NCBI GenBank assembly: GCA_964608945.1
Contig: CAZSQB010000002.1
Location: forward strand, 1,262 to 46,571
DNA from: an uncultured Gammaproteobacteria bacterium
Lineage (GTDB): Bacteria > Patescibacteriota > Microgenomatia > Levybacterales > UBA12049
Reading direction: 5' to 3'
Length of the DNA stretch: 45,310 nt
The position numbers and the translations under genes are program-made. Of this stretch, positions 1 through 45,310 are shown one piece after another; positions within the stretch are counted from its first letter, which is position 1; each line of letters starts with the position of its first letter. The notes below the pieces were generated by a model. That model did not search any database. It was not told the origin of the DNA and saw only the letters and a list, made by a program, of their open reading frames with translations.

Positions 1-77
1 ATAATAGTAGTCACCCTGAGCCAGTAAAAGAAGAAGACGAATGGGACATCCCCGCATTCCTGAGACAGAAGAATTAA
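1..77 (+). CDS. ftsZ: Cell division protein FtsZ, extreme C-terminal fragment (gene starts upstream of the window)
   Basis: The frame starting at nt 3 reads NSSHPEPVKEEDEWDIPAFLRQKN and stops at TAA 75-77. The D-I-P-x-F-L-R peptide after an acidic linker is the conserved C-terminal tail of FtsZ. Only 25 codons are visible. Confidence 0.55.
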   Translation, partial: NSSHPEPVKEEDEWDIPAFLRQKN

Positions 78-121
78 ATTCATTTCTTGCACATCTAAGT
101 TTTCCGTGTTATATTACTAAA

Positions 122-319
122 ATGAAAACAAAGGTTGTCGATCTTTCCAAAACACTAAAACCATATTCCAACGAATGGATTGCTCTTGACCCTAAGACTA
201 TGAAAGTAGTTGCAGTTGGAAAATTACCTAAAAGTGTTTTGAATAAAGCAAGGGATAAAGGAATTAATAGTCCTGTTCTTACCCGTGCTCCCCAGAATTA
301 CGGAAGCTACATTCTGTAA
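122..319 (+). CDS. Small hypothetical protein, DUF5678-like
   Basis: This lies within ORF-track 41-319. The 5' part of that ORF overlaps the ftsZ tail, so the internal ATG at 122 (MKTKVVDL...) is preferred. The pattern EWIALDPKTMKVVAVGK...VLNKARDKG...PVLTRAP resembles the DUF5678 small-protein family from memory. Confidence 0.5.
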   Translation: MKTKVVDLSKTLKPYSNEWIALDPKTMKVVAVGKLPKSVLNKARDKGINSPVLTRAPQNYGSYIL

Positions 320-477
320 TAGTCTCAAATGAATTTTAGATATAAAAAATTTCCAACTAATCCCAATAATCATCCCTTTCCAAATCAAAAATCATCGTTA
401 AGGCCAGTTATTCAAGTTGATTTTGAATATTCACCATCTCATCCAATTTTGGTATGATGTAACAATTATTATTATAG

Positions 478-2088
478 ATGTTGAAAAAAGAGGGTTTTAT
501 TTTATCAGTTGTCATTCTTATTGGTGCATTTCTTCGTTTTTGGCAGCTAGGTCAAGTTCCTGTTGGAGCAACTCTTGATGAAATGGGATACATTTATAAT
601 GCGTATTCCATCGCACAGACTGGAAAAAATGTCTTTGGGCAAAATTTCCCGCTATTTACATGGATGGTGCCTGGTGGATTTCCATTCATGCCTGTTCCTA
701 TTTATTTGTCTGCTATAGTAATTAAACTTCTTGGTTTTTCTCTTACGACTGGCAGGTTACTATCAGCAGTTCTTGGTATTATTGATATTTTTATTCTTTT
801 TCTCATTGTTCGTTCTTTATTTGGGAAAATATCTCTTGCATTGTTGTCTGCTTTATTTTTAGCAATTTCCCCTTGGCATTTACACTTTAGTCGTTCTGCT
901 TACGATCCTAACTATTCACTATTTTTTTATTTACTTGGAATAAGTACCTTTCTTTGGGAGGTGAAGAGAAATAAGACCCCAATCCTTAGTTTACTGAGCT
1001 TTCTTATTGCAGTCTACAGTTATCGAGGTATGAGTATTATTGCGTTGCCTCTTTTTGCAGTTATTGTGTGGTATGCGATAGTTGCATTGAGAATACTTAA
1101 AAAACAGCTTATCGGTTTTATTATTGGTGTTTTTATTATAATATTCAGTTTGATTAGTGTAATTTCTGTATACAAATCTTCATATACGGCAGAAGGAACT
1201 GCTATTTTTAATAATCCAAAAATGACAGAAGAAATCAATAAGGCAAGTAGAGAAGCTCAGGGTCCTCTTATCGTGAAACGAATTTTCATAAATAAGCCAA
1301 CATATATTGTTAACAGTATAAGAGAAAACTTTGTGAAATCTATGTCTTTCGAATATTTATTCCTTTACACAGAGCCCTATGCAATATATTCAATCTGGTC
1401 TAGAGGAAGATTATATTTTTTGGACATCCTTTTTATTGGTTTTGGAGTTTTCTTCTTATTCCTTTTGAAAAAGAAAGAAGCTGTGTTTGTACTTTTACTA
1501 TTATTAATAGGAGCAATACCGGGAGCAATAGGAGGGTTTCCAGTATCGGCACGTAATCTTTTTCAAGCTGCAATATTTCCAGTATTTACTGCTGCGGGTG
1601 TAATATTTATTGTGCAGGATAAATTATTTAAGAAATTGAAATATGTAATACCAATATCCATCCTAATATTATATTCATATGCCCTAACAAGCTATTTATT
1701 TGATTATTATGGAAGATATGCCTTTGGGCAAGCAGAGGCATGGGGTAAAAGTTTCAAAGATGTCAGTGCTTACATTTTAGATAACAAAGATAAGAGAGAA
1801 TCTATTTTTATTGGTCCTACAACTCATGGGGATTTTATTCAGTTTGCATTTTATGCAAAGATTACTGCAGAGGAAGTACAAACGATTTGGGAAAGAAGCA
1901 ATCATAAACATGAAGGCCCTTTTAAGTATAAAAATATAACATTTTTGCCAACTTGCTCAATTATTGAAAAAGCAAGATTAAAAAATTCTTCAGTTTATAT
2001 TACTCATGCTGGATGCAATGACGATGCAACTCCAAGTGCGGCCATAAAAGATTATTGGGGGAATGATATTTGGAGAATATATCAATAA
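478..2088 (+). CDS. Polytopic membrane glycosyltransferase, GT-C fold (ArnT/PMT_2, GT39-like)
   Basis: 536 aa with many hydrophobic segments. An acidic first-loop motif (TLDEMGYIYNAYSIAQTGKN) follows TM1, as in ArnT/PMT-type enzymes. The C-terminal ~150 aa look soluble. A TGGTATGAT extended -10 lies at 450-458. Confidence 0.75.
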   Translation: MLKKEGFILSVVILIGAFLRFWQLGQVPVGATLDEMGYIYNAYSIAQTGKNVFGQNFPLFTWMVPGGFPFMPVPIYLSAIVIKLLGFSLTTGRLLSAVLGIIDIFILFLIVRSLFGKISLALLSALFLAISPWHLHFSRSAYDPNYSLFFYLLGISTFLWEVKRNKTPILSLLSFLIAVYSYRGMSIIALPLFAVIVWYAIVALRILKKQLIGFIIGVFIIIFSLISVISVYKSSYTAEGTAIFNNPKMTEEINKASREAQGPLIVKRIFINKPTYIVNSIRENFVKSMSFEYLFLYTEPYAIYSIWSRGRLYFLDILFIGFGVFFLFLLKKKEAVFVLLLLLIGAIPGAIGGFPVSARNLFQAAIFPVFTAAGVIFIVQDKLFKKLKYVIPISILILYSYALTSYLFDYYGRYAFGQAEAWGKSFKDVSAYILDNKDKRESIFIGPTTHGDFIQFAFYAKITAEEVQTIWERSNHKHEGPFKYKNITFLPTCSIIEKARLKNSSVYITHAGCNDDATPSAAIKDYWGNDIWRIYQ

Positions 2089-2090
2089 AT

Positions 2091-2777
2091 ATGAAAACAC
2101 ATATGCGAAGCGGAAAATATCTAGAGGAAATTTGGCGTCAGGTTCCTGTAGATTATTACCAAAAAGGGGTAGAAAATAATATTTTTCAAAAAATCTGGCA
2201 TTTTCGGAAGCTAAAATTTGTAACTGATTCAATTCGTCACATTGGCTCAAATCCTAAAGTTATATTGGACGCTGGAGCAGCTAGTGGATGGTTTTTGTCA
2301 GAAGTTGCGAGGTTTTTTCCAAAAAGTGAGTGCGTAGGAATCGATATATATGAAGATGCAATACATTACGGTAAAAAGAAATATAATAATCTTAAACTAT
2401 CAAGGGGTGACATCCATAAAATTCCTTTCAAAGTTAATACATTCGATGTGGTTATTTGCTGCGAGGTATTAGAACATGTTAAGGATCCAAAGAAGGCATT
2501 GAAGGAGATAAAACGGGTACTCAAACCAGGGGGTATAGCAGTTATTGAAATTGATACAGGGAATATTCTTTTTAAACTCGTTTGGTTTTGGTGGACAACA
2601 GTAAGACATGGAGTATGGCGTGACTCGCATATTCACCTTTTCAATACAAAAATACTGGAAGATTTATTTCAGGAATCAGGTTTTCAAATAGAAAAGAAGA
2701 ATATATTTAACCTTACTATGGCAGTTGTCTATACTCTTAAACCAAAATATACCTTCCCTGCCATAAGTTGTTTTTGA
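2091..2777 (+). CDS. Class I SAM-dependent methyltransferase
   Basis: Motif I is ILDAGAASGWF and the post-I acidic residue is in GIDIYE. FDVVICCEVLEHV and RVLKPGG are also present. The ORF-track start at 2070 is a TTG overlapping the upstream gene, so ATG 2091 is preferred. Confidence 0.8.
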   Translation: MKTHMRSGKYLEEIWRQVPVDYYQKGVENNIFQKIWHFRKLKFVTDSIRHIGSNPKVILDAGAASGWFLSEVARFFPKSECVGIDIYEDAIHYGKKKYNNLKLSRGDIHKIPFKVNTFDVVICCEVLEHVKDPKKALKEIKRVLKPGGIAVIEIDTGNILFKLVWFWWTTVRHGVWRDSHIHLFNTKILEDLFQESGFQIEKKNIFNLTMAVVYTLKPKYTFPAISCF

Positions 2778-2805
2778 AGCGGATTTGTGGTAAAATAAGA
2801 TCACT

Positions 2806-3075
2806 TTGCCTGTTATAACTCCACCAGTCGCTATTGCCAAATGTTCCCAGTGTCAAAGTAGGCTTATTGTTGTCAAGGTTGAGACTGAAAAGATCGAAAA
2901 TCACCGTTTTCCGGTTACTATCACGACATATCGATGCTCAAATAAGGAGTGTCAGACTGAGACTGATAAAAGAACAGCCATTCGTCTGAAAAACAGAGAG
3001 GTGCAGGAATTGGCAAAGCAGGAGCGTGAAAAGATGCGACTGAAAAATATGCGGCAAAAGCCAAGAACAAATTAA
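2806..3075 (+). CDS. Small zinc-ribbon-like hypothetical protein with a K/R/E-rich tail
   Basis: 89 aa with CSQC...CSNKEC cysteine pairs. It has a TTG start, and an extended -10 (TGgTAAAAT, 2788-2796) ends 9 nt upstream. No family was recognised. Confidence 0.45.
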   Translation: MPVITPPVAIAKCSQCQSRLIVVKVETEKIENHRFPVTITTYRCSNKECQTETDKRTAIRLKNREVQELAKQEREKMRLKNMRQKPRTN

Positions 3076-3092
3076 CCTCTTTGCACTTTCCC

Positions 3093-3122
3093 TTGAACAA
3101 ATACCCACCTATAAGCTACAAT
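3093..3122 (+). promoter_or_regulatory. Putative sigma70-type promoter of ileS (TTGAAC-N18-TACAAT), leaderless spacing
   Basis: TTGAAC is at 3093-3098 and TACAAT at 3117-3122. The ileS ATG at 3130 is only 7 nt after the -10, and no Shine-Dalgarno sequence is visible. Confidence 0.4.
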
Positions 3123-3129
3123 TGTAAGC

Positions 3130-6100
3130 ATGTTTAAACCCGTTGATCCGAAAGTCGATTTTCCCGCAAAGGAGCGGGATATATTAAAAAGGTGGTACGG
3201 GAGTGGTATTGTTGAGAAATATTTACACCGCAATGATTCCTCTGATAAAAAGTTTTCTTTTCTTGATGGACCGATTACTGCAAATAACCCCATGGGTGTT
3301 CACCATGGGTGGGGGAGAACGTATAAAGACCTTTGGCAGCGATTTTGGAACATGCGCGGGTACAAAGAGCGCTTCCAAAATGGGTTTGACTGTCAAGGGT
3401 TATGGGTAGAGGTAGAAGTTGAGAAAGAACTCGGTATAAGAAACAAAAAAGATATTGAAAACCTCGTCCCAGGAGATAAGAAAGCAAGCATTGCAAAATT
3501 TGTACAGCTTTGTAAAGACAGAGTCCTCAAATTCAGCGAAATTCAGACAAAACAAAGCAAGCGATTAGGCTATTTCATGGACTGGGATAATTCCTATTAT
3601 ACCATGTCAGATGAGAACAATTACGCCATCTGGCATTTTCTCAAAGTCGTTCATGAAAAAGGATGGATATATAAAGGACGTGATAGCGTGCCGTGGTGTC
3701 CGCGTTGCGAGACAGCAATTTCACAACATGAAATGTTAACTGAAGACTATAAAGAACTGACACATGAGACAGTATTTGTAAAACTACCGATTACTACAAA
3801 AGGTTGGGGAAACATTTTTTTACTTATATGGACGACAACACCCTGGACAGTTCCTGCTAACGTCGCTGTGGGAGTAAATACTAAATATACCTATAGAACA
3901 TTAATAAGTGAGAAAACTGGAGAAAGAATAATAATTCTGCTAAAAGATGAAAATGGCAATTTCCCAACAAGAATTGTAAAAGGCTCAGAAATGTCAGTTG
4001 ACGACTTTGTTTTACCTACTACGAATGACTTGGAAGGGAATTATAGAGTCGGGGAAGAAATTCCTGGTAGCAAACTAGTGGGGTTAAGATATGCAGCTCC
4101 CTACGATTACCTTCCTCGGGTTCAAAAAGCAAAAGAGGAAAATCCCGAAAAGTTTCATACGGTCGTTGACGGGTCAGAGATTGTTACTGCAGTTGAGGGA
4201 ACAGGGCTCTTGCATGTCGCACCAGGGGCAGGAAAAGAGGATTTTCATTTAGGAAAAAAAGAAAATTTACCTGTTATTTCAGTCATTGCTGATGATGCGT
4301 CTTACCTTAATGGCATGGACGACTTGAGTGGCAAAAATGCCAAAAAACACCCAGAACTTATCATTGATTACTTGCGATCAAAAGATGATGGGAAATATCT
4401 TTTGAAATCGATGAATTATACGCATCGATATCCTGCGTGTTGGAGGTGTCGCACTGAGCTTGTCTGGAAAGTAGCGGATGAGTGGTATATATCGATGGAT
4501 AAACCATCGAACTCAAAACTCAAAACTCAAAACTCAAAAGTTGATGGTAAAACGTTTAGGGAGCAGATGAAAGAGGTTGCAAGACAAATAAATTGGATTC
4601 CGAGTTGGGGACTGGAGCGTGAGCTTGACTGGCTAAATAATATGCATGATTGGTTGGTGAGCAAGAAAAATCGATATTGGGGTTTGGCGCTGCCTATTTA
4701 TGAATGCAAGAAATGCGGGAAATTTGAAGTCATCGACAGCAGAGAAGAATTAAAAGAGAGAGCCGTTGAGGGGTGGAAATCCTTTGAAGGACATACGCCA
4801 CACAAGCCATTTATTGACGAAGTGAAAATAAAGTGTTCATCTTGTGGAGAAGTTATTTCTCGGGTGAATGATGTGGGCAATGTTTGGCTTGATGCTGGTA
4901 TTGTTCCATTTTCAACCATGCCCCCTGACTGGTTCCCAGCAGATTTTATAACAGAAAGTTTTCCCGGCCAGTTTAAAAACTGGTTTTACTCACTCATCGC
5001 CATGGCCACAGCTCTTAAGAATGAAGCACCGATGAAGAATCTGTTGGGATTCGCGACAATGGTGGATGAGAAAGGTGAACCATTTCATAAGTCAAAAGGG
5101 AACTCGATTGAGTTTGTTGAAGGCGCAGATAAAGCAGGAGCAGATGTTATTCGATGGGTTTGCGTAATAGCAAACCCAGAACAAAATGTTCTTTTTGGGT
5201 ACCATATTGCAGATGAGACCAGGCGTAGGTTTCATCTGATGCTCTGGAATATCTATAACTTCTTTGTGACCTATGCGAATGTTGACAGGTGGACGCCTGA
5301 CCGTCATTCTCACGCCATGCCTGCCGGCAGGCAGGAAAGTGAAAATCATAAGATCCTCAATCAAGATCCTGGATCAAGTCCAGGACTAAAGGTTGAGGAT
5401 GACAGGAAGAGTACAAATGTTTTGGATCAGTGGATTCTGTCGCGACTAAATCAGACAATAAAAATAGTTACGCAGTTTCTTGAAAAATATGATGCAAAAG
5501 ATGCATCAGTGGCACTTGAAAATTTTGTCCAGGATCTATCACTGTGGTATGTTAGGCGGAGCCGAGATCGTGTCGGACCCGCTGCAGAAAATGATGCAGA
5601 CAAAAACGCGTTTTACCAAACAACACACAAGGTACTAGTTATGTTGAGTCAGTTACTTGCTCCATTTATTCCTTTCCTTGCTGATGAGATGTATGTAAAC
5701 TTAACAAGCGAAGAGTCTGTTCATTTAGCAGAGTGGCCGGTTGGAGAGAAAGAATTAATTAATTCGATCCTTGAACAGCAGATGGATCAGGTTAGAATGA
5801 TTGTAGAAAAAGGACAGGCGAAAAGAAAAGAACTGGGGATAAAGGTGAGACAGCCTTTACATGAATTTAGAATTATGAATTATGAATTAGGAATTTCAGA
5901 AGAGTTGTTGCAGCTAATAAAAGACGAACTGAATGTTAAGAGGGTTACTCTTAAGAAAGGTACAGGAGAACTCGCTGTCGAGTTTGATACTGAGCTAACA
6001 GGCGAACTTAAGCAGGAGGGTGAGGCGAGAGATTTGGTTCGCAGCATTCAAGAAGAGAGAAAGAAATTGGGGACAAAGATTGATGAAAAGGTTACTGTTG

Positions 6101-6204
6101 TTTTGCCCAACTGGCCAAAAGAATTTGAAGAATATATAAAAAGAAACGCTTTAGTCATGTCCCTTACAAAAGGCGATCAATTGCGCGTCTCACAAAATAA
6201 ATGA
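3130..6204 (+). CDS. ileS: Isoleucine--tRNA ligase (class I aaRS, type-2-like) with in-frame insertions
   Basis: 1024 aa. The N-terminus is MFKPVDPKVDFPAKERDILKRW. A HIGH-like motif (PMGVHHGWG), a CP1/editing region (TTTPWTVPANVAVGV...GTGLLHVAPGAGKEDF), a KMSKS-like motif (FHKSKGN) and several CxxC zinc knuckles are present. The anticodon-binding region reads DQWILSRL...LSLWYVRRSRDR, and the C-terminus contains DELNVKRV. Confidence 0.85.
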   Translation: MFKPVDPKVDFPAKERDILKRWYGSGIVEKYLHRNDSSDKKFSFLDGPITANNPMGVHHGWGRTYKDLWQRFWNMRGYKERFQNGFDCQGLWVEVEVEKELGIRNKKDIENLVPGDKKASIAKFVQLCKDRVLKFSEIQTKQSKRLGYFMDWDNSYYTMSDENNYAIWHFLKVVHEKGWIYKGRDSVPWCPRCETAISQHEMLTEDYKELTHETVFVKLPITTKGWGNIFLLIWTTTPWTVPANVAVGVNTKYTYRTLISEKTGERIIILLKDENGNFPTRIVKGSEMSVDDFVLPTTNDLEGNYRVGEEIPGSKLVGLRYAAPYDYLPRVQKAKEENPEKFHTVVDGSEIVTAVEGTGLLHVAPGAGKEDFHLGKKENLPVISVIADDASYLNGMDDLSGKNAKKHPELIIDYLRSKDDGKYLLKSMNYTHRYPACWRCRTELVWKVADEWYISMDKPSNSKLKTQNSKVDGKTFREQMKEVARQINWIPSWGLERELDWLNNMHDWLVSKKNRYWGLALPIYECKKCGKFEVIDSREELKERAVEGWKSFEGHTPHKPFIDEVKIKCSSCGEVISRVNDVGNVWLDAGIVPFSTMPPDWFPADFITESFPGQFKNWFYSLIAMATALKNEAPMKNLLGFATMVDEKGEPFHKSKGNSIEFVEGADKAGADVIRWVCVIANPEQNVLFGYHIADETRRRFHLMLWNIYNFFVTYANVDRWTPDRHSHAMPAGRQESENHKILNQDPGSSPGLKVEDDRKSTNVLDQWILSRLNQTIKIVTQFLEKYDAKDASVALENFVQDLSLWYVRRSRDRVGPAAENDADKNAFYQTTHKVLVMLSQLLAPFIPFLADEMYVNLTSEESVHLAEWPVGEKELINSILEQQMDQVRMIVEKGQAKRKELGIKVRQPLHEFRIMNYELGISEELLQLIKDELNVKRVTLKKGTGELAVEFDTELTGELKQEGEARDLVRSIQEERKKLGTKIDEKVTVVLPNWPKEFEEYIKRNALVMSLTKGDQLRVSQNK
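4511..4538. repeat. Perfect heptanucleotide tandem repeat (ACTCAAA)x4 inside ileS
   Basis: Read directly from the sequence. Copies lie at 4511-4517, 4518-4524, 4525-4531 and 4532-4538, and they encode NSKLKTQNSK. Confidence 0.9.
5301..5405. repeat. 105-bp palindromic (MITE/RPE-like) element inserted in frame in ileS
   Basis: The ends are imperfect inverted repeats: CCGTCATTCTC (5301-5311) against the reverse complement of GAGGATGACAG (5395-5405), matching 9/11. Inside are a perfect 12-bp palindrome CCTGCCGGCAGG (5320-5331) and a TCCTGGA-N5-TCCAGGA hairpin. The length is 35 codons, encoding PDRHSHAMPAGRQESENHKILNQDPGSSPGLKVEDD in a normally short linker. Confidence 0.6.
5863..5897. repeat. 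Imperfect heptanucleotide tandem repeat (GAATTWN)x5 inside ileS
   Basis: The copies read GAATTTA GAATTAT GAATTAT GAATTAG GAATTTC directly from the sequence. They encode EFRIMNYELGIS. Confidence 0.8.
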
Positions 6205-7280
6205 GAAAACTCGGTCTGCTCATTGACTGGCGGATTCTACTTCCTGCAGTTATTCTTGCTGTCTTAGGGGTGATCATGCTGTCATCTCTCAATCCTGAGC
6301 TTTTTCGCAGTCAGCTCATTGCGCTTGTTGTATCCGTCATCGCATACGTTATTTTTTCGCAGATAACGCTTGATTCTTTCAGAAACTTTTCCATTCCTCT
6401 CTATGTCGTTTCAATTTTTCTTCTTATCGTTGTTTTTCTTTTTGGTTTTGAAAGCCGTGGCGCCGCCCGTTGGGTCACGATTTTTAACGTGAGCATTCAG
6501 TTTTCAGAGCTTATTAAACCGTTTTTATTACTAGCGATGGCGTCGTATCTTGTCAATACTCGGAATACCTCTTTTCGGGCATTTCTTTTTCTTCTCGCGT
6601 TTTTATTGCCGGTAATGTTTCTTATCTATAAACAACCCGATCTAGGAAATGCATTGATATATGGGAGCGTTGCGCTCTTGACGATGCTTATTTATGGTTT
6701 TCCTCTTCTCTGGTTTGGTCTTATATTCTTGCCGATTATTCTTATCACACCAATGCTTTGGGGGTTTCTTCACGAGTATCAACGACAGCGCGTTCTCACC
6801 TTTGTCAATCCATCTCGTGATCCGCTTGGGACATCTTACAATACGATACAAGCAGTTATTGCTGTCGGGTCAGGGATGTGGATTGGGAGGGGGCTAACCG
6901 AGAGTACGCAGTCAGGGCTCAGGTTTTTACCGGAAAGACATACTGACTTTATGTTCGCGACGTTTTCAGAAAGCTTTGGTTTTGTCGGTGGCGTCATTGT
7001 TCTGCTTTGTTTTTCTCTGCTTTTTTATCGCATATATAAGATTTTTTCTTATTCTTCAGATAATTTTAGTAAACTCGTTACCGCAGGGGCATTGTCGCTT
7101 CTTTTGATTCATTTCTTTCTTAATATTGGAATGAATATTGGTGTTGTGCCTATTGTGGGAGTAACATTGCCATTTCTTTCCTTCGGTGGTAGCTCTCTTT
7201 TGTCAAATTTCATCCTTCTTGGTATGGTGTCATCGATTGGGCAAGCAATAAAAAGTAAGCACGTGCTGGAAATACGATAG
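6201..7280 (+). CDS. SEDS-family peptidoglycan glycosyltransferase (FtsW/RodA/SpoVE family)
   Basis: 359 aa with about 9-10 TM segments. Family-typical motifs are RWVTIFNVSIQFSELIKP and LPERHTDFMFATFSESFGFVGG. The start overlaps the ileS stop (ATGA). Confidence 0.85.
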   Translation: MRKLGLLIDWRILLPAVILAVLGVIMLSSLNPELFRSQLIALVVSVIAYVIFSQITLDSFRNFSIPLYVVSIFLLIVVFLFGFESRGAARWVTIFNVSIQFSELIKPFLLLAMASYLVNTRNTSFRAFLFLLAFLLPVMFLIYKQPDLGNALIYGSVALLTMLIYGFPLLWFGLIFLPIILITPMLWGFLHEYQRQRVLTFVNPSRDPLGTSYNTIQAVIAVGSGMWIGRGLTESTQSGLRFLPERHTDFMFATFSESFGFVGGVIVLLCFSLLFYRIYKIFSYSSDNFSKLVTAGALSLLLIHFFLNIGMNIGVVPIVGVTLPFLSFGGSSLLSNFILLGMVSSIGQAIKSKHVLEIR

Positions 7281-7285
7281 GTTTT

Positions 7286-7295
7286 TTGCTATACT
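7286..7295 (+). promoter_or_regulatory. Putative -10 element TTGCTATACT upstream of rplU
   Basis: TATACT lies at 7290-7295, 7 nt before the rplU ATG (7303). The same TTGCTATACT decamer recurs at 12645-12654 and 15330-15339. Confidence 0.4.
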
Positions 7296-7302
7296 ATCAA
7301 CC

Positions 7303-7695
7303 ATGAAATACGCTGTTATCCGCTCAGGTGGCAAGCAATACAAAGTATCAGAAGGTGACATCATTGCAATCGAAAAATTGACATCTGATGGGAAAGAAGT
7401 GACATTTAATGAAGTCCTGCTCTACACAACTGATAATCAGGTACAAATTGGCGTGCCGACACTGAGTAACGTTGCTGTTACCGGAAAAATTCTTCAGGAG
7501 AAAAAAGGTGAGAAGATTCGCGTTGCAAAATTCAAAGCAAAAGCCAGATATCGGAGGGTGACAGGGCATAGACAATTGATCAGTGTGGTTCAGATCGAAA
7601 CGATTGGCAACGGCAAAAAGACAGTAAAGAAATACGTAACTGAAAAAGAGGCCCCAAAACGCACAAGGACCAAGAAGGTAGCCACGAGCGCTTGA
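7303..7695 (+). CDS. rplU: 50S ribosomal protein L21 with a basic C-terminal extension
   Basis: MKYAVIRSGGKQYKVSEGD...KFKAKARYRRVTGHRQ is a canonical L21 signature. A lysine-rich tail of about 25 aa follows. Confidence 0.95.
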   Translation: MKYAVIRSGGKQYKVSEGDIIAIEKLTSDGKEVTFNEVLLYTTDNQVQIGVPTLSNVAVTGKILQEKKGEKIRVAKFKAKARYRRVTGHRQLISVVQIETIGNGKKTVKKYVTEKEAPKRTRTKKVATSA

Positions 7696-7718
7696 TCCAT
7701 TCGATAAGTCATTCGACT

Positions 7719-7803
7719 CTGAGGGGCGAGCCCTCAGGTTCAGACTCAGGCTCAGACTCGAAGAGCTCAGGATCAACCCTGAGTGAAACCCCGCTTAGCG
7801 GGG
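7719..7803. repeat. Three GC-rich hairpins in the rplU-rpmA spacer
   Basis: The three hairpins are CTGAGGG-GCGAG-CCCTCAG (7719-7737), CTCAGG-ATCAAC-CCTGAG (7766-7783) and CCCCGC-TTA-GCGGGG (7789-7803). CTCAG(G/A) motifs are reiterated between them. Confidence 0.6.
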
Positions 7804-7818
7804 TGAAATTGAAGGGGG

Positions 7819-7847
7819 TTGACATCTGTGAAAAGTTAGCGTAATAT
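7819..7847 (+). promoter_or_regulatory. Near-consensus sigma70 promoter for rpmA (TTGACA-N17-TAATAT)
   Basis: TTGACA is at 7819-7824, followed by a 17-nt spacer and TAATAT at 7842-7847. The rpmA ATG is at 7871. Confidence 0.6.
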
Positions 7848-7870
7848 AAAGGAAATTTTCACACATACAT

Positions 7871-8122
7871 ATGGCACATACAAAAGCACAAGGATCAGTA
7901 AGAGGAAATAGAGACTCAGTTGCCAAAAGACTGGGCGTCAAATTATTTGGCGGAGAAAAAGCATTTCCTGGCAATATTTTAGTCAGACAAAAAGGAACGA
8001 AATTCCATGCAGGAACAGGCGTTTCTATGGGGAAGGACTATACTCTCTTCGCGCTTGATGAGGGTACTGTGCAATTCAGAAATCTTCGCGGCAAAAAATA
8101 TATTGACGTAGCCCATGAATGA
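7871..8122 (+). CDS. rpmA: 50S ribosomal protein L27
   Basis: [29 protein letters not shown]...[18 protein letters not shown] is a canonical L27 signature. There is no N-terminal propeptide. Confidence 0.95.
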
Positions 8123-8987
8123 AACAGATAGTAGAATCTACGAATTAGAAACAAATCAATTGCAGTCAAATCCACTACAGCCACGTGGTGTCGTCCTCCA
8201 GGACTCCCTTACCGATCTTGTTGAATCTATTCGTGAGCAAGGTATTCTTGAGCCTATCGTGGTGGCAAAAACGCCGGCTGGATATCAAATTATCGCGGGA
8301 GAGAGGCGTTGGAGAGCTGCAAAAATCTTGGGAATGCTAAAAGTGCCTGTTGTCATTAAAGAGACAACACCTCAAGGAATGCTTGAGATGTCAATTGTTG
8401 AGAATGTACAGCGTGAGGACCTCAACCCCATTGAAAAAGCACTCGCTTACAAGCGGTTGATTGATGAGTTTGGCCTAGGCACAAATGAGGTTGCAAAACG
8501 GGTTGGAAAAAGTGCTCCGACAGTTTCTAATACCATCCGCCTTCTTTCCCTTCCTGACGCGATAAAAGACGCACTCGTCGCTGGCGTTATTACCGAAGGG
8601 CACGTAAGACCCCTTATCTCACTCGGCGATCCGAAACTAATGCTTGAGCTTTTTAAAAAGATCTTGCGCGATAATGCAACCGTCCGCCAGACCGAAGAGT
8701 TGGCGAGGCGGATAAAAGGGGATGTGCAGAAAAAAGAAATCTCTCATGCCAAGCAACGGTTATGGGTACCGGAGCAGGACGCAATGGCAAAGGAGATTCA
8801 GACAAAGTATAGCTTTGACGATGTAAAAATCTTTCAGACGAGTAAACTCGCACGCCTCACTATTCTTATAAAAGGTGATGCGAGTATGACGACAGAGAAA
8901 TTAAAACGAATCTACAAAATTCTTTCAGAAGGTGATCCTGATGAGTCCAAGGAATCGGGAGAAGTCTCGGTTGCGACTTCAGCCTAA
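8115..8987 (+). CDS. parB: ParB/Spo0J-family chromosome partitioning protein
   Basis: The ParB box GERRWRAAK, the motif [16 protein letters not shown] and the HTH segment [24 protein letters not shown] are present. The start overlaps the rpmA stop by 8 nt. Confidence 0.9.
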
Positions 8988-9553
8988 GTCTTGAATGGAT
9001 TCTTCACGAGGTGGAATTTATTGACTGGCCAGTAGACGACAAATGATTTTCCGGTAACGCCGCGTTTTTTCAGAAATCCCCATTCTCGCGAATCAGAGCT
9101 CTGAGGCCTATTATCCCCCATAACAAGATACGCATCAGCCGGTACTACTTTGACGTCTCCTTCTGAGAGAAATGCTCCGCCTGTTGTTCTGACGCTCTCA
9201 TCAAGATATGAAGATTCATCGAGTTGATCGCCATTGACAAAGACGCGGCCGTTCTGGATCTCTACAGTATCACCTGGTTCTCCAATAACGCGTTTAACAA
9301 ATTCTTTATCAGGATCATTCGGCGCGCGGAAGACGATCACATCACCTTTTTTTGGATCTTCAAAGCGAAGGATGATGAGGTTGGTGAGAATATACTCCTT
9401 ATCATGAAATGTGGGAAACATCGACAGTCCTGACACTTGGAATGGGCGAAAAAGGAACATGTAGATGATGAGAAAGACCGAAAACGCAAGCAGAATAGTC
9501 TGCAAGGTATCTATAAAAAAAGCCCAAATCTTCTTTAGGACTTCGACGAACAT
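8984..9553 (-). CDS. lepB: Signal peptidase I
   Basis: An N-terminal TM segment is followed by the catalytic Ser box SGLSMFPTF, the Lys box VKRVIGEPGD and GDNRPQSSDSREWGF. Confidence 0.9.
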   Translation of the reverse strand: MFVEVLKKIWAFFIDTLQTILLAFSVFLIIYMFLFRPFQVSGLSMFPTFHDKEYILTNLIILRFEDPKKGDVIVFRAPNDPDKEFVKRVIGEPGDTVEIQNGRVFVNGDQLDESSYLDESVRTTGGAFLSEGDVKVVPADAYLVMGDNRPQSSDSREWGFLKKRGVTGKSFVVYWPVNKFHLVKNPFKT

Positions 9554-9624
9554 ACCTTTCTATTATTCGTGAAATAGCCTCATTTGTCAATGAGAGGAGT
9601 TTTTGCTAAGATGAGTGAAAGTTT

Positions 9625-9700
9625 GGACCCTTAGCTCAGTTGGTAGAGCGTTGCATTCACATTGCAAAGGTCAGAAGTTCGAGACTTCTAGGGTCCACCA
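9625..9700 (+). tRNA. tRNA-Val (anticodon CAC) with encoded CCA
   Basis: A manual cloverleaf fits. The acceptor stem is GGACCCT/AGGGTCC and the D arm is GCTC-AGTTGGT-AGAGC. The anticodon stem TTGCA/TGCAA carries the loop TTCACAT, and the T arm is AGAAG-TTCGAGA-CTTCT. The discriminator is A, followed by CCA. Confidence 0.9.
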
Positions 9701-9724
9701 AATTGGATTTTGCAGCGAGTCGGA

Positions 9725-9745
9725 GTCCCGCAGAAAGGGCGGGAC
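9725..9745. repeat. GC-rich hairpin GTCCCGC-N7-GCGGGAC
   Basis: This is a 7-bp perfect stem read directly from the sequence. The identical stem recurs at 20400-20416, and both copies are followed by GAGGG. Confidence 0.6.
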
Positions 9746-10072
9746 GAGGGAAAAGACCTCTGCGAAGCACTTTTTGAATTGGCAAAAAAGCTGCCGATTG
9801 AATAAAGTGTAGTTCGAACCGACTTTTTGAGAAAAAGGTAGGAAAGCGCGAGTCCAGTATAGCGGGATAAACTCCGCGAGCTAACAATTTAACGATTTTC
9901 GCGAAAGGAAGTTCGGATTTTTTCAAAAAGAGCCCACATGGAAATAAAACCCGCGGAGAATTTGAAAATATTAAGTAATTTTAGCTTCCCAGAAATAGAT
10001 TCCCAAATATGGGTTTATCGAGGGGATTGGAACCAGCTTTCGATGAGACCTAATATTCGTTCACGAACGAGA

Positions 10073-11119
10073 CTAACCCCATTTATAAGCGACAAGTCCA
10101 CCAATGTTTCCTGTATCAAAATCAAACAAAAACTTATCTTCTAGTTCCTGAAAAACAAGCGGAATATTTGGCGTCGGGTATAAGTCCATTGATGGCAGCC
10201 GTTTTTCTAATGCTCGCATGAACTCTAACCGCACATCTTCCTCCAATTGCGAGTTCCCGATTCCTACAGTTAAGATAAAAGATCCATAATCCCGTAAAGA
10301 GTTACATAAAGGGCGTAAAATCTGACTGATATTTCTACGATTTTCATACGTAGAGAATGGTTTGTGTGGCTTTCCTTTTGCCGATATAAATATTTCAGGG
10401 TCTGCACGATACCAGAGTACGGTATCTAAGTCTTTCGGGATCAATGCTGTCTTAAGCGCTTCTCCTATCGTTATCGGGTAATATGTCAGCTTTTCATCAG
10501 GAAATGTTATATATTTTCTCGTGTGCTTCACTGCCTCAAGAGCAGAAGGGTTCGGCTCTATTGCATGGGCTTTTCCCGGAAGCAGGGGTAATTCAATTGG
10601 TTGTTCATCAGTCTCGAATGCATTGAGTGCATCGTTGGTCTTAGCGCCGGGATAAAATCTCTCCATATCTGTCTCATAATAACTACGTAGCATTTCTTCA
10701 GGAGGTGGAGAAAGATAGAGTCCCAATAGCTCGTGAAGCGTATTTCCTGATCCAACAAGCAATGTCTCTCCTCCTCTTCCTATTTCTCCCATCAGCTCTG
10801 CTGTACGTAAGAAACGATAGCATTGTGGGAATTCAGGAGTTATGAAAAGTAGTTGCGGATACTGGAAAAGATATGCGCTTGCCTCAATAGCTGCTGTGTA
10901 TTTTGCATCTGTCCATAAAAGACGCTGTTTCTCGGCAGCTGATACTAACATCTGATACATATCGAGGTTTGTTGTCCGATGAAATCCCATAAGGAGATGA
11001 ATTTCATGGTCAAATACAGTAGTCATTAGAGGAATTGCCACGTGTCGAGGAGCTTCACGCAAGCTTTGAGGCGTCTTAAAAGCAGAATCAGGCAGTGGAT
11101 TTTCACCTGGAAGTACCAT
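10073..11119 (-). CDS. Hypothetical protein (orphan, no recognisable domain)
   Basis: This is a 348-aa uninterrupted ORF whose codon usage resembles the housekeeping block. I could not recognise any motif. Confidence 0.6.
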   Translation of the reverse strand: MVLPGENPLPDSAFKTPQSLREAPRHVAIPLMTTVFDHEIHLLMGFHRTTNLDMYQMLVSAAEKQRLLWTDAKYTAAIEASAYLFQYPQLLFITPEFPQCYRFLRTAELMGEIGRGGETLLVGSGNTLHELLGLYLSPPPEEMLRSYYETDMERFYPGAKTNDALNAFETDEQPIELPLLPGKAHAIEPNPSALEAVKHTRKYITFPDEKLTYYPITIGEALKTALIPKDLDTVLWYRADPEIFISAKGKPHKPFSTYENRRNISQILRPLCNSLRDYGSFILTVGIGNSQLEEDVRLEFMRALEKRLPSMDLYPTPNIPLVFQELEDKFLFDFDTGNIGGLVAYKWG

Positions 11120-11211
11120 AGATCGTTTCTTTTCTGAAGAAGATTATACTATACCAGATTCAAATGCTTAAATTGACGGCTCTTTATTCATTATTGTCTA
11201 TAGGTATTGCA

Positions 11212-11607
11212 TCAAGACACTCTTGCGGGTGACTTCCTAATAAGGTTTCTGATTTCTTTTGTTGAAAAACCCGCATATTCCATAAGCTTTGGAATTTTTC
11301 CTGAGAGGTTATCTTTAATATATTCTTTTGGCTCGACTACCGATTCAAGCGATAATATGACTTTCCAAATAAAATTCTTAGGTTTACCGATATAACATCA
11401 AATGTATTATCTGCAAATGGCAGCTTTTCAGCAGGTGATTGTATGAGTTCAACAGAAAGGTGCTTTGCTTTTGCTTTTCTTTTCAAGAGTAATCAATGAG
11501 AGCGTTTTATTCTGTAGGTTTTTTCCTACAAAAAAAGCATCAACAAAGTAGTCATACCACTTTGTCTGGTTATTATTTACCATAGCGGGAGCAAATTTAT
11601 ATTTCAT
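11212..11607 (-). pseudogene. Decayed class I SAM methyltransferase (Methyltransf_11-like) remnant
   Basis: Minus-strand translation needs at least 2 frame changes. Frame a reads MKYKF...LSLITLEKKSKSKAPFC*, frame b reads VELIQSPAEKLPFADNTFDVISV...*, and frame c reads EPKEYIKDNLSGKIPKLMEYAGFSTKEIRNLI...*. AEKLPFADNTFDVI is a diagnostic methyltransferase motif, and no GxGxG motif I remains. Confidence 0.5.
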
Positions 11608-11662
11608 AGACAGTGAAATTGTAACACAAGCACTCCACCCTGATATTGATGAGACACAATAC

Positions 11663-11701
11663 AGTCCTATAGTTGAGAATTACCTTCATTTTTGATATAC
11701 T
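11663..11701 (+). promoter_or_regulatory. Promoter TTGAGA-N17-TATACT with upstream box AGTCCTATAGTTGA
   Basis: The -35 is at 11673-11678 and the -10 at 11696-11701. The ATG at 11709 lies 7 nt after the -10. The 14-mer at 11663-11676 is repeated exactly at 12616-12629. Confidence 0.55.
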
Positions 11702-11708
11702 TCTTGCC

Positions 11709-12356
11709 ATGGGAACGCCAGAAAATCTATTACTTGATCATCCAGGAGACGAATCATCTGCTGCGCGAGTCATGAAGCTCAGTGATCTCCTTCGAGCAGC
11801 TGCTACACAAGATATAGAAATCGGAACTGTCGTGGAAGTTGATAACCTTACCCGGTTTGCGGGTGTTGTTGATGCTATTGCGCTTAAGCTAATGCTCGAT
11901 CAGGCTGGTGATGAAATGCGCATCATACCTCCGACCGTTTCAGCATATCTTCCGGATCTATTGGGCAGGGAGCAGAGAAAGGGAGGGTATTGGGGGAAGA
12001 CGACTGAAAATCATAAGGCCATTATTATCCCTGAAGATAGATCCATTATAGACCTAAGGCAGCGTGAAAGGGAAGACGTGAAAGCAATGTCATTTTTAGC
12101 TGTGCGCGATATTGTCACTACGGGGAGAGGAAATATTGGTGCTGTAGCAACAACGTGTACTGTTTATGGGAGAATCCGGCTTCGTGAGTCCATAGATGGG
12201 GACATGTTACTCGGAAGTTTTACAGCGCGAACTCGGCGAGCCAACCATGACGTGCTTGATCGCCTCTTGCAAGAATCCCAAGCGAATTGGGCAAGACGGA
12301 TGCGGGCAGGTCTCAGAGCTGTATATCCTGCAGGTATTCCTGGGCTCGGAAAATAA
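11709..12356 (+). CDS. Hypothetical protein (orphan)
   Basis: This lies within ORF-track 11673-12356. The track's TTG start sits inside the -35 box, so ATG 11709 (MGTPENLLLDHPGDE...) is preferred. The product is 215 aa with no recognisable domain. Confidence 0.6.
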   Translation: MGTPENLLLDHPGDESSAARVMKLSDLLRAAATQDIEIGTVVEVDNLTRFAGVVDAIALKLMLDQAGDEMRIIPPTVSAYLPDLLGREQRKGGYWGKTTENHKAIIIPEDRSIIDLRQREREDVKAMSFLAVRDIVTTGRGNIGAVATTCTVYGRIRLRESIDGDMLLGSFTARTRRANHDVLDRLLQESQANWARRMRAGLRAVYPAGIPGLGK

Positions 12357-12377
12357 AGGTAACATCTATTGACTTCT

Positions 12378-12590
12378 TCACCTCTCGTCTAAAATTCTTT
12401 TTGCCTTTTTGAGATCTTTTTCAAGCACTTTTAGCTCCACTCCCTGGACATAGGCGATGGGGAAAGGGCGCATGCCGCCTGCATCATCTGCCATGATGAT
12501 TGATTTTATCCCATGCGTCTCAAGAAGCCCCTTCACGACCTCCGCTTCCAAACGGGAATTAAATGTGCTTACAGTTATCAGCTTTGACAC
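12378..12590 (-). CDS. Small DUF2007-like protein (putative signal-transducing fold)
   Basis: The pattern LITVSTFNSRLEAEVVKGLLETHGIKSIIMADDAGG...VELKVLEKDLKKAKRIL matches the DUF2007 pattern from memory. The ORF has no ATG. GTG 12590 is preceded on the minus strand by TGCTATAAT plus 6 nt, so it is preferred over TTG 12638. Confidence 0.55.
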   Translation of the reverse strand: MSKLITVSTFNSRLEAEVVKGLLETHGIKSIIMADDAGGMRPFPIAYVQGVELKVLEKDLKKAKRILDER

Positions 12591-12615
12591 AAAGAGATTA
12601 TAGCAAAAATCTAGA

Positions 12616-12654
12616 AGTCCTATAGTTGAACTACCCAATTTTTCTTGCTATACT
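12616..12654 (+). promoter_or_regulatory. Promoter TTGAAC-N17-TATACT with the same upstream box AGTCCTATAGTTGA
   Basis: The -35 is at 12626-12631 and the -10 at 12649-12654. An ATG at 12661 lies 6 nt after the -10. Confidence 0.5.
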
Positions 12655-12660
12655 CCAAGT

Positions 12661-12828
12661 ATGCTTGAGAGAGATAGTGGAAATACATTTGACAGATCAT
12701 CTCCCGATTCTCCTTTGCGTCCCAATCCAATGCAACTGAAAATACTACAAGAACCTCCTTTTCCTGGTGAAGCTGACAGCCCAGCGCAGAGGTTACTTGC
12801 CATGCAGGCCCGAGATGATAATTTATAG
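12661..12828 (+). CDS. Candidate 55-aa proline-rich small ORF (below the ORF-track cutoff)
   Basis: Translated by hand as MLERDSGNTFDRSSPDSPLRPNPMQLKILQEPPFPGEADSPAQRLLAMQARDDNL*. Support comes only from the promoter-like context immediately upstream. Confidence 0.3.
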   Translation: MLERDSGNTFDRSSPDSPLRPNPMQLKILQEPPFPGEADSPAQRLLAMQARDDNL

Positions 12829-12857
12829 ATGTATCTTTTGCATCCTAGGGGCTACAC

Positions 12858-13202
12858 CTAGGGTAACCCCTCACAGACAGTCCCGTCGCCGTCTTTGTCG
12901 AGGTTGTACGGATCTTTCTGTGGACCCCCAGCGGCTTCAAAAAATTTCTGTGCCTCTGCTTGCGTTTTAAAACTATTGCAATTGCGATCTTTCAGCTCAT
13001 CGCCCGAGCCAATTTTGGAATTAACCAAGTTATAGAATGACGGGCTGTTCTGATAGTATTCGTCGAGAATGAAAATGAGGATTAGTACGATTCCCGCGAT
13101 AAGCAGTACATTGCTCGAAAATTTCGATTTTGGCCGTCTGGCCTTTTTCTTCACAGCAAAGGGCAACTTCTGGTATGATAGCAGGGAAACTATCAAGACC
13201 AA
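12858..13202 (-). CDS. Membrane-anchored Excalibur (calcium-binding) domain protein
   Basis: An N-terminal basic stretch and a TM segment (VLLIAGIVLILIFIL) are followed by the C-terminal sequence CNSFKTQAEAQKFFEAAGGPQKDPYNLDKDGDGTVCE. That sequence is the Excalibur DxDxDG-type signature. Confidence 0.75.
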   Translation of the reverse strand: MVLIVSLLSYQKLPFAVKKKARRPKSKFSSNVLLIAGIVLILIFILDEYYQNSPSFYNLVNSKIGSGDELKDRNCNSFKTQAEAQKFFEAAGGPQKDPYNLDKDGDGTVCEGLP

Positions 13203-13345
13203 GATCAGGTCGCTAGCATCATTATGCTACTTCTGCGGGGTATTGCAACTATCATTCCTTGCTCGATCCTTCAACGTGGCATGGTAATAGGCTTTTTACT
13301 TGTATTAGGCTTAATAGATCTGCTCCATAAATAGTCAATTATAAA

Positions 13346-14173
13346 ATGCTTTCAGTCTTATATGTTTACTTTAATACGCCAGAAGAGTTATTAGACTCCA
13401 CAAACTCCATTAAAAGAGCAATCAATAGCTTTCCGTATGAGATAGTAATAGTAGACAATGCATCAACCAAAAAGCTTCCAAAACTGAATTCCCGTATTAG
13501 TGTTAAGTTAATTATAAACACCGATAATCAAGGATATGGCAAAGCAATGAATCAAGCGGCTAAAGCTGCAAAAGGAGATATTTTGCTTATTGCTAACACG
13601 GATACGATTTTTACTGAGAACTCAATCAAGCTGATTACTGAGAGGATAAAAAAGAATGAGAGAATCGGTGTAATTGGTCCACAAATGATTAGTAAGAGTG
13701 GCAGAGTACTTCAGAGCTATAATGGGCAGCCTTTTTTGCCGGATGCTCTTTTTGCGTTTTCTTTTATTAATAGCTTTTTCCCAAATAACAAGTTTTCCAA
13801 AAGATATTGGTTAGGTGACATGGATACAAAAAAAGAGAATGAAGTAGGCTTCGTTGGGGGAGCTTGTATGGTAATTAAAAAATCAGTATTTGAGAGAGCA
13901 GGCGGTTTCGATGAACGATTCTTTATGTACTTTGAAGAAGCTGATATCTGCTTCAGAATAAAAAAATTAGGATATAAAATTTTATACTTCCCCGATGCAA
14001 GAGTTATTCATTTAATAGGAAGGAGTACAAAAGATAACAAATGGATTAAGAAAACTTTTGAAGAAAGCAGGTTTAAATTCTTCCAAAAATATCACGGTAA
14101 TCTTATGGCAATAATGGGCGAGTGTATTTTAAGAATTATGAATTTTCCTATTAAGAAATATATAACAACATGA
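13346..14173 (+). CDS. Glycosyltransferase family 2 (soluble, rhamnosyltransferase-like)
   Basis: Motifs seen are VIVDNAS, YGKAMNQAAKAAKGDILLIANTDT and GACMVIKKSVFERAGGFDERFFMYFEEADICFR. Confidence 0.85.
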   Translation: MLSVLYVYFNTPEELLDSTNSIKRAINSFPYEIVIVDNASTKKLPKLNSRISVKLIINTDNQGYGKAMNQAAKAAKGDILLIANTDTIFTENSIKLITERIKKNERIGVIGPQMISKSGRVLQSYNGQPFLPDALFAFSFINSFFPNNKFSKRYWLGDMDTKKENEVGFVGGACMVIKKSVFERAGGFDERFFMYFEEADICFRIKKLGYKILYFPDARVIHLIGRSTKDNKWIKKTFEESRFKFFQKYHGNLMAIMGECILRIMNFPIKKYITT

Positions 14174-15252
14174 AGGTTTTGTTTTTGGCGAGGCTGTTTT
14201 ACCCTCACATTGGTGGGGTGGAGAGGCATGTGTATGAGGTGAGCCGCGAGTTGGTGGAGCGGGGGCACAAGGTGACGATAGTGACTGAGAAATTTGATGA
14301 TGATTCGGCAGAGCATCAGAAATCTGAAGGAATTGAAGTCTATAGGATTCCTGTTGGGAAAAATGTGTGGCTTAAAAAATTTACCATCTGGCAGTGGCTC
14401 ATCCGACACAAGCGACTGATGCGAAATGCGCATATCATCCACTGTCATGATGTGTTTTTCTGGTATTTGCCATTTCGCTTTTTTTACCTGACAAAAAAAG
14501 TATTTACCACATTTCACGGATACGAAGGCAATGAGGTTCCGAGTAAACGCTCAATTCTTATGCATAAAATCGCAGAGAAATTATCTCGAGGCAATATCTG
14601 TATCGGTGAGTTTTTGAGGAAGTGGTACAATACAAAACCAAGTTTTATTTCTTATGGAGGTATAATCCCGATTAATGAGAAGGCATCATATCAGAAAATA
14701 GAGCCAAGACAAAAAATATCTTTTGTATTTGTCGGGCGACTGGAAGAAGAGACAGGAATAATGGTCTATCTTCGCGCGATGCAGGTTGTCCAGATAAGAG
14801 GCTTTGCTGTCAACCTAATCGTTCTTGGAGATGGCAGCAAGAGAAAAGAGGCAGAGCACTTTTGTCAGAAAAACAAGCTGTCTGCTAAATTTACGGGGTT
14901 TGTCTCTGACATGGATAAATATATTTTGAGATCTCACTTTGTTTTTACCTCCCGTTATTTAGGAATTCTTGAAGCACTATCGCGAAAAAGATTTGTATTT
15001 GCTGTGTACAATAACACCGTTAAAAAAGATTACTTATTCATGACACCTTTTTCAGATTTTATTTCAATTACCAAGGACGATAATGCGCTTTCTGACGAAA
15101 TCGTCTTTCATATTCAGAACCAACACGTTGCTTTTGAAAAAACAAAAAAGGGTTTCTTGTGGACACAAAAACAAACATGGGAACGCCTCACAGATACCTA
15201 TTTGCAGCTTTGGTCGAGTAGGCGTAATCAATTTTCTCCTGTGTCATTCTGA
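14170..15252 (+). CDS. Glycosyltransferase family 4 (GT-B fold)
   Basis: The N-terminus MKVLFLARLFYPHIGGVERHVYEVSRELVERGHKV is typical of GT4. The start overlaps the upstream stop (ATGA). The last codons (PVSF*) run into a GTCATTCTGAG-type sequence. Confidence 0.8.
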   Translation: MKVLFLARLFYPHIGGVERHVYEVSRELVERGHKVTIVTEKFDDDSAEHQKSEGIEVYRIPVGKNVWLKKFTIWQWLIRHKRLMRNAHIIHCHDVFFWYLPFRFFYLTKKVFTTFHGYEGNEVPSKRSILMHKIAEKLSRGNICIGEFLRKWYNTKPSFISYGGIIPINEKASYQKIEPRQKISFVFVGRLEEETGIMVYLRAMQVVQIRGFAVNLIVLGDGSKRKEAEHFCQKNKLSAKFTGFVSDMDKYILRSHFVFTSRYLGILEALSRKRFVFAVYNNTVKKDYLFMTPFSDFISITKDDNALSDEIVFHIQNQHVAFEKTKKGFLWTQKQTWERLTDTYLQLWSSRRNQFSPVSF

Positions 15253-15310
15253 GTGTAGTTTAGCCACCAGTTCTCAGCAGCTTGGTGCTGGGACCTTATT
15301 ACTATTTTAA

Positions 15311-15339
15311 TTGCAATCTTTATGGCCTCTTGCTATACT
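15311..15339 (+). promoter_or_regulatory. Promoter TTGCAA-N17-TATACT (TTGCTATACT decamer)
   Basis: TTGCAA is at 15311-15316 and TATACT at 15334-15339. The downstream ATG is at 15363. Confidence 0.5.
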
Positions 15340-15362
15340 TGTGCTGTTTTTGTTGATGTGCT

Positions 15363-15755
15363 ATGGCGAAAAGAGAAAAGCCTAGACTATTACTACCTAA
15401 CTGTAACATAAAAACTCTACTTGATGGCCGCGGCGGAATTTTTACCTGGGTGGCAGAGGATGATATTAAAGAATTTAATCTTCTATACTTTAATACAGGA
15501 ATAATCCGCGGAAATCATTATCACCCAGAATTTGTTGAATATTTTTTGGTAGTCGAAGGCGCAGGTGCTATGGTTTATAAAGAAGAAAGAGGAACTCCTG
15601 AAAATGTGGTCCACATGAGCAAAGGAACATGCGTGCGGACTCCTGCCGGGGTAGCGCACGCTTTTCAAGCTATAACACCCGTTACTGCCATCGCTCTTTT
15701 AACAAAACCGTGGGATGACTGTAAGACACCAATAGTACGAATAGATATAATTTAG
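15363..15755 (+). CDS. Cupin-fold sugar-nucleotide isomerase/epimerase-like protein (WxcM/FdtA/CapF-C-like)
   Basis: 130 aa. The motif RGNHYHPEFVEYFLVVEGAG...PAGVAHAF is a cupin His-motif arrangement like those of NDP-ketosugar isomerases. The specific activity is not assignable. Confidence 0.55.
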   Translation: MAKREKPRLLLPNCNIKTLLDGRGGIFTWVAEDDIKEFNLLYFNTGIIRGNHYHPEFVEYFLVVEGAGAMVYKEERGTPENVVHMSKGTCVRTPAGVAHAFQAITPVTAIALLTKPWDDCKTPIVRIDII

Positions 15756-15773
15756 ATTCCTCATCCTCATATC

Positions 15774-16481
15774 ATGAAACGCGTCGCATTAATTGGAGCA
15801 AGCGGACATGTGGGCAGTGCTCTTTTTAAAGAGTTATGTAAAGATACATCGCTCAGGGTAGAAGCAGTTATTCGTAAGAACTATTCTTTTTGGAAAAAAC
15901 GTAAGTTTGATATTGTTATTAACGCCGCGATGCCTTCCGCCCGTTTTTGGGCTGAAAATAACCCTCAGAAAGATTTTGTTGAAACGGTGAAAAAAACAGC
16001 AGATATTCTATACGATTGGAAATATAAAAAGATTATTCAGATAAGCACAATTTCTGCCCGAACCGAGCAAAATTTAATGTATGGAAGACATAAAGCCGCA
16101 GCAGAGACTCTCTGCAACTTTGACGAAAACTTAATAGTCAGATTAACCGCATTATATGCAGATACCCTCAACAAAGGCGCACTTATTGATATCATTAATG
16201 GGAATAAAGTGTATGTCAGTGAAAAAAGCAGGTATAGTTTTGCAAGTCTTGCATTTGTCTGTAAGTGGATCGCCCAGAATCTTGATAAAAAAGGTATCAG
16301 GGAAGTTGGAGCAAAGAATGCAATATCTTTAGAAGAAATTGTAAAACATTTGAAACTTTCTGTAGCATTTGAAGGGCGTATTGATATTCAAGAAGTGCAA
16401 AATCCCTCGCCTGGCTTTCCAGATGCAAAAGAAGTGTTATCCTATTTAGACAAGAAAATGAAAAAGAAATCGAGCGTATAA
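15774..16481 (+). CDS. Short NAD(P)-binding SDR-type sugar reductase/epimerase
   Basis: A Rossmann motif (ALIGASGHVGSAL) and a YxxxK motif (YGRHKAAAE) are present. Confidence 0.7.
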   Translation: MKRVALIGASGHVGSALFKELCKDTSLRVEAVIRKNYSFWKKRKFDIVINAAMPSARFWAENNPQKDFVETVKKTADILYDWKYKKIIQISTISARTEQNLMYGRHKAAAETLCNFDENLIVRLTALYADTLNKGALIDIINGNKVYVSEKSRYSFASLAFVCKWIAQNLDKKGIREVGAKNAISLEEIVKHLKLSVAFEGRIDIQEVQNPSPGFPDAKEVLSYLDKKMKKKSSV

Positions 16482-16484
16482 CAC

Positions 16485-17741
16485 ATGAATACGGCAATGA
16501 AAATTGATGCATGCAGAATTTGTCACAATAGGTCATTGCTCCCATGCATTGATCTTGGACGCCAATATCTTTCCTCGGTTTTCCCAACAGATTTACAGTA
16601 TCGTAAAGATGCGAAGAAATATCCACTTGACTTAGTGTTGTGTAAAAAGAATAAAGATACCTGCGGGATTCTTCAATTGGCACATAATATAAATCTCGAA
16701 TCAATGTATGAGTTATATCCATTCTCAAGCTCTACAAATTCTTCAATGTCCGCAATTTTACATGATGTTGTAAATACTGCTCTCCCACATGTTGATCTAA
16801 AAGATGAAGATATTGTCCTTGATATAGGTGGTAACGATGGAACACTTCTTTCTTTTTTTCGAGAAAAAAAATTAGATCTCTTAGCTATTGATCCAGCAAA
16901 AAATATAAAACAAGTTTTTACATCTCATCGATATCAGTATATAAATAGTTTTTTTAATAAACAAATATATTATGCAACCACAGATAAAAAAGCAAAGTTA
17001 ATTTTTAGCATTGCAATGTTTTATCATTTATCTGACCCAATAACGTTTTCTAACGATGTGGAAGCATGTCTTAGTAATGATGGAGTATGGGTTATTCAAA
17101 TGGCCTATTTGCCGCTTATGCTTCAGACTAATATGTATGATAATATCGTGCATGAGCATGTGGGATATTATACAACGCATAATATGGAATGGATTATGAA
17201 TAATACTGGACTAGAAGTATTCGACGTCATGCTGAATGATGTCTATGGAGGGAGTTTTCGAATATTTGTGAAGAAAAAAAATAACAAGAGGCTCAAAAAA
17301 TCAAAGAGGCTTTTGAAAGTTTTGCAGGATGAAGCAAATTTTGGGGTTAACAAAGTTCAGACATATCATGACTTTATGACTCGTATTAAAAAAACAAAAA
17401 AGGACTTACTGACACTCATAAAACAGATCAAATCGCAAAAGAAAAACATTTGGATTTATGGTGCTTCTACCAAAGGCAATACAATTCTTCAGTATTGCGG
17501 GGTATCAAGCAAAGACATAGAAGCGGCTGCAGACTCAAATCCATTCAAGTTTGGTAAATACATCATTGGTGCAGATATCCCAATTAAAGATGAAATGACA
17601 ATGAGGAAAGCAAAACCGGATTATTTACTTGCACTCCCATATAGTTTTATTTCTAGCTTTATGAAGCGAGAAAAGGAACTTATTAAATCTGGTAGCAAAT
17701 TTATTATTCCTCTTCCTAATGTTACAATACTACCAACGTAA
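16485..17741 (+). CDS. NDP-hexose C-methyltransferase-like enzyme (Zn-ribbon Methyltransf_13 N-domain + SAM MTase + Methyltransf_14 C-domain), paralog 1
   Basis: CRICHN...CKKNKDTCGILQL provides a four-Cys ribbon. Motif I is VLDIGGNDGTLL, and IVHEHVGYY and a C-terminal Rossmann-like IWIYGASTKGNT are also present. The same architecture occurs at 29536-30816 and 32588-33835. Confidence 0.8.
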   Translation: MNTAMKIDACRICHNRSLLPCIDLGRQYLSSVFPTDLQYRKDAKKYPLDLVLCKKNKDTCGILQLAHNINLESMYELYPFSSSTNSSMSAILHDVVNTALPHVDLKDEDIVLDIGGNDGTLLSFFREKKLDLLAIDPAKNIKQVFTSHRYQYINSFFNKQIYYATTDKKAKLIFSIAMFYHLSDPITFSNDVEACLSNDGVWVIQMAYLPLMLQTNMYDNIVHEHVGYYTTHNMEWIMNNTGLEVFDVMLNDVYGGSFRIFVKKKNNKRLKKSKRLLKVLQDEANFGVNKVQTYHDFMTRIKKTKKDLLTLIKQIKSQKKNIWIYGASTKGNTILQYCGVSSKDIEAAADSNPFKFGKYIIGADIPIKDEMTMRKAKPDYLLALPYSFISSFMKREKELIKSGSKFIIPLPNVTILPT

Positions 17742-18457
17742 TGTGTCCAATGAATTCCGTCATAGAAGTAGTCATTCCAACATACAACGAGCGAAATGGA
17801 GTCGTTCAAGCAATTCTTAGTATTAAATCCGAAGTGCCGGATGCTGAAATAATTATTGTTGATGATAACTCTCCCGATAACACTGCCAATCTTGTGAAGG
17901 CTCGCTTTAGAAAAGACAAAAAAGTTCGGGTAGTCGTAAGAAAGAAAAAAGGGGGAAGGGGATCAGCTGTTATGCGAGGGTTCAGCGAGGGGTTAAAAAA
18001 TAAACATGCAAAATATTTTATTGAAATGGATGCGGATTTATGTCACAACCCGAAATATATAAAACAACTTGTAGATACGTGCAGAAAAGCAGATGTTGTG
18101 ATCGCATCCCGTTATTTACCTGGGTCAAAAGTAACTGGATGGAGCATGAAGCGAAAACTTATGAGCCATGCAATAAACACTTTGGCGAAACTGTTATTAC
18201 GTATTCCAATCAGTGACTATACAGACGGATTTCGATGTTACTCAAGAAATACAGTTAAGTTTCTTTGTTCTCAGAAATTTCGATCACGAGGATATATTGT
18301 CCTTTCAGAGGCGGCGTTTTTGTGCTTCAAAAAAGGTTTTGTGTTAAAAGAAGTCCCAATCAATATTCACTTTAAATCCGTATCAAAATCAAATTTAAAC
18401 GCAAAAGAAGTAAAAGAAGCTCTCCTCACATTACTCAGACTACGTTTTTTTAAGTAA
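17741..18457 (+). CDS. Polyprenyl-phosphate sugar synthase-like GT2 (Dpm1/ArnC/GtrB-like)
   Basis: Motifs seen are VVIPTYNERNGV, IIIVDDNSPDNT, GRGSAVMRGF and EMDADLCHNP. The start overlaps the upstream stop (TAATG). Confidence 0.85.
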   Translation: MCPMNSVIEVVIPTYNERNGVVQAILSIKSEVPDAEIIIVDDNSPDNTANLVKARFRKDKKVRVVVRKKKGGRGSAVMRGFSEGLKNKHAKYFIEMDADLCHNPKYIKQLVDTCRKADVVIASRYLPGSKVTGWSMKRKLMSHAINTLAKLLLRIPISDYTDGFRCYSRNTVKFLCSQKFRSRGYIVLSEAAFLCFKKGFVLKEVPINIHFKSVSKSNLNAKEVKEALLTLLRLRFFK

Positions 18458-20284
18458 TTTACTTCTGCTTGAAAACCTCGTTAAGAAATGAAACAAGAGA
18501 TACCCTAACAGGCTCAAAAATCCAAGCATGCTTATTTTTTTTAAAACTCTTAAAACTAGAACATCTTCGTATATTACTTGTATATAATGAATCCCTTTAG
18601 GAAGTTGAAAGCGTATTACGCCTTCTGCATCATGATCTATGTTAATTAGTTTATTGTTGTCAAAAACTTGCCAACCTGGAAAAAACAAGGTGTTTTCTCT
18701 CAGTACTGTTGGCGTCTTTGCAAAGAGAATATATGTGTGTATTGTAGAACTTCGCTGTAGTTCTTTTATTTCTGCAAAGTTTTTTATAGTCTCTAGATGA
18801 GCTGGGGGGAGCTTTGCAAACCATGGATCTTTTTTATTTTTCCATTTAGAGTTAGCGTACCAATGTCCTTCTGCTTCTGACGTACTTTTCCATAGATTAT
18901 GAATAAGGTTTTGGTCACTAATTTCAGGAATAACTCGGCGATGTCCCCAATTTAATATTGTCGAAAAAATCGTAAGTCCAATGAGTAACAAAAGAAAGAT
19001 CTGCTTCTTCAATACATAGAAACTCAAATACCCTCCTAAAATTGAAGAGGCAAAAACAGTAAGAAGAAGCAGGCGATGTGATCCCCCAGTAGAACTGAGA
19101 AACGGCAGCATGCCCCATACGAATTTTGAATACTCTGTAATAAAAAAAATGAGTGAGATAAAGGCAAACAGCCAAAAGGTAATCTGGTATTTATGTTTGT
19201 TGGAAATTTTTTTGCGCAGCAACAATATGAGGAGGATGATGACAACAAGAATATGTGCATATCCTATGAGTAACGAGATCTCGCCACGTGACCCTTGGAA
19301 AAGCAATCCTATTCTCCATGGAGAGAAAAGGAGCATCCAGATTTGAGGAAAAGAACTGAAGCCACTGTATTGACTAACAATAGTATATTGTGCGAGAAAA
19401 AACGGCGTTAACCATATATAGAGAGTAGGGATGCTTCCAGAAATGAAAGTGGAAAGAGCAAGAAGAAGTACCTGTTTTTTTTTCAAGCTGAATGAGAGAA
19501 AGACTGCATAACAAGACAAGAGAACGATTGCAAAAAACGCAAGCACAACATGGCTCATGATAAGAAGCGCTACAGATAGAGAGGTCAGGATAAACCATTT
19601 GCCAGTTTTTTCCTCCCAAAGTTTTTGTAAAAAGAAAAATACAAGCGGGAGCAGAGTAAAAATCATGATTTCGCCGATGACAATTTTAAAATGCAAATCT
19701 ATCAAGTGGTATGGCGCAAATTGATAAAAAATTGCAGTTACAAAAGCAGCAAGGTTATTTTTAAGAAGTCTTCTTGCACAAAAATACATAAAAATTCCTG
19801 AGAGGAGAAAGTTTGTCGCCAAGAATAATTTCATGCTAGTGATGAATGAAAATCCCAGGAAATGAAAGAAGCTTATGACATAGTAAGGGAGCGGATAATT
19901 GAAAATAAAAAGTGGATATCCATATGTCGCGTTTAAATCTCCTGCCCAGGATGGAATAATAATTCCTTCTTTTAGCGAGTCGTAATATGCCATTGCCCGA
20001 TAAATATGCACATTAAAGTCGCCGCTTTCATATGTTCCAGGACGTAAAATGCTGAGAGTAGGTAGGATGGAAATTATGATAAGGAGGATAAAAAGCGGTA
20101 TTTGTTTTTTGGGAAAGATATATCGGTATGCCATGCTTCCTAAAAATACAGTCATTACTCCGATGATATTGACGACAACCATACGGTATGGCTCAAGCAT
20201 GCTGCTATAATAGACGAAATCCATATTCTTAAGCAAATATGAAGGTGTCATTTGTAACAACTGTTTTGAATGAGGAAGGGACAA
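18440..20284 (-). CDS. Large polytopic membrane protein, GT-C-like (resembles the PTPS-related membrane family)
   Basis: 614 aa with more than 10 hydrophobic segments. The first loop reads GTYESGDFNVHIYRAMAYYDSLKEGIIIPSWAGDLNATYGYPLFIFNYPLPYY, and a soluble C-terminal domain follows. The start is ambiguous among ATGs at 20284, 20251 and 20224. Confidence 0.6.
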   Translation of the reverse strand: MSLPHSKQLLQMTPSYLLKNMDFVYYSSMLEPYRMVVVNIIGVMTVFLGSMAYRYIFPKKQIPLFILLIIISILPTLSILRPGTYESGDFNVHIYRAMAYYDSLKEGIIIPSWAGDLNATYGYPLFIFNYPLPYYVISFFHFLGFSFITSMKLFLATNFLLSGIFMYFCARRLLKNNLAAFVTAIFYQFAPYHLIDLHFKIVIGEIMIFTLLPLVFFFLQKLWEEKTGKWFILTSLSVALLIMSHVVLAFFAIVLLSCYAVFLSFSLKKKQVLLLALSTFISGSIPTLYIWLTPFFLAQYTIVSQYSGFSSFPQIWMLLFSPWRIGLLFQGSRGEISLLIGYAHILVVIILLILLLRKKISNKHKYQITFWLFAFISLIFFITEYSKFVWGMLPFLSSTGGSHRLLLLTVFASSILGGYLSFYVLKKQIFLLLLIGLTIFSTILNWGHRRVIPEISDQNLIHNLWKSTSEAEGHWYANSKWKNKKDPWFAKLPPAHLETIKNFAEIKELQRSSTIHTYILFAKTPTVLRENTLFFPGWQVFDNNKLINIDHDAEGVIRFQLPKGIHYIQVIYEDVLVLRVLKKISMLGFLSLLGYLLFHFLTRFSSRSKLLKKT

Positions 20285-21222
20285 TTATGGCTTTTCTTGA
20301 GTCTGTTGTTAAACAAACGAAAAAACCAGATGAGGTGATAGTCGTTGACGGAGGGAGTACCGACAAGACGTTGTCGGTAATGTCAAATTTCCCCACTTCG
20401 TCCCGCTCAGCGGGACTTCGAGGGGCAAGCAAAATCAAAAGTTCCAGTTTAAAGTTTAAAGTTTTGCAAAAGAGCGGGAACAGATCGGTTGGGAGAAATG
20501 AGGGAATTCAGCAAGCGAGTGGAGATATTATTTTGGTTTCTGATGCTGGGTGTACGTTGGATAGGAATTGGGTAAAGCGGATATCTGAACCATTTGTAGA
20601 TCCGAGTGTTGATGTTGTTGCAGGATACTATGCAGCAAAACCAAAAACTGTTTTTGAAGAATGTCTGGTGCCGTTCGTATTGGTTATGCCGGACAAGCTT
20701 AATCCTGCTACTTTCCTTCCTGCAACGCGCTCAATGGCTTTGCGCAAACGCATCTGGAAGAAAGCGGGAGGATTTGATGAGGTATTGCCACATAATGAGG
20801 ATTATGTCTTTGCCAAAGAATTGAAGTCAGTGCACGCTCGGATAGTTTTTAAGCAAGATGCAATAGTGTACTGGCAGCCAAGAAATAATCTCATACAAGC
20901 ATTTATCATGTTTTTTCGTTTTGCACTGGGAGACGCAGAAGCGAGTATTGTTCGATCTAAGGTAATTATATTACTCTTACGCTACGTCATTGGATCTATA
21001 CTATTGCTATTTGTGTTGTCGAATATATTAAGCGCTTATCTATTTTTTCTCCTGTTGTTAGGATATGTATTCTGGGCAATTTTAAAAAATTATCATTATG
21101 TTCGAGACAACAGAGCGTTTCTTATATTACCCCTGTTGCAGATTACTGCAGATATTGCTGTCATTTGCGGGACAATGTATGGTTTTATTAAGTCGTTATG
21201 GGATATACAAAAGCAACATTAA
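20239..21222 (+). CDS. Glycosyltransferase family 2 with C-terminal TM segments and an in-frame hairpin insertion
   Basis: Motifs seen are VSFVTTVLNEE, VIVVDGGSTDKT, GRNEGIQQASGDIILVSDAGC and HNEDYVF. The extra segment FPTSSRSAGLRGASKI is encoded by the GC hairpin region at 20391-20425. Confidence 0.8.
   Translation: MKVSFVTTVLNEEGTIMAFLESVVKQTKKPDEVIVVDGGSTDKTLSVMSNFPTSSRSAGLRGASKIKSSSLKFKVLQKSGNRSVGRNEGIQQASGDIILVSDAGCTLDRNWVKRISEPFVDPSVDVVAGYYAAKPKTVFEECLVPFVLVMPDKLNPATFLPATRSMALRKRIWKKAGGFDEVLPHNEDYVFAKELKSVHARIVFKQDAIVYWQPRNNLIQAFIMFFRFALGDAEASIVRSKVIILLLRYVIGSILLLFVLSNILSAYLFFLLLLGYVFWAILKNYHYVRDNRAFLILPLLQITADIAVICGTMYGFIKSLWDIQKQH
20400..20416. repeat. GC-rich hairpin GTCCCGC-TCA-GCGGGAC inside a GT2 coding sequence
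   Basis: This is a perfect 7-bp stem with the same stem sequence as 9725-9745. It is flanked by CCCC...GAGGGG. Confidence 0.6.
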
Positions 21223-22430
21223 GCGGAATTTCTTGGCTCGGCGCGTCTCGTCTATTCATTCGACTGGGTTCACTAGTAAGACTCGCTATTATCGCGAGAA
21301 TTCTTACTCCATCCCAGCTTGGATTATTTGGTATAGCGTCACTTGTTCTTGTCTTTTCCGAAATCATCACTGAAACTGGGATTAATGTACTTTTGTTGCA
21401 GGAGAAACATTCAGTCGATCGTGTCGTAAATACTGCATGGATAATCTCCATTGTCAGAGGTTTCCTCATATCTGTTTTTATCTTTATCGCTGCACCTTTG
21501 ATCGCTGCTTTTTTCTCCGCACCTGATGCTGTCTTTCTCATTCAGTTGATAAGCCTTGTCCCGCTCATACGTGGGTTCATCAACCCTTCTATTATTCGTT
21601 TTCACAAAGAACTCCAATTTCGTTCAGAATTTTATTACCGATCTGCTATTTATACTGTCGATGCAGGTTTGGCAGTATTGTTTACATTTCTTCTTCAATC
21701 ACCAGTAGGGATAATTATTGGATTTATCGGCGGGGTAATACTTGAGGTAATTCTTTCTTTTTATATTGTGAAACCCCGGCCGAAATTTCATTTTCGTAAA
21801 GATATATTTCTCCAGATTTTAAAAAAAGGAAAGTGGGTGACGCTTGCTGGTATATTTAATTATTTATTTGAAAATGCAGACGATATCGTGGTTGGTAAAT
21901 TGCTTGGCATGACGGCTCTTGGACTGTACGACACTTCTTATAGAATTTCGATGCTCCCGACTACCGAGGGAAGCGACGTAATATCAAAAGTGACATTTCC
22001 GATATATGTAAAAATAGTTGATGAAAAAGAGAGATTGAGAAAAGGGTTTATCAAAATGGTGTGCTTAATCAGCGCACTATTACTACCCGCTGCATTCATA
22101 TTTTTCTTTTTTCCATCACAAATTATTTATTTTGTACTTGGTCCGAAGTGGATGAGTGCTGCTCCGGTATTACAAGCGCTTGGGGTGTACGGAGTAATAC
22201 GAGCTATTTCTAACACCGCTCAGCCTCTCTTTTATGCTCTTAAAAGACAGGATATTGTCTCAAAGGTTAGCATGTTTAGTTTTTTCGTTCTTATGGGAAC
22301 GATATTTTTTTTCATTGAAAGGTTTGGATTAGTCGGGGCGGGATACGCTGCACTCACCGCTACAATTGTTGTAGCGCCATATATAGTCTACAATGTCTAC
22401 TCTGTCTTGCAGAAACACTCCCTTTCATAG
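21198..22430 (+). CDS. Wzx-like oligosaccharide flippase (MOP superfamily, polysaccharide biosynthesis protein)
   Basis: 410 aa with about 12 TM segments. The N-terminus GISWLGASRLFIRLGSLVRLAIIARILTPSQLGLFG is typical of the Polysacc_synt family. Confidence 0.8.
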   Translation: MGYTKATLSGISWLGASRLFIRLGSLVRLAIIARILTPSQLGLFGIASLVLVFSEIITETGINVLLLQEKHSVDRVVNTAWIISIVRGFLISVFIFIAAPLIAAFFSAPDAVFLIQLISLVPLIRGFINPSIIRFHKELQFRSEFYYRSAIYTVDAGLAVLFTFLLQSPVGIIIGFIGGVILEVILSFYIVKPRPKFHFRKDIFLQILKKGKWVTLAGIFNYLFENADDIVVGKLLGMTALGLYDTSYRISMLPTTEGSDVISKVTFPIYVKIVDEKERLRKGFIKMVCLISALLLPAAFIFFFFPSQIIYFVLGPKWMSAAPVLQALGVYGVIRAISNTAQPLFYALKRQDIVSKVSMFSFFVLMGTIFFFIERFGLVGAGYAALTATIVVAPYIVYNVYSVLQKHSLS

Positions 22431-22478
22431 AGATAATGCTATAATAGCAAGACAAAATATCCATGCTTGATACCTTCT

Positions 22479-23600
22479 ATGAAAATCGCTTTATTTTATA
22501 ATCTCAATTTTGGCGGTGCAAAACGCGTTGTTTATGAGCAGGTAAAAGGTCTGGCAAAACGAGGACATACGGTTGATGTATATACGACAGATACAAAGAT
22601 TGATATCTTTGATGCATCACCCTTTGCCAATGCTATTTTTACCTATCCCGGACAGTCAAAAAAGAGAAGTTTAAAGATCGCGTCTCGTCTTCAAAACGAT
22701 GCCTATACATTTTTTAAGTTAAAAAGTCTCCACAAAAAAATAGCAAAAGATATTGATAGCCGCGGCTATGATATAGTATTTGCTCACCCGGATAAACTTA
22801 CCCAAGCCCCCTTTTTACTGCGATACTTAAAAACGCCGTCTGCGTACTATTGTCAGGAACCATTACGAATTGTTTATGAATACGCGTTACGGTTCAAAGA
22901 CAGCGTAGGATTGACAAAGAAGCTTTATGAGGAAGGGACACGATATATACGAAAAAAAATAGATAGGACAAATACAAGAGCAGCAGATCATCATCTCGCG
23001 AGTTGTCTGCATATTCGCGAACGCATGATTGAAGCGTATGACGTCTATCCAGATATTTCGTATCCAGGAATTGATAACGCTGTATTTAAGAAAAAAAAGA
23101 CAAAGAAAACAAATACCGTTATCTTTGTCGGAGGGAAGGATGTTGTAACAGACGGGTATAATCTTGCCCAGCAGGCGATAAAATTGATCCCGGCAAAAAA
23201 AAGGCCAAAACTTTTGGTTGTTTCCTGGAAAAAGAGCAATGAAGACCGATTGTCAGATAAGGAGTTGGTCAGTCTCTATAATAGTGCTGTTGCGGTTTTG
23301 TGCCTTAGTAGGCTTGAGACATTTGGATTAGTGCCGCTTGAGGCGATGTCGTGTGGCGTACCAATTATTGCTACAAATATCAGTGGACACAGAGAAACAG
23401 TTATCAACAACAAAACAGGATTTTTAGTTGAGTTCCATCCTCGGGAAATCGCAGGAAAAATAAAATATCTTATCGAAAATCCTACTGAGGCCACGAGAAT
23501 GGGAGAGGAAGGGATATTGCATGTTGATAAGTTTTGGTCGTGGGAGAAGGTGATTTTGCCACTTGAGAAGACGCTAAGCGCATATATTCGCAATACGTGA
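22479..23600 (+). CDS. Glycosyltransferase family 4 (GT-B fold)
   Basis: The N-terminus is MKIALFYNLNFGGAKRVVYEQVKGLAKRGH. ETFGLVPLEAMSCGVPIIATNISGHRETV...GFLV is the EX7E-type GT4 signature. The ORF-track start at 22467 is a TTG, so ATG 22479 is preferred. TGCTATAAT lies at 22437-22445. Confidence 0.85.
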   Translation: MKIALFYNLNFGGAKRVVYEQVKGLAKRGHTVDVYTTDTKIDIFDASPFANAIFTYPGQSKKRSLKIASRLQNDAYTFFKLKSLHKKIAKDIDSRGYDIVFAHPDKLTQAPFLLRYLKTPSAYYCQEPLRIVYEYALRFKDSVGLTKKLYEEGTRYIRKKIDRTNTRAADHHLASCLHIRERMIEAYDVYPDISYPGIDNAVFKKKKTKKTNTVIFVGGKDVVTDGYNLAQQAIKLIPAKKRPKLLVVSWKKSNEDRLSDKELVSLYNSAVAVLCLSRLETFGLVPLEAMSCGVPIIATNISGHRETVINNKTGFLVEFHPREIAGKIKYLIENPTEATRMGEEGILHVDKFWSWEKVILPLEKTLSAYIRNT

Positions 23601-23634
23601 AGCCAGTCGTGCAGAAGAAATTCGCGCAGCTTAC

Positions 23635-25137
23635 ATGCTCATGAAAAAAAAGCTATTTAAAAAAAATCATGGATTCCTTCGAAGTATGCGAGCCTCATTT
23701 TTGTTACTCATTTTCATTCTGGGCCTATCAGGGTTTCTTAATCTGTATAAGATCAATAGTCTAATGATGTTTATTGGCGACTTTGGCCGGGACTATCTTG
23801 CAGCGCGGGATATGCTATTGACAGGAAATATTCCGCTCGTTGGCATCCCTTCATCTGTCGTTTGGCTCCATCAAGGCCCGCTTTCAATTTATTTTATCAC
23901 ATTATCATTATTCGTTGGCAGATTTCATCCTGTTGCACCCGCGGTTTTTTATGGAGTAGTTGGAACTGCGAGTACGTATCTTGTTTATAGGGTAGGTGCA
24001 GAGTACTTAAATACGAAAGTTGGCTTGTTGTCTGCGTTGCTTTACGCGACCTCTCCTCTTATTGTTATTAGCGCGAGAATGCCATATCATACATCGTCAA
24101 TACCGTTTTTTGCCTGCCTTTTTTTCCTACTGCTATATAAAGTCTTACAAGGAAAAACAAACTTCATATTTCTCATGTTCTTCATGCTTGGGCTATTGTT
24201 CCAGCTGGAATTGTCAAATGGCGTTTTATTTTTTCTTCTCGCTCTCGTAATCATCCTTTTTAGGAAACGTTTTAAGCGGTCGGAAGTAGCAAGAGGAGCG
24301 CTTGGGTTTTCACTAGGAATCCTTCCATTCATTCTTTATGATTTAACTCATGGATTTAAGCAGACAGTTGGATTTGCATTATGGGTAGCAAATAGAATTC
24401 GGCTCTTTTTTGGCTTAACAGTATCTGGTCAGTCAACTACAATACACGCGCCTGGCGCATTGCAGACAATTGCGGAACAAGTTGTAAGAGTCGTGTTTCC
24501 TTCATTTCCTTTTCTTGTCCTGTTGTTGCTAGGTATCTTGCTTATTGTGCTTCTCAAACAAAGAAAAAAAACACTTAATCGAAATAAAGTTCTCCCGCTC
24601 ACTCTTATCCTCCTCTGGATACTGGTGTCATTGTTTGGATTTTTTATTCACGCGGCACCCGGCACAGCGTACTTTCCTCTTGTTTTTCCGCCAATTGTTA
24701 TTCTCATTGGTTATATGTTTTACAAGCTTATGGAAAAGATAAAAGTAAGCCTCTTGCTTTTTGCCATCATCGTCATAATCAATGTGGCTTTTATCCTGCG
24801 TCATTCCTACTTTCTCGAAACGCAGTATGCAAATGGCGCCACAGTACCTGGTTGGTCGTATGGATTAGGACCAGCACTGTCAGAGCAGCTAAAACTTACA
24901 GATTTTATTGTTTCTGATGCGAAAAATCGGAGTGTGCAGCTAAAAGGAGGCGGGTTTCTTTCAAAGTTTCAATCAAGTATTGATAACTATAAATATCTTG
25001 CATTGTGGAAAGGTATAATAATAAGCGATAAAGCGCCAATAATATACACCATTTACGTTGATAAGCGAGAAATCCCCAAAAAAGAGAAGGTAGTGTTTTC
25101 AAATAATATTCATTACGTTGTCAGGCATGAAAAATAG
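23635..25137 (+). CDS. Polytopic membrane glycosyltransferase, GT-C fold (ArnT/GT39-like)
   Basis: 500 aa. An acidic motif (GDFGRDYLAARDMLLTGNIPLVG) follows TM1, and there are more than 10 hydrophobic segments plus a C-terminal soluble domain. Confidence 0.7.
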   Translation: MLMKKKLFKKNHGFLRSMRASFLLLIFILGLSGFLNLYKINSLMMFIGDFGRDYLAARDMLLTGNIPLVGIPSSVVWLHQGPLSIYFITLSLFVGRFHPVAPAVFYGVVGTASTYLVYRVGAEYLNTKVGLLSALLYATSPLIVISARMPYHTSSIPFFACLFFLLLYKVLQGKTNFIFLMFFMLGLLFQLELSNGVLFFLLALVIILFRKRFKRSEVARGALGFSLGILPFILYDLTHGFKQTVGFALWVANRIRLFFGLTVSGQSTTIHAPGALQTIAEQVVRVVFPSFPFLVLLLLGILLIVLLKQRKKTLNRNKVLPLTLILLWILVSLFGFFIHAAPGTAYFPLVFPPIVILIGYMFYKLMEKIKVSLLLFAIIVIINVAFILRHSYFLETQYANGATVPGWSYGLGPALSEQLKLTDFIVSDAKNRSVQLKGGGFLSKFQSSIDNYKYLALWKGIIISDKAPIIYTIYVDKREIPKKEKVVFSNNIHYVVRHEK

Positions 25138-27961
25138 TAATCGTTTCTTTATTGCTCTATTGATTATTTTAGTTGTCGCCTCCTTTGTTTTACCAAACAT
25201 CTTTCTCCCAGCTGATATCTTGGGTACATTACCTTCGTTTCGTGAGGAGGAGTGGGTGAGGCCTCAGAACTCGTTGCTTGGAGATCCTGTGTTTCAATTT
25301 GAGCCGTGGAGGCAGTATACAAAATCACGATTGCAACGGGGGGAATTCCCTCTTTGGAATGAGGATAACAGCAAAGGAGCTCCATATTTTGCAAATATGC
25401 AATCAGCTATTTTATATCCGCTGAACTTTTTTTATTATTTGTTACCTGTTCATGTGAGCCTGTATCTTATACATTTTTTAAAGCTTTTTCTCCTATTATT
25501 TTTCAGTTTTCTTTATTTTCAATCCCTCAGATGCTCGAAGAATATATCTTTGCTTGGGGGAATAGTTGTAATGTTTTCCGCTTTTTCGTTTGTATGGCTG
25601 CAGTGGCCCCATACAAATGTATTTATATTATTTCCGCTCTTGCTGTTCATAACTGAAAAAATCAAGCAGATTACTACTGTGCATCGTTGGTATGTATTAC
25701 TCGCGTTTACGTATTGTATTGCAATATTTGGAGGACACCCTGAGACGCTCTTTCATATTGCACTCATTCATCTTTTCTATCTTTTGTTCCGATTGCATCG
25801 AGAACGAAAAAAGTTACTTGCTTCATTCGTTGCGATTGCTGGAGGATTTTTCCTGGGCGCAGTGCAGGTATTGCCATTTTTGGAATACTTTCTCAATAGC
25901 TATTCCTTAGTTCATAGACAAGAGGTACAGGAATCATTCTTTCTCCCCCTACAAAGTATTACACTTTTGCTTGTGCCATTTTCGCTCGGCGCACCTCATA
26001 TGGATTTTTACCGGTCCATTACAGGTACTAATTTCCAGGAAGCAATTGGGGGATATGTCGGGATTTGTGTATTGTTAATTGGGTTGATTGGAGGAGTGAG
26101 ATATTTTGCCAAAAATAAAATAATCGCATTTTGGACGGTTACTGCAGTGGCGTTATTTGGGATTGTCTATAAAATCTGGCCAATCTACCTGTTAACGAAA
26201 CTGCCAATTCTTAAACTGAGTGCAAATCATCGATTTTCAGGAATTATGGCGTTTGGTATTGCTGTTATTGCAACACTCGTACTAGACAATATGTCAAAAA
26301 GAAAAATTGTATTCAGTCAGAAAGCGAAAAAGAGAGCGTTTTTATTGTTAGTTCCCTTTTGCGGAGTGACATTGTTGGCAATTGGTTTACTTCCTTTGGT
26401 CTTTAGCTTTCCGTCCGCACGAGAGTTTGTGTTTATTTCTTTCCTGCAATTACATCTCTTGTTGTTGCTTTTTTCGACAGTGCTTTTTTTATTCTTCCTC
26501 TGGCTTCTTTTTATAAAGAAATCGAAAATAACGATATTTGTACTACTCATTCCAATTTTTGCTCAGACACTAGCGCTTTTTTGGAACTATAATCCCATTA
26601 CCACACAACGAGAGTACTATCCGGAAACAGAACTGATCACTGTTTTGCGAAAGCTTCCCAAAGGGTCAATCTTGGAAGTCGGGAATCCACAGTTGCCGCA
26701 AAATCTTAATCTCGCTTACGGATTAGAGCATATAGAAAATTACGACGTATTGGAGGTGCGAGCATTTAAAGATAAATTTAATAGACTTTTTCCTGATCGG
26801 AACCACTGGGAAAAAGTTGATTCGGTTAATGAGAAACATTTGCGAGAATTGGGTATCGCCTATGTTATTTCAGATTACGATCTACGATTTGAAAGACAAA
26901 AAAATCAGGTAGATTATAGCAACCGTTTAGCTCTTAGTTCAAAAAACATAAGAATTGCAATGAACTTCAAACCCGCACATTCAGATTTGAAAGCGATAAG
27001 AATCTTAACTGCCAACTTTAATCGGGAAAATAGCTGTTTACTTACTATTACTATTATAGAAATGCGAACAAACAAGAAAATAGAGGAGTCAGGACTTCCT
27101 TGTACGAAGATTAATGACAATATGTTTTATTCAGTTACGTTTAAACAGGCAGAATTGCATCCAGGCGAAGAGTATCAATTGATTTTTCAATCTCCAAATG
27201 CTTCCCTTGATAACAGCGTTGCGCTGCTTGGGAACAAATCAAGAGAACCATATCTTGAACTATTATATGGAGACAAGATGAATACTTCATACACACTACT
27301 GTGGAATAGAAATAGTGTGTATTTGTGGAATGTACCTGGTGTTTGGGATATTGGCTTTGACGGGAAAATAACGACACGCATACAAAGACCAGAAGAAAAA
27401 ATCTTTGAGACTTCGTCTCAGTCTGATCAATGGATTTACGTAAAACAGCCATACTATCCTGGTTGGGAAGCGAGAGTAGATGGGAGAGAAGAAAAGCTTC
27501 TCAACCAAAATCCATTTATCGCTCTCGACGTTCCCAAAGGAAACCATCTGGCTTCGCTGGTTTACAAACCGAAATCGTTTTTTCTAGGAATAGCGATAAC
27601 TTTTTTGACAACAATTGGACTAATCCTGTATTTCTTGCGACAAGAATTACAACAAGGTTATTGGGCTAATTTTTTTGAAAAATGGAAGATATGGGCGGCA
27701 TATATTAGATCCAACGTTCCATGGTATCAGCACGTCCTCGTATTCGGTGGGGGAGTACTTGTTTCACTTTGTGTTTTTATTCTTATTGCTCGCACGATAC
27801 CGGTGCATTTTTCCATGCCGCAAACAACTGCTATTAACTGGCTGACAGTGCATAAATATCCAAAACAATTGGATTACGTGTACTTCTTTATCGGATTCCC
27901 ACTCGTTACATTGCTTAGTGTTTTATTCTTGCTTTTATGGTTACGAAGAAAAAAACGTTAA
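25127..27961 (+). CDS. YfhO-family polytopic membrane glycosyltransferase-like protein
   Basis: About 944 aa. FEPWRQYTKSRLQRGEFPLWNEDNSKGAPYFANMQSAILYPLNF is typical of the YfhO N-terminus. Many TM segments and a large extracytoplasmic domain are followed by extra C-terminal TM segments. ATG 25127 is preferred over TTG 25118. Confidence 0.75.
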   Translation: MKNSNRFFIALLIILVVASFVLPNIFLPADILGTLPSFREEEWVRPQNSLLGDPVFQFEPWRQYTKSRLQRGEFPLWNEDNSKGAPYFANMQSAILYPLNFFYYLLPVHVSLYLIHFLKLFLLLFFSFLYFQSLRCSKNISLLGGIVVMFSAFSFVWLQWPHTNVFILFPLLLFITEKIKQITTVHRWYVLLAFTYCIAIFGGHPETLFHIALIHLFYLLFRLHRERKKLLASFVAIAGGFFLGAVQVLPFLEYFLNSYSLVHRQEVQESFFLPLQSITLLLVPFSLGAPHMDFYRSITGTNFQEAIGGYVGICVLLIGLIGGVRYFAKNKIIAFWTVTAVALFGIVYKIWPIYLLTKLPILKLSANHRFSGIMAFGIAVIATLVLDNMSKRKIVFSQKAKKRAFLLLVPFCGVTLLAIGLLPLVFSFPSAREFVFISFLQLHLLLLLFSTVLFLFFLWLLFIKKSKITIFVLLIPIFAQTLALFWNYNPITTQREYYPETELITVLRKLPKGSILEVGNPQLPQNLNLAYGLEHIENYDVLEVRAFKDKFNRLFPDRNHWEKVDSVNEKHLRELGIAYVISDYDLRFERQKNQVDYSNRLALSSKNIRIAMNFKPAHSDLKAIRILTANFNRENSCLLTITIIEMRTNKKIEESGLPCTKINDNMFYSVTFKQAELHPGEEYQLIFQSPNASLDNSVALLGNKSREPYLELLYGDKMNTSYTLLWNRNSVYLWNVPGVWDIGFDGKITTRIQRPEEKIFETSSQSDQWIYVKQPYYPGWEARVDGREEKLLNQNPFIALDVPKGNHLASLVYKPKSFFLGIAITFLTTIGLILYFLRQELQQGYWANFFEKWKIWAAYIRSNVPWYQHVLVFGGGVLVSLCVFILIARTIPVHFSMPQTTAINWLTVHKYPKQLDYVYFFIGFPLVTLLSVLFLLLWLRRKKR

Positions 27962-29532
27962 TTGCTGTTTCAGAAATTGCCGTAATTTTTCTGGTCGGAT
28001 TTTTGTTGGGACCAACAGCAGGGGGTAGCCTCTTTTATGGTGACGTCAATGTCATTGACGAAGGGCAATTTGCTGCTTGGGCGAACCATATGTTACACGG
28101 AAAATATTTATTTAAGGACATCTATATTACCTACGGTCCGCTGTACGCTTGGCCCCTCTTCTTATTTTTCAAGTTATTAGACCCATCAATTTTTCTTGTA
28201 AAAGCATACCTCACGATCGGTTCAGTTGTAGGAATTCTCATAGTGAATCAGTTGCTAAAGGAGTTGCGAATACAAAATATTCTGAGATATGTAACCATTG
28301 CTTTGTTTGTTTTACTTCCAGTTATGCATCTTCGGCAGGCAATGGGGTATATTGTTTTATTCAGTCTTTTCAAGGCAGTAGGAACAGGGCGACTGTTGTG
28401 GTATTTTCTCTGCGGAATCAGCCTTGTTATTTGTTTTCTCGTGAGTCCTGAGATTGGGATATTCACAGCAATGATTGTTATCTTGTTCTTCTTTATCCGT
28501 CTGTTGGTGGAGAACAATATCAAGGATGTCTTTTCGAATGGAGGCTTGCTTGTTGCAGGCGTACTGGCTGCCGGTATTAGCTTTATTTTTTGGGCTGGCT
28601 ATGAGGGGTGGTTGTTTTCGTATTTCCAAGGAACACTAGATATTATGACATCATTGTCTGGAATTAATTCTCCAAACGGTCAGAACTTTCCAAATATTCT
28701 CAATCAGTTGCCAGTAACAGCAGATCCAGTCCTGTTGCTAAAATTTATATTATCAAAGGATGCACTTTTGTATTGGGCATTGTTTTCTTACGTGTTGCTT
28801 ATTGGCTACTTGGCAATACGATTTATTCTGCAAATACATGAAAAAAAAGATCTGCAAATCGTACTTCTCACTATATACGGAATACTCCTCTATACCATTT
28901 TATTATCAAGAAATGGAATCGGACATTTTTTCTTTGTTCTCAGCCCACTTCTTATTTTAGCTGCTTGTTTTTTTGATAAATTGTTTCGCATACTAAGACA
29001 AAAGAAAACAAGACAAATTGAAAAAAATTTTGCAGTCGTGGGAGTTTGTATTATTGTTCTGTTTGTACTCCGTTTGCTTATGGTAAATCGACCAGAGATT
29101 TTTAAGAGATTACAGATTCCGTTTTCGATAAGTACACTTACGCAAACCCCACCTCGCTTTGGTCCCACAGCACTACCGTCAAGCCAAAAACAGCAACTAA
29201 ATATGATACAAAATTATATTCTTCAGCAGACAACAGCAGACGATACAGTTTTTATTATAAGCAATGAGCCAATTTTGTACATGCTTTTTGATCGTGTTAA
29301 TCCAACAAGATATGATTTACCCTTTGTCGCCAATCCACTTGAGAAACGATACGAGTTGCTTTCTGATCTTATACGAAACCCGCCTAAATATATCATTGAG
29401 AATCAAAAAGCCTGGGCTGTTGATGGCATCAGTAACCGCCAACGACTACCTGAAGTCTTTAGGTATCTAGACACAAAGTATCATAAGACAGCAATGGTAG
29501 GTGAGTACATTGTGTATGAAAGAAATAAATAA
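27937..29532 (+). CDS. Polytopic membrane protein, putative GT-C-like glycosyltransferase
   Basis: 531 aa. An acidic motif (NVIDEGQFAAWANHMLHGKYLFKDIY) follows TM1, with about 10 hydrophobic segments and a soluble C-terminal domain. It overlaps the upstream gene by 25 nt. Confidence 0.55.
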   Translation: MVTKKKTLIAVSEIAVIFLVGFLLGPTAGGSLFYGDVNVIDEGQFAAWANHMLHGKYLFKDIYITYGPLYAWPLFLFFKLLDPSIFLVKAYLTIGSVVGILIVNQLLKELRIQNILRYVTIALFVLLPVMHLRQAMGYIVLFSLFKAVGTGRLLWYFLCGISLVICFLVSPEIGIFTAMIVILFFFIRLLVENNIKDVFSNGGLLVAGVLAAGISFIFWAGYEGWLFSYFQGTLDIMTSLSGINSPNGQNFPNILNQLPVTADPVLLLKFILSKDALLYWALFSYVLLIGYLAIRFILQIHEKKDLQIVLLTIYGILLYTILLSRNGIGHFFFVLSPLLILAACFFDKLFRILRQKKTRQIEKNFAVVGVCIIVLFVLRLLMVNRPEIFKRLQIPFSISTLTQTPPRFGPTALPSSQKQQLNMIQNYILQQTTADDTVFIISNEPILYMLFDRVNPTRYDLPFVANPLEKRYELLSDLIRNPPKYIIENQKAWAVDGISNRQRLPEVFRYLDTKYHKTAMVGEYIVYERNK

Positions 29533-29535
29533 TAG

Positions 29536-30816
29536 CTATCTATATTTTTTCCCTTTTACAATTTTGGGGGTGGGGAGTGGAATAATGAAGTCTCCCTTAA
29601 AGCCTTTTTTTACAAGTTTTGGCATCAGCTCGTCTGCTATGTGCCATGAAAGCAGGAGCGCGTATTCTGGTTGATCTTTAAATAGTTTGTCCTCATCTAA
29701 AATGGGGATGAGCGTTCCTGGAATATAGTTGCCGATTTTGTGAGAGCCTTTGATCTCTACCACACATGAAATAATATCTTCATCTAACCCTAGGTAGTTA
29801 ATGAGCGTACTTGCACGAGACGGGGCAGAAATACCATAGATTTTTTGTCTCTTTTTAACAGAGTTAAATAGCAAATCGTATAACCGTATTTTTGAAAAGA
29901 CGACATCGTCTTTAAATTGTTTAAATCGTTTTTTATTTTTTACTTTGTCCTTTTCCATCTCCAGCATCTTTTTAACAGAGGGCAATACTTTATACTGTCC
30001 TTTTTTTGCAGCGTATACTCTGATTGATCCGCCATGTGGTTGTATTTGTTTGGCGTAGAAAACCTCAAAGCCGTGCATTTTGAGTAAATTGGCAAGGCTT
30101 GTCAGTGAGTAATATCGCAGATGTTCATGGTAGATAGCGTCATACTGTGTCGTTTGTAATAAGGAAAGGAGGTAATGGGATTCAGATATAAAAACGCCAT
30201 CTTTTACTAGAAGCTTTTTTATCAAATCTATTATTTCATGAACGTTTTCCATATGTGCAAACGCATTCGTAGAGGTTATGATTTTTGCTTTGCCGTATTT
30301 TTTAACAGCAGATTCGGCGGCCTGTTTTCCGAAATAAGAAAGTATTGTTGGGATACCGTTCTTAATTGCAATTTTACCAATATCCTCGGGAGTTATTCCC
30401 AGTACCTGATGATTTTTAAAATTGCCTAGTAGCGTTCCATCATTTGATCCAATATCGATGATAAGATCGTCTTTTTTTAATTTCAGCAGATGTGATGATT
30501 CCTGATAGAGGTCTGCAAAATTATCACGCAGTACCTTTGTTGTGCCGCTTGTATAGGGATATTCTGGGGGAAAGAGTATTTTCGGATCAACTATGAGACT
30601 GAGTTGTGCTAAATAACAACGTGAACAATACAATAGTTCCGCTGGATAACTCGGCTGTTCATGGGGAATACTCCCAATGGGGAGCAGTTTGTTAACCGGT
30701 GGGAGATAGCCAAGGAAGAGAATGCTTTCCAACTTTTCATTTCCACAACTTTGGCATGTGGTCACAACAATGCTTGTGCCGGTTCCGAATGCAAAAGGAA
30801 GCTTTTTTCTCTTCAT
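29536..30816 (-). CDS. NDP-hexose C-methyltransferase-like enzyme, paralog 2
   Basis: A Zn ribbon (CQSCGN...CSRCYLAQL), motif I (IIDIGSNDGTLL), AIYHEHLRYY and a C-terminal IYGISAPSRAST are present. Confidence 0.8.
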   Translation of the reverse strand: MKRKKLPFAFGTGTSIVVTTCQSCGNEKLESILFLGYLPPVNKLLPIGSIPHEQPSYPAELLYCSRCYLAQLSLIVDPKILFPPEYPYTSGTTKVLRDNFADLYQESSHLLKLKKDDLIIDIGSNDGTLLGNFKNHQVLGITPEDIGKIAIKNGIPTILSYFGKQAAESAVKKYGKAKIITSTNAFAHMENVHEIIDLIKKLLVKDGVFISESHYLLSLLQTTQYDAIYHEHLRYYSLTSLANLLKMHGFEVFYAKQIQPHGGSIRVYAAKKGQYKVLPSVKKMLEMEKDKVKNKKRFKQFKDDVVFSKIRLYDLLFNSVKKRQKIYGISAPSRASTLINYLGLDEDIISCVVEIKGSHKIGNYIPGTLIPILDEDKLFKDQPEYALLLSWHIADELMPKLVKKGFKGDFIIPLPTPKIVKGKKYR

Positions 30817-31763
30817 TGTTGGCTATTGTACCACATGTATGTTTCTCTTAGTCCCTCCTCAAGTGATACTTTTGGAGCGAATCCAAGACTCTTAATCTTT
30901 TTAATATCAGGACATCTACGATAAGTACTCCCTTGACGAAGTTTTTGAGGAGCAATGATAATCTTTTTGCTTACCACTCGCTCAATTGTTTGCATCAGCT
31001 TTTTTATCGAAACCTCTTCGGTTGTACCAATATTGTACGTTTCTAAATGTTTGCCATTTTCTAGAAGAAGGAGCAATCCATGGATAAAATCGTCCCTAAA
31101 GATAAACGCTCGAGTTTCATCACCAGATCCTTGAATCGGAAGGGTAAGTACTGATTTACTCCCTTGTTTTTTTATTTTCAACAGCAACTCTGGTATAACG
31201 TGTTCCTCTCCCATATCTGGTCCGTATACATTATGTGGGCGAAAAATAATCGATCTTTTGAAATATTTTCTCCCATAATGAATTGTCATTAGCTCGCTTA
31301 TGATTTTCCCTCCAGCGTATGAGTAGCGAGGATTGTATGGATCCGGTATCGTAAGCGGAACATTCTCAGGGGTTGGGATGAGGGGTGGCGTCTGGTACGC
31401 TTCAGAGCTAGATGCGAGAAACAGTTCGGGAACATTTTTTTCTCTCCCTGCATCCAATATATTTACTATCCCCTTCACGCCAATTTCCAACACAAGCTCA
31501 GGCTGTTCATAGAAATATTTCGTCCCGTTAATATATGCAAGGTGGATAATGCTGTCGACGCCATTACACGCTTTTTTTACCTGTTCAATATTCCGAATGT
31601 CTCCCTCAATTATTTCAGCATCGTTTTTGATTTCAGAAAGTCTTCGCTTTGCCCCTCGGAAATTATTGTCAAAGACGCGAACAAATTCCCCTTTGGAAAC
31701 AAGCGCTTTTGCAAGCGCACTCCCGATAAACCCTGTGCCACCAGTGATAAGATATCGTTTCAT
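30813..31763 (-). CDS. NAD-dependent epimerase/dehydratase (extended SDR)
   Basis: Motifs are ITGGTGFIGSALAKAL and a catalytic YxxxK in YSYAGGKIISE. The stop overlaps the start of the downstream C-methyltransferase (ATGA). Confidence 0.85.
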   Translation of the reverse strand: MKRYLITGGTGFIGSALAKALVSKGEFVRVFDNNFRGAKRRLSEIKNDAEIIEGDIRNIEQVKKACNGVDSIIHLAYINGTKYFYEQPELVLEIGVKGIVNILDAGREKNVPELFLASSSEAYQTPPLIPTPENVPLTIPDPYNPRYSYAGGKIISELMTIHYGRKYFKRSIIFRPHNVYGPDMGEEHVIPELLLKIKKQGSKSVLTLPIQGSGDETRAFIFRDDFIHGLLLLLENGKHLETYNIGTTEEVSIKKLMQTIERVVSKKIIIAPQKLRQGSTYRRCPDIKKIKSLGFAPKVSLEEGLRETYMWYNSQQ

Positions 31764-31814
31764 CTTTTTATGAAGGCGATGAGATTATATATAATTGCAA
31801 TGGATCAGTAAACA

Positions 31815-32591
31815 TCATTTGTGCCCAACAAGCATTTGTAATACACGATTAGGAAAGCGCAGGATGCGGTTTCGGAGCAATGCAAGAGAGAACCATTTTA
31901 AATAAGGAACAATAGATCTTGAGAGGTTAAAGTTTGTTTTACCATGTTGGCGATCACGCCAGATAGTGGGTATCTCGCAAATTTGATAACCAAGAAGGTG
32001 TGCTTTGGCCACTATCTCAAGCGTTACACTAAAGCTTACTGTGCTCGTCAGTTGCATACTATCAAGCACCTTTTTTCTGTAAAGCTTGTAGCTATTGGTC
32101 GGGTCGTACGTCGGTAGTCCTGTCAAGAGATGAAGAAGAAAGCCTGCGATACGCGGTATCCAGACTTTTGGGGATGGTCTCAGTTCCTGTCTGCCGTTTT
32201 TTGTATACCGTGACGGGCAGATAATGTCTGCCTTTTTTGCCAAAGACAAAAGCTTCGGTACCTGCGTCAAGTCATCGCAGAGGTCTGCCATGGTGACAAG
32301 GACGAGAGGCGCTTTCGCTAGCATAAAGCCGGTACGAAGAGCGCCCGATGGCCCGCTTTGGACAGTGTTTTTCCTGTAATGGAGATTTTTGTTCTGTCTC
32401 CCGAGTCGTCGAAGGACAGGAAGGGTAGAATCGCGTTCAGAGTCATACACGACGATTATTTCATGAGGAACGGGAATGTTTTTTCTTATAGCTTCAAGGG
32501 TCTTTTCGATGTTTGCCGCCTCATTATGAACTGGAATAATAACAGATAGGCCAGGATCACCGGTCGGTTTTATATTTCTTTTTTTTCTCAT
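31815..32591 (-). CDS. Polyprenyl-phosphate sugar synthase-like GT2 (Dpm1/ArnC-like)
   Basis: Motifs seen are LSVIIPVHNEAANI, IIVVYDSERDST, LVLVTMADLCDD and YKLYRKKVL. The start overlaps the upstream C-methyltransferase stop by 4 nt. Confidence 0.8.
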   Translation of the reverse strand: MRKKRNIKPTGDPGLSVIIPVHNEAANIEKTLEAIRKNIPVPHEIIVVYDSERDSTLPVLRRLGRQNKNLHYRKNTVQSGPSGALRTGFMLAKAPLVLVTMADLCDDLTQVPKLLSLAKKADIICPSRYTKNGRQELRPSPKVWIPRIAGFLLHLLTGLPTYDPTNSYKLYRKKVLDSMQLTSTVSFSVTLEIVAKAHLLGYQICEIPTIWRDRQHGKTNFNLSRSIVPYLKWFSLALLRNRILRFPNRVLQMLVGHK

Positions 32592-33835
32592 GGAACAATG
32601 CGCGGCACAGGCAGGGGAACGAGGAATTTGCCACCTTTTCTTATATATTCACTTTTCTCAAGGAAGAAATCCAGATAGTTCCAGCTAAGAAGCAGCGCAT
32701 ATTCAGGCATTAAAGCGATAAACTCCTCCTCGCTTATAATTGGAATGTGTGAGCCGGGAGTAAGCAGTCCTTGTTTTAGGGGATTGGTTTCAGCTATGTA
32801 TGGTATTACCTTTGGGGTGATGCCAAAATAGTTAAGAAGCGTGTTTCCTTTGGCTGGAGCACCGTATCCTCCTAATTGCGCTCCTTGTCTCTTTACTTTT
32901 TTGATAAGTCTCAGAACACTTGTTTTGACTTTTTTGACCTGGAGTGCGAATCTGTGGTACCGCTTCATATCTTTTACCCCCCAGGCAATTTCGTCTTTCA
33001 GCATTTTCTTAACCGAGCTTTTGACAAGTCGCGTACCCGGCTTTGCTACGAAGATACGCAGCGCCGGTCCTGATGCGCCGAATGGAATACGCTCTACGTC
33101 AAATATGCATAGATTGAAGCGGGCGAGAAACGGGACCATAGGAGTCAGGCTTAGATAGCAAAGGTGTTCGTGGTAGATGGTGTCAAAAATTGTTTGATCT
33201 ATCATATCGACTAAATATGGTGCCTCGATAACAAATATGCCCTGATCCTCAAGTAACAAAGGGAGTGCTGAAACGAACTCTAGTATGTCATCGACATGTG
33301 CAAACACATTTGTCGCTGTTACGACTGTTGCTCGACCATATTTTTTTGTAATCCGACGTGCGGATCTGGGATTAAAGAATGACTTGATTACTTCTAATCC
33401 AGATGCAACGGCTACTTCTGCAATTTTTGACGGCTCAACGCCAACGCGAATCAGCCCCTTCTTTGTATACCCGTTGAGTAGAATGCCATCGTTGCAACCA
33501 ATATCTACAACAACGTCGTCTTTTTTCAGTCTGAAGCGTACTGTTAGATACTCTGCGAGATTAGCATAATGTTTTTTCAAGGCTTTTGAGCTTGAAGAGA
33601 GATAGAGATAATCATCAAAAATTGCCTCAGCTGAGACAACGTCTATCAGCTGGACAAGATAACATGACTGGCAGAGATACACCTCAAGGGGGGACCGATG
33701 TTCTGTATTAATCTGGTCTTTATTTATAAAGCTGTTAGACGGCGGATGGTGACCTAAAGAGAGAAATTGTTTTAATTGGCTAGACCCGCAGTAACGACAC
33801 GTATTTCTTTTTTTGCTTATTACAGAGGTTCTCAT
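32588..33835 (-). CDS. NDP-hexose C-methyltransferase-like enzyme, paralog 3
   Basis: A Zn ribbon (CRYCGS...CQSCYLVQL), motif I (VVDIGCNDGILL), TIYHEHLCYL and a C-terminal LGGYGAPAKGNT are present. Confidence 0.8.
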   Translation of the reverse strand: MRTSVISKKRNTCRYCGSSQLKQFLSLGHHPPSNSFINKDQINTEHRSPLEVYLCQSCYLVQLIDVVSAEAIFDDYLYLSSSSKALKKHYANLAEYLTVRFRLKKDDVVVDIGCNDGILLNGYTKKGLIRVGVEPSKIAEVAVASGLEVIKSFFNPRSARRITKKYGRATVVTATNVFAHVDDILEFVSALPLLLEDQGIFVIEAPYLVDMIDQTIFDTIYHEHLCYLSLTPMVPFLARFNLCIFDVERIPFGASGPALRIFVAKPGTRLVKSSVKKMLKDEIAWGVKDMKRYHRFALQVKKVKTSVLRLIKKVKRQGAQLGGYGAPAKGNTLLNYFGITPKVIPYIAETNPLKQGLLTPGSHIPIISEEEFIALMPEYALLLSWNYLDFFLEKSEYIRKGGKFLVPLPVPRIVP

Positions 33836-33911
33836 TGGAGACTATTATATCAAGAAATCCTCCTATGTATTTATTGATCGGGAAAGTATAATATAATGCT
33901 TTCTTAGATAG

Positions 33912-34787
33912 ATGAAAAAGATATTGCTTTTTGGAGGGAGTGGCATGGTGGGTTCAAGAATTCTTGAGCTTCTTTCAAGTCGTTATACCATCATTGCTCC
34001 GAGACGTGATGAGGTGAATATTAGCGACAAAGCTCAGATAAAAGATACCATTCAGGCGATAAAACCGAACCATATTATCTATGCCGCAGCGGTTAGTAAT
34101 CCAGACGCTGCAGAAGAACAGAAAGAGTATGCGATGCATATTAATGCCATAGTACCAGGTTTCATAGCTAATCTGGCAGCAAAAGGGCGCTTTCCACTCC
34201 TCTATTTTTCAACGGACGCTGTTTTTCCAGGCTATCAGAAAGATAGGCCATATAAAGAAAATGACCGCGTGGATCCTGTAAATTATTACGGAATTACAAA
34301 GCAAAAAGGAGAAGAGAATGTTCTTAGTGCCTCTGGGGGAAACTGCGTACTACGGCTTATCACAGTGTACTCACATTACTACCCTAAAAAAAAAGATACA
34401 GTACGCTTGGCAGCCTCGGCATTTCAAAACGGCAAGCAATTTACAGGAATAGTTGATCAGTATTTTAATCCGACGTATGTTGACGATGCCGTTTTGGCTG
34501 TAGATCGAGTTATTGAGAAAAAGGTAAAAGGCGTGTTACATTTTGGAGCAGCAGAATTTGTTAGTAATTATGAATTCATAGAACATATTGCGCGAGTCGG
34601 TGGGTTCCACGGAATTGATATTAAGAAAATTACGGTAAAAGATTTCTGTAAAGGTAGAAAAGCAAAACTGGGAAAGTATGTTTGGCTTGATACTGCAAAA
34701 GCAAAAAATCTATTAGGAGAAGATGCGGTTTTACCAGTGGAGAAGAGTCTAAAGCGATTTTGGAAGCATTTTTCCTCAGAAACGTAG
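33912..34787 (+). CDS. RmlD-like NDP-4-keto-6-deoxyhexose reductase (dTDP-4-dehydrorhamnose reductase family)
   Basis: ILLFGGSGMVGSRI and a YxxxK motif (YGITKQKGE) are present, and the length and layout are typical of RmlD-family reductases. Confidence 0.7.
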   Translation: MKKILLFGGSGMVGSRILELLSSRYTIIAPRRDEVNISDKAQIKDTIQAIKPNHIIYAAAVSNPDAAEEQKEYAMHINAIVPGFIANLAAKGRFPLLYFSTDAVFPGYQKDRPYKENDRVDPVNYYGITKQKGEENVLSASGGNCVLRLITVYSHYYPKKKDTVRLAASAFQNGKQFTGIVDQYFNPTYVDDAVLAVDRVIEKKVKGVLHFGAAEFVSNYEFIEHIARVGGFHGIDIKKITVKDFCKGRKAKLGKYVWLDTAKAKNLLGEDAVLPVEKSLKRFWKHFSSET

Positions 34788-34838
34788 TGTATCTAAGTTG
34801 ATTTCCAAAATTGTATAGTCTAAGATATGCAGAATTAA

Positions 34839-36116
34839 ATGAAGAGCACATTTCGTAAAAAAAAGATTACTGTGATAGGAATAGGAAGAGTAGGCTTGCC
34901 GTTCGCGCTCGTTCTTTCACACGCTGGTTATACTGTGTATGGAATCGGAAGAGATGAGACAAAAATCGCCGAAATCAGCAAAGGAAAAATGCCCTTTCAA
35001 GAAGAGGGAGCAGAACCTCTTTTAAAAAAACTTGCTACGAAACGCTTCTTTCCCACTATAGATTATTCGGTAATAAAAAAAAGTGATTTTATCATTTTAA
35101 CTCTGGGTACGCCAATTGATGAAAACATGAATCCCGTTTATGACCAGATTGACGAGTCTTTGAAAAAGGCTCAAGAGTTTTTCAGACCAGGCCAGACACT
35201 GATACTGCGAAGCACCGTTTCCCCAAGGACAACGCAATACGTACAATCGGCTATTGACGAAATTCAGGGATTGCAAGTTGGAAAAAATTTCTTCCTAGCC
35301 TTTTGTCCCGAAAGGATTGCTGAAGGTAAGTCAATAGAAGAAATGAAAACAATTCCTCAGATAATAGGCGGTGTCGATAGAAAAAGCGTAAATAAAGCAG
35401 AGGAATTGTTTAAATCGCTTGGTATTACAACTCTTTTAACTGACGATGTCTCTGCCGAGCTTGCAAAGCTTTTTACAAATATGTATCGGTATATTAATTT
35501 TGCTATTGCAAATGAGTTCATGGTCCTCGCACAAAATTATCATCGTGATATTTATAGAATTGTTGAATTAGTGAACTATAACTATAAACGCGGAGGATTG
35601 GCAATTCCGGGTTTGACCGGCGGGCCGTGCCTCTTCAAAGATGGTTTTTTTCTTATCGCAGATTTACCCTTTCAGGATTTAATTTCAACAAGCTGGAAAA
35701 TTAATGAATCTATACCATTATTTCTTATAAAAATAATACGCGAAAGGATGAGATTGAAAGGTAAAAAAGCAGTCATTCTCGGACTTTCGTTTAAAGCTGG
35801 CATTGACGATATTCGCGAGGCACTAAGTTTTAAGGTGAGAAAGGCACTACTTCGTGAACGTGCAGAGGTTGTGTTGCATGATCCATACGTACGAGAGTAT
35901 GTGAATCAATCTGTTGAGAAGGACATATATAAAGCGCTTGAAGACGCCGACTTAATTTTTATTGCAACGAATCACAAATTGTATACATCACTCGATATGA
36001 AGAAAGTAAAAGAGAAAGTGAAGAAAAATTGTATGGTTTGTGATGTATGGAATGTCTGGGGAACCGGAAAGATTGTGTATAAGCTGAATTACCTTAATAA
36101 AGAAAACGGAGAGTGA
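34839..36116 (+). CDS. Nucleotide-sugar 6-dehydrogenase (UDP-glucose/GDP-mannose dehydrogenase family), copy 1
   Basis: An N-terminal Rossmann motif (ITVIGIGRVGLPFALVL), FCPERIAEG, the catalytic Cys motif GGPCLFKDG and a C-terminal ILGLSFKAGIDDIREA are present. Confidence 0.85.
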   Translation: MKSTFRKKKITVIGIGRVGLPFALVLSHAGYTVYGIGRDETKIAEISKGKMPFQEEGAEPLLKKLATKRFFPTIDYSVIKKSDFIILTLGTPIDENMNPVYDQIDESLKKAQEFFRPGQTLILRSTVSPRTTQYVQSAIDEIQGLQVGKNFFLAFCPERIAEGKSIEEMKTIPQIIGGVDRKSVNKAEELFKSLGITTLLTDDVSAELAKLFTNMYRYINFAIANEFMVLAQNYHRDIYRIVELVNYNYKRGGLAIPGLTGGPCLFKDGFFLIADLPFQDLISTSWKINESIPLFLIKIIRERMRLKGKKAVILGLSFKAGIDDIREALSFKVRKALLRERAEVVLHDPYVREYVNQSVEKDIYKALEDADLIFIATNHKLYTSLDMKKVKEKVKKNCMVCDVWNVWGTGKIVYKLNYLNKENGE

Positions 36117-36122
36117 GTTTGG

Positions 36123-36830
36123 TTATTTTAATCGTAAGCCGGTTTTAATGATTGTCCACAGAAACATAAACCCGTGTTTTAATGGTATAACATTAGAATT
36201 TCCTACGATCCGTTTTTTGAAATGAACGGGAACATCTAAAATCTTATATCCTTTTTGCGCCGCCTTTATTACCTCCTCTGCCTCATAACCATAGTGATCA
36301 ACCTGTATATTAATATCTTTTAATACGTTTGTTTTAAATGCTTTAAACCCTGCTAGCACATCGGTTATCCTCTGTCTGGCAAATAGCGATGTAGCAAGCG
36401 ACAGAAAGAAAATGCCGAATCGCCTAAACTTTGTTACAGCACCGTTATCCACCTTTGAACCGGGTCTGAAGCGTGAGCCAAGTGTTACATCAAAGCCGAT
36501 ACGCAGCGGCTCGATCAGTTTGGGAATGTCGGAAGGCAGAAATTGATAGTCAGCATCTATTTGCACTATGTAGTCACCTGTCGCGTATTTATTTGCCTTT
36601 CTCAACGCAGCCCCCTTGCCTAGCCATTTACCGGCATGAATCACTCTTGCACCTGCCCTTTTTGCTACCTCTGCTGTTTTATCGGTTGTTTTACTGTCCA
36701 AAACAACGAAAACTTCCATTTTATATTGTGTTACATTAAGACACCCTTCGATAGTTCTTCTAATTGTTTTTTCTTCATTCAATGCAGCAGTGAGGATGGT
36801 TACTTTAGGCTTTCTGGTTTTCAGCATCAT
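36123..36830 (-). CDS. ArnC/Dpm1-like GT2, module copy 1
   Basis: Motifs are VTILTAALNEEKTI, GKGAALRKANKYATGDYIVQIDAD, DIPKLIEPL and GYEAEEVIKAAQKGYK. The maximal ORF reaches 37010, but the paralog at 39850-40563 starts about 10 aa before the equivalent KV(S/T)(V/I) strand. ATG 36830 is therefore preferred. Confidence 0.7.
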   Translation of the reverse strand: MMLKTRKPKVTILTAALNEEKTIRRTIEGCLNVTQYKMEVFVVLDSKTTDKTAEVAKRAGARVIHAGKWLGKGAALRKANKYATGDYIVQIDADYQFLPSDIPKLIEPLRIGFDVTLGSRFRPGSKVDNGAVTKFRRFGIFFLSLATSLFARQRITDVLAGFKAFKTNVLKDINIQVDHYGYEAEEVIKAAQKGYKILDVPVHFKKRIVGNSNVIPLKHGFMFLWTIIKTGLRLK

Positions 36831-36870
36831 GTCAGTCTTGTATAATACAGCCATTATAACAAACGAAGTT

Positions 36871-38406
36871 ATGGCCCACAACAAAGAACGCCTTCTTCTT
36901 GTCGCACTTTTCCTCATTGGAATTGCAACACGATTTCCACTCATGGAAAAAATGCAATCGCACTGGGATGGCCCGGATTGGAGTATAGCGATTATACGAT
37001 ATTCATTCATCCAGCATACGCCCTCGCCCCCTGGTTATCCACTCTATATAGCGATTGGTAAATTTCTCTATCTTTTTACACATGATCCTCACAGGGCAAT
37101 TGTAGCGGTCAGCGTTCTATTTAGTGGAATTGGCGCAGTGCTCTTTTATGTCGTTGGCAAACAACTATTTAATAGAACTGTTGGTATTATTGCATCACTT
37201 ATTTTTCTTTCTGCGCCGACTACGTATTTCTTCGGCATAACTGCTAACCCTTATGGTGTACTACCCATAACAGCTGCAGTTCTCGCGTGCGTTGTTTATC
37301 TCATTCTCTTTAAAAAAAGGAACTACGGCTTTTTTCTGGGTATCGTGTTTTCTTTTGCTATTGGTTTCCGGCCACAGGATGCAATATTTTTACTTCCGCT
37401 GTTTGTAATCGGTTTTCTATCGTTAAAAACGAGGGAAAAGTATATTGCGTTGTTTAGTTTTATTCTCTCATTTCTCTTTTGGTTTCTTCCGACAGCATAT
37501 GCAGTTGGCGGAATAAATAATTATACACACTATGTGACGACATTTATGCGAAACGGCACAGCTCCCGATATATCGCTCTCTCGCATTTCATATATCTGGT
37601 TCATACTGCTGCGGGGGCTATACCTCACAATTGGGATAGCTGGTATTTTTTTATTATTTTATTTTAAAAGCTTCTATGATTTTGTTAGACATAGCAACCA
37701 TATATACAGGTCACAGAAGATTAAAAATTTTACTTTCTACGCATTATGGATAGGTCCAGCTCTTTTTTTTAACACGTTTGTCAGAAGCGATCACGCCGCT
37801 CACCAAATGACATACCTGTCAGGTCTTATTTTTTTAGTCTCTTTCGCTATTTGGAAAACAACAAAGAAAAATACAATTATTCTCAGCTTTGTGGTAGTTG
37901 TTGTAGCTCTATTTAATCTCCTTACTTTTTTCAGAGATCGGGATCCTGGGAATAAAAAGCGTTACATTGATCAGTCATATCACCATTCAGAGATTAGGAA
38001 AAACGATATACGCATGAAAGCAAAAATCAATTTTATTGAAAGAAATTATTTACCGAAAGACACTATTATCTTCACTACCCCAACTCTATGGCGACCATAT
38101 ATGTATTATTTTAAAGATTATAAAATATTTGAAATAGACGCATTGGGAACAAAGGATAAGAAATTTGTCGATATTCGGAGAGATGGTCAATATTGGAATA
38201 AAAAAGAATATAAAGAGAGCGTGCATTCAATTGTGGTACCTATGAATACTAAAAATATCATCGTACTAGATGATGATGAACCGTTTAAAATAGTTCATAC
38301 AAAATCAATGGAGTATAGATTAGAAGGGGGGAGTTTAGTATACGTTATTCCTGTTAAGGGAGGAGAGGTATTTTCTTACGACTTGCATTTCTTGAAAAAG
38401 AATTAA
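36871..38406 (+). CDS. Polytopic membrane glycosyltransferase-like protein, DUF2723/TMEM260-like GT-C
   Basis: HWDGPDWS...HTPSPPGYPLYIAIGK is the PPGYPL signature of DUF2723-type proteins. There are about 10 TM segments and a soluble C-terminal domain. ATG 36871 is preferred over 36790, because a TATAAT box lies at 36841-36846. Confidence 0.65.
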   Translation: MAHNKERLLLVALFLIGIATRFPLMEKMQSHWDGPDWSIAIIRYSFIQHTPSPPGYPLYIAIGKFLYLFTHDPHRAIVAVSVLFSGIGAVLFYVVGKQLFNRTVGIIASLIFLSAPTTYFFGITANPYGVLPITAAVLACVVYLILFKKRNYGFFLGIVFSFAIGFRPQDAIFLLPLFVIGFLSLKTREKYIALFSFILSFLFWFLPTAYAVGGINNYTHYVTTFMRNGTAPDISLSRISYIWFILLRGLYLTIGIAGIFLLFYFKSFYDFVRHSNHIYRSQKIKNFTFYALWIGPALFFNTFVRSDHAAHQMTYLSGLIFLVSFAIWKTTKKNTIILSFVVVVVALFNLLTFFRDRDPGNKKRYIDQSYHHSEIRKNDIRMKAKINFIERNYLPKDTIIFTTPTLWRPYMYYFKDYKIFEIDALGTKDKKFVDIRRDGQYWNKKEYKESVHSIVVPMNTKNIIVLDDDEPFKIVHTKSMEYRLEGGSLVYVIPVKGGEVFSYDLHFLKKN

Positions 38407-38529
38407 CTCGTATCAAATGGATTAGGTTTTGCAATAAAAGATAATGGAGAAAGACTGCTGAATCTGATAAAATGCTTTATTGCGTCAAGTCTAATGAAGT
38501 AGTGGATTTATAAATTTATCTTTCTGCAC

Positions 38530-39864
38530 TTGAAATCGGTCCTTCTGAAGCAATCTGACGCTTTAATAGATGTTATATCATTGACCACTGTGAACATCCA
38601 AAAAGAGCTGTTAACAAAAATAAAAACTAAAAAGGCAAATATAGCCGTTATTGGACTCGGATATGTTGGTCTCCCTCTTGCAGTTCTTCTTGCAAAACAG
38701 GGTTTCACGATAAAAGGATATATAAAAACTGCAGAAAAACTGCGGGGTCTACAAAGCGGTATAAGCGGCATATCAGGTTATAACGATGATCTAAAAAAAA
38801 CTTTACGTTCTGGAAGTTTCTCTGCACACAGTATCGCTGATAGTAATCTTGCAGACAATGATATTTATATCATTTGCGTTCCCACTCCACTTAACAAGAA
38901 AAAAAAGCCAGACTTGACAAGCGTACATCAGGTTGCGAAAAGACTTTTTGAAACTGATCTTAAAGGAAAGCTGATTATTAACGAATCGACTGTTGCGCCG
39001 TTTACAACGCGAAGGATTTTTGTCTCTTCTCGAATGAATTATTTCCTCGTTTGTTCTCCTGAAAGAATCGATCCGGGAACAAGATTTGAGACTTCTGAAA
39101 ATATTCCAAAGGTTATCGGAGGAATTGACTCTGAAAGTCTCGAGCTTGGGATTGCACTCTATAGCCAGATTATAAAAAAGAAGCTAGTCATTGTGAGAAA
39201 TATAGAGGTAGCAGAAATGTCTAAAATGCTTGAGAATACATACAGAGCAATTAACATCTCGTTGATAAACGAGTTTGCAAGGTTAGCAGACGCGATTCAT
39301 ATTGATATCATAGACGTCATTGCTGCTGCAAAAACAAAATGGAGCTTTCAAGCGCATTATCCAGGTATCGGAGTTGGAGGGCATTGTATTCCTGTTGATC
39401 CTCATTACGTTCTTGAGCTTGCTCAAAAAAAAAGAGTTAAGATGGATGTCATTACTGAAGCCTTATGGGAAAACGAAAAAATGCCCGAGTATATAGTAGA
39501 CAAAGTTGTTAGGCACTACAAAAAAGGAATGGATGTTTTAGTATACGGACTCACATACAAAAAAGATGTTCCAGATCTTCGCGAAAGTCCTGTTCTTGCA
39601 TTTTGTAAACTACTAAAAAGAAAAAGAATTGATTTCACGGTATACGATCCTTTGCTCCCTCTAAAAACCATTCGAAAATTAGGATTTTCTCCTGTCCATC
39701 TTAAAAAAACAGACATTTTCGTAGTTGGGACAGACCATAAACAGCTTACAAAAGATTATAAATTAGCTGTTGGAAGCAAAACTATCATTATTGACGGAAG
39801 AAATTTTTTTCTAAAGAAAGTCGGGAAAAAGGTAATCGGTGTCGGCAGATCACTTGCCGAATGA
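38530..39864 (+). CDS. Nucleotide-sugar dehydrogenase (UDP-N-acetyl-hexosamine dehydrogenase-like), copy 2
   Basis: Motifs are IAVIGLGYVGLPLAVLLAKQGF, CSPERIDPG, the catalytic Cys motif GGHCIPVDP and VYGLTYKKDVPDLRES. The maximal ORF starts at a TTG, so the true start is uncertain. Confidence 0.85.
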   Translation: MKSVLLKQSDALIDVISLTTVNIQKELLTKIKTKKANIAVIGLGYVGLPLAVLLAKQGFTIKGYIKTAEKLRGLQSGISGISGYNDDLKKTLRSGSFSAHSIADSNLADNDIYIICVPTPLNKKKKPDLTSVHQVAKRLFETDLKGKLIINESTVAPFTTRRIFVSSRMNYFLVCSPERIDPGTRFETSENIPKVIGGIDSESLELGIALYSQIIKKKLVIVRNIEVAEMSKMLENTYRAINISLINEFARLADAIHIDIIDVIAAAKTKWSFQAHYPGIGVGGHCIPVDPHYVLELAQKKRVKMDVITEALWENEKMPEYIVDKVVRHYKKGMDVLVYGLTYKKDVPDLRESPVLAFCKLLKRKRIDFTVYDPLLPLKTIRKLGFSPVHLKKTDIFVVGTDHKQLTKDYKLAVGSKTIIIDGRNFFLKKVGKKVIGVGRSLAE

Positions 39865-40563
39865 TGACTGTATAATTGTTTTGAATACCGATAAGCCGTG
39901 TTTGATCGTCTTGAGATTTGATTTTCCGGTTTGACGCCTTGTGCATGTCACCGTTACATTTTTTAGTTTATATTTTTTCTTTGCTGCCTTTATAACAAGT
40001 TCTGCTTCATATCCAAAATCATTAGTCTTAGGGTTTATGTCAAGAACGACCGTTCTTTTAAATGCTTTGAGCCCGGTCATTACGTCGACAACTTTTCTTC
40101 CAGAAGCGATCGATGCTGAGAAGGAAAGGAAAAAATTCCCATACATTTTGATGAATGATGTAAAGCCGGAATTCAGAATGGAAAACAAATCGTATCGCAC
40201 CCCAATTACCATATCATACCCATCCTTCAAGGGTTCGATCAATTTTGGAATTTCTGAGGCCCTCAGCTGTTTGTCAGCATCAATTTGTACGACGTAGTCA
40301 CCTGTAGCTTCATTGATTCCCGTCCGAAAGGCAGCTCCTTTCCCCTGGTTTTTTTTGTGAATAATTATTTTATGTGCACCGCCTTTTTTTGCTGTAATTG
40401 AAGTACCGTCTTTTGATCCATCGTCGACTACAATAATCTCAAGATTATAGACATTTGATAATGCTTGAACATCTTTAATAACAGAATAGATTGTTTTTGC
40501 CTCGTTGTACGCTGGAATGATTACTGATACTTTTTCCTTTTTCTGGATATCTCTTTTGGCCAT
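39850..40563 (-). CDS. ArnC/Dpm1-like GT2, module copy 2
   Basis: Motifs are VSVIIPAYNEAKTI, IIVVDDGSKDGT, GKGAAFRTGINEATGDYVVQIDAD, EIPKLIEPL and GYEAELVIKAAKKKYK. Its 3' end overlaps the dehydrogenase 3' end by 15 nt (convergent). Confidence 0.85.
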   Translation of the reverse strand: MAKRDIQKKEKVSVIIPAYNEAKTIYSVIKDVQALSNVYNLEIIVVDDGSKDGTSITAKKGGAHKIIIHKKNQGKGAAFRTGINEATGDYVVQIDADKQLRASEIPKLIEPLKDGYDMVIGVRYDLFSILNSGFTSFIKMYGNFFLSFSASIASGRKVVDVMTGLKAFKRTVVLDINPKTNDFGYEAELVIKAAKKKYKLKNVTVTCTRRQTGKSNLKTIKHGLSVFKTIIQSSFGK

Positions 40564-40596
40564 TTCTGTATAATATCAGAATACCTATAATTGTAA

Positions 40597-41079
40597 ATGT
40601 TTTTGATGAAGAAAAAGGGATTGTTTTATTATCTGCTGCTGATATTATTTTTAATATGGATTGGGGTCTCTCTTGCTCGCACATTTTATAATCTTTCAAA
40701 ACTCGGCACCGAGGAGCGGAAGTGGTATTTTTTGACGGATGAAGAAAAGCGGGAAATGCAGTTTGGAGATAAACACCGCTTTTTCCGCTTTGTACAGGCT
40801 CATACAAAAAAAGGATCAAACATTTTGTTTTATACGCGTGATGGTATGGCTTATTATTGGGGGAGGTATTACTTGTATCCGACGACAATCATTTGGGGGG
40901 AAAACCAATATACTATTTGGGGAAACAATATCAATAGGAACTACAACTATGTGATGATTTATCCTCTTAACCGCGGGAAACGGTTAAAAGATGTGTTTTT
41001 CTTTGAGAATATTTCGTATAAAAAACTTGTAGAGTATAAAACAGGAAGCAATGTGAAAGGAGTTATTTACAAAAAATGA
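40597..41079 (+). CDS. Single-pass membrane protein with an aromatic-rich extracytoplasmic domain (hypothetical)
   Basis: An N-terminal TM segment (LFYYLLLILFLIWIGVSLA) is followed by a 125-aa W/Y-rich domain. The stop overlaps the downstream start (ATGA). TATAAT lies at 40586-40591, 5 nt before the ATG. Confidence 0.5.
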   Translation: MFLMKKKGLFYYLLLILFLIWIGVSLARTFYNLSKLGTEERKWYFLTDEEKREMQFGDKHRFFRFVQAHTKKGSNILFYTRDGMAYYWGRYYLYPTTIIWGENQYTIWGNNINRNYNYVMIYPLNRGKRLKDVFFFENISYKKLVEYKTGSNVKGVIYKK

Positions 41080-42410
41080 GCTTCATTCTAATTTTCCTAA
41101 CAATCCTTGTTGTTATCTGGGCCGGGTTTTTGGTAATTGAGTTGTTCGGTTTGATGAAAGAATCGTCTCTTTTTGAAAAACTATCTTTCTCGTGGGGGCT
41201 GGGATTCGGGCTTATTGGTCTTCAACTATTTTTTTATGATCTTTTGAATATGGAGTGGAGTCGACTGAGTATTCTTTTACCATGGATAATTCTTTTTATT
41301 CCGTATATTCGAAAAAACAAACCGTATTTTCCCAAAATGATTCTTCGATTACAACCCAGAGAAAATTTTTTTGCCATACTTATTCTTCTGCTTGTTTTAT
41401 TTGTCGGATTTGAATCTATTCTACGTCCAGTTCAAGCATGGGATGCTTGGGATAATTGGCTGTTCAGGTCAAAAGTGTTTTATTACCACAACACTATTGA
41501 CCAGTATTATTTTCATTATGCCCAAGATGAATATCCTCTTATTATCCCTCTAGTTGGCACCTTTGGGTATATCATGATGGGTCAAATCAATGATAGGCTC
41601 ATCTTGCTCCTTTTTTTTATGTTTTACCTTTGTCTTGGAGGAATTTTTTTCGGAACCGTAAGAAGGCTTTCTAGCACACAAAACGCCCTTTTGTTTACGT
41701 TTCTCTTATTGTCTTTGCAAAATCTCATCCGCCACGGTGGCCGTTTTGAAGCAGGTCAAGCAGACCTCGCGCTTTCTTATTATATTTTCTCAGGAACAAT
41801 TCTTCTTGCATCCTTTATAAAAAAGAAAAGTAAAAAAACAGCAATCCTCTTAAGTGTATTTTTAGGAATTGCAGGACAGATAAAGTATGATGGGATGGCT
41901 TTTATAGTAATAGTTATGCTTGTATTTTTGTTATACGTCGTCAAATGGAAACAATATAGATATGCTTATTTACTATTACCATCTTTTTTGCTACTTATAC
42001 CGTGGAACTTATATAAATTGCTTAATCAGCTTCCAGAAAATTTTCTCTTTCGTTCAGGGATAAACATTCATATAGAGAGGTTTGTGATAGTAATACTTTC
42101 CATGTCAAAAGAATTCTTCAATATCAAAAACTGGAACTTGCTATGGATTGTTTTTTTTGTCAGTTTAATATTCTTCTGGAATAGAGGCAAAAAGGCTAAA
42201 CTTTTTTTAGTTGTTTTATCTCTACAATGGCTATCATACTTTCTTGTTTTTTTAATGACCCCCACCAATCCAGTAACTCATATTGCAAATATTATCGATA
42301 AACTCTATATACATCTTGCACCAATTGCTACTCTTATTATTGCTTTAGTCACTTCCGATATGATGCAGAGATCAAAAGTAAAAATAATTCGAAAATTACA
42401 TAATGATTGA
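41076..42410 (+). CDS. Polytopic membrane protein, putative GT-C-like glycosyltransferase lacking a large soluble domain
   Basis: 444 aa with about 11 hydrophobic segments. An acidic/aromatic loop motif reads RPVQAWDAWDNWLFRSKVFY. Confidence 0.55.
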   Translation: MSFILIFLTILVVIWAGFLVIELFGLMKESSLFEKLSFSWGLGFGLIGLQLFFYDLLNMEWSRLSILLPWIILFIPYIRKNKPYFPKMILRLQPRENFFAILILLLVLFVGFESILRPVQAWDAWDNWLFRSKVFYYHNTIDQYYFHYAQDEYPLIIPLVGTFGYIMMGQINDRLILLLFFMFYLCLGGIFFGTVRRLSSTQNALLFTFLLLSLQNLIRHGGRFEAGQADLALSYYIFSGTILLASFIKKKSKKTAILLSVFLGIAGQIKYDGMAFIVIVMLVFLLYVVKWKQYRYAYLLLPSFLLLIPWNLYKLLNQLPENFLFRSGINIHIERFVIVILSMSKEFFNIKNWNLLWIVFFVSLIFFWNRGKKAKLFLVVLSLQWLSYFLVFLMTPTNPVTHIANIIDKLYIHLAPIATLIIALVTSDMMQRSKVKIIRKLHND

Positions 42411-42672
42411 GTATCGGGGATTTGAAACGCTTGAGGTATTGGAAGGGGCTGATAGGTATAATGGTTGGATTGCTGAGAAAATATCGTATTTTAACTTCCT
42501 TGGGCTGTTGAGTTGGATGGTTCGTGATAAGTTTGAAAGAAAAAACTTTCATCTTAAACCATACCAAATAGCGGCGTTTGATATGGTTGTTCCAATATTA
42601 AAAAGAGTAGAGAAGTATATCAGAATACCACTTGGAATATCCCTTGTTGCCATTGCACGAAAGAAAGGGTAG
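42403..42672 (+). pseudogene. Core-deleted remnant of a class I SAM methyltransferase (intact 89-aa ORF)
   Basis: The N-terminal part (FETLEVLEGADRYNGWIAEKI) and the C-terminal part (LGLLSWMVRDKFERKNFHLKPYQIAAFDMVVPILKRVEKYIRIPLGISLVAIARK) match the flanks of methyltransferases common in such glycan loci. The GxGxG SAM-binding core between them is missing. Confidence 0.45.
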
Positions 42673-42673
42673 C

Positions 42674-44551
42674 ATGATTTTTTCAGACCCCATTTTTTCA
42701 TTTCTTCATAGGCTTTACGCTGTTTTTCAGGGAAGGATTTCTTACTTAAGTGAAGATTTTACCGGCATCTCCTTAAACATCAAAACAGTTGGTATTTTCA
42801 TTTTACAAGCACTGATTGGTTTTGCTTGCATCGCAATCATATTCTTAATAGGCAATAGAATTAGACAGAGATTTTTTCTTGAAGAAGGAGATAAGAATGT
42901 ATTTCTTTCTATTGCTTTCGGATATATTACTGTTGGAATAGGTATTGCATTGCTTGGAATATATTCATTGTTAACACCAATCTATCTTGTTCTTTATATA
43001 GTAGTTGTTTGTGTAATTGCGTTACACAAACTGAATATCAGTTCTACAAAAATATTTGTTGCAGACTTTTTTAGAAGTCTCCTACCGATTAAGAAAAACA
43101 AAGTCATTATCGCTTTCATATTGCTTTTTTTAATTGTTGGATTTCTACGGCTATTACTTCCAGAAACTGGAGTAGATGCGCTGTGGTATCACACTGATTA
43201 TCCAAAGCAATATTTACAAAGGGGAACAATGATGGTTCCAGTAAAGGGGAATTTATATCTTGCTGCAACACCACAACTTGGTCAGATGCCGTACGTTATA
43301 TTTACCTTTCTTGGATTAGTCGACGCTGCACGAATTTTTCATTTCTTATTTTTGATTTTAGTTCTAGTATTGTTATACCACATCTCTAAAGATCTAACTT
43401 CCCCAAACGCTGGCTTAGCGACTGCACTACTTTTCATTACCTCGCCAATTATTTTACGTCATGCTCCAACAGCATATGTTGATTTTCAGTGGTTGTTTTT
43501 TTGGTTGCTTTCGCTTTGGATTCTATTAAAAGCGAAGATCTTACGTCTGAAAATAATAATACTAACTGGTGTATTGTTTGGTGGGTTATTATCGATGAAA
43601 CTTCTGGCTATTGTCTTCTTTCCTGTTTTCCTCATCTATATTCTATTAAAAAGTAAAGATGGATCATTTTCTGCCTTGAAAAACTTGTTGTTGTTTCTGT
43701 TTACGGCGGGAGCCGTTGTTTCCATTTGGTATATAAGAGCGTTTGTTATGACCGGTAATCCTTTTTACCCGCAATTTGCTTCTATGCAAAATGAATTCAG
43801 TAGCGTTTTAGCTTTAAATGACTTTCTATCATTAGCTTATTGGCAATACAAGGTACAGGGTGTTTTTAATATCTTAGATTTTAGTTTTTTATCCGCAGTT
43901 GCATTAGCTGGATTATTTTTTCTTCAAAAAAATCAACTCATGGTGCTTATGCGAGCAAATTTATTCATATTTTTTTGTTTGGTTGCTTTATTATTTTTCT
44001 TTTTACCAACACCATTTTTTATTGGGAGACATTTAATCTATCTATATAGTTTAATTATCCTTTTATTTGCATTGCCATTGGCAAATATCTACGAAAGATT
44101 TCTTCTTGCGAGAAGAGGGATACAATTAGCACTTTTATTGTTATTTAGCTACTATTTTATTAGTACGCTCGCGTTACTCCCATACGGTTTTGGATGGGCT
44201 GAGACAAATAAGTACTTAACTCGTACACTTGAGAATGATAACTCAAGTTATTACGATTATGATCGAAAATTCTCAAAATATATTGGCAAAAATGAAACAG
44301 TGGCAACATATAAAGTACAAGGGCTCTACTATGCAAGTTTCGAACCTAAAGACGTTGCATTACTGCTAGAAGAAAAGGAAAACATTTATACACAACTTGA
44401 GAAGTATAATATTAGTAAGCTTCTTATAAAAGGTGGGGACACACAGTGGTTTTGTAGCAATACAAAGTATCAAGCATGTGATGTAAAAAACTTCGTCCTT
44501 CTAGCAAAGCACGAGCCGGCAAAGCTTTATTTATATATAATAAATGAATGA
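42674..44551 (+). CDS. Polytopic membrane glycosyltransferase, GT-C fold (ArnT/GT39-like)
   Basis: About 625 aa. A loop motif (PETGVDALWYHTDYPKQYLQRG) follows the early TM segments, with more than 12 hydrophobic segments and a soluble C-terminal domain. ATG 42674 is preferred over TTG 42632. Confidence 0.7.
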   Translation: MIFSDPIFSFLHRLYAVFQGRISYLSEDFTGISLNIKTVGIFILQALIGFACIAIIFLIGNRIRQRFFLEEGDKNVFLSIAFGYITVGIGIALLGIYSLLTPIYLVLYIVVVCVIALHKLNISSTKIFVADFFRSLLPIKKNKVIIAFILLFLIVGFLRLLLPETGVDALWYHTDYPKQYLQRGTMMVPVKGNLYLAATPQLGQMPYVIFTFLGLVDAARIFHFLFLILVLVLLYHISKDLTSPNAGLATALLFITSPIILRHAPTAYVDFQWLFFWLLSLWILLKAKILRLKIIILTGVLFGGLLSMKLLAIVFFPVFLIYILLKSKDGSFSALKNLLLFLFTAGAVVSIWYIRAFVMTGNPFYPQFASMQNEFSSVLALNDFLSLAYWQYKVQGVFNILDFSFLSAVALAGLFFLQKNQLMVLMRANLFIFFCLVALLFFFLPTPFFIGRHLIYLYSLIILLFALPLANIYERFLLARRGIQLALLLLFSYYFISTLALLPYGFGWAETNKYLTRTLENDNSSYYDYDRKFSKYIGKNETVATYKVQGLYYASFEPKDVALLLEEKENIYTQLEKYNISKLLIKGGDTQWFCSNTKYQACDVKNFVLLAKHEPAKLYLYIINE

Positions 44552-45297
44552 CAATTAGTGCTGTCGTTTTAGCAAAAAATGAGGAAAGAAATATCGAGCG
44601 GTGTATTGCGTCTCTATTGTGGTGTGATGAAATAGTAGTGATTGATGACAATTCCAAAGATAAAACAGTAAGTAAGGCGAAGAAATATAAGGTAAAACTA
44701 TATCAGCGCAGCTTGCATAATAATTTTGCACAACAGCGTAATTTTGGCCTTGAGAATGCGTCATCTGAATGGATATTCTTTGTCGATGCGGACGAGGTTG
44801 TCACAGATAGATTACAAAAAGAAATAGTCTCCATAATTCATTCAGAGAATACGTTGAATGCTTACTCTTTTAAGAGAAAAGATACTATGTGGGGAAGAGA
44901 ACTTAGTTACGGAGAATCGGGAAATATTCGCCTTATTCGTCTTGGGAAAAAGGGGAGTGGGATGTGGAAAGGAAATGTCCACGAGAGGTGGAACGTAAAG
45001 GGTCCTGTTGGCGCGCTCACAGAATCTCTCCGTCATTATCCTCACCAAACGGTTTATGAGTTTGTTTCGGAGATAAATTATTACTCAACTATTCGGGCAA
45101 AGGAGTTGTATAAGAAAAATGTATCCGCACATGGAATAGATCTAGTTATCTATCCTAAAGCAAAGTTTATATACAACTATTTTCTAAGACTAGGGTGTAT
45201 GGATGGCATCGAAGGGTTTCTGCTTGCTGTAATGATGAGTTTTCATTCATTTCTCGTTCGGGCAAAATTATGGCTCCTATGGCAAGAGAAAAAATAA
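44548..45297 (+). CDS. Glycosyltransferase family 2 (small, WaaE/KdtX-like)
   Basis: Motifs are ISAVVLAKNEERNIERCIASLLWCDEIVVIDDNSKDKT and QRNFGLENASSEWIFFVDADE. The start overlaps the upstream stop (ATGA). Confidence 0.85.
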   Translation: MTISAVVLAKNEERNIERCIASLLWCDEIVVIDDNSKDKTVSKAKKYKVKLYQRSLHNNFAQQRNFGLENASSEWIFFVDADEVVTDRLQKEIVSIIHSENTLNAYSFKRKDTMWGRELSYGESGNIRLIRLGKKGSGMWKGNVHERWNVKGPVGALTESLRHYPHQTVYEFVSEINYYSTIRAKELYKKNVSAHGIDLVIYPKAKFIYNYFLRLGCMDGIEGFLLAVMMSFHSFLVRAKLWLLWQEKK

Positions 45298-45310
45298 CTA
45301 TTTTCTTCGC

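Follow-up and report, generated by a model that had tools for sequence, protein, structure and literature searches.

A glycosyltransferase-dense locus of a Levybacteria-like bacterium, apparently for a complex cell-surface glycan

The locus described here raises the question of what a bacterium with a genome of ~0.8-1.1 Mb makes with eight or nine GT-C glycosyltransferase genes. The window, the whole 45,310-nucleotide stretch of DNA that was analysed, belongs to a Levybacteria-like CPR bacterium in which the locus takes up a large share (several percent) of the genome, bearing out the suspicion of a sequence-only reading that a CPR-like host with a small genome makes a large coding investment here.

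Gene content and conservation of the locus

The whole cluster (13346-45297) consists of 27 closely packed genes, among them seven polytopic GT-C-fold glycosyltransferases, four TM-less Dpm1/ArnC/PpgS-like GT2, three other GT2 (13346, 20239 and 44548), two GT4 (14170 and 22467), one Wzx-type flippase (21198) and nine sugar-tailoring genes. All of the genes listed in the sequence-only reading were found as ORFs where it had placed them, and Pfam and NCBIfam confirm its three other GT2, its two GT4 and its Wzx; its "full set" of sugar-nucleotide tailoring genes was an overstatement, as no nucleotidylyltransferase gene is present among the cluster's sugar genes. An eighth GT-C gene at 478 is paired with a methyltransferase gene at 2070, housekeeping genes lying between this pair and the main cluster, and a ninth begins at 45270, so that the cluster extends beyond 45297, its supposed end.

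478..2088, + strand: outlying GT-C, PMT_2 type, 536 aa, ~10 TM (PMT_2 35.5 bits, above gathering score)
2070..2777, + strand: SAM-dependent methyltransferase, overlapping and paired with the outlying GT-C (Pfam Methyltransf_11/23/31)
13346..14173, + strand: GT2a, cytoplasmic GT2, rhamnosyltransferase/MftF-like (Pfam Glycos_transf_2)
14170..15252, + strand: GT4a, GT-B fold, cytoplasmic (Pfam Glyco_transf_4/Glycos_transf_1)
15363..15755, + strand: small cupin protein, candidate sugar epimerase/isomerase (Pfam Cupin_2)
15774..16481, + strand: short NAD(P)-binding Rossmann protein, 235 aa, weakly SDR-like (sub-threshold Pfam matches only)
16485..17741, + strand: sugar C-methyltransferase paralog 1 (Pfam Methyltransf_13+23+14)
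17741..18457, + strand: GT2 'A', 238 aa, no TM, putative polyprenyl-P-sugar synthase (PDB 5mlz DPMS, E 9e-25, nearly full length)
18440..20284, - strand: GT-C, PTPS_related/PMT_2 type, ~580-614 aa, ~10 TM (PTPS_related 40.6 bits)
20239..21222, + strand: GT2tm, membrane GT2, GT-A domain and 3 C-terminal TM helices (AF2 pLDDT 91.7)
21198..22430, + strand: Wzx/MOP-family flippase (Pfam Polysacc_synt_3 212.7 bits; NCBIfam MOP flippase 199.8 bits)
22467..23600, + strand: GT4b, part of the conserved core (Pfam Glycos_transf_1 91 bits; synteny)
23635..25137, + strand: GT-C, PMT_2 type, 500 aa (PMT_2 32.1 bits, above gathering score)
25118..27961, + strand: YfhO-like GT-C, 947 aa, ~14 TM (Pfam YfhO 34.6 bits, cut-off 28.5)
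27937..29532, + strand: GT-C family 'A1', 531 aa, small C-terminal alpha/beta domain (structure model)
29536..30816, - strand: sugar C-methyltransferase paralog 2 (Pfam Methyltransf_13+23+14)
30813..31763, - strand: SDR, NDP-sugar 4,6-dehydratase/epimerase-like (Pfam Epimerase/GDP_Man_Dehyd; NCBIfam LegB/dTDP-glucose dehydratase ~140 bits, below cut-offs)
31815..32591, - strand: GT2 'B', 258 aa, no TM, inside a sugar-tailoring operon (Pfam Glycos_transf_2)
32588..33835, - strand: sugar C-methyltransferase paralog 3 (Pfam Methyltransf_13+23+14)
33912..34787, + strand: RmlD-like NDP-4-keto-sugar reductase (Pfam RmlD_sub_bind 182 bits; NCBIfam rmlD 172.5 bits, cut-off 224)
34839..36116, + strand: NDP-sugar 6-dehydrogenase 1, uronic-acid branch (NCBIfam NDP-sugDHase 321 bits, above cut-off)
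36123..36830, - strand: GT2 'C', Dpm1/AglJ-like, likely 235 aa, divergent from the next GT-C (NCBIfam)
36871..38406, + strand: GT-C, PMT_2/TMEM260-like, 511 aa counted from 36871, alternative start 36790 (PMT_2 36.2 bits, above gathering score)
38530..39864, + strand: NDP-sugar 6-dehydrogenase 2 (NCBIfam NDP-sugDHase 351 bits)
39850..40563, - strand: GT2 'D', Dpm1/AglJ-like, 237 aa (PDB 5mlz, 6e-20)
40597..41079, + strand: s160, 160 aa, anchored N-terminally by a single TM, with a domain outside (conserved adjacency)
41076..42410, + strand: GT-C family 'A2', 444 aa (family members)
42632/42674..44551, + strand: GT-C, PMT_2 type, 625-639 aa, ~12 TM (PMT_2 36.1 bits, above gathering score)
44548..45297, + strand: GT2z, cytoplasmic GT2, conserved close to the right end of the locus (Glycos_transf_2 79 bits; synteny)
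45270..45310, + strand: ninth GT-C gene, 5' end only, running off the window edge (Logan contig L001)

Eight to nine GT-C genes within 45 kb cannot have aggregated by chance; the gene order also repeats across ~20 related genomes. The synteny comparison proposed with the sequence-only reading places the locus in ~20 genomes of Candidatus Levybacteria, in which the core stays fixed and the variable part is mosaic and low in GC. The invariant core begins with GT2tm, includes three GT-Cs and is conserved across an order-level clade; at least 12 genomes share its order GT2tm-Wzx-GT4b-GTC(23635)-YfhO-A1, and a module of a Dpm-like GT2 divergent from GTC(36790)-s160-A2 recurs in about 10 genomes. 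GT4a keeps its place beside lepB in L010, L019 and L025. GC falls to 0.33-0.36 in the variable parts, against 0.41-0.44 in housekeeping DNA, and single genes differ widely in their identity to close relatives (a mosaic of 33-49% and 90-96%), a combination typical of a surface-glycan locus.

The locus runs past the window. Logan contig L001 extends the 45270 gene by 347 codons (8 TM, 'HHPPL'), the ortholog of which at L029:14605-16197 is a 63% identical PMT_2 protein, and the 81%-identical relative L029 adds three PMT_2 genes and a Wzy_C gene. A Wzy_C protein of polymerase/ligase type terminates the locus in four relatives (L007, L020, L027 and L029), suggesting that this genome, in which the gene is absent inside the window, probably encodes one just beyond it. 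Relatives also carry a gene for an adhesin-like Big/Ca-tandemer protein where the locus ends. Neither the window nor the gene tables (±10 kb) inspected for six relatives yielded a priming phosphoglycosyltransferase (PGT), and no locus table contains a PGT, Wzz or export genes (Wza/Wzc). The earlier statement that PGT, Wzy and WaaL are all missing therefore stands for the PGT, and for Wzy and WaaL it holds only inside the window. The 4-5 different lipid-linked sugars have a single visible flippase between them, and neither GtrA nor an ArnE/F-type protein turned up.

Membrane glycosyltransferases and their putative sugar donors

The eight polytopic proteins of the window are GT-C-type enzymes and not transporters, as had been proposed for seven of them plus the gene at 478; profile-HMM searches, ortholog families and the AF2/Foldseek analysis of A1 agree. 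Each has 6-14 predicted TM helices, and all eight carry an acidic motif in the loop following an early TM helix, such as 'LDEMGY' in EL1 of the 478..2088 protein and the invariant 'IDEGQ' in the first outer loop of A1. The 18440..20284 protein, with orthologs in L006, L015, L018, L019, L024 and L025, scores 25.4 bits against PMT_2, just short of the Pfam cut-off of 26.1. The YfhO match of 25118..27961 is confined to the final ~60 model positions (C-terminal part), and 14 of 17 orthologs also match this family (best E 1.8e-13). A1 matches nothing in the Pfam copy used, even at E<=10, however its structure model (pLDDT 91.6, pTM 0.91) has only GT-C proteins among its best 40 PDB matches (AglB, AftA, STT3, PglB, DPY19, ALG9, Pmt4 and Emb), led by AglB at 1.2e-6, with TM-scores of only ~0.5; the family comprises 6547 50%-cluster representatives. 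A2 likewise has no Pfam match on its own sequence, PMT_2 being matched by 11 of 69 family members, and contains an invariant D123 in 'AWDxW'. GT-C orthologs match between genomes at hundreds of bits while paralogs in the same genome barely match (E about 1e-4), indicating that their functions are distinct; the paralogs are old and individually conserved rather than accessory, phage-like add-ons.

The four short GT2 can be assigned from their matches to the polyprenyl-phosphate-sugar-synthase kind, as the sequence-only reading had proposed. PDB sequence searches with the 17741 and 39850 proteins, the two that were searched, gave Pyrococcus Dol-P-Man synthase (5mlz) as best match, followed by ArnC and GtrB-like sll0501, and all four match NCBIfam models of AglJ, Dol-P-hexose transferase, PpgS and ArnC below equivalog cut-offs: 'A' PgfS/ArnC/PpgS/AglJ at ~58 bits; 'B' PgfS/Dol-P-hexose transferase/ArnC; 'C' AglJ at 134.7 and Dol-P-hexose transferase at 95.6 bits; 'D' AglJ at 132.8, PpgS at 86.4 and ArnC at 73.3 bits. 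The start of 'C', within a long ORF at 36123-37010, is more likely at 36830, judging by orthologs of 229-245 aa. GT2 'C' and 'D' are paralogs with 43% identity, and the pairing of 39850 with s160/A2 arose by local duplication of the 36123 GT2.

Dpm-like GT2 genes are the last genes of sugar-tailoring operons, in the order SDR, C-methyltransferase, GT2, which is kept in relatives; another operon order in relatives is the Arn-like formyltransferase, aminotransferase, GT2, in which the sugar N-formyltransferase best matches GDP-perosamine formyltransferase and ArnA in the PDB and the aminotransferase perosamine synthetase and ArnB. The proposed linkage of synthases and GT-Cs was borne out by conserved adjacency: in about 10 of 15 loci the 36790-type GT-C has a Dpm-like GT2 as its divergent neighbour. 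The further proposal of four concatenated one-to-one pairs did not hold, with four Dpm-like GT2 for eight GT-Cs in the window and at least 9-10 in the whole locus (~1:2.5); this is one synthase to several GT-Cs, the arrangement of mycobacteria or the eukaryotic ER.

Several of these proteins are fused in relatives, which supports a likely coupling of synthase, flippase and GT-C: GT2tm with Wzx (725 aa, L006:1720-3897), GT2tm with a GT-C of the 45270-type family (821 aa, L025:4097-6562), a methyltransferase with a Dpm-like GT2 (540 aa), and GT2a with GTC(23635) (about 745 aa; L004:4901-7174, L006:5018-7252 and L010:4966-7188). GT2a matches the last three at 231-300 bits; the 23635-type GT-C, unfused here, carries this N-terminal domain in most relatives, so that the GT2 fused there is of the 13346 type and not Dpm-like. 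The s160 protein, which has no Pfam match, is always encoded directly upstream of the A2 GT-C, an adjacency kept in 12 loci, and is a candidate accessory subunit.

The proposed assembly line and its alternatives

The reading preferred here, to which we give a probability of about 0.5, is a hybrid: GT-Cs would use polyprenyl-P-sugars to lengthen and branch, on the outer side of the membrane, a lipid-linked glycan of the Wzx/Wzy_C kind. Beyond the observed family and fold identities, conserved linkage, fusions and mosaic variability, we infer which substrates are used, in what order the steps follow and what the acceptor is. At the cytoplasmic face, two NDP-sugar 6-dehydrogenases, the 4,6-dehydratase-like SDR, the RmlD-like reductase, the cupin and three C-methyltransferases would tailor nucleotide sugars; the four Dpm1/ArnC/PpgS-like GT2 would place three or four different tailored sugars on polyprenyl phosphate; and GT4a, GT4b, GT2a, GT2z and the membrane protein GT2tm would build a lipid-linked oligosaccharide, a branch that is likely because Wzx, two GT4 and three non-Dpm GT2 are present. 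The Wzx-type flippase, GT2tm-fused in some relatives, would carry lipid-linked material outward, where at least nine non-redundant GT-C paralogs could each attach a specific residue from polyprenyl-P-sugars, resulting in elongation and branching, and Wzy_C, predicted just past the window, may polymerise the glycan or ligate it to an acceptor (wall polymer, lipid or surface protein). Against this proposal, every GT2 and SDR match is below equivalog cut-offs, the oligosaccharide branch is left without its first enzyme by the missing PGT, a single flippase is visible, and Wzy_C comes from relatives and not from the window. GT2tm might also itself make and export a polymer, its likeness to processive hyaluronan synthase being no weaker than that to PcManGT.

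Independent synthase/GT-C modules could instead each add a single sugar directly to existing acceptors (S-layer proteins, pilins, adhesins or peptidoglycan-bound polymers), and with no lipid-linked oligosaccharide involved a PGT, Wzy and ligase would not be needed. Such a system is unlikely here, although it would agree with the absence of a PGT from every gene table inspected, the conserved divergent pairs of Dpm-like GT2 and GT-C, the adhesin-like protein of relatives, and the presence of the PMT_2, TMEM260-like and YfhO families, some members of which monoglycosylate protein and teichoic acid. The core-conserved Wzx, two GT4 and three non-Dpm GT2, and likewise the relatives' Wzy_C, would be superfluous for pure monosaccharide decoration, and the synthase to GT-C ratio is about 1:2.5 and not 1:1. 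The earlier interpretation of direct, multi-sugar extracytoplasmic decoration rather than a classical pathway keeps its footing in the GT-C and synthase identities, but "rather than classical" was too strong. The Wzx, the cytoplasmic GT4 and GT2 genes, the terminal Wzy_C of four relatives and the mosaic, low-GC variable regions would also suit an ordinary Wzx/Wzy-dependent polysaccharide locus (O-antigen, capsule or teichuronic-acid type) with its PGT elsewhere in the genome and the GT-C/Dpm-like genes serving side-chain decoration like Gtr/GacI-L; this is quite unlikely given at least 9-10 GT-C genes for five cytoplasmic GTs, three GT-Cs in the invariant core, the age and individual conservation of the GT-Cs, and locus tables free of PGT, Wzz and Wza/Wzc.

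An archaeal/eukaryote-style protein glycosylation system, in which an AglJ-like GT2 primes polyprenyl monophosphate, GT2/GT4/GT2tm extend, an AglR-like Wzx flips, A1 acts as a compact oligosaccharyltransferase (OST) and the remaining GT-Cs attach final sugars like AglS, would account for the missing PGT, and is consistent with AglJ as the best NCBIfam match of GT2 'C' and 'D' (133-135 bits), their haloarchaeal Dol-P-hexose transferase match, the match of GT2tm to archaeal PcManGT, and the AglB, STT3 and PglB neighbours of the A1 model, the C-terminal domain of which weakly matches the AglB globular domain. The Haloferax Agl cluster contains NDP-sugar dehydrogenases and methyltransferases, as are encoded here. 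We nevertheless consider it improbable: A1 matches no Pfam family, its profile has no match to PDB OST sequences, the WWDYG motif is missing from its TM/periplasmic junction (only a conserved 'WxVDG' lies ~90 residues further on), the non-OST AftA matches it almost equally well, TM-scores reach only ~0.5, and the AglJ scores are far under the cut-off of 325.

Comparison with known systems

The hybrid assembly line would join two known logics, and we put even odds on its being a conserved envelope-glycan system of Candidatus Levybacteria. Mycobacterial and corynebacterial arabinogalactan and LM/LAM synthesis (Ppm1, DPA; Emb, Aft, Mpt, PimE; PpgS/Rv3779) similarly combines many GT-Cs outside the membrane with few polyprenyl-P-sugar donors, cytoplasmic GT4/GT2 primer steps and partly clustered GT-C genes; PpgS, likewise a TM-less Dpm-like GT2 and close in size, has a model that matches GT2 'D' over nearly its full length, and AftA and Emb are among the A1 structural matches. 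In contrast, the host here is of a CPR phylum with a genome of about 1 Mb, matches are not at equivalog level, Wzx and (in relatives) Wzy_C are part of the locus, nearly everything lies in one ~39 kb locus, and the sugars are evidently uronic, C-methylated and, in relatives, formamido. Gram-positive three-component systems (CsbB/GtcA/YfhO; GacI-J-K-L; Lactococcus Csd pairs and CflA) share the GT2 synthase, a flippase (Wzx-like in GacK/CflA) and an outside GT-C (YfhO or PMT_2-like), and a YfhO-family member lies in the locus core; s160, a small membrane protein encoded beside a GT-C, is reminiscent of GacJ and other accessory proteins but has no detectable homology to GacJ or GtrA. Those modules add one side-chain sugar each and are usually scattered or single, whereas at least nine GT-Cs are concatenated and vertically conserved here, and CsbB and GtrB have C-terminal TM helices while the Dpm-like synthases of the locus do not.

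The Arn pathway (ArnA/ArnB/ArnC/ArnT, ArnE/F) shares the operon logic of UDP-sugar dehydrogenase, SDR, aminotransferase, formyltransferase, GT2 acting onto polyprenyl-P and GT-C, with ArnB/ArnA among the best matches of the relatives' enzymes and ArnC among those of the short GT2. The window has C-methyltransferases in place of the aminotransferase and formyltransferase, ArnE/F is absent, all scores are under equivalog cut-offs and, to our knowledge, a CPR cell has no lipid A. Resemblance to the Haloferax volcanii Agl pathway (AglJ, AglD, AglR, AglS, AglB, AglM, AglP), which needs no PGT, extends to the AglJ-matching GT2, an AglM-like NDP-sugar dehydrogenase match, methyltransferases, a Wzx-like flippase and a GT-C structurally nearest AglB, however A1 fails OST hallmarks, the GT-Cs are far more numerous, the host is bacterial and matches are far below cut-offs. 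Wzx/Wzy O-antigen, capsule and teichuronic-acid loci have in common Wzx, Wzy_C (relatives), cytoplasmic GT2/GT4 and mosaic low GC, and differ from this GT-C-dominated locus, with its order-level rather than serotype-specific core, in their PGT, Wzz and export machinery, none of which was seen here.

GT2tm has the architecture of PcManGT (Pyrobaculum calidifontis Pcal_0472), a minimal cellulose-synthase-like GT2 with a GT-A domain and three TM in about 330 aa, at an identity of about 16%, and resembles it and hyaluronan synthase rather than ArnC or GtrB; hyaluronan synthase is the best whole-chain Foldseek match (TMq 0.71), with PcManGT at TMq 0.62 and TMt 0.59. Gandini and colleagues are said to have found in 2020 that PcManGT is Dol-P-dependent and located in a multi-GT cluster. 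The Wzx has as best NCBIfam matches a colanic-acid-type MOP flippase and TuaB.

From lipid-carried sugars the locus apparently makes, mostly on the outer side of the membrane, a cell-surface glycan that is complex and varies between strains; the parts of the locus are of known kinds, and its scale, lineage and product are undescribed.

Gene content of the glycan locus and its genomic context

The sequence of the window derives from the chromosome of a CPR (Patescibacteria) bacterium. Housekeeping genes occupy its left part, and 27 tightly packed genes make up the glycan cluster in 13346–45297.

Genes of the window; cluster genes are named by start coordinate and assigned with Pfam
3130–6204: ileS
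6201–7280: ftsW/rodA
7303–7695: rplU
8115–8987: parB
8984–9553, minus strand: lepB
9625–9700: tRNA-Val
13346, 17741, 20239, 31815, 36123, 39850, 44548: GT2 glycosyltransferases
14170, 22467: GT4 glycosyltransferases
15363: cupin
16485–17741 (plus), 29536–30816 (minus), 32588–33835 (minus): sugar C-methyltransferases
18440, minus strand: PTPS_related GT-C
21198: Wzx-type MOP flippase
23635, 36790/36871, 42632, and the outlier 478: PMT_2 GT-C
25118: YfhO-like protein, 947 aa
30813: SDR dehydratase/epimerase
33912: RmlD-like reductase
34839, 38530: NDP-sugar dehydrogenases

Two proteins of 348 and 227 aa without any Pfam match are encoded at 10073–11119 (minus) and 11673–12356 (plus). The gap from the housekeeping genes to the cluster holds, at 12858–13202 (minus), the gene for a small TM protein bearing an Excalibur Ca-binding domain. 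Upstream of ileS and outside the main cluster, a separate PMT_2 GT-C gene overlaps a SAM-methyltransferase gene, the two together covering 478–2777; GT-C and methyltransferase pairs recur inside related loci.

Nearly all named homologs of the cluster proteins belong to MAGs assigned to Candidatus Levybacteria/Levyibacteriota, Microgenomates or 'Parcubacteria'. The longest related contigs reach 0.84, 0.92 and 1.14 Mb, which puts the probable genome size near 1 Mb. Many TPA MAG records among the related loci (L010, L013, L014, L019, L021–L023, L025, L026 and L028) are titled 'uncultured Gammaproteobacteria', a label that looks wrong on records carrying a Levybacteria-type locus in parB-lepB context.

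GT-C enzymes and putative polyprenyl-phosphate-sugar synthases

A hydropathy scan predicts 6–14 TM segments in all eight GT-C proteins of the window, marking them as polytopic in keeping with the about 8–14 TM helices sought for this fold. Each carries an acidic motif after an early TM helix, which the inferred topology places in an outer loop. Family alignments identify an invariant D41 in the family of 27937–29532 (plus strand; A1), where E42 is present in at least 90%, an invariant D123 in the family of 41076–42410 (plus strand; A2), and invariant D33, D56 and E62 in the YfhO-like family. The gathering threshold of PMT_2 (PF13231, 26.1 bits) is exceeded by the products of 478, 23635, 36790 and 42632 (32–36 bits), with 18440 slightly under it at 25.4. 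The proteins at 27937 and 41076 have no Pfam match even at E ≤ 10; 11 of the 69 members of the 41076 family match PMT_2. YfhO (PF09586) matches 25118 with 34.6 bits (threshold 28.5) over only the C-terminal model positions 772–835 of 835, and 14 of 17 orthologs of this gene match it as well, with a best E of 1.8e-13.

For A1, 65 homologs were gathered and a confident AlphaFold model was obtained (pLDDT 91.6, pTM 0.91), containing about 13 long helices. The best 40 PDB matches of this model in Foldseek are all GT-C enzymes, including AglB, AftA, STT3, PglB, DPY19, ALG9, Pmt4 and Emb (E down to 1.2e-6, TMq 0.44–0.54). This structural likeness to solved GT-C enzymes applies to 27937–29532, and the assignment of the other seven rests on Pfam families. 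The possibility, raised in the sequence-only reading, that the polytopic proteins might be transporters is ruled out by Pfam, family scans and AF2/Foldseek. Together with the acidic motifs, these analyses agree on its gene count of seven GT-C-like proteins in the cluster and an eighth at 478, which was correct.

Recent tandem duplication is also ruled out as the source of this gene pile-up; the paralogs are 24–43% identical or barely detectable, and each has its own orthologs. The GT-C paralogs are thus ancient within the genome and each is well conserved between genomes, which argues for distinct, non-redundant linkages and hence for an assembly line. Profile searches of the A1, A2 and YfhO-like families against PDB sequences gave nothing usable and hhalign of A1 against A2 gave a probability of only 5.7%; the GT-C families are not linkable to one another by sequence. 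A1 is a large and apparently uncharacterised family, with 6547 cluster representatives at E ≤ 1e-3 and an invariant (D/E)EG loop motif. The gene for s160 (40597–41079), a protein of 160 aa that has a single TM anchor and matches no family, is found in 12 loci, always directly upstream of the A2 gene and overlapping it, making s160 a candidate accessory subunit or split-off periplasmic domain.

Four short GT2 proteins (17741, 31815, 36123 and 39850; about 235–258 aa) resemble Dpm-type synthases, and all four have a DxD-type motif. The best PDB sequence match of 17741 and 39850 is the Pyrococcus Dol-P-Man synthase 5mlz (E 9e-25 and 6e-20), with ArnC and the GtrB-like sll0501 next. All four match the NCBIfam models for AglJ, the haloarchaeal Dol-P-hexose transferase, mycobacterial PpgS, ArnC and PgfS, and it is on these matches that the grouping of 31815 and 36123 rests, that of 17741 and 39850 resting also on the PDB. 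No NCBIfam equivalog cut-off is reached (AglJ 134.7 against 325, PpgS 86.4 against 370, ArnC 73.3 against 529). No TM segment is predicted in any of the four, including the C-terminal TM helices of ArnC, GtrB, CsbB and archaeal DPMS, which are present in one homolog from a relative (L024:9015–10025). PpgS and human DPM1 represent a TM-less subtype of polyprenyl-phosphate GT2 enzymes. By sequence, the four proteins belong to the polyprenyl-phosphate-sugar-synthase group in its TM-less subtype, as orthologs of no named enzyme. Family membership and linkage to these genes suggest that the GT-C donor is a polyprenyl-phosphate-linked sugar. The claim that synthases and GT-C enzymes form four one-to-one pairs is unsupported. 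In the divergent GT2/GT-C pair, the longest ORFs (36123–37010, minus; 36790–38406, plus) overlap by 220 bp; ortholog lengths indicate probable true starts at 36830 and 36871, which would leave about 40 bp of intergenic DNA for two divergent promoters.

Conservation, gene fusions and the right end of the locus

A search of species-representative genomes with the 27937 family identified 21 loci, essentially all from Levybacteria, and ORF calling with phmmer classification revealed three conserved units in them. At least 12 genomes share a core running from the membrane GT2 at 20239 through Wzx, GT4 (22467), GT-C (23635) and the YfhO-like gene to A1. Also conserved are a module in which a Dpm-like GT2 gene is divergent from GT-C (36790) and is followed by s160 and A2, and an operon of SDR, C-methyltransferase and Dpm-like GT2 genes. 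The left border beside parB-lepB recurs in L010, L019 and L025. Compared with one relative (L030), Wzx, GT4 (22467), A1, SDR and GT-C (42632) are 90–96% identical, and RmlD, the Dpm-like GT2 at 31815, GT-C (36790), s160 and A2 are 33–49% identical; the GC content of variable parts falls to 0.33–0.36. Over window positions 29536–44551, identity is mosaic against both closest relatives, L030 and an 81%-identical one (L029), and genes come and go there, among them the second C-methyltransferase and a duplication of UGDH with a Dpm-like GT2. This mosaic identity and gene gain and loss indicate module replacement by recombination, and the locus shows the behaviour of a surface-glycan locus that diversifies around a fixed core.

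Gene fusions in relatives link the synthase, flippase and GT-C parts of the system. The membrane GT2 (20239) is fused to Wzx in L006 (725 aa) and to a GT-C of the family of the gene starting at 45270 in L025 (821 aa), and a methyltransferase is fused to a Dpm-like GT2 in L015. Most relatives carry a fusion of about 745 aa between a 13346-type GT2 and a 23635-type GT-C; the window and its 92%-identical relative have two separate genes, spaced by 9 kb. The flippase matches Polysacc_synt_3 over its full length (212.7 bits, positions 1–293 of 293) and NCBIfam PRK10459 with 199.8 bits, below the equivalog cut-off of 273. The membrane GT2 combines a GT-A domain with three TM helices, and its model (pLDDT 91.7) best matches the hyaluronan synthase of a Chlorella virus (TMq 0.71) and PcManGT, an archaeal Dol-P-dependent enzyme (TMq 0.62). 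Its assignment as an ArnC/GtrB-type synthase is unsupported, as its PDB sequence matches are generic and its fold matches hyaluronan synthase and PcManGT. Its probable acceptor is a lipid-linked molecule at the membrane, and its product is probably what Wzx flips.

The three C-methyltransferase paralogs (Methyltransf_13+23+14) are old, at 29–36% identity, and their presence in one locus implies that a CPR surface glycan contains C-methyl-branched sugars. Relatives have an Arn-like formamido-sugar branch that the window lacks: directly upstream of a Dpm-like GT2 (L018:15974–17880, minus; also L016, L026 and L028) they encode an ArnA-like N-formyltransferase and a sugar aminotransferase resembling perosamine synthetase and ArnB. 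The best PDB matches of these two enzymes include ArnB and ArnA, and the arrangement reproduces the Arn logic of tailoring the sugar, loading it on polyprenyl phosphate and handing it to a GT-C.

The window edge cuts the locus in a ninth GT-C gene beginning at 45270. An exact look-up of the last gene yielded only contigs of 1.2–1.9 kb, and it was the L029 contig that revealed the right end. In L029, the 44548-type GT2 is followed by three PMT_2 proteins (530, 481 and 538 aa), a Wzy_C protein (400 aa) and an adhesin-like Big/Ca-tandemer protein; the first of these PMT_2 proteins is 63% identical to the truncated gene. By Pfam, the locus ends with Wzy_C in L007 and L029, and homologs close it in L020 and L027. 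The sequence-only reading had recognised no Wzy polymerase or ligase. This stands inside the window, which ends before that position and has no Wzy polymerase or WaaL-type ligase (Wzy_C, PF04932); it would not hold for the whole locus, which Wzy_C closes in relatives, and is therefore probably a window-edge effect. Searches of Wzy_C against PDB sequences gave no match, and the L007 protein gave only a weak RfaL match in NCBIfam. In all four loci the Wzy_C gene is followed by that for a TM-anchored, adhesin-like protein with Big/Glucodextran_B/Ca-tandemer domains, weakly matching the CPR pilus protein PamR in NCBIfam (25 bits against a cut-off of 300). This protein is a possible glycan acceptor, or a neighbour.

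Adhesin-like genes following Wzy_C in relatives
L029:20649–21332, minus strand
L007:17625–18350, minus strand
L020:16603–17319, minus strand
L027:6129–6845, minus strand

In three independent assemblies, the sequence stops no more than about 1 kb past the 44548-type GT2, namely in the contig of the window (45270–45310), GCA_964457405.1 and GCA_964425075.1 (the ends of L003 and L006), which suggests that a repeat or a region hypervariable at strain level follows.

Proposed assembly of the surface glycan

The best-supported model is a hybrid of a Wzx/Wzy_C lipid-linked glycan with extracytoplasmic growth by GT-C enzymes. Cytoplasmic GT4 and GT2 enzymes would make a lipid-linked glycan, which Wzx would export; outside the membrane, many GT-C enzymes would elongate and branch it from three or four polyprenyl-phosphate sugars, and the Wzy_C protein would polymerise or ligate it. 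The central idea of the sequence-only reading, polyprenyl-phosphate-sugar/GT-C glycosylation of unusual scale in a CPR genome, is supported. Pure multi-module decoration is a rival to the hybrid model; the view that such decoration operates instead of a Wzx/Wzy pathway is unsupported, given that Wzy_C closes the locus in relatives.

A second rival, an ordinary Wzx/Wzy locus, would have its priming phosphoglycosyltransferase (PGT) elsewhere in the genome. A PGT of WecA/MraY type (PF00953) or WbaP type (PF02397) was found neither among the window proteins nor in the gene tables compiled with Pfam for L003, L004, L006, L007, L029 and L030, nor among the top 25 families listed from 43 unassigned ORFs, a list that is cut short among single-member families; the claim that the locus has none holds for the window and every gene table read. 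This result, with best matches to AglJ, AglB and PcManGT, lends some support to the third rival, an archaeal-type pathway in which A1 is an oligosaccharyltransferase (OST)-like enzyme. However, A1 fails the sequence hallmarks of OSTs, as it has no Pfam match, a search of PDB sequences with its profile yields no OST at E ≤ 10, and the WWDYG motif that OSTs have beyond their last TM helix is missing, only a WxVDG at 493–497, far from that helix, being conserved. The likeness of A1 to STT3, PglB and AglB is one of fold only. It is possible, though improbable, that the main envelope glycan of Levybacteria is made without any PGT. In this joint reading, a Dpm/AglJ-like GT2 would prime polyprenyl monophosphate, and the glycan, once extended, would be flipped by a Wzx in physical association with the final cytoplasmic GT2. 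At least ten GT-C enzymes, a series like that of mycobacteria, would continue its growth outside the membrane, and A1, the 'DEGQ' family, would transfer it en bloc to surface proteins in the manner of a compact OST. If true, this PGT-free reading would mean archaeal/eukaryote-style glycosylation logic in a bacterial phylum.

The locus has its closest analogues in mycobacterial AG/LM/LAM assembly, where a few lipid donors serve many GT-C enzymes and the synthase PpgS is TM-less, in Gram-positive three-component glycosylation (CsbB/GtcA/YfhO, GacI-L and Lactococcus Csd/CflA), in the Arn pathway and in Haloferax Agl; the equivalog thresholds of these closest analogues are not reached. CPR bacteria are mostly uncultured, epibiotic organisms with tiny genomes, whose cell surface mediates host attachment, and to our knowledge the chemistry of that surface is essentially unknown. 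A partial literature search for GT-C, YfhO and mannosyltransferase in Patescibacteria found nothing, which does not establish absence. The locus, of about 39 kb, is vertically conserved, is dominated by extracytoplasmic GT-C enzymes and amounts to about 3.5–4.5% of a 0.8–1.1 Mb genome; its size, conservation and GT-C dominance point to a major surface glycan that is complex and varies between strains, probably with uronic, C-methyl-branched and, in relatives, formamido sugars. Its parts and logic are known in kind, and its product, acceptor and priming step are testable questions. The Rosetta-stone fusions predict which synthase, flippase and GT-C work together, the locus yields the large A1 family and the candidate subunit s160 as handles, and its mosaic variable region is suited to serotype-like typing of Levybacteria in metagenomes. 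The locus would also serve to gauge how widely bacteria share the polyprenyl-monophosphate-based assembly of glycans that mycobacteria, archaea and the ER use.

Follow-up and report, generated by a model that had tools for sequence, protein, structure and literature searches.

Four genes on the minus strand of the 45,310-nucleotide stretch of DNA that was analyzed (“the window”) are, on balance, probably the core of an Arn-like cassette of the three-component type, one making a C-methyl-branched sugar linked to polyprenyl phosphate. Their functions, like those of their neighbors, are assigned on the basis of sequence, fold, and synteny (Table 1).

Table 1. Genes of the putative C-methyl sugar cassette and its surroundings
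Feature	Position	Strand	Details
MT-A, Zn-ribbon NDP-sugar C-methyltransferase	32588..33835	-	415 aa; A-type lineage, precedes GT2
GT2a, small TM-less polyprenyl-phosphate glycosyltransferase-like GT2	31815..32591	-	258 aa; PF00535
Extended SDR, candidate NDP-uronic acid 4-oxidase/decarboxylase (4-keto sugar supply)	30813..31763	-	316 aa
MT-B, second Zn-ribbon C-methyltransferase	29536..30816	-	426 aa; B-type lineage, follows SDR
RmlD-like reductase, candidate 4-ketoreductase	33912..34787	+	291 aa; divergent from MT-A
NDP-sugar 6-dehydrogenase, candidate uronic acid supplier	34839..36116	+	425 aa; TIGR03026
GT-C-fold glycosyltransferase, unnamed family, candidate user of lipid-linked sugar	27937..29532	+	531 aa
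Two more GT-C genes	23635..27961	+	PMT_2 23635-25137; YfhO 25118-27961 (Pfam)
Second, separate C-MT module	15363..20284	.	cupin, short SDR-like protein, MT-C, GT2d, convergent GT-C (Pfam)

The open reading frames match exactly the order given in the first-pass annotation (C-methyltransferase, GT2, SDR, C-methyltransferase), and both of its 4-nt ATGA overlaps, at 32588-32591 and 30813-30816, can be read in the sequence, with a 51-nt gap between GT2a and the SDR. An ATGA overlap alone is ordinary operon structure, and comparative data show two separable coupled pairs (MT-A followed by GT2, and SDR followed by MT-B), not one indivisible four-gene unit.

This combination of genes goes far beyond what chance would give: a GT2 is present at ≤2.5 kb in all of the MT-A-clade loci (14/14) as against 17/66 of the other methyltransferase loci. 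The same is seen for SDR orthologues (11/14 vs. 4/66) and for the dehydrogenase (10/14 vs. 6/66). The gene set is recovered in the four loci out of four seeded with the SDR, where a C-methyltransferase always comes after the SDR, and in 3/3 of those seeded with the GT2. The recurring set is made up of an NDP-sugar dehydrogenase, an SDR, a C-methyltransferase, an RmlD-like reductase, and a small GT2 carrying a MAD motif, with a polytopic or GT-C membrane partner in most cassette loci. This linkage is found in CPR bacteria, DPANN and methanogenic archaea, Omnitrophota, Verrucomicrobiota, Anaerolineales, and cultured Magnetospirillum; the arrangement is therefore not peculiar to its source genome, but is a widespread cassette. 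The source organism is a groundwater bacterium. We found no published description of the arrangement in the literature, in agreement with the earlier statement that it is not a described one.

Both MT-A and MT-B contain Methyltransf_13 (E-values of 1e-20 and 4e-14, respectively), Methyltransf_14 (4e-48 and 9e-37), and Methyltransf_23 (Pfam). The layout of Zn-ribbon, SAM core, and Methyltransf_14 is as first described, and PDB matches and conserved residues bear out the proposed TylC3-type membership. MtmC is the best PDB match of both (4rv9, E 3e-82 for MT-A, followed by KijD1 and TcaB9; E 6e-58 for MT-B), and E-values against solved members of the TylC3 family range from 1e-40 to 1e-82. The PDB matches are exclusively sugar 3-C-methyltransferases. 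All four Zn cysteines (C13/C16/C55/C58 in MT-A, C21/C24/C64/C67 in MT-B) are invariant in the 92/92 homologues examined, and the equivalents of TcaB9 Y76/H181/Y222/E224/H225 are kept in both proteins and in their clades. These sequence comparisons support placing MT-A and MT-B in the TylC3/TcaB9/MtmC family of sugar C-methyltransferases. The two enzymes might instead modify the lipid-linked sugar after its transfer, use a non-sugar substrate, or methylate O or N: their C-terminal domain is annotated by homology only, and Tyr222 is lost in MT-C, the third paralog announced earlier (16485-17741, plus strand; E 6e-54 to MtmC), whose gene overlaps by 1 nt that of GT2d, a canonical Dpm1-like enzyme in which DAD is kept. 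This is very improbable, however, as MT-A and MT-B are end-to-end homologues of three structurally characterized NDP-sugar 3-C-methyltransferases, retain every catalytic residue probed and the Zn site, and have genes closely coupled with that of an SDR from a keto-generating class.

The first-pass annotation called the two methyltransferases paralogs. They do belong to the same family, but with 36% identity and separate clades they are old separate lineages and not recent duplicates. MT-A clades with L001/L079/L002/L003/L023 and lies outside the branch of TcaB9 and MtmC, to which it is 34-36% identical. MT-B has orthologues directly 3' of the SDR in L001, L003, L015, and L084-L087 (63-69% identity) and in L088-L089 (58-66%). 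Since either type alone can fill the slot between SDR and GT2 in other genomes, the double methylation suggested earlier is possible without being implied.

The SDR had been described as an epimerase/dehydratase. It is indeed an SDR, but not a generic one, as it has the S/T-S-E triad and conserved Arg of glucuronic-acid decarboxylases. Its best PDB match is human UXS1 (118 bits), a small margin over a GDP-sugar 4-epimerase (108 bits) and a putative 4,6-dehydratase (98 bits). In the 142 family members, the equivalents of UXS1 T118, S119, E120, Y147, K151, N176, and R277 are invariant, as are the triad and the Arg corresponding to ArnA R619; having Glu at Y-2 makes a simple 4-epimerase less likely. 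The same triad and Arg were used to identify CalS9, AviE2, and EvdS6 (PMC10338323), and our SDR matches them. By sequence, then, it looks like a uronic-acid decarboxylase of the UXS/ArnA type. The dehydrogenase scores above cutoff for TIGR03026 (321 bits), its best PDB matches being UDP-ManNAc dehydrogenase (4r16) and Cap5O, and then CalS8. The reductase beside it matches RmlD_sub_bind (E 1e-53), with TIGR01214 at 172 bits, below cutoff; such a reductase adjoins the cassette in L001, L084, L085, L087, and L089, and a shorter SDR takes its place in Magnetospirillum, L023, L088, and L090.

A classical deoxysugar route would make the SDR an NDP-hexose 4,6-dehydratase, with the methyltransferases acting like TylC3, TcaB9, and MtmC on an NDP-4-keto-6-deoxyhexose, and the C-methyl-6-deoxyhexose still passing to the GT2 and GT-C. 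All of the characterized relatives of the methyltransferases use 4-keto-6-deoxyhexoses, judging by their PDB names. The best NCBIfam scores of the SDR are for LegB and dTDP-glucose 4,6-dehydratase (about 140 bits, vs. 64 for UDP-4-keto-pentose synthase), all being below cutoff, and the T/S-S-E triad is also carried by GDP-mannose 4,6-dehydratases. Set against this, 142/142 family members lack the Asp found in the T-D-E triad of RmlB-type enzymes, the nearest solved relative is UXS1 and not a dehydratase, and the SDR matches the GMD model weakly, at 37 bits. The dehydrogenase would then belong to a neighboring module. It does adjoin a second GT2/PMT_2 pair in the window, L001, L084, and L087, and in several CPR loci it could serve that module instead. 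Yet it is operon-linked to the methyltransferase in Magnetospirillum L009 and in Verrucomicrobia L088 and L090 (the latter with a 4-nt overlap), and in archaeal L015 and L086 it is co-directional with the reductase, GT2, SDR, and methyltransferase; in these five loci there is one GT2 nearby. Moreover, a 6-deoxy sugar cannot be the substrate or the product of a 6-dehydrogenase. We therefore consider the deoxysugar route unlikely. Given the resemblance of the SDR to UXS and ArnA and the operon linkage of the dehydrogenase, a sugar would most likely be oxidized and decarboxylated to yield the 4-keto substrate, in the manner of the Arn pathway. The nucleotidylyltransferase and 4,6-dehydratase previously listed as missing are thus probably not needed. 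In everninomicin, a 4-keto-pentose produced by a GlcA-decarboxylase is the proposed substrate for C-branching (PMC10338323); for C-methylation of a 4-keto-pentose, we found no characterized precedent.

The GT2 was said to be Dpm1-like, and enzymes of the DPMS/ArnC/GtrB group do lead by both sequence and fold. The best PDB sequence match of GT2a is P. furiosus DPMS (E 8e-15), followed by ArnC and GtrB, and with its AF2 model (pLDDT 93.4) the best 15 fold matches are all DPMS/ArnC/GtrB (TM 0.74). Its motifs are non-canonical (YD..D.T, and MAD in place of DXD), and as MAD is found in 118/120 family members, GT2a is by sequence a distinct subfamily. GT2a might alternatively be a cytoplasmic Leloir enzyme that gives the C-methyl sugar directly to a growing glycan or a small phospho-acceptor, the GT-Cs using donors from the island's canonical Dpm1-like GT2s. 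The first Asp of DXD is missing, the canonical DDxSxD motif is lacking too, and there is no TM anchor. In addition, the NCBIfam polyprenyl-phosphate GT equivalogs are all far below cutoff, glucosyl-3-phosphoglycerate synthases are also strong fold matches (E about 1e-11), and three other AglJ/ArnC-like GT2s in the window could feed the GT-Cs. But human-type DPM1 likewise has no TM anchor, and DPMS, ArnC, and GtrB rank above all other GT2s. In the window, L001, and L087, GT2a also adjoins a member of the unnamed GT-C family, and in Rhodospirillales cassettes, whose sole GT2 is of the GT2a type, a polytopic protein lies between the SDR and the methyltransferase. A route with no lipid intermediate is accordingly quite improbable.

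The protein encoded next to MT-B has no Pfam or NCBIfam match, and its 66 homologues are all annotated as “hypothetical.” It was nevertheless rightly taken for a GT-C: it models with high confidence (AF2, pLDDT 92.4) as a GT-C-fold enzyme, the best 31 matches in a PDB fold search all being GT-Cs (AftA, STT3, PglB, DPY19, Pmt4, ALG9/3, Emb), and D41 in its first loop is invariant among homologues. Its gene and those of PMT_2 and YfhO overlap head-to-tail, L001 and L087 have the same trio after the cassette, and GT-C or other polytopic partners flank the cassette in several phyla. This linkage of methyltransferase, GT2, and GT-C across phyla fits the earlier idea of a lipid-monophosphate donor of a C-methyl sugar. 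No flippase of the GtrA or ArnE/F type was found within the cassette.

The Arn (Pmr) pathway modifies lipid A with L-Ara4N through Ugd, ArnA, ArnB, ArnC, ArnD, ArnE/F, and ArnT. Like the putative cassette, it runs from a 6-dehydrogenase and an SDR decarboxylase to a UDP-4-keto-pentose, which is tailored, loaded by a GT2 onto undecaprenyl phosphate, and used by a GT-C outside the cytoplasm; GT2a has ArnC among its best matches by sequence and fold, and the SDR has the equivalents of ArnA S433/E434/R619. However, tailoring in the cassette would be by a Zn-ribbon C-methyltransferase and a ketoreductase instead of an aminotransferase, formyltransferase, and deformylase. Within the cassette there are no homologues of ArnB, ArnD, or ArnE/F, its GT2 lacks TM helices and a canonical DXD, its GT-C is of another, unnamed family, and its dehydrogenase is closer to UDP-ManNAc dehydrogenase and CalS8 than to Ugd. 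Three-component periplasmic glycosylation (GtrA/GtrB/Gtr*, CsbB/GtcA/YfhO, and the pentofuranose systems; Kelly et al., 2024, PMC11127046) similarly combines a polyprenyl-phosphate glycosyltransferase with a GT-C using a lipid-linked monosaccharide. Among the fold matches of GT2a, GtrB is one of the best, and YfhO and PMT_2 adjoin the cassette, but the sugars loaded by the known systems are common ones (Glc, GlcNAc, Gal, Ribf/Xylf/Araf), whereas here a dedicated route of nucleotide-sugar tailoring with C-methyltransferases seems to be built in.

The methyltransferases have the same three domains as TylC3/EryBIII/TcaB9/KijD1/MtmC, along with the same Zn site and catalytic residues. Those enzymes are encoded in antibiotic clusters of actinomycetes, together with genes of the RmlA/RmlB type and soluble glycosyltransferases of family GT1, while the cassette partners are a dehydrogenase, UXS-like SDR, Dpm1-like GT2, and GT-C, and the hosts are CPR, DPANN, and various Gram-negative phyla. 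The biosynthesis of calicheamicin (CalS8/CalS9) and of everninomicin (EvdS6) also uses an NDP-glucose dehydrogenase and an SDR decarboxylase to supply an NDP-4-keto-pentose (PMC10338323), but there tailoring is by transamination or TPP-dependent acetyl transfer and soluble GTs deliver the products to antibiotics; here it would be by SAM-dependent C-methylation, toward a lipid carrier. A TylC3-like C-methyltransferase with a cell-envelope, non-antibiotic role appears in the in silico proposal for Coxiella burnetii virenose (6-deoxy-3-C-methyl-gulose) in LPS, although that route starts from GDP-mannose, with a 4,6-dehydratase and conventional O-antigen assembly, and has no coupling to a Dpm1-like GT2 or GT-C (PMC3539893).

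From these comparisons we infer the catalytic steps and their order, along with the nucleotide, methylated carbon, lipid, and acceptor. The 6-dehydrogenase would produce the uronic acid by oxidizing a UDP-hexose or UDP-N-acetylhexosamine, and the SDR would oxidize this acid at C4 and decarboxylate it to a free NDP-4-keto-pentose. MT-A and/or MT-B, with an active site of the TcaB9/MtmC type, would then use SAM to methylate a carbon beside the keto group (C3 or C5), and the RmlD-like reductase would reduce C4. On the cytoplasmic side of the membrane, the small GT2 would load the sugar onto polyprenyl phosphate. After flipping, the GT-C, perhaps with its PMT_2 and YfhO neighbors, would pass it on to a surface acceptor. 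If this is true, a methyl-branched sugar is most likely placed on a membrane lipid carrier and handed to an outward-facing glycosyltransferase, to decorate the cell surface.

Four genes on the minus strand, encoding two zinc-ribbon C-methyltransferases (MT-A and MT-B), a small glycosyltransferase (GT2a) and an SDR, form a row that belongs to a larger cassette, with a nearby dehydrogenase, an RmlD-like reductase and a GT-C enzyme. The row, as described in the first-pass annotation, was reproduced exactly from the ORF list and the sequence, and the ATGA overlaps joining MT-A to GT2a and the SDR to MT-B were both seen. The gap between GT2a and the SDR is 51 nt. It holds one 10/12 promoter-like site, to which little weight is given, and the promoter/terminator scan as a whole was uninformative (13 sites versus 11.5 +/- 3.7 expected). 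The convergent GT-C gene and MT-B have stop codons 3 nt apart (29532-29536), which leaves no space for a terminator between the two genes.

The window originates from a groundwater metagenome, and its nearest relatives are Candidate Phyla Radiation (CPR) genomes, for example Levybacteria and Daviesbacteria. Beyond the housekeeping genes lies a glycosylation island about 32 kb long, and the window as a whole contains at least eight genes of the GT2 type and seven that are GT-C-like. GT-C genes are unusually dense, with seven or more over 45 kb, and a small Dpm1/AglJ-like GT2 lies close to each of them. Two NDP-sugar dehydrogenases (34839-36116 and 38530-39864) are present as well. With the GTG at 36790 as its listed start, the PMT_2 ORF shares 221 nt with the opposite-strand GT2 (36123-37010); its real start probably lies further downstream.

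Coordinates of the features discussed, in the window unless a comparison locus (L number) is named
Feature	Coordinates	Strand	Remarks
MT-A	33835-32588	minus	415 aa; ORF list
GT2a	32591-31815	minus	258 aa; ORF list
SDR	31763-30813	minus	316 aa; ORF list
MT-B	30816-29536	minus	426 aa; ORF list
GT-C, unnamed family	27937-29532		no Pfam/NCBIfam match
RmlD-like reductase	33912-34787		candidate 4-ketoreductase
NDP-sugar 6-dehydrogenase	34839-36116		TIGR03026 score above cutoff
Cupin	15363-15755	plus	second C-methyltransferase module
Short SDR-like protein	15774-16481	plus	second C-methyltransferase module
MT-C	16485-17741	plus	Pfam architecture as in MT-A and MT-B
GT2d, Dpm1/ArnC-like GT2	17741-18457	plus	DAD type; 1-nt overlap with MT-C; second C-methyltransferase module
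PTPS_related/PMT_2 GT-C	18440-20284	convergent	second C-methyltransferase module
MOP-family Polysacc_synt_3	21198-22430		Pfam
PMT_2 GT-C	478-2088		upstream of housekeeping genes
Class I methyltransferase	2070-2777		upstream of housekeeping genes
Housekeeping block	~3-10 kb		class I aminoacyl-tRNA synthetase, FtsW/RodA, L21, ParB, signal peptidase, tRNA-Val
GT-C genes of the window	478-2088, 18440-20284, 23635-29532, 36790-38406, 42632-44551
~500-aa polytopic inserts	L004:8426-9970, L005:7497-8978, L006:5327-6838		between SDR and MT
~500-aa polytopic inserts	L010:8422-9933, L011:8454-9974, L012:7933-9435		between SDR and MT

By every sequence criterion tested, MT-A and MT-B are members of the TylC3/TcaB9/MtmC family and are predicted to share its catalysis. 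The two Pfam domains expected in the first-pass annotation are both strong: the N-terminal zinc domain PF08421 (Methyltransf_13; E 1e-20 in MT-A, 4e-14 in MT-B) and the C-terminal PF08484 (Methyltransf_14; E 4e-48 and 9e-37), with almost the whole of the latter profile covered. The class I SAM core matches Methyltransf_23 (E 4e-12 and 4e-15), and its motif I (D/E-I-G-x-N-D/T-G) reads DIGCNDG in MT-A and DIGSNDG in MT-B, aligned with the EIGCNDG of TcaB9. The four zinc cysteines align with those of TcaB9 and are invariant in 92/92 homologues when these are aligned with TcaB9 and MtmC; residue counts cover genuine homologues, to the exclusion of the spurious overlapping ORFs from GC-rich loci that the first MT tree had contained. 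The TcaB9 residues examined by mutagenesis (Y76, H181, Y222, E224 and H225, taken from PDB mutant entries 4e2w-4e33) are all kept in MT-A, MT-B and their clades, while in MT-C, a third C-methyltransferase on the plus strand, Val replaces Tyr at TcaB9 position 222. A sequence search of the whole PDB returned only the sugar 3-C-methyltransferases MtmC, KijD1 and TcaB9 for all three proteins, and no affinity with O- or N-methyltransferases; MtmC matches end to end (E 3e-82 for MT-A, 6e-58 for MT-B and 6e-54 for MT-C). MT-A and MT-B had been called paralogs, and they do share a family. A recent duplication is rejected, as the two are 36% identical and fall in separate clades; judged by their sequences, they are old lineages.

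GT2a has Pyrococcus Dol-P-Man synthase (DPMS) as its best match in the PDB sequence search (E 8e-15), followed by ArnC (2e-6) and GtrB (1e-5). Its AlphaFold model, built with 58 homologues, has a pLDDT of 93.4 and superimposes on DPMS with a TM score of 0.74 and an rmsd of 2.7 A. The earlier label “Dpm1-like” is warranted at the level of the fold, because the top 15 Foldseek matches in the PDB are DPMS, ArnC and GtrB exclusively. The canonical DXD (DAD) and DDxSxD motifs are absent from GT2a, which reads TMADLCDD and VVYDSERDST at these places, the latter corresponding to YDxxxDxT. The second Asp of DXD is retained and is followed by an invariant C105-D106-D107; across the subfamily, MAD stands for DXD in 118/120 members and YD is found in 106/120. 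No C-terminal TM anchor was found in the 258 residues of GT2a, the model having only short helices there (223-237 and 248-255), and in this it resembles the DPM1-type enzymes that have no TM helices. Against the curated NCBIfam equivalogs (ArnC, PgfS, PpgS, Dol-P-hexose transferase), its best score is 40.8 bits for cutoffs of 370-529, which rules out orthology with any named enzyme. The canonical motifs are intact in the other small GT2s of the window (GT2b, GT2c and GT2d), which are similar to AglJ, to Dol-P-hexose transferases or to ArnC. GT2a is, by sequence, a distinct subfamily with a non-canonical metal/nucleotide motif, for which sugar transfer is predicted. Automated pipelines label its members (31815-32591 and P0187-P0306) “dolichol-phosphate mannosyltransferase”.

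Comparative genomics provides the decisive evidence for the cassette. Eighty genomic loci with relatives of MT-A were compared and split at 48% MT identity, giving 14 loci at or above this value and 66 below it. A GT2 lies within 2.5 kb in all 14 of the closer loci and in 17/66 of the others; an orthologue of the window SDR (50-60% identity) is found within 6 kb in 11/14 and 4/66, and an NDP-sugar dehydrogenase, again within 6 kb, in 10/14 and 6/66. Fisher p values for these enrichments range from 2e-7 to 4e-6 and are only indicative, the loci being phylogenetically related. When the SDR served as seed, the four homologues, selected only for long contigs, all showed the SDR followed by a C-methyltransferase. 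A dehydrogenase and an RmlD-like reductase were present each time, as were PMT_2 or YfhO genes and a GT2 of some 245 aa. With GT2 as seed, all three homologues showed the order dehydrogenase, C-methyltransferase, GT2 and short SDR, plus a second C-methyltransferase after an SDR; in L088 and L089 this second pair is an orthologue of the window SDR with a B-type MT. Chance adjacency is rejected, since the set is found again in different phyla and whichever of three independent seeds is used. Carriers include CPR bacteria, Woesearchaeota and Methanosarcinales, and also Omnitrophota, Verrucomicrobiota, Anaerolineales, Hyphomicrobiales and Rhodospirillales, the last with cultured magnetospirilla such as Magnetospirillum moscoviense BB-1 (L021), Paramagnetospirillum marisnigri SP-1 (L009) and Magnetospirillum sp. 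LM-5 (L005). The loci follow a pairing rule, with A-type MTs before GT2 and B-type MTs after the SDR, so that the row of four genes consists of two conserved coupled pairs set side by side. At loci with a single MT, the slot between SDR and GT2 is taken by the A type (L079) or the B type (L087). About 20 kb of L001 (CAYWEP010000005.1) carry the gene set of window positions 23.6-40.6 kb at 35-86% amino acid identity and in near-identical order, with one block rearranged. This contig is labelled “uncultured Gammaproteobacteria” and the other close relatives are CPR, so that its taxonomic label looks doubtful.

C-methyltransferases of the TylC3/TcaB9/MtmC family require a keto group beside the carbon to be methylated, and the sole candidate for generating it within the cassette is the SDR. 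The first-pass annotation had taken this protein for an epimerase or dehydratase, a role that is now revised to a likely decarboxylase. Its best PDB match is the human UDP-glucuronate decarboxylase UXS1, at 118 bits, though its lead is modest, with a GDP-sugar 4-epimerase at 108 bits and a putative 4,6-dehydratase at 98 bits; for PDB 8VR2, the second-best relative, a literature search found no paper. The profiles lean the other way, since the 4,6-dehydratase models of NCBIfam reach about 140 bits and PRK11908, the sole 4-keto-pentose synthase profile, only 64 bits against a cutoff of 294, the dehydratase scores also being below cutoff. No NCBIfam equivalog was obtained for any of MT-A, GT2a, the SDR and MT-B. 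RmlB-type dehydratases have the residues T-D-E, and 4-epimerases do not have the Glu. The SDR is of the extended type and carries SSSE and YAGGK, in line with the T/S-S-E triad and the YxxxK motif, and S/T118, S119, E120, Y147, K151 and N176 (UXS1 numbering) are invariant in 142 homologues. The Arg in the column of ArnA R619 and UXS1 R277 is also present in 142/142 (YRRCPDIKK vs QKRKPDIKK). The T-S-E triad and this Arg are published marks of glucuronic acid decarboxylases, and the Arg served to recognise CalS9, AviE2 and EvdS6 (PMC10338323). A plain 4-epimerase is unlikely, the Glu at Y-2 being invariant.

The genomic neighbors bear on the same choice. The dehydrogenase is a bona fide NDP-sugar 6-dehydrogenase by TIGR03026, with UDP-ManNAc dehydrogenases and CalS8 as its nearest solved relatives, and it shares an operon with MT and GT2 in Magnetospirillum, in Verrucomicrobia and in two archaeal loci with a single GT2. 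In some CPR loci, it abuts a second GT2/PMT_2 pair, which makes a decarboxylase role for the SDR less secure; its linkage to the SDR is circumstantial support for that role. An Arn-like route is favored because a 6-dehydrogenase suits a decarboxylase and would make no sense before or after a 4,6-dehydratase. We therefore favor an NDP-uronic acid decarboxylase as the Arn-like origin of the 4-keto sugar, by a margin over the dehydratase or epimerase reading that is not secure. No nucleotidylyltransferase or RmlB-type gene was found among the Pfam-scanned ORFs of the window. Both had been noted as missing; their absence stands, but they are not needed under an Arn-like route.

The unnamed GT-C enzyme at 27937-29532 directly adjoins the GT2a cassette in the window, L001 and L087. 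Its model, from 64 sequences, has a pLDDT of 92.4, and the top 31 PDB fold matches are all GT-C proteins (probability 1.0, TMq 0.45-0.55), among them AftA, STT3, PglB, DPY19, Pmt4, ALG9/ALG3, Emb, AftB and PimE. D41 is invariant in the 64 homologues, with G43, Q44 and W48, in the first loop after helix 1, and may be the catalytic residue of the first extracytoplasmic loop. No Pfam or NCBIfam family (PMT_2, YfhO, GT87, ArnT and others) matched; all 66 homologues are annotated “hypothetical”, and 63 of these have no precomputed Pfam domain. The GT-C gene forms, with a YfhO and a PMT_2 gene, a head-to-tail overlapping trio that also follows the cassette in L001 and L087, and PMT_2, GT87 or YfhO genes lie near GT2 in L002, L004, L079, L084, L086 and L089. 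GT2-PMT_2 fusion proteins occur in related loci (L079:13287-15884 and L089:9049-11607).

A small flippase of the GtrA, GtcA or ArnE/F type was not found by Pfam among ORFs of at least 100 aa (at least 120 aa below 24 kb), other than the short ORFs 27141-27452 and 40475-40888 on the opposite strand in YfhO and GT2c; only the MOP-family Polysacc_synt_3 gene (21198-22430) turned up. The cassettes of Rhodospirillales and Hyphomicrobiales have a protein of roughly 500 aa and 8-10 TM helices between SDR and MT; the L004 copy had no significant Pfam match. The proteobacterial and Anaerolineales polytopic partners showed no relation to the window GT-C family by hhalign (E 0.05-0.4), single sequence against profile being a weak test, and the L005 protein has a weak N-terminal motif resemblance to that family (hhalign, E 0.08). 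At 40597-42410, two ORFs, one of 160 aa and a polytopic one of 444 aa, neither with a Pfam match, adjoin a small GT2 (39850-40563); the soil contig L084 has, at 9956-11730, a homologue of the 444-aa protein (34% identical, E 2e-60) with a 147-aa partner, also beside a small GT2. The 444-aa protein may represent a further unnamed membrane family that is linked to lipid-phosphate sugar synthases. Positions 15363-20284 hold a second C-methyltransferase module, separate from the first and on the plus strand save for its convergent GT-C gene. In Magnetospirillum, L023, L088 and L090, relatives of its short SDR-like protein are encoded between MT and GT2.

A pathway can be proposed from sequence, fold and synteny, on which all functional statements about the cassette rest. 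The dehydrogenase would convert an NDP-sugar into a uronic acid, which the SDR would decarboxylate to a 4-keto sugar. This would be C-methylated by the SAM-dependent C-methyltransferases and then reduced at C4 by the RmlD-like enzyme, and the sugar would be transferred to polyprenyl phosphate for use by the GT-C enzyme. The central idea of the first-pass annotation, a lipid-linked C-methyl sugar, is thereby supported and extended; its observations hold, and its views of the SDR role, the keto-sugar origin and the MT relationship need correction. The cassette is proposed to work like the Arn pathway, with its dehydrogenase, decarboxylase, lipid carrier and GT-C, and like three-component systems (GtrA/B/*, CsbB/GtcA/YfhO and the pentofuranose system, PMC11127046). 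It differs from all of these in that tailoring is by C-methylation, the GT2 is unanchored and belongs to a non-canonical DXD subfamily, the GT-C family is unnamed, and the scanned ORFs include no small flippase. In the calicheamicin and everninomicin routes, a dehydrogenase and a decarboxylase also yield a 4-keto-pentose that is later tailored, the tailoring proposed for everninomicin being C-branching (PMC10338323). The cassette methyltransferases are of the same family as TylC3, TcaB9 and MtmC, but in a wholly different genomic and taxonomic setting. Most known C-branched sugars come from antibiotic pathways, and a few occur in LPS. To our knowledge, lipid-monophosphate donors in extracytoplasmic glycosylation carry only common or lightly modified sugars. 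As the first-pass annotation had held, the coupling of a C-methyltransferase to a polyprenyl-phosphate glycosyltransferase was not found described in the open-access literature or bioRxiv.

We consider it quite possible, if somewhat short of probable, that this is a widespread, cross-domain and undescribed pathway. It would make a polyprenyl-phosphate-linked C-methyl pentose, or a 6-deoxy/3-C-methyl-6-deoxy skeleton, by methylating with SAM the C5 and/or C3 of a 4-keto-pentose that arises by decarboxylation, and through the MAD-type GT2 subfamily would feed new GT-C families acting on the envelopes of CPR, DPANN and many Gram-negative phyla. The cassette is of interest because it is widespread, unannotated, cross-domain and chemically unusual, and its presence in cultured Magnetospirillum species makes the hypothesis directly testable. 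If true, this would be the first C-methyl branched-sugar chemistry wired into lipid-carrier-dependent extracytoplasmic glycosylation and a new class of donor sugar for three-component glycosylation. It would set apart a GT2 subfamily whose metal and nucleotide motif is non-canonical, as well as a new GT-C family. Hundreds of genes in poorly known lineages such as CPR and DPANN, currently labelled “SDR family oxidoreductase”, “class I methyltransferase”, “dolichol-phosphate mannosyltransferase” or “hypothetical protein”, would gain a function, and organisms whose envelopes are almost unstudied would be found to bear an unusual surface sugar.

Follow-up and report, generated by a model that had tools for sequence, protein, structure and literature searches.

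Two adjacent gene cassettes for putative lipid-linked extracytoplasmic glycosylation in a Levybacteria-like bacterium

The analysed stretch of DNA (45,310 nucleotides, referred to as the window) carries a surface-type glycan island of about 32 kb from a Levybacteria-like groundwater bacterium (Microgenomates, candidate phyla radiation). Within this island two gene sets adjoin, each made up of a dehydrogenase gene (plus strand), a GT2 gene (minus strand) and a membrane protein gene (plus strand), in the same order and on the same strands. They are probably two neighbouring, independently inherited cassettes for extracytoplasmic glycosylation via a lipid-linked monosaccharide. The lipid-carrier logic, which combines a GT2 polyprenyl-phosphate sugar synthase with a GT-C transferase as in the Ugd/ArnC/ArnT pathway, is supported by homology, an AlphaFold model and the conserved synteny in Levybacteria and Microgenomates. 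Both cassettes are old, separately inherited and of known type, and a fresh duplication is not supported.

Two gene sets in one glycan island

A sequence-only reading of the window had described the region as a tandem duplication of a three-part module. All the genes listed in it were recovered by ORF checks and profile searches with the same coordinates, strands, order and domains, and the motifs GGPCLFKDG, GGHCIPVDP, ATGDY(I/V)VQIDAD, IPKLIEPL and GYEAE.VIKAA were all found in the translations. Its pathway analogy, GT-C partners, GT2 likeness and expected conservation in related genomes also stood, whereas the duplication of a three-gene unit did not. The module logic occurs at least four times within the window.

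The first cassette consists of DH1 (34839-36116, plus strand), an NDP-sugar 6-dehydrogenase; GT2-1 (36123-36830, minus strand), a small GT2 of the polyprenyl-phosphate sugar synthase type; and GTC1 (36871-38406, plus strand), a PMT_2-type GT-C transferase. The second consists of DH2 (38530-39864, plus strand), another NDP-sugar 6-dehydrogenase; GT2-2 (39850-40563, minus strand), a second GT2 of the same type; and two membrane protein genes on the plus strand, which agrees with the earlier division of 40597-42410 into a single-pass and a polytopic protein. These are SM160 (40597-41079), a single-pass (N-in) protein of an unannotated family, and GTC2_444 (41076-42410), a predicted membrane-only GT-C transferase. 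A gap of 6 nt separates the 3' end of GT2-1 from the DH1 stop, and one of 40 nt separates its 5' end from GTC1; the public gene call for GT2-1 starts 8 codons upstream, at 36854, and gives 243 aa. In the second cassette the 3' end of GT2-2 is overlapped by 15 nt by that of DH2, and GT2-2 and SM160 diverge across 33 nt.

Upstream of DH1, in the same direction and at a distance of 51 nt, is a gene for an RmlD-like NDP-4-keto-sugar reductase (33912-34787, plus strand; PF04321, 182 bits), which scored 172.5 bits with TIGR01214 (rmlD), under the cut-off of 224. Such a gene adjoins the DH1 orthologue in the relatives L001 and L002/L003 and lies one to two genes from it, in the same cluster, in L014 and L016/18/19. 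The reductase may serve a neighbouring C-methyl-sugar module rather than the DH1 cassette. Downstream of GTC2_444 is the remnant of a SAM-methyltransferase gene (42403-42672, plus strand), in which tblastn matched only residues 1-27 and 146-233 of a 234-aa methyltransferase of L001; it is the product of an in-frame internal deletion. It is followed by GTC3_639 (42632-44551, plus strand), a third PMT_2 GT-C.

Separate descent of the dehydrogenases and GT2 enzymes

DH1 and DH2 each contain all three UDP-glucose/GDP-mannose dehydrogenase (UDPG_MGDP_dh) domains and a GGPC or GGHC catalytic-Cys loop, the GGHCIPVDP loop of DH2 being WecC/Cap5O/TviB-like, and both passed TIGR03026 (321.4 and 351.4 bits, cut-off 189.8). 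No equivalog model was passed by either, both scoring far under every cut-off. Among the UDP-glucose 6-dehydrogenase equivalogs (Ugd/TuaD/AglM), the best scores were 145.6 bits with AglM for DH1 (cut-off 670) and 136.2 bits with TuaD for DH2 (cut-off 700). The UDP-ManNAc dehydrogenase model NF040825 (cut-off 750) gave 224.5 bits for DH1 and 239.5 bits for DH2, which marks the nearest class but not member-level similarity. The two enzymes had been described as different dehydrogenase subtypes; they are distinct lineages with distinct catalytic-loop motifs, yet the UDP-ManNAc dehydrogenase class is nearest for both.

The best PDB matches of DH1 were Pyrococcus 4r16 (189 bits) and Cap5O (186 bits), and DH2 scored 195 and 182 bits with the same two enzymes. 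DH1 and DH2 scored only 125 bits with each other, below the 182-195 bits of either with these archaeal and staphylococcal UDP-ManNAc dehydrogenases. The duplication proposal had expected the two dehydrogenases to resemble each other more than random family members; since their mutual score is below that of outside enzymes, it fails for the dehydrogenases on its own terms. The start codon of DH2 is uncertain, because the TTG at 38530 puts a 36-aa extension ahead of the Rossmann motif, and the orthologue in L001 is 414 aa long.

GT2-1 (235 aa) and GT2-2 (237 aa), both with a PF00535 domain, belong to one subfamily (43% identity, 173 bits). The likeness noted between them was borne out, as they match each other better than they match GT2s picked at random; the window's two remaining small GT2s gave only 24-28% identity and 47 and 26 bits. 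Their likeness, the same order and strands in both copies, and the abutting convergent dehydrogenase/GT2 micro-architecture in both would fit a genuine tandem duplication within this lineage, in which a dehydrogenase/GT2/GT-C unit was copied and the copies then diverged. Such an event is nevertheless very unlikely, and this reading is largely refuted. In the tree the two GT2s fell into separate clades (bootstrap 99 for GT2-1 and 100 for GT2-2), each with many orthologues of its own. More than 120 database homologues of GT2-1 (51-83% identity) are every one closer to it than GT2-2, and an Altiarchaeota GT2 (164 bits) is about as close as GT2-2. The dehydrogenases resemble archaeal and Staphylococcus enzymes more than each other, the GT-Cs come from different families, single modules are seen in relatives, and GTC1 and SM160-GTC2 usually share an operon that one GT2 serves. 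A segmental duplication, in which each part should be nearest to its counterpart, was rejected for the GT2s, the dehydrogenases and the GT-Cs. The deep node relating the two GT2 clades has a bootstrap of 27, so the order of insertion and loss scenarios is not certain.

The closest matches of the two GT2s, over the whole catalytic domain, were PfDPMS (5mlz), AglJ, a dolichyl-phosphate hexose transferase, PpgS and ArnC. AglJ, the dolichyl-phosphate hexose transferase and PfDPMS (E 6e-18) were on top for GT2-1; for GT2-2, PfDPMS came first with the DAD motif aligned (E 6e-20) and ArnC next. The DAD and VDD motifs were aligned in the comparison of the GT2s with polyprenyl-phosphate synthases. By homology, GT2-1 and GT2-2 are predicted to be polyprenyl-phosphate sugar synthases; with the ArnC equivalog NF007986 (cut-off 529 bits) they reached only 34.5 and 73.3 bits. 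In ArnC/GtrB-type synthases, C-terminal transmembrane (TM) helices anchor the catalytic domain. No TM helices were found in GT2-1 or GT2-2 (no hydrophobic 19-mer above 1.1), and in this they resemble the PpgS/Ppm1-D2 type, unlike the ArnC/GtrB type. The lack of helices, together with the match of the N-terminal halves to glucosyl-3-phosphoglycerate synthases (E 1e-17 to 1e-19), would also suit soluble, GpgS-like glycosyltransferases whose acceptor is a small molecule or a protein, with the GT-C adjacency incidental. That they are such enzymes is highly improbable: the best full-length matches are dolichyl/polyprenyl-phosphate synthases, PpgS and Ppm1/D2 are known examples of TM-less synthases in this class (PMC3485146), a GT-C or polytopic neighbour is at most two genes away in 33 of the 46 GT2-subfamily genes surveyed, and one GT2-SM160 fusion protein was found.

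Membrane partners and conservation in relatives

The first membrane protein, GTC1, had been called a DUF2723-like GT-C. The GT-C assignment stood, but the DUF2723/TMEM260-like model gave 20.9 bits, under its cut-off of 24.2, and PMT_2 (PF13231, cut-off 26.1 bits) fits better, being passed by GTC1 (36.4 bits) and GTC3_639 (36.1 bits). GTC1 has a C-terminal extracytoplasmic domain of about 150 aa and orthologues at 23 loci. No Pfam or NCBIfam match was obtained for SM160 or GTC2_444, though PMT_2 was matched by 11 of 51 GTC2_444 homologues. The AF2 model of GTC2_444 (444 aa, pLDDT 91.5) had GT-C enzymes as all 23 of its top 23 PDB fold matches, with ArnT superposing best (TMq 0.51). D123, D230 and K270 are invariant. 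At its N-terminus the protein carries three additional helices, and it lacks a soluble domain. The model indicates that GTC2_444 is a GT-C-fold transferase of a divergent family. The membrane partners of both cassettes are GT-Cs from different families, as had been claimed; no pairwise similarity was found between GTC1 and GTC2_444, and a profile comparison gave a weak match over the GT-C core.

SM160 (160 aa) has a single TM pass and an extracytoplasmic domain of about 130 aa, and its family comprises 195 representative clusters, nearly all of 107-186 aa. Its gene overlaps that of GTC2_444 by 4 nt (ATGA). A GTC2_444 homologue is immediately downstream of SM160 in 24 of 25 loci, with the 4-nt overlap in 19. 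This arrangement points to SM160 as an obligate, translationally coupled partner of GTC2_444.

Of the related Levybacteria and Microgenomates genomes, some have only module 1, others only module 2, and others both; one relative, in which synonymous sites of the flanking genes are saturated, retains the entire double arrangement. In the layout seen most often, a single GT2 faces an operon of GTC1-SM160-GTC2, and in 13 loci GTC1 precedes SM160 and shares its strand. In L016/18/19 one genome carries both GT2 types, with their partners partitioned. Compared with the closest relative, L001, synonymous-codon identity in the region ranges from 41 to 95%. GTC1 is only 49% identical to its orthologue at the amino acid level, against 83-84% for flanking genes, and GTC3_639 is 91% identical (95% at synonymous codons). 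The region is thus a recombination mosaic relative to L001; GTC3_639 and GTC2_444 have a recent history in common. The widespread layout of one GT2 facing GTC1-SM160-GTC2_444 may have been the starting point. This lineage would have gained, between GTC1 and SM160, a further GT2 paralogue together with an unrelated dehydrogenase, so that both GT-Cs had a donor synthase of their own. Recombination would later have reshuffled the block.

Proposed pathway and related systems

In the proposed pathway, a cytoplasmic NDP-sugar 6-dehydrogenase would produce a sugar-nucleotide acid, and the small peripheral GT2 would move one sugar from the nucleotide donor to polyprenyl phosphate. The lipid-linked sugar would be flipped by a putative further protein and handed to a surface acceptor by the GT-C enzyme, which would be GTC1 in the first cassette and a two-subunit enzyme of SM160 and GTC2_444 in the second. 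No flippase of the GtrA/GtcA, SMR or MATE type was found among the ORFs of 33.9-44.6 kb or the small membrane ORFs tested elsewhere, and the sole flippase-like gene encodes a Wzx-like Polysacc_synt_3 protein (21198-22430).

The link between the dehydrogenase product and the GT2 donor is the weakest step, because the two genes are convergent and so not co-transcribed, and a dehydrogenase is at most two genes away from just 17 of the 46 GT2s. It is possible, if doubtful, that the GT2/GT-C pairs do carry out lipid-linked glycosylation with ordinary UDP-hexoses or UDP-HexNAc as donors, and that the dehydrogenases feed other island pathways, for instance by supplying uronic acids to a Wzx-dependent repeat unit or precursors to be decarboxylated. 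The other 29 GT2-subfamily genes have no dehydrogenase nearby, a methyltransferase takes its place in L008, the island also has GT4 and GT2 enzymes besides the Wzx-like flippase, and an epimerase/dehydratase gene precedes the DH2 orthologues in L001 and L006. Against this, the type of dehydrogenase goes with the type of GT2. The orthologues are 58-85% identical (68-85% for DH1 beside GT2-1; 81% in L001 and 58% in L006 for DH2 beside GT2-2), with 3' ends at -29 to +9 nt, and at 12 of the 46 genes the convergent 3' ends adjoin or overlap. Furthermore, L006/L007 carry module 2 by itself beside housekeeping genes, and the vicinity has no further glycan genes.

The analogy drawn earlier with Ugd-ArnC-ArnT holds in that the GT2s match polyprenyl/dolichyl-phosphate sugar synthases best and both membrane partners are predicted GT-Cs; the shared logic would be a dehydrogenase-derived sugar, GT2 loading onto undecaprenyl phosphate and GT-C transfer. 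However, the modules here have no ArnA, ArnB, ArnD or ArnEF homologues, the dehydrogenases are nearer to UDP-ManNAc dehydrogenases than to Ugd, and lipid A, the acceptor in that pathway, is not expected here. A lack of LPS is generally assumed for CPR bacteria. Rhizobial LPS galacturonosylation by RgtE/RgtA-D,F, in which rgtE encodes a bactoprenyl-phosphate GalA transferase (PMC7663294), is the clearest precedent for a uronate donor linked to a lipid. By description it shares a uronate placed on bactoprenyl phosphate via a GT2 and transfer by an ArnT-like GT-C, and differs in acceptor and phylum.

Three-component systems for extracytoplasmic glycosylation (GtrB/GtrA/Gtr*, CsbB/GtcA/YfhO), which are defined in PMC11127046 and reviewed in PMC8035078, PMC11127046 and PMC7389260, share a GT2 polyprenyl-phosphate sugar synthase gene beside a GT-C gene and swappable modules. 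They have a GtrA, SMR or MATE flippase gene, which the cassettes here lack, and GtrB and CsbB carry C-terminal TM helices, unlike the synthases here. The cassettes also differ in the attached sugar-nucleotide dehydrogenase and in having one GT-C split into a membrane core and a separate single-pass subunit. Mycobacterial PpgS (Rv3631)/Rv3632/Rv3779 likewise combines a TM-less GT2, in that case a polyprenyl-P-HexNAc synthase, with an adjoining small membrane protein and a GT-C using lipid donors (PMC3485146). The PpgS model was among the better NCBIfam matches (62.6 and 86.4 bits), far under the cut-off of 370. The mycobacterial small membrane protein gene adjoins that of the GT2, whereas SM160 is coupled to the GT-C, and PpgS has no dehydrogenase partner. 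The streptococcal Pgf locus (PgfS, PgfM1, PgfE, PgfM2; bioRxiv 10.1101/2022.10.10.511621) is reported to combine a GT2 synthase, a sugar-nucleotide tailoring enzyme and two GT-Cs, and so resembles the commonest layout here, one GT2 with GTC1 and SM160-GTC2, but its tailoring enzyme is an epimerase instead of a dehydrogenase. The PgfS model gave 46-61 bits with the GT2s here.

Tentatively, Microgenomates may have a lineage-specific, unannotated two-subunit GT-C in which SM160, translationally coupled to a membrane-only core, gives the extracytoplasmic domain and possibly tethers the TM-less GT2, and the window may represent an ancestral one-donor/two-transferase cluster split into two donor-specific systems for lipid-linked uronic-acid-type sugars. 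If this is true, such sugars would reach the surface of an ultra-small bacterium.

Organisation and origin of the two triads

All the open reading frames of the two triads named in the sequence-only reading were found on the strands assigned to them. Triad 1 consists of the dehydrogenase DH1 (34839-36116), GT2-1 (36123-36830, minus strand) and GTC1 (36871-38406), and triad 2 of the dehydrogenase DH2 (38530-39864), GT2-2 (39850-40563, minus strand), a 160-aa single-pass protein, SM160 (40597-41079), and a 444-aa polytopic protein, GTC2_444 (41076-42410). Three UDP-glucose/GDP-mannose dehydrogenase domains were detected in each dehydrogenase (Pfam), and both passed TIGR03026 for nucleotide-sugar dehydrogenases (321 bits for DH1 and 351 bits for DH2; cut-off 189.8). 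GT2-1 and GT2-2 each carry a GT2 domain. GTC1 was matched by PMT_2 at 36.4 bits (cut-off 26.1), while its TMEM260/DUF2723 match in Pfam was below threshold; SM160 and GTC2_444 had no Pfam or NCBIfam match. The 3' ends of DH1 and GT2-1 are separated by a 6 nt gap (36116-36123), and DH2 and GT2-2 share their last 15 nt (39850-39864). The divergent gaps are 40 nt (GT2-1/GTC1) and 33 nt (GT2-2/SM160), and SM160 shares 4 nt (ATGA) with GTC2_444. The GT2-1 frame is open for 60 codons 5' of its likely start (36123-37010, minus strand), overlapping the GTC1 start. Since GT2-1 orthologues are 233-236 aa long, the short form is real and calling the longest ORF would be wrong. Counts from a promoter and terminator scan equalled the shuffled expectation (28 vs 28.7 and 6 vs 6.1), and the two promoter-like 10/12 sites that this background-level scan placed in the divergent gaps are to be read accordingly. 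No terminator-like site was seen between the convergent dehydrogenase and GT2 3' ends, where antisense transcripts are likely to overlap.

It had been proposed that the triads arose by tandem duplication of a three-gene unit, which was not supported when their dehydrogenases, GT2s and membrane proteins were compared. Pairwise identity was 28% for the dehydrogenases and 43% for the GT2s, and BLASTP found no similarity between GTC1 and GTC2_444. With phmmer, DH1 and DH2 scored 125 bits against each other. Against the Pyrococcus UDP-ManNAc dehydrogenase 4r16, DH1 reached 189 bits and DH2 195 bits, and against S. aureus Cap5O they reached 186 and 182 bits, respectively; being closer to these enzymes than to each other, they are not specific paralogues. 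The score between GT2-1 and GT2-2 was 173 bits, compared with 164 bits for an Altiarchaeota GT2, 69 bits for PfDPMS, and 47 and 26 bits for the other two small GT2s in the window. More than 120 database homologues were found for GT2-1 (51-83% identity) and about 26 for GT2-2 (at least 44% identity). A bootstrapped neighbour-joining tree built from 46 members of the subfamily placed GT2-1 in a clade of 22 (bootstrap 99) and GT2-2 in a clade of 7 (bootstrap 100), and the node joining these clades had a bootstrap of only 27. The two GT2s are thus old subfamily paralogues that did not originate by recent local duplication.

Modular organisation and exchange

The window derives from groundwater metagenomes, and a scan of species-representative genomes yielded 43 loci, mainly from Levybacteria, Microgenomates and Parcubacteria MAGs (related loci carry handles from L001 to L046). 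Both triads are retained in L001 (GCA_964457405.1), the closest relative, which has three extra genes: GT2-1 and GTC1 are separated by a methyltransferase, DH2 is preceded by an epimerase, and GTC2_444 is followed by another methyltransferase. Each triad was also found without the other. In L002 and L003, an RmlD-like gene, DH1, GT2-1, a methyltransferase and GTC1 are directly followed by SM160-GTC2, with DH2 and GT2-2 absent, while L006, L007 and L037 carry an epimerase, DH2, GT2-2 and SM160-GTC2 alone, adjoining IleRS-FtsW-L21-L27-ParB. In L008 a GT2 accompanies SM160-GTC2 and a methyltransferase replaces the dehydrogenase. In L016, L018 and L019, which have both GT2 types, GT2-2 is with SM160-GTC2, and GT2-1 and DH1 are with GTC1. 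Among the 46 GT2-subfamily genes of the 43 non-redundant loci, 33 had a GT-C or polytopic neighbour no more than two genes away, 17 had a dehydrogenase within that distance and 14 had both; in 12 the dehydrogenase was directly 3' and convergent, with 3' ends -29 to +9 nt apart. Such convergent pairs were seen in the window, L001, L002, L004, L006, L011, L014, L018, L023 and L037. Directly 5' of SM160, 13 loci carry a same-strand GTC1 and 10 a divergent GT2, so the commonest layout is one GT2 facing GTC1-SM160-GTC2_444. These arrangements fit an old GT2 duplication and subsequent subfunctionalisation, an unrelated second dehydrogenase having been recruited.

Several further features of these loci were observed. 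A housekeeping block, IleRS-FtsW-L21-(L27)-ParB-signal peptidase, is syntenic between the window (3130-9553) and L006 (11018-16714); module 2 directly adjoins IleRS in L006, and about 30 kb of glycan genes lie between them in the window. Polytopic proteins of 930-977 aa with 12-15 TM segments occur near the GT2/GT-C cluster in L008, L022, L025, L028, L029, L043 and L046, and the window copy (25118-27961) has a YfhO C-terminal match. Many third-party MAG records that bear the Microgenomates-type cluster, with proteins 53-83% identical, are titled 'uncultured Gammaproteobacteria bacterium' (L010-L012, L016-L019, L023 and others), and these organism labels seem to be placeholders or mistakes.

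A glycan island occupies the window from about 13 kb on. Eight GT-C-like proteins are encoded in the window, namely GTC1, GTC2_444, the downstream PMT_2 protein GTC3_639 and those at 478-2088, 18440-20284 (minus strand), 23635-25137, 25118-27961 (YfhO-like) and 27937-29532, the last a 10-TM polytopic protein of 531 aa counted here despite having no family match. The small GT2s of lipid-carrier type number four, GT2-1, GT2-2 and those at 17741-18457 and 31815-32591 (minus strand). Tailoring genes of the island encode three C-methyltransferases, a 4,6-dehydratase-like epimerase and an RmlD-like reductase, and an export gene encodes a Wzx-like flippase; no flippase was found among the small ORFs searched with Pfam and NCBIfam. 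A pattern in which a sugar-nucleotide tailoring enzyme is combined with a small GT2 and a GT-C is found at least four times. Besides the triads, it is seen in a C-methyltransferase (16485-17741) and GT2 (17741-18457) with a convergent, overlapping GT-C (18440-20284), and at 27937-33835, where the polytopic gene (27937-29532) is followed by a C-methyltransferase, a GT2, the 4,6-dehydratase-like epimerase and a C-methyltransferase. The triads thus represent two cases of a general modular scheme. In the modules at 16485-20284 and 27937-33835, NDP-hexose C-methyltransferases (PF08421/PF08484) stand where the triads have dehydrogenases.

Synonymous-codon identity among identical residues, calculated between the window and L001, was 41-47% at 29.5-33.8 kb, 63% for the RmlD-like gene, 53% for DH1, 73% for GT2-1, 55% for GTC1 (amino acid identity only 49%), 75-79% for DH2, GT2-2 and SM160, 94% for GTC2_444 and 95% for GTC3_639. 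These unequal values indicate that the segments differ in age, which implies that related populations have recombined or exchanged DNA laterally; across 29554-44334 the mosaic has the appearance of a surface-glycan locus subject to recombination and allele replacement. One breakpoint relative to L001 lies at the DH2 start (38488/38527). The genes on either side of GTC1 are 83-84% identical to L001. ORF 42403-42672 (89 aa) retains residues 1-27 and 146-233 of a 234-aa SAM-methyltransferase, intact in L001, and is a remnant of it after in-frame deletion; the deleted residues 28-145 should include the SAM-binding core.

GTC2_444 and its single-pass partner

For GTC2_444, 72 homologues were detected, of which 51 were aligned and 11 of these matched PMT_2; D123, D230 and K270 are invariant in the family. 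An AlphaFold model built from the family alignment was confident (pLDDT 91.5, pTM 0.92) and all-helical, and its top 23 PDB matches in Foldseek were GT-C enzymes throughout, including AglB, ArnT, STT3, AftA, EmbB, ALG12, Pmt4 and PimE (ArnT at TMq 0.51 over 371 columns), with probabilities up to 1.0, yet weak E-values (0.017 or higher). The family profile had no match among PDB sequences, and fold comparison alone succeeded. By hhalign, the AWDAWDNW loop containing D123 resembled the HWDGPDW first loop of GTC1 at 26% probability, in the TM1/first-loop region only. GTC2_444 appears to have three additional N-terminal helices ahead of the canonical GT-C TM1 and to lack a soluble domain. Its N-terminus should lie outside, because loop 81-93, bounded by helices placed from the model, is strongly basic.

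SM160 has a single N-terminal TM segment and a short basic N-terminus, so its domain of about 130 aa should be extracytoplasmic. The family comprises 195 representative clusters, nearly all 107-186 aa in length. In 24 of 25 loci the gene directly 3' of SM160 was a GTC2_444 homologue, and in 19 the two overlapped by 4 nt; SM160 is also present at the 25th locus according to the public gene call. SM160 and GTC2_444 are likely to associate as a two-subunit GT-C complex. A further role is suggested by one sequence, the 395-aa protein P0347, in which a small GT2 of another subfamily (that of 31815-32591) is fused to a full SM160-like TM and extracytoplasmic domain; judging from this single fusion, SM160 may also tether a TM-less GT2 synthase, comparable to the small membrane protein Rv3632, which has been proposed to tether PpgS (PMC3485146). 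A resemblance by eye had pointed to SM160 as a detached C-terminal extracytoplasmic domain of GTC1, and this was rejected: neither BLASTP nor hhalign of 25 SM160 against 23 GTC1 sequences found any similarity. The AlphaFold model of SM160 from its single sequence (pLDDT 55.6) was too poor for a fold search.

Proposed pathway and its significance

Homology and fold show what classes the enzymes belong to and that their linkage is conserved, and the proposed analogy to the Ugd-ArnC-ArnT pathway is supported. GT2-1 and GT2-2 probably load polyprenyl phosphate, and there is a good chance that the resulting lipid-sugar would be used by the adjoining GT-Cs. Use of the dehydrogenase product as donor by the GT2 is a more tentative step, perhaps somewhat short of even odds. 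Precedents can be found in three-component systems of GT2, flippase and GT-C (PMC11127046; PMC8035078; PMC7389260), in the lipid-linked uronate of RgtE (PMC7663294), in PpgS/Rv3632/Rv3779 (PMC3485146) and in the Pgf system.

No report on this cluster in candidate-phyla-radiation bacteria was found in the literature searched. The cells of these bacteria live attached to hosts, and to our knowledge their surface glycans have not been characterised experimentally. Two widespread and previously unannotated families, a membrane-only GT-C and its single-pass partner, are now placed, and assigning them a fold and a partner improves the annotation of many such genomes. Surface glycosylation here is built up from exchangeable cassettes, each combining a tailoring enzyme with a small GT2 and a GT-C, which recombine between related populations, much as in O-antigen loci. 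The cassette also offers a compact system to ask whether polyprenyl phosphate carries uronic or N-acetyl-uronic sugars beyond rhizobial RgtE.
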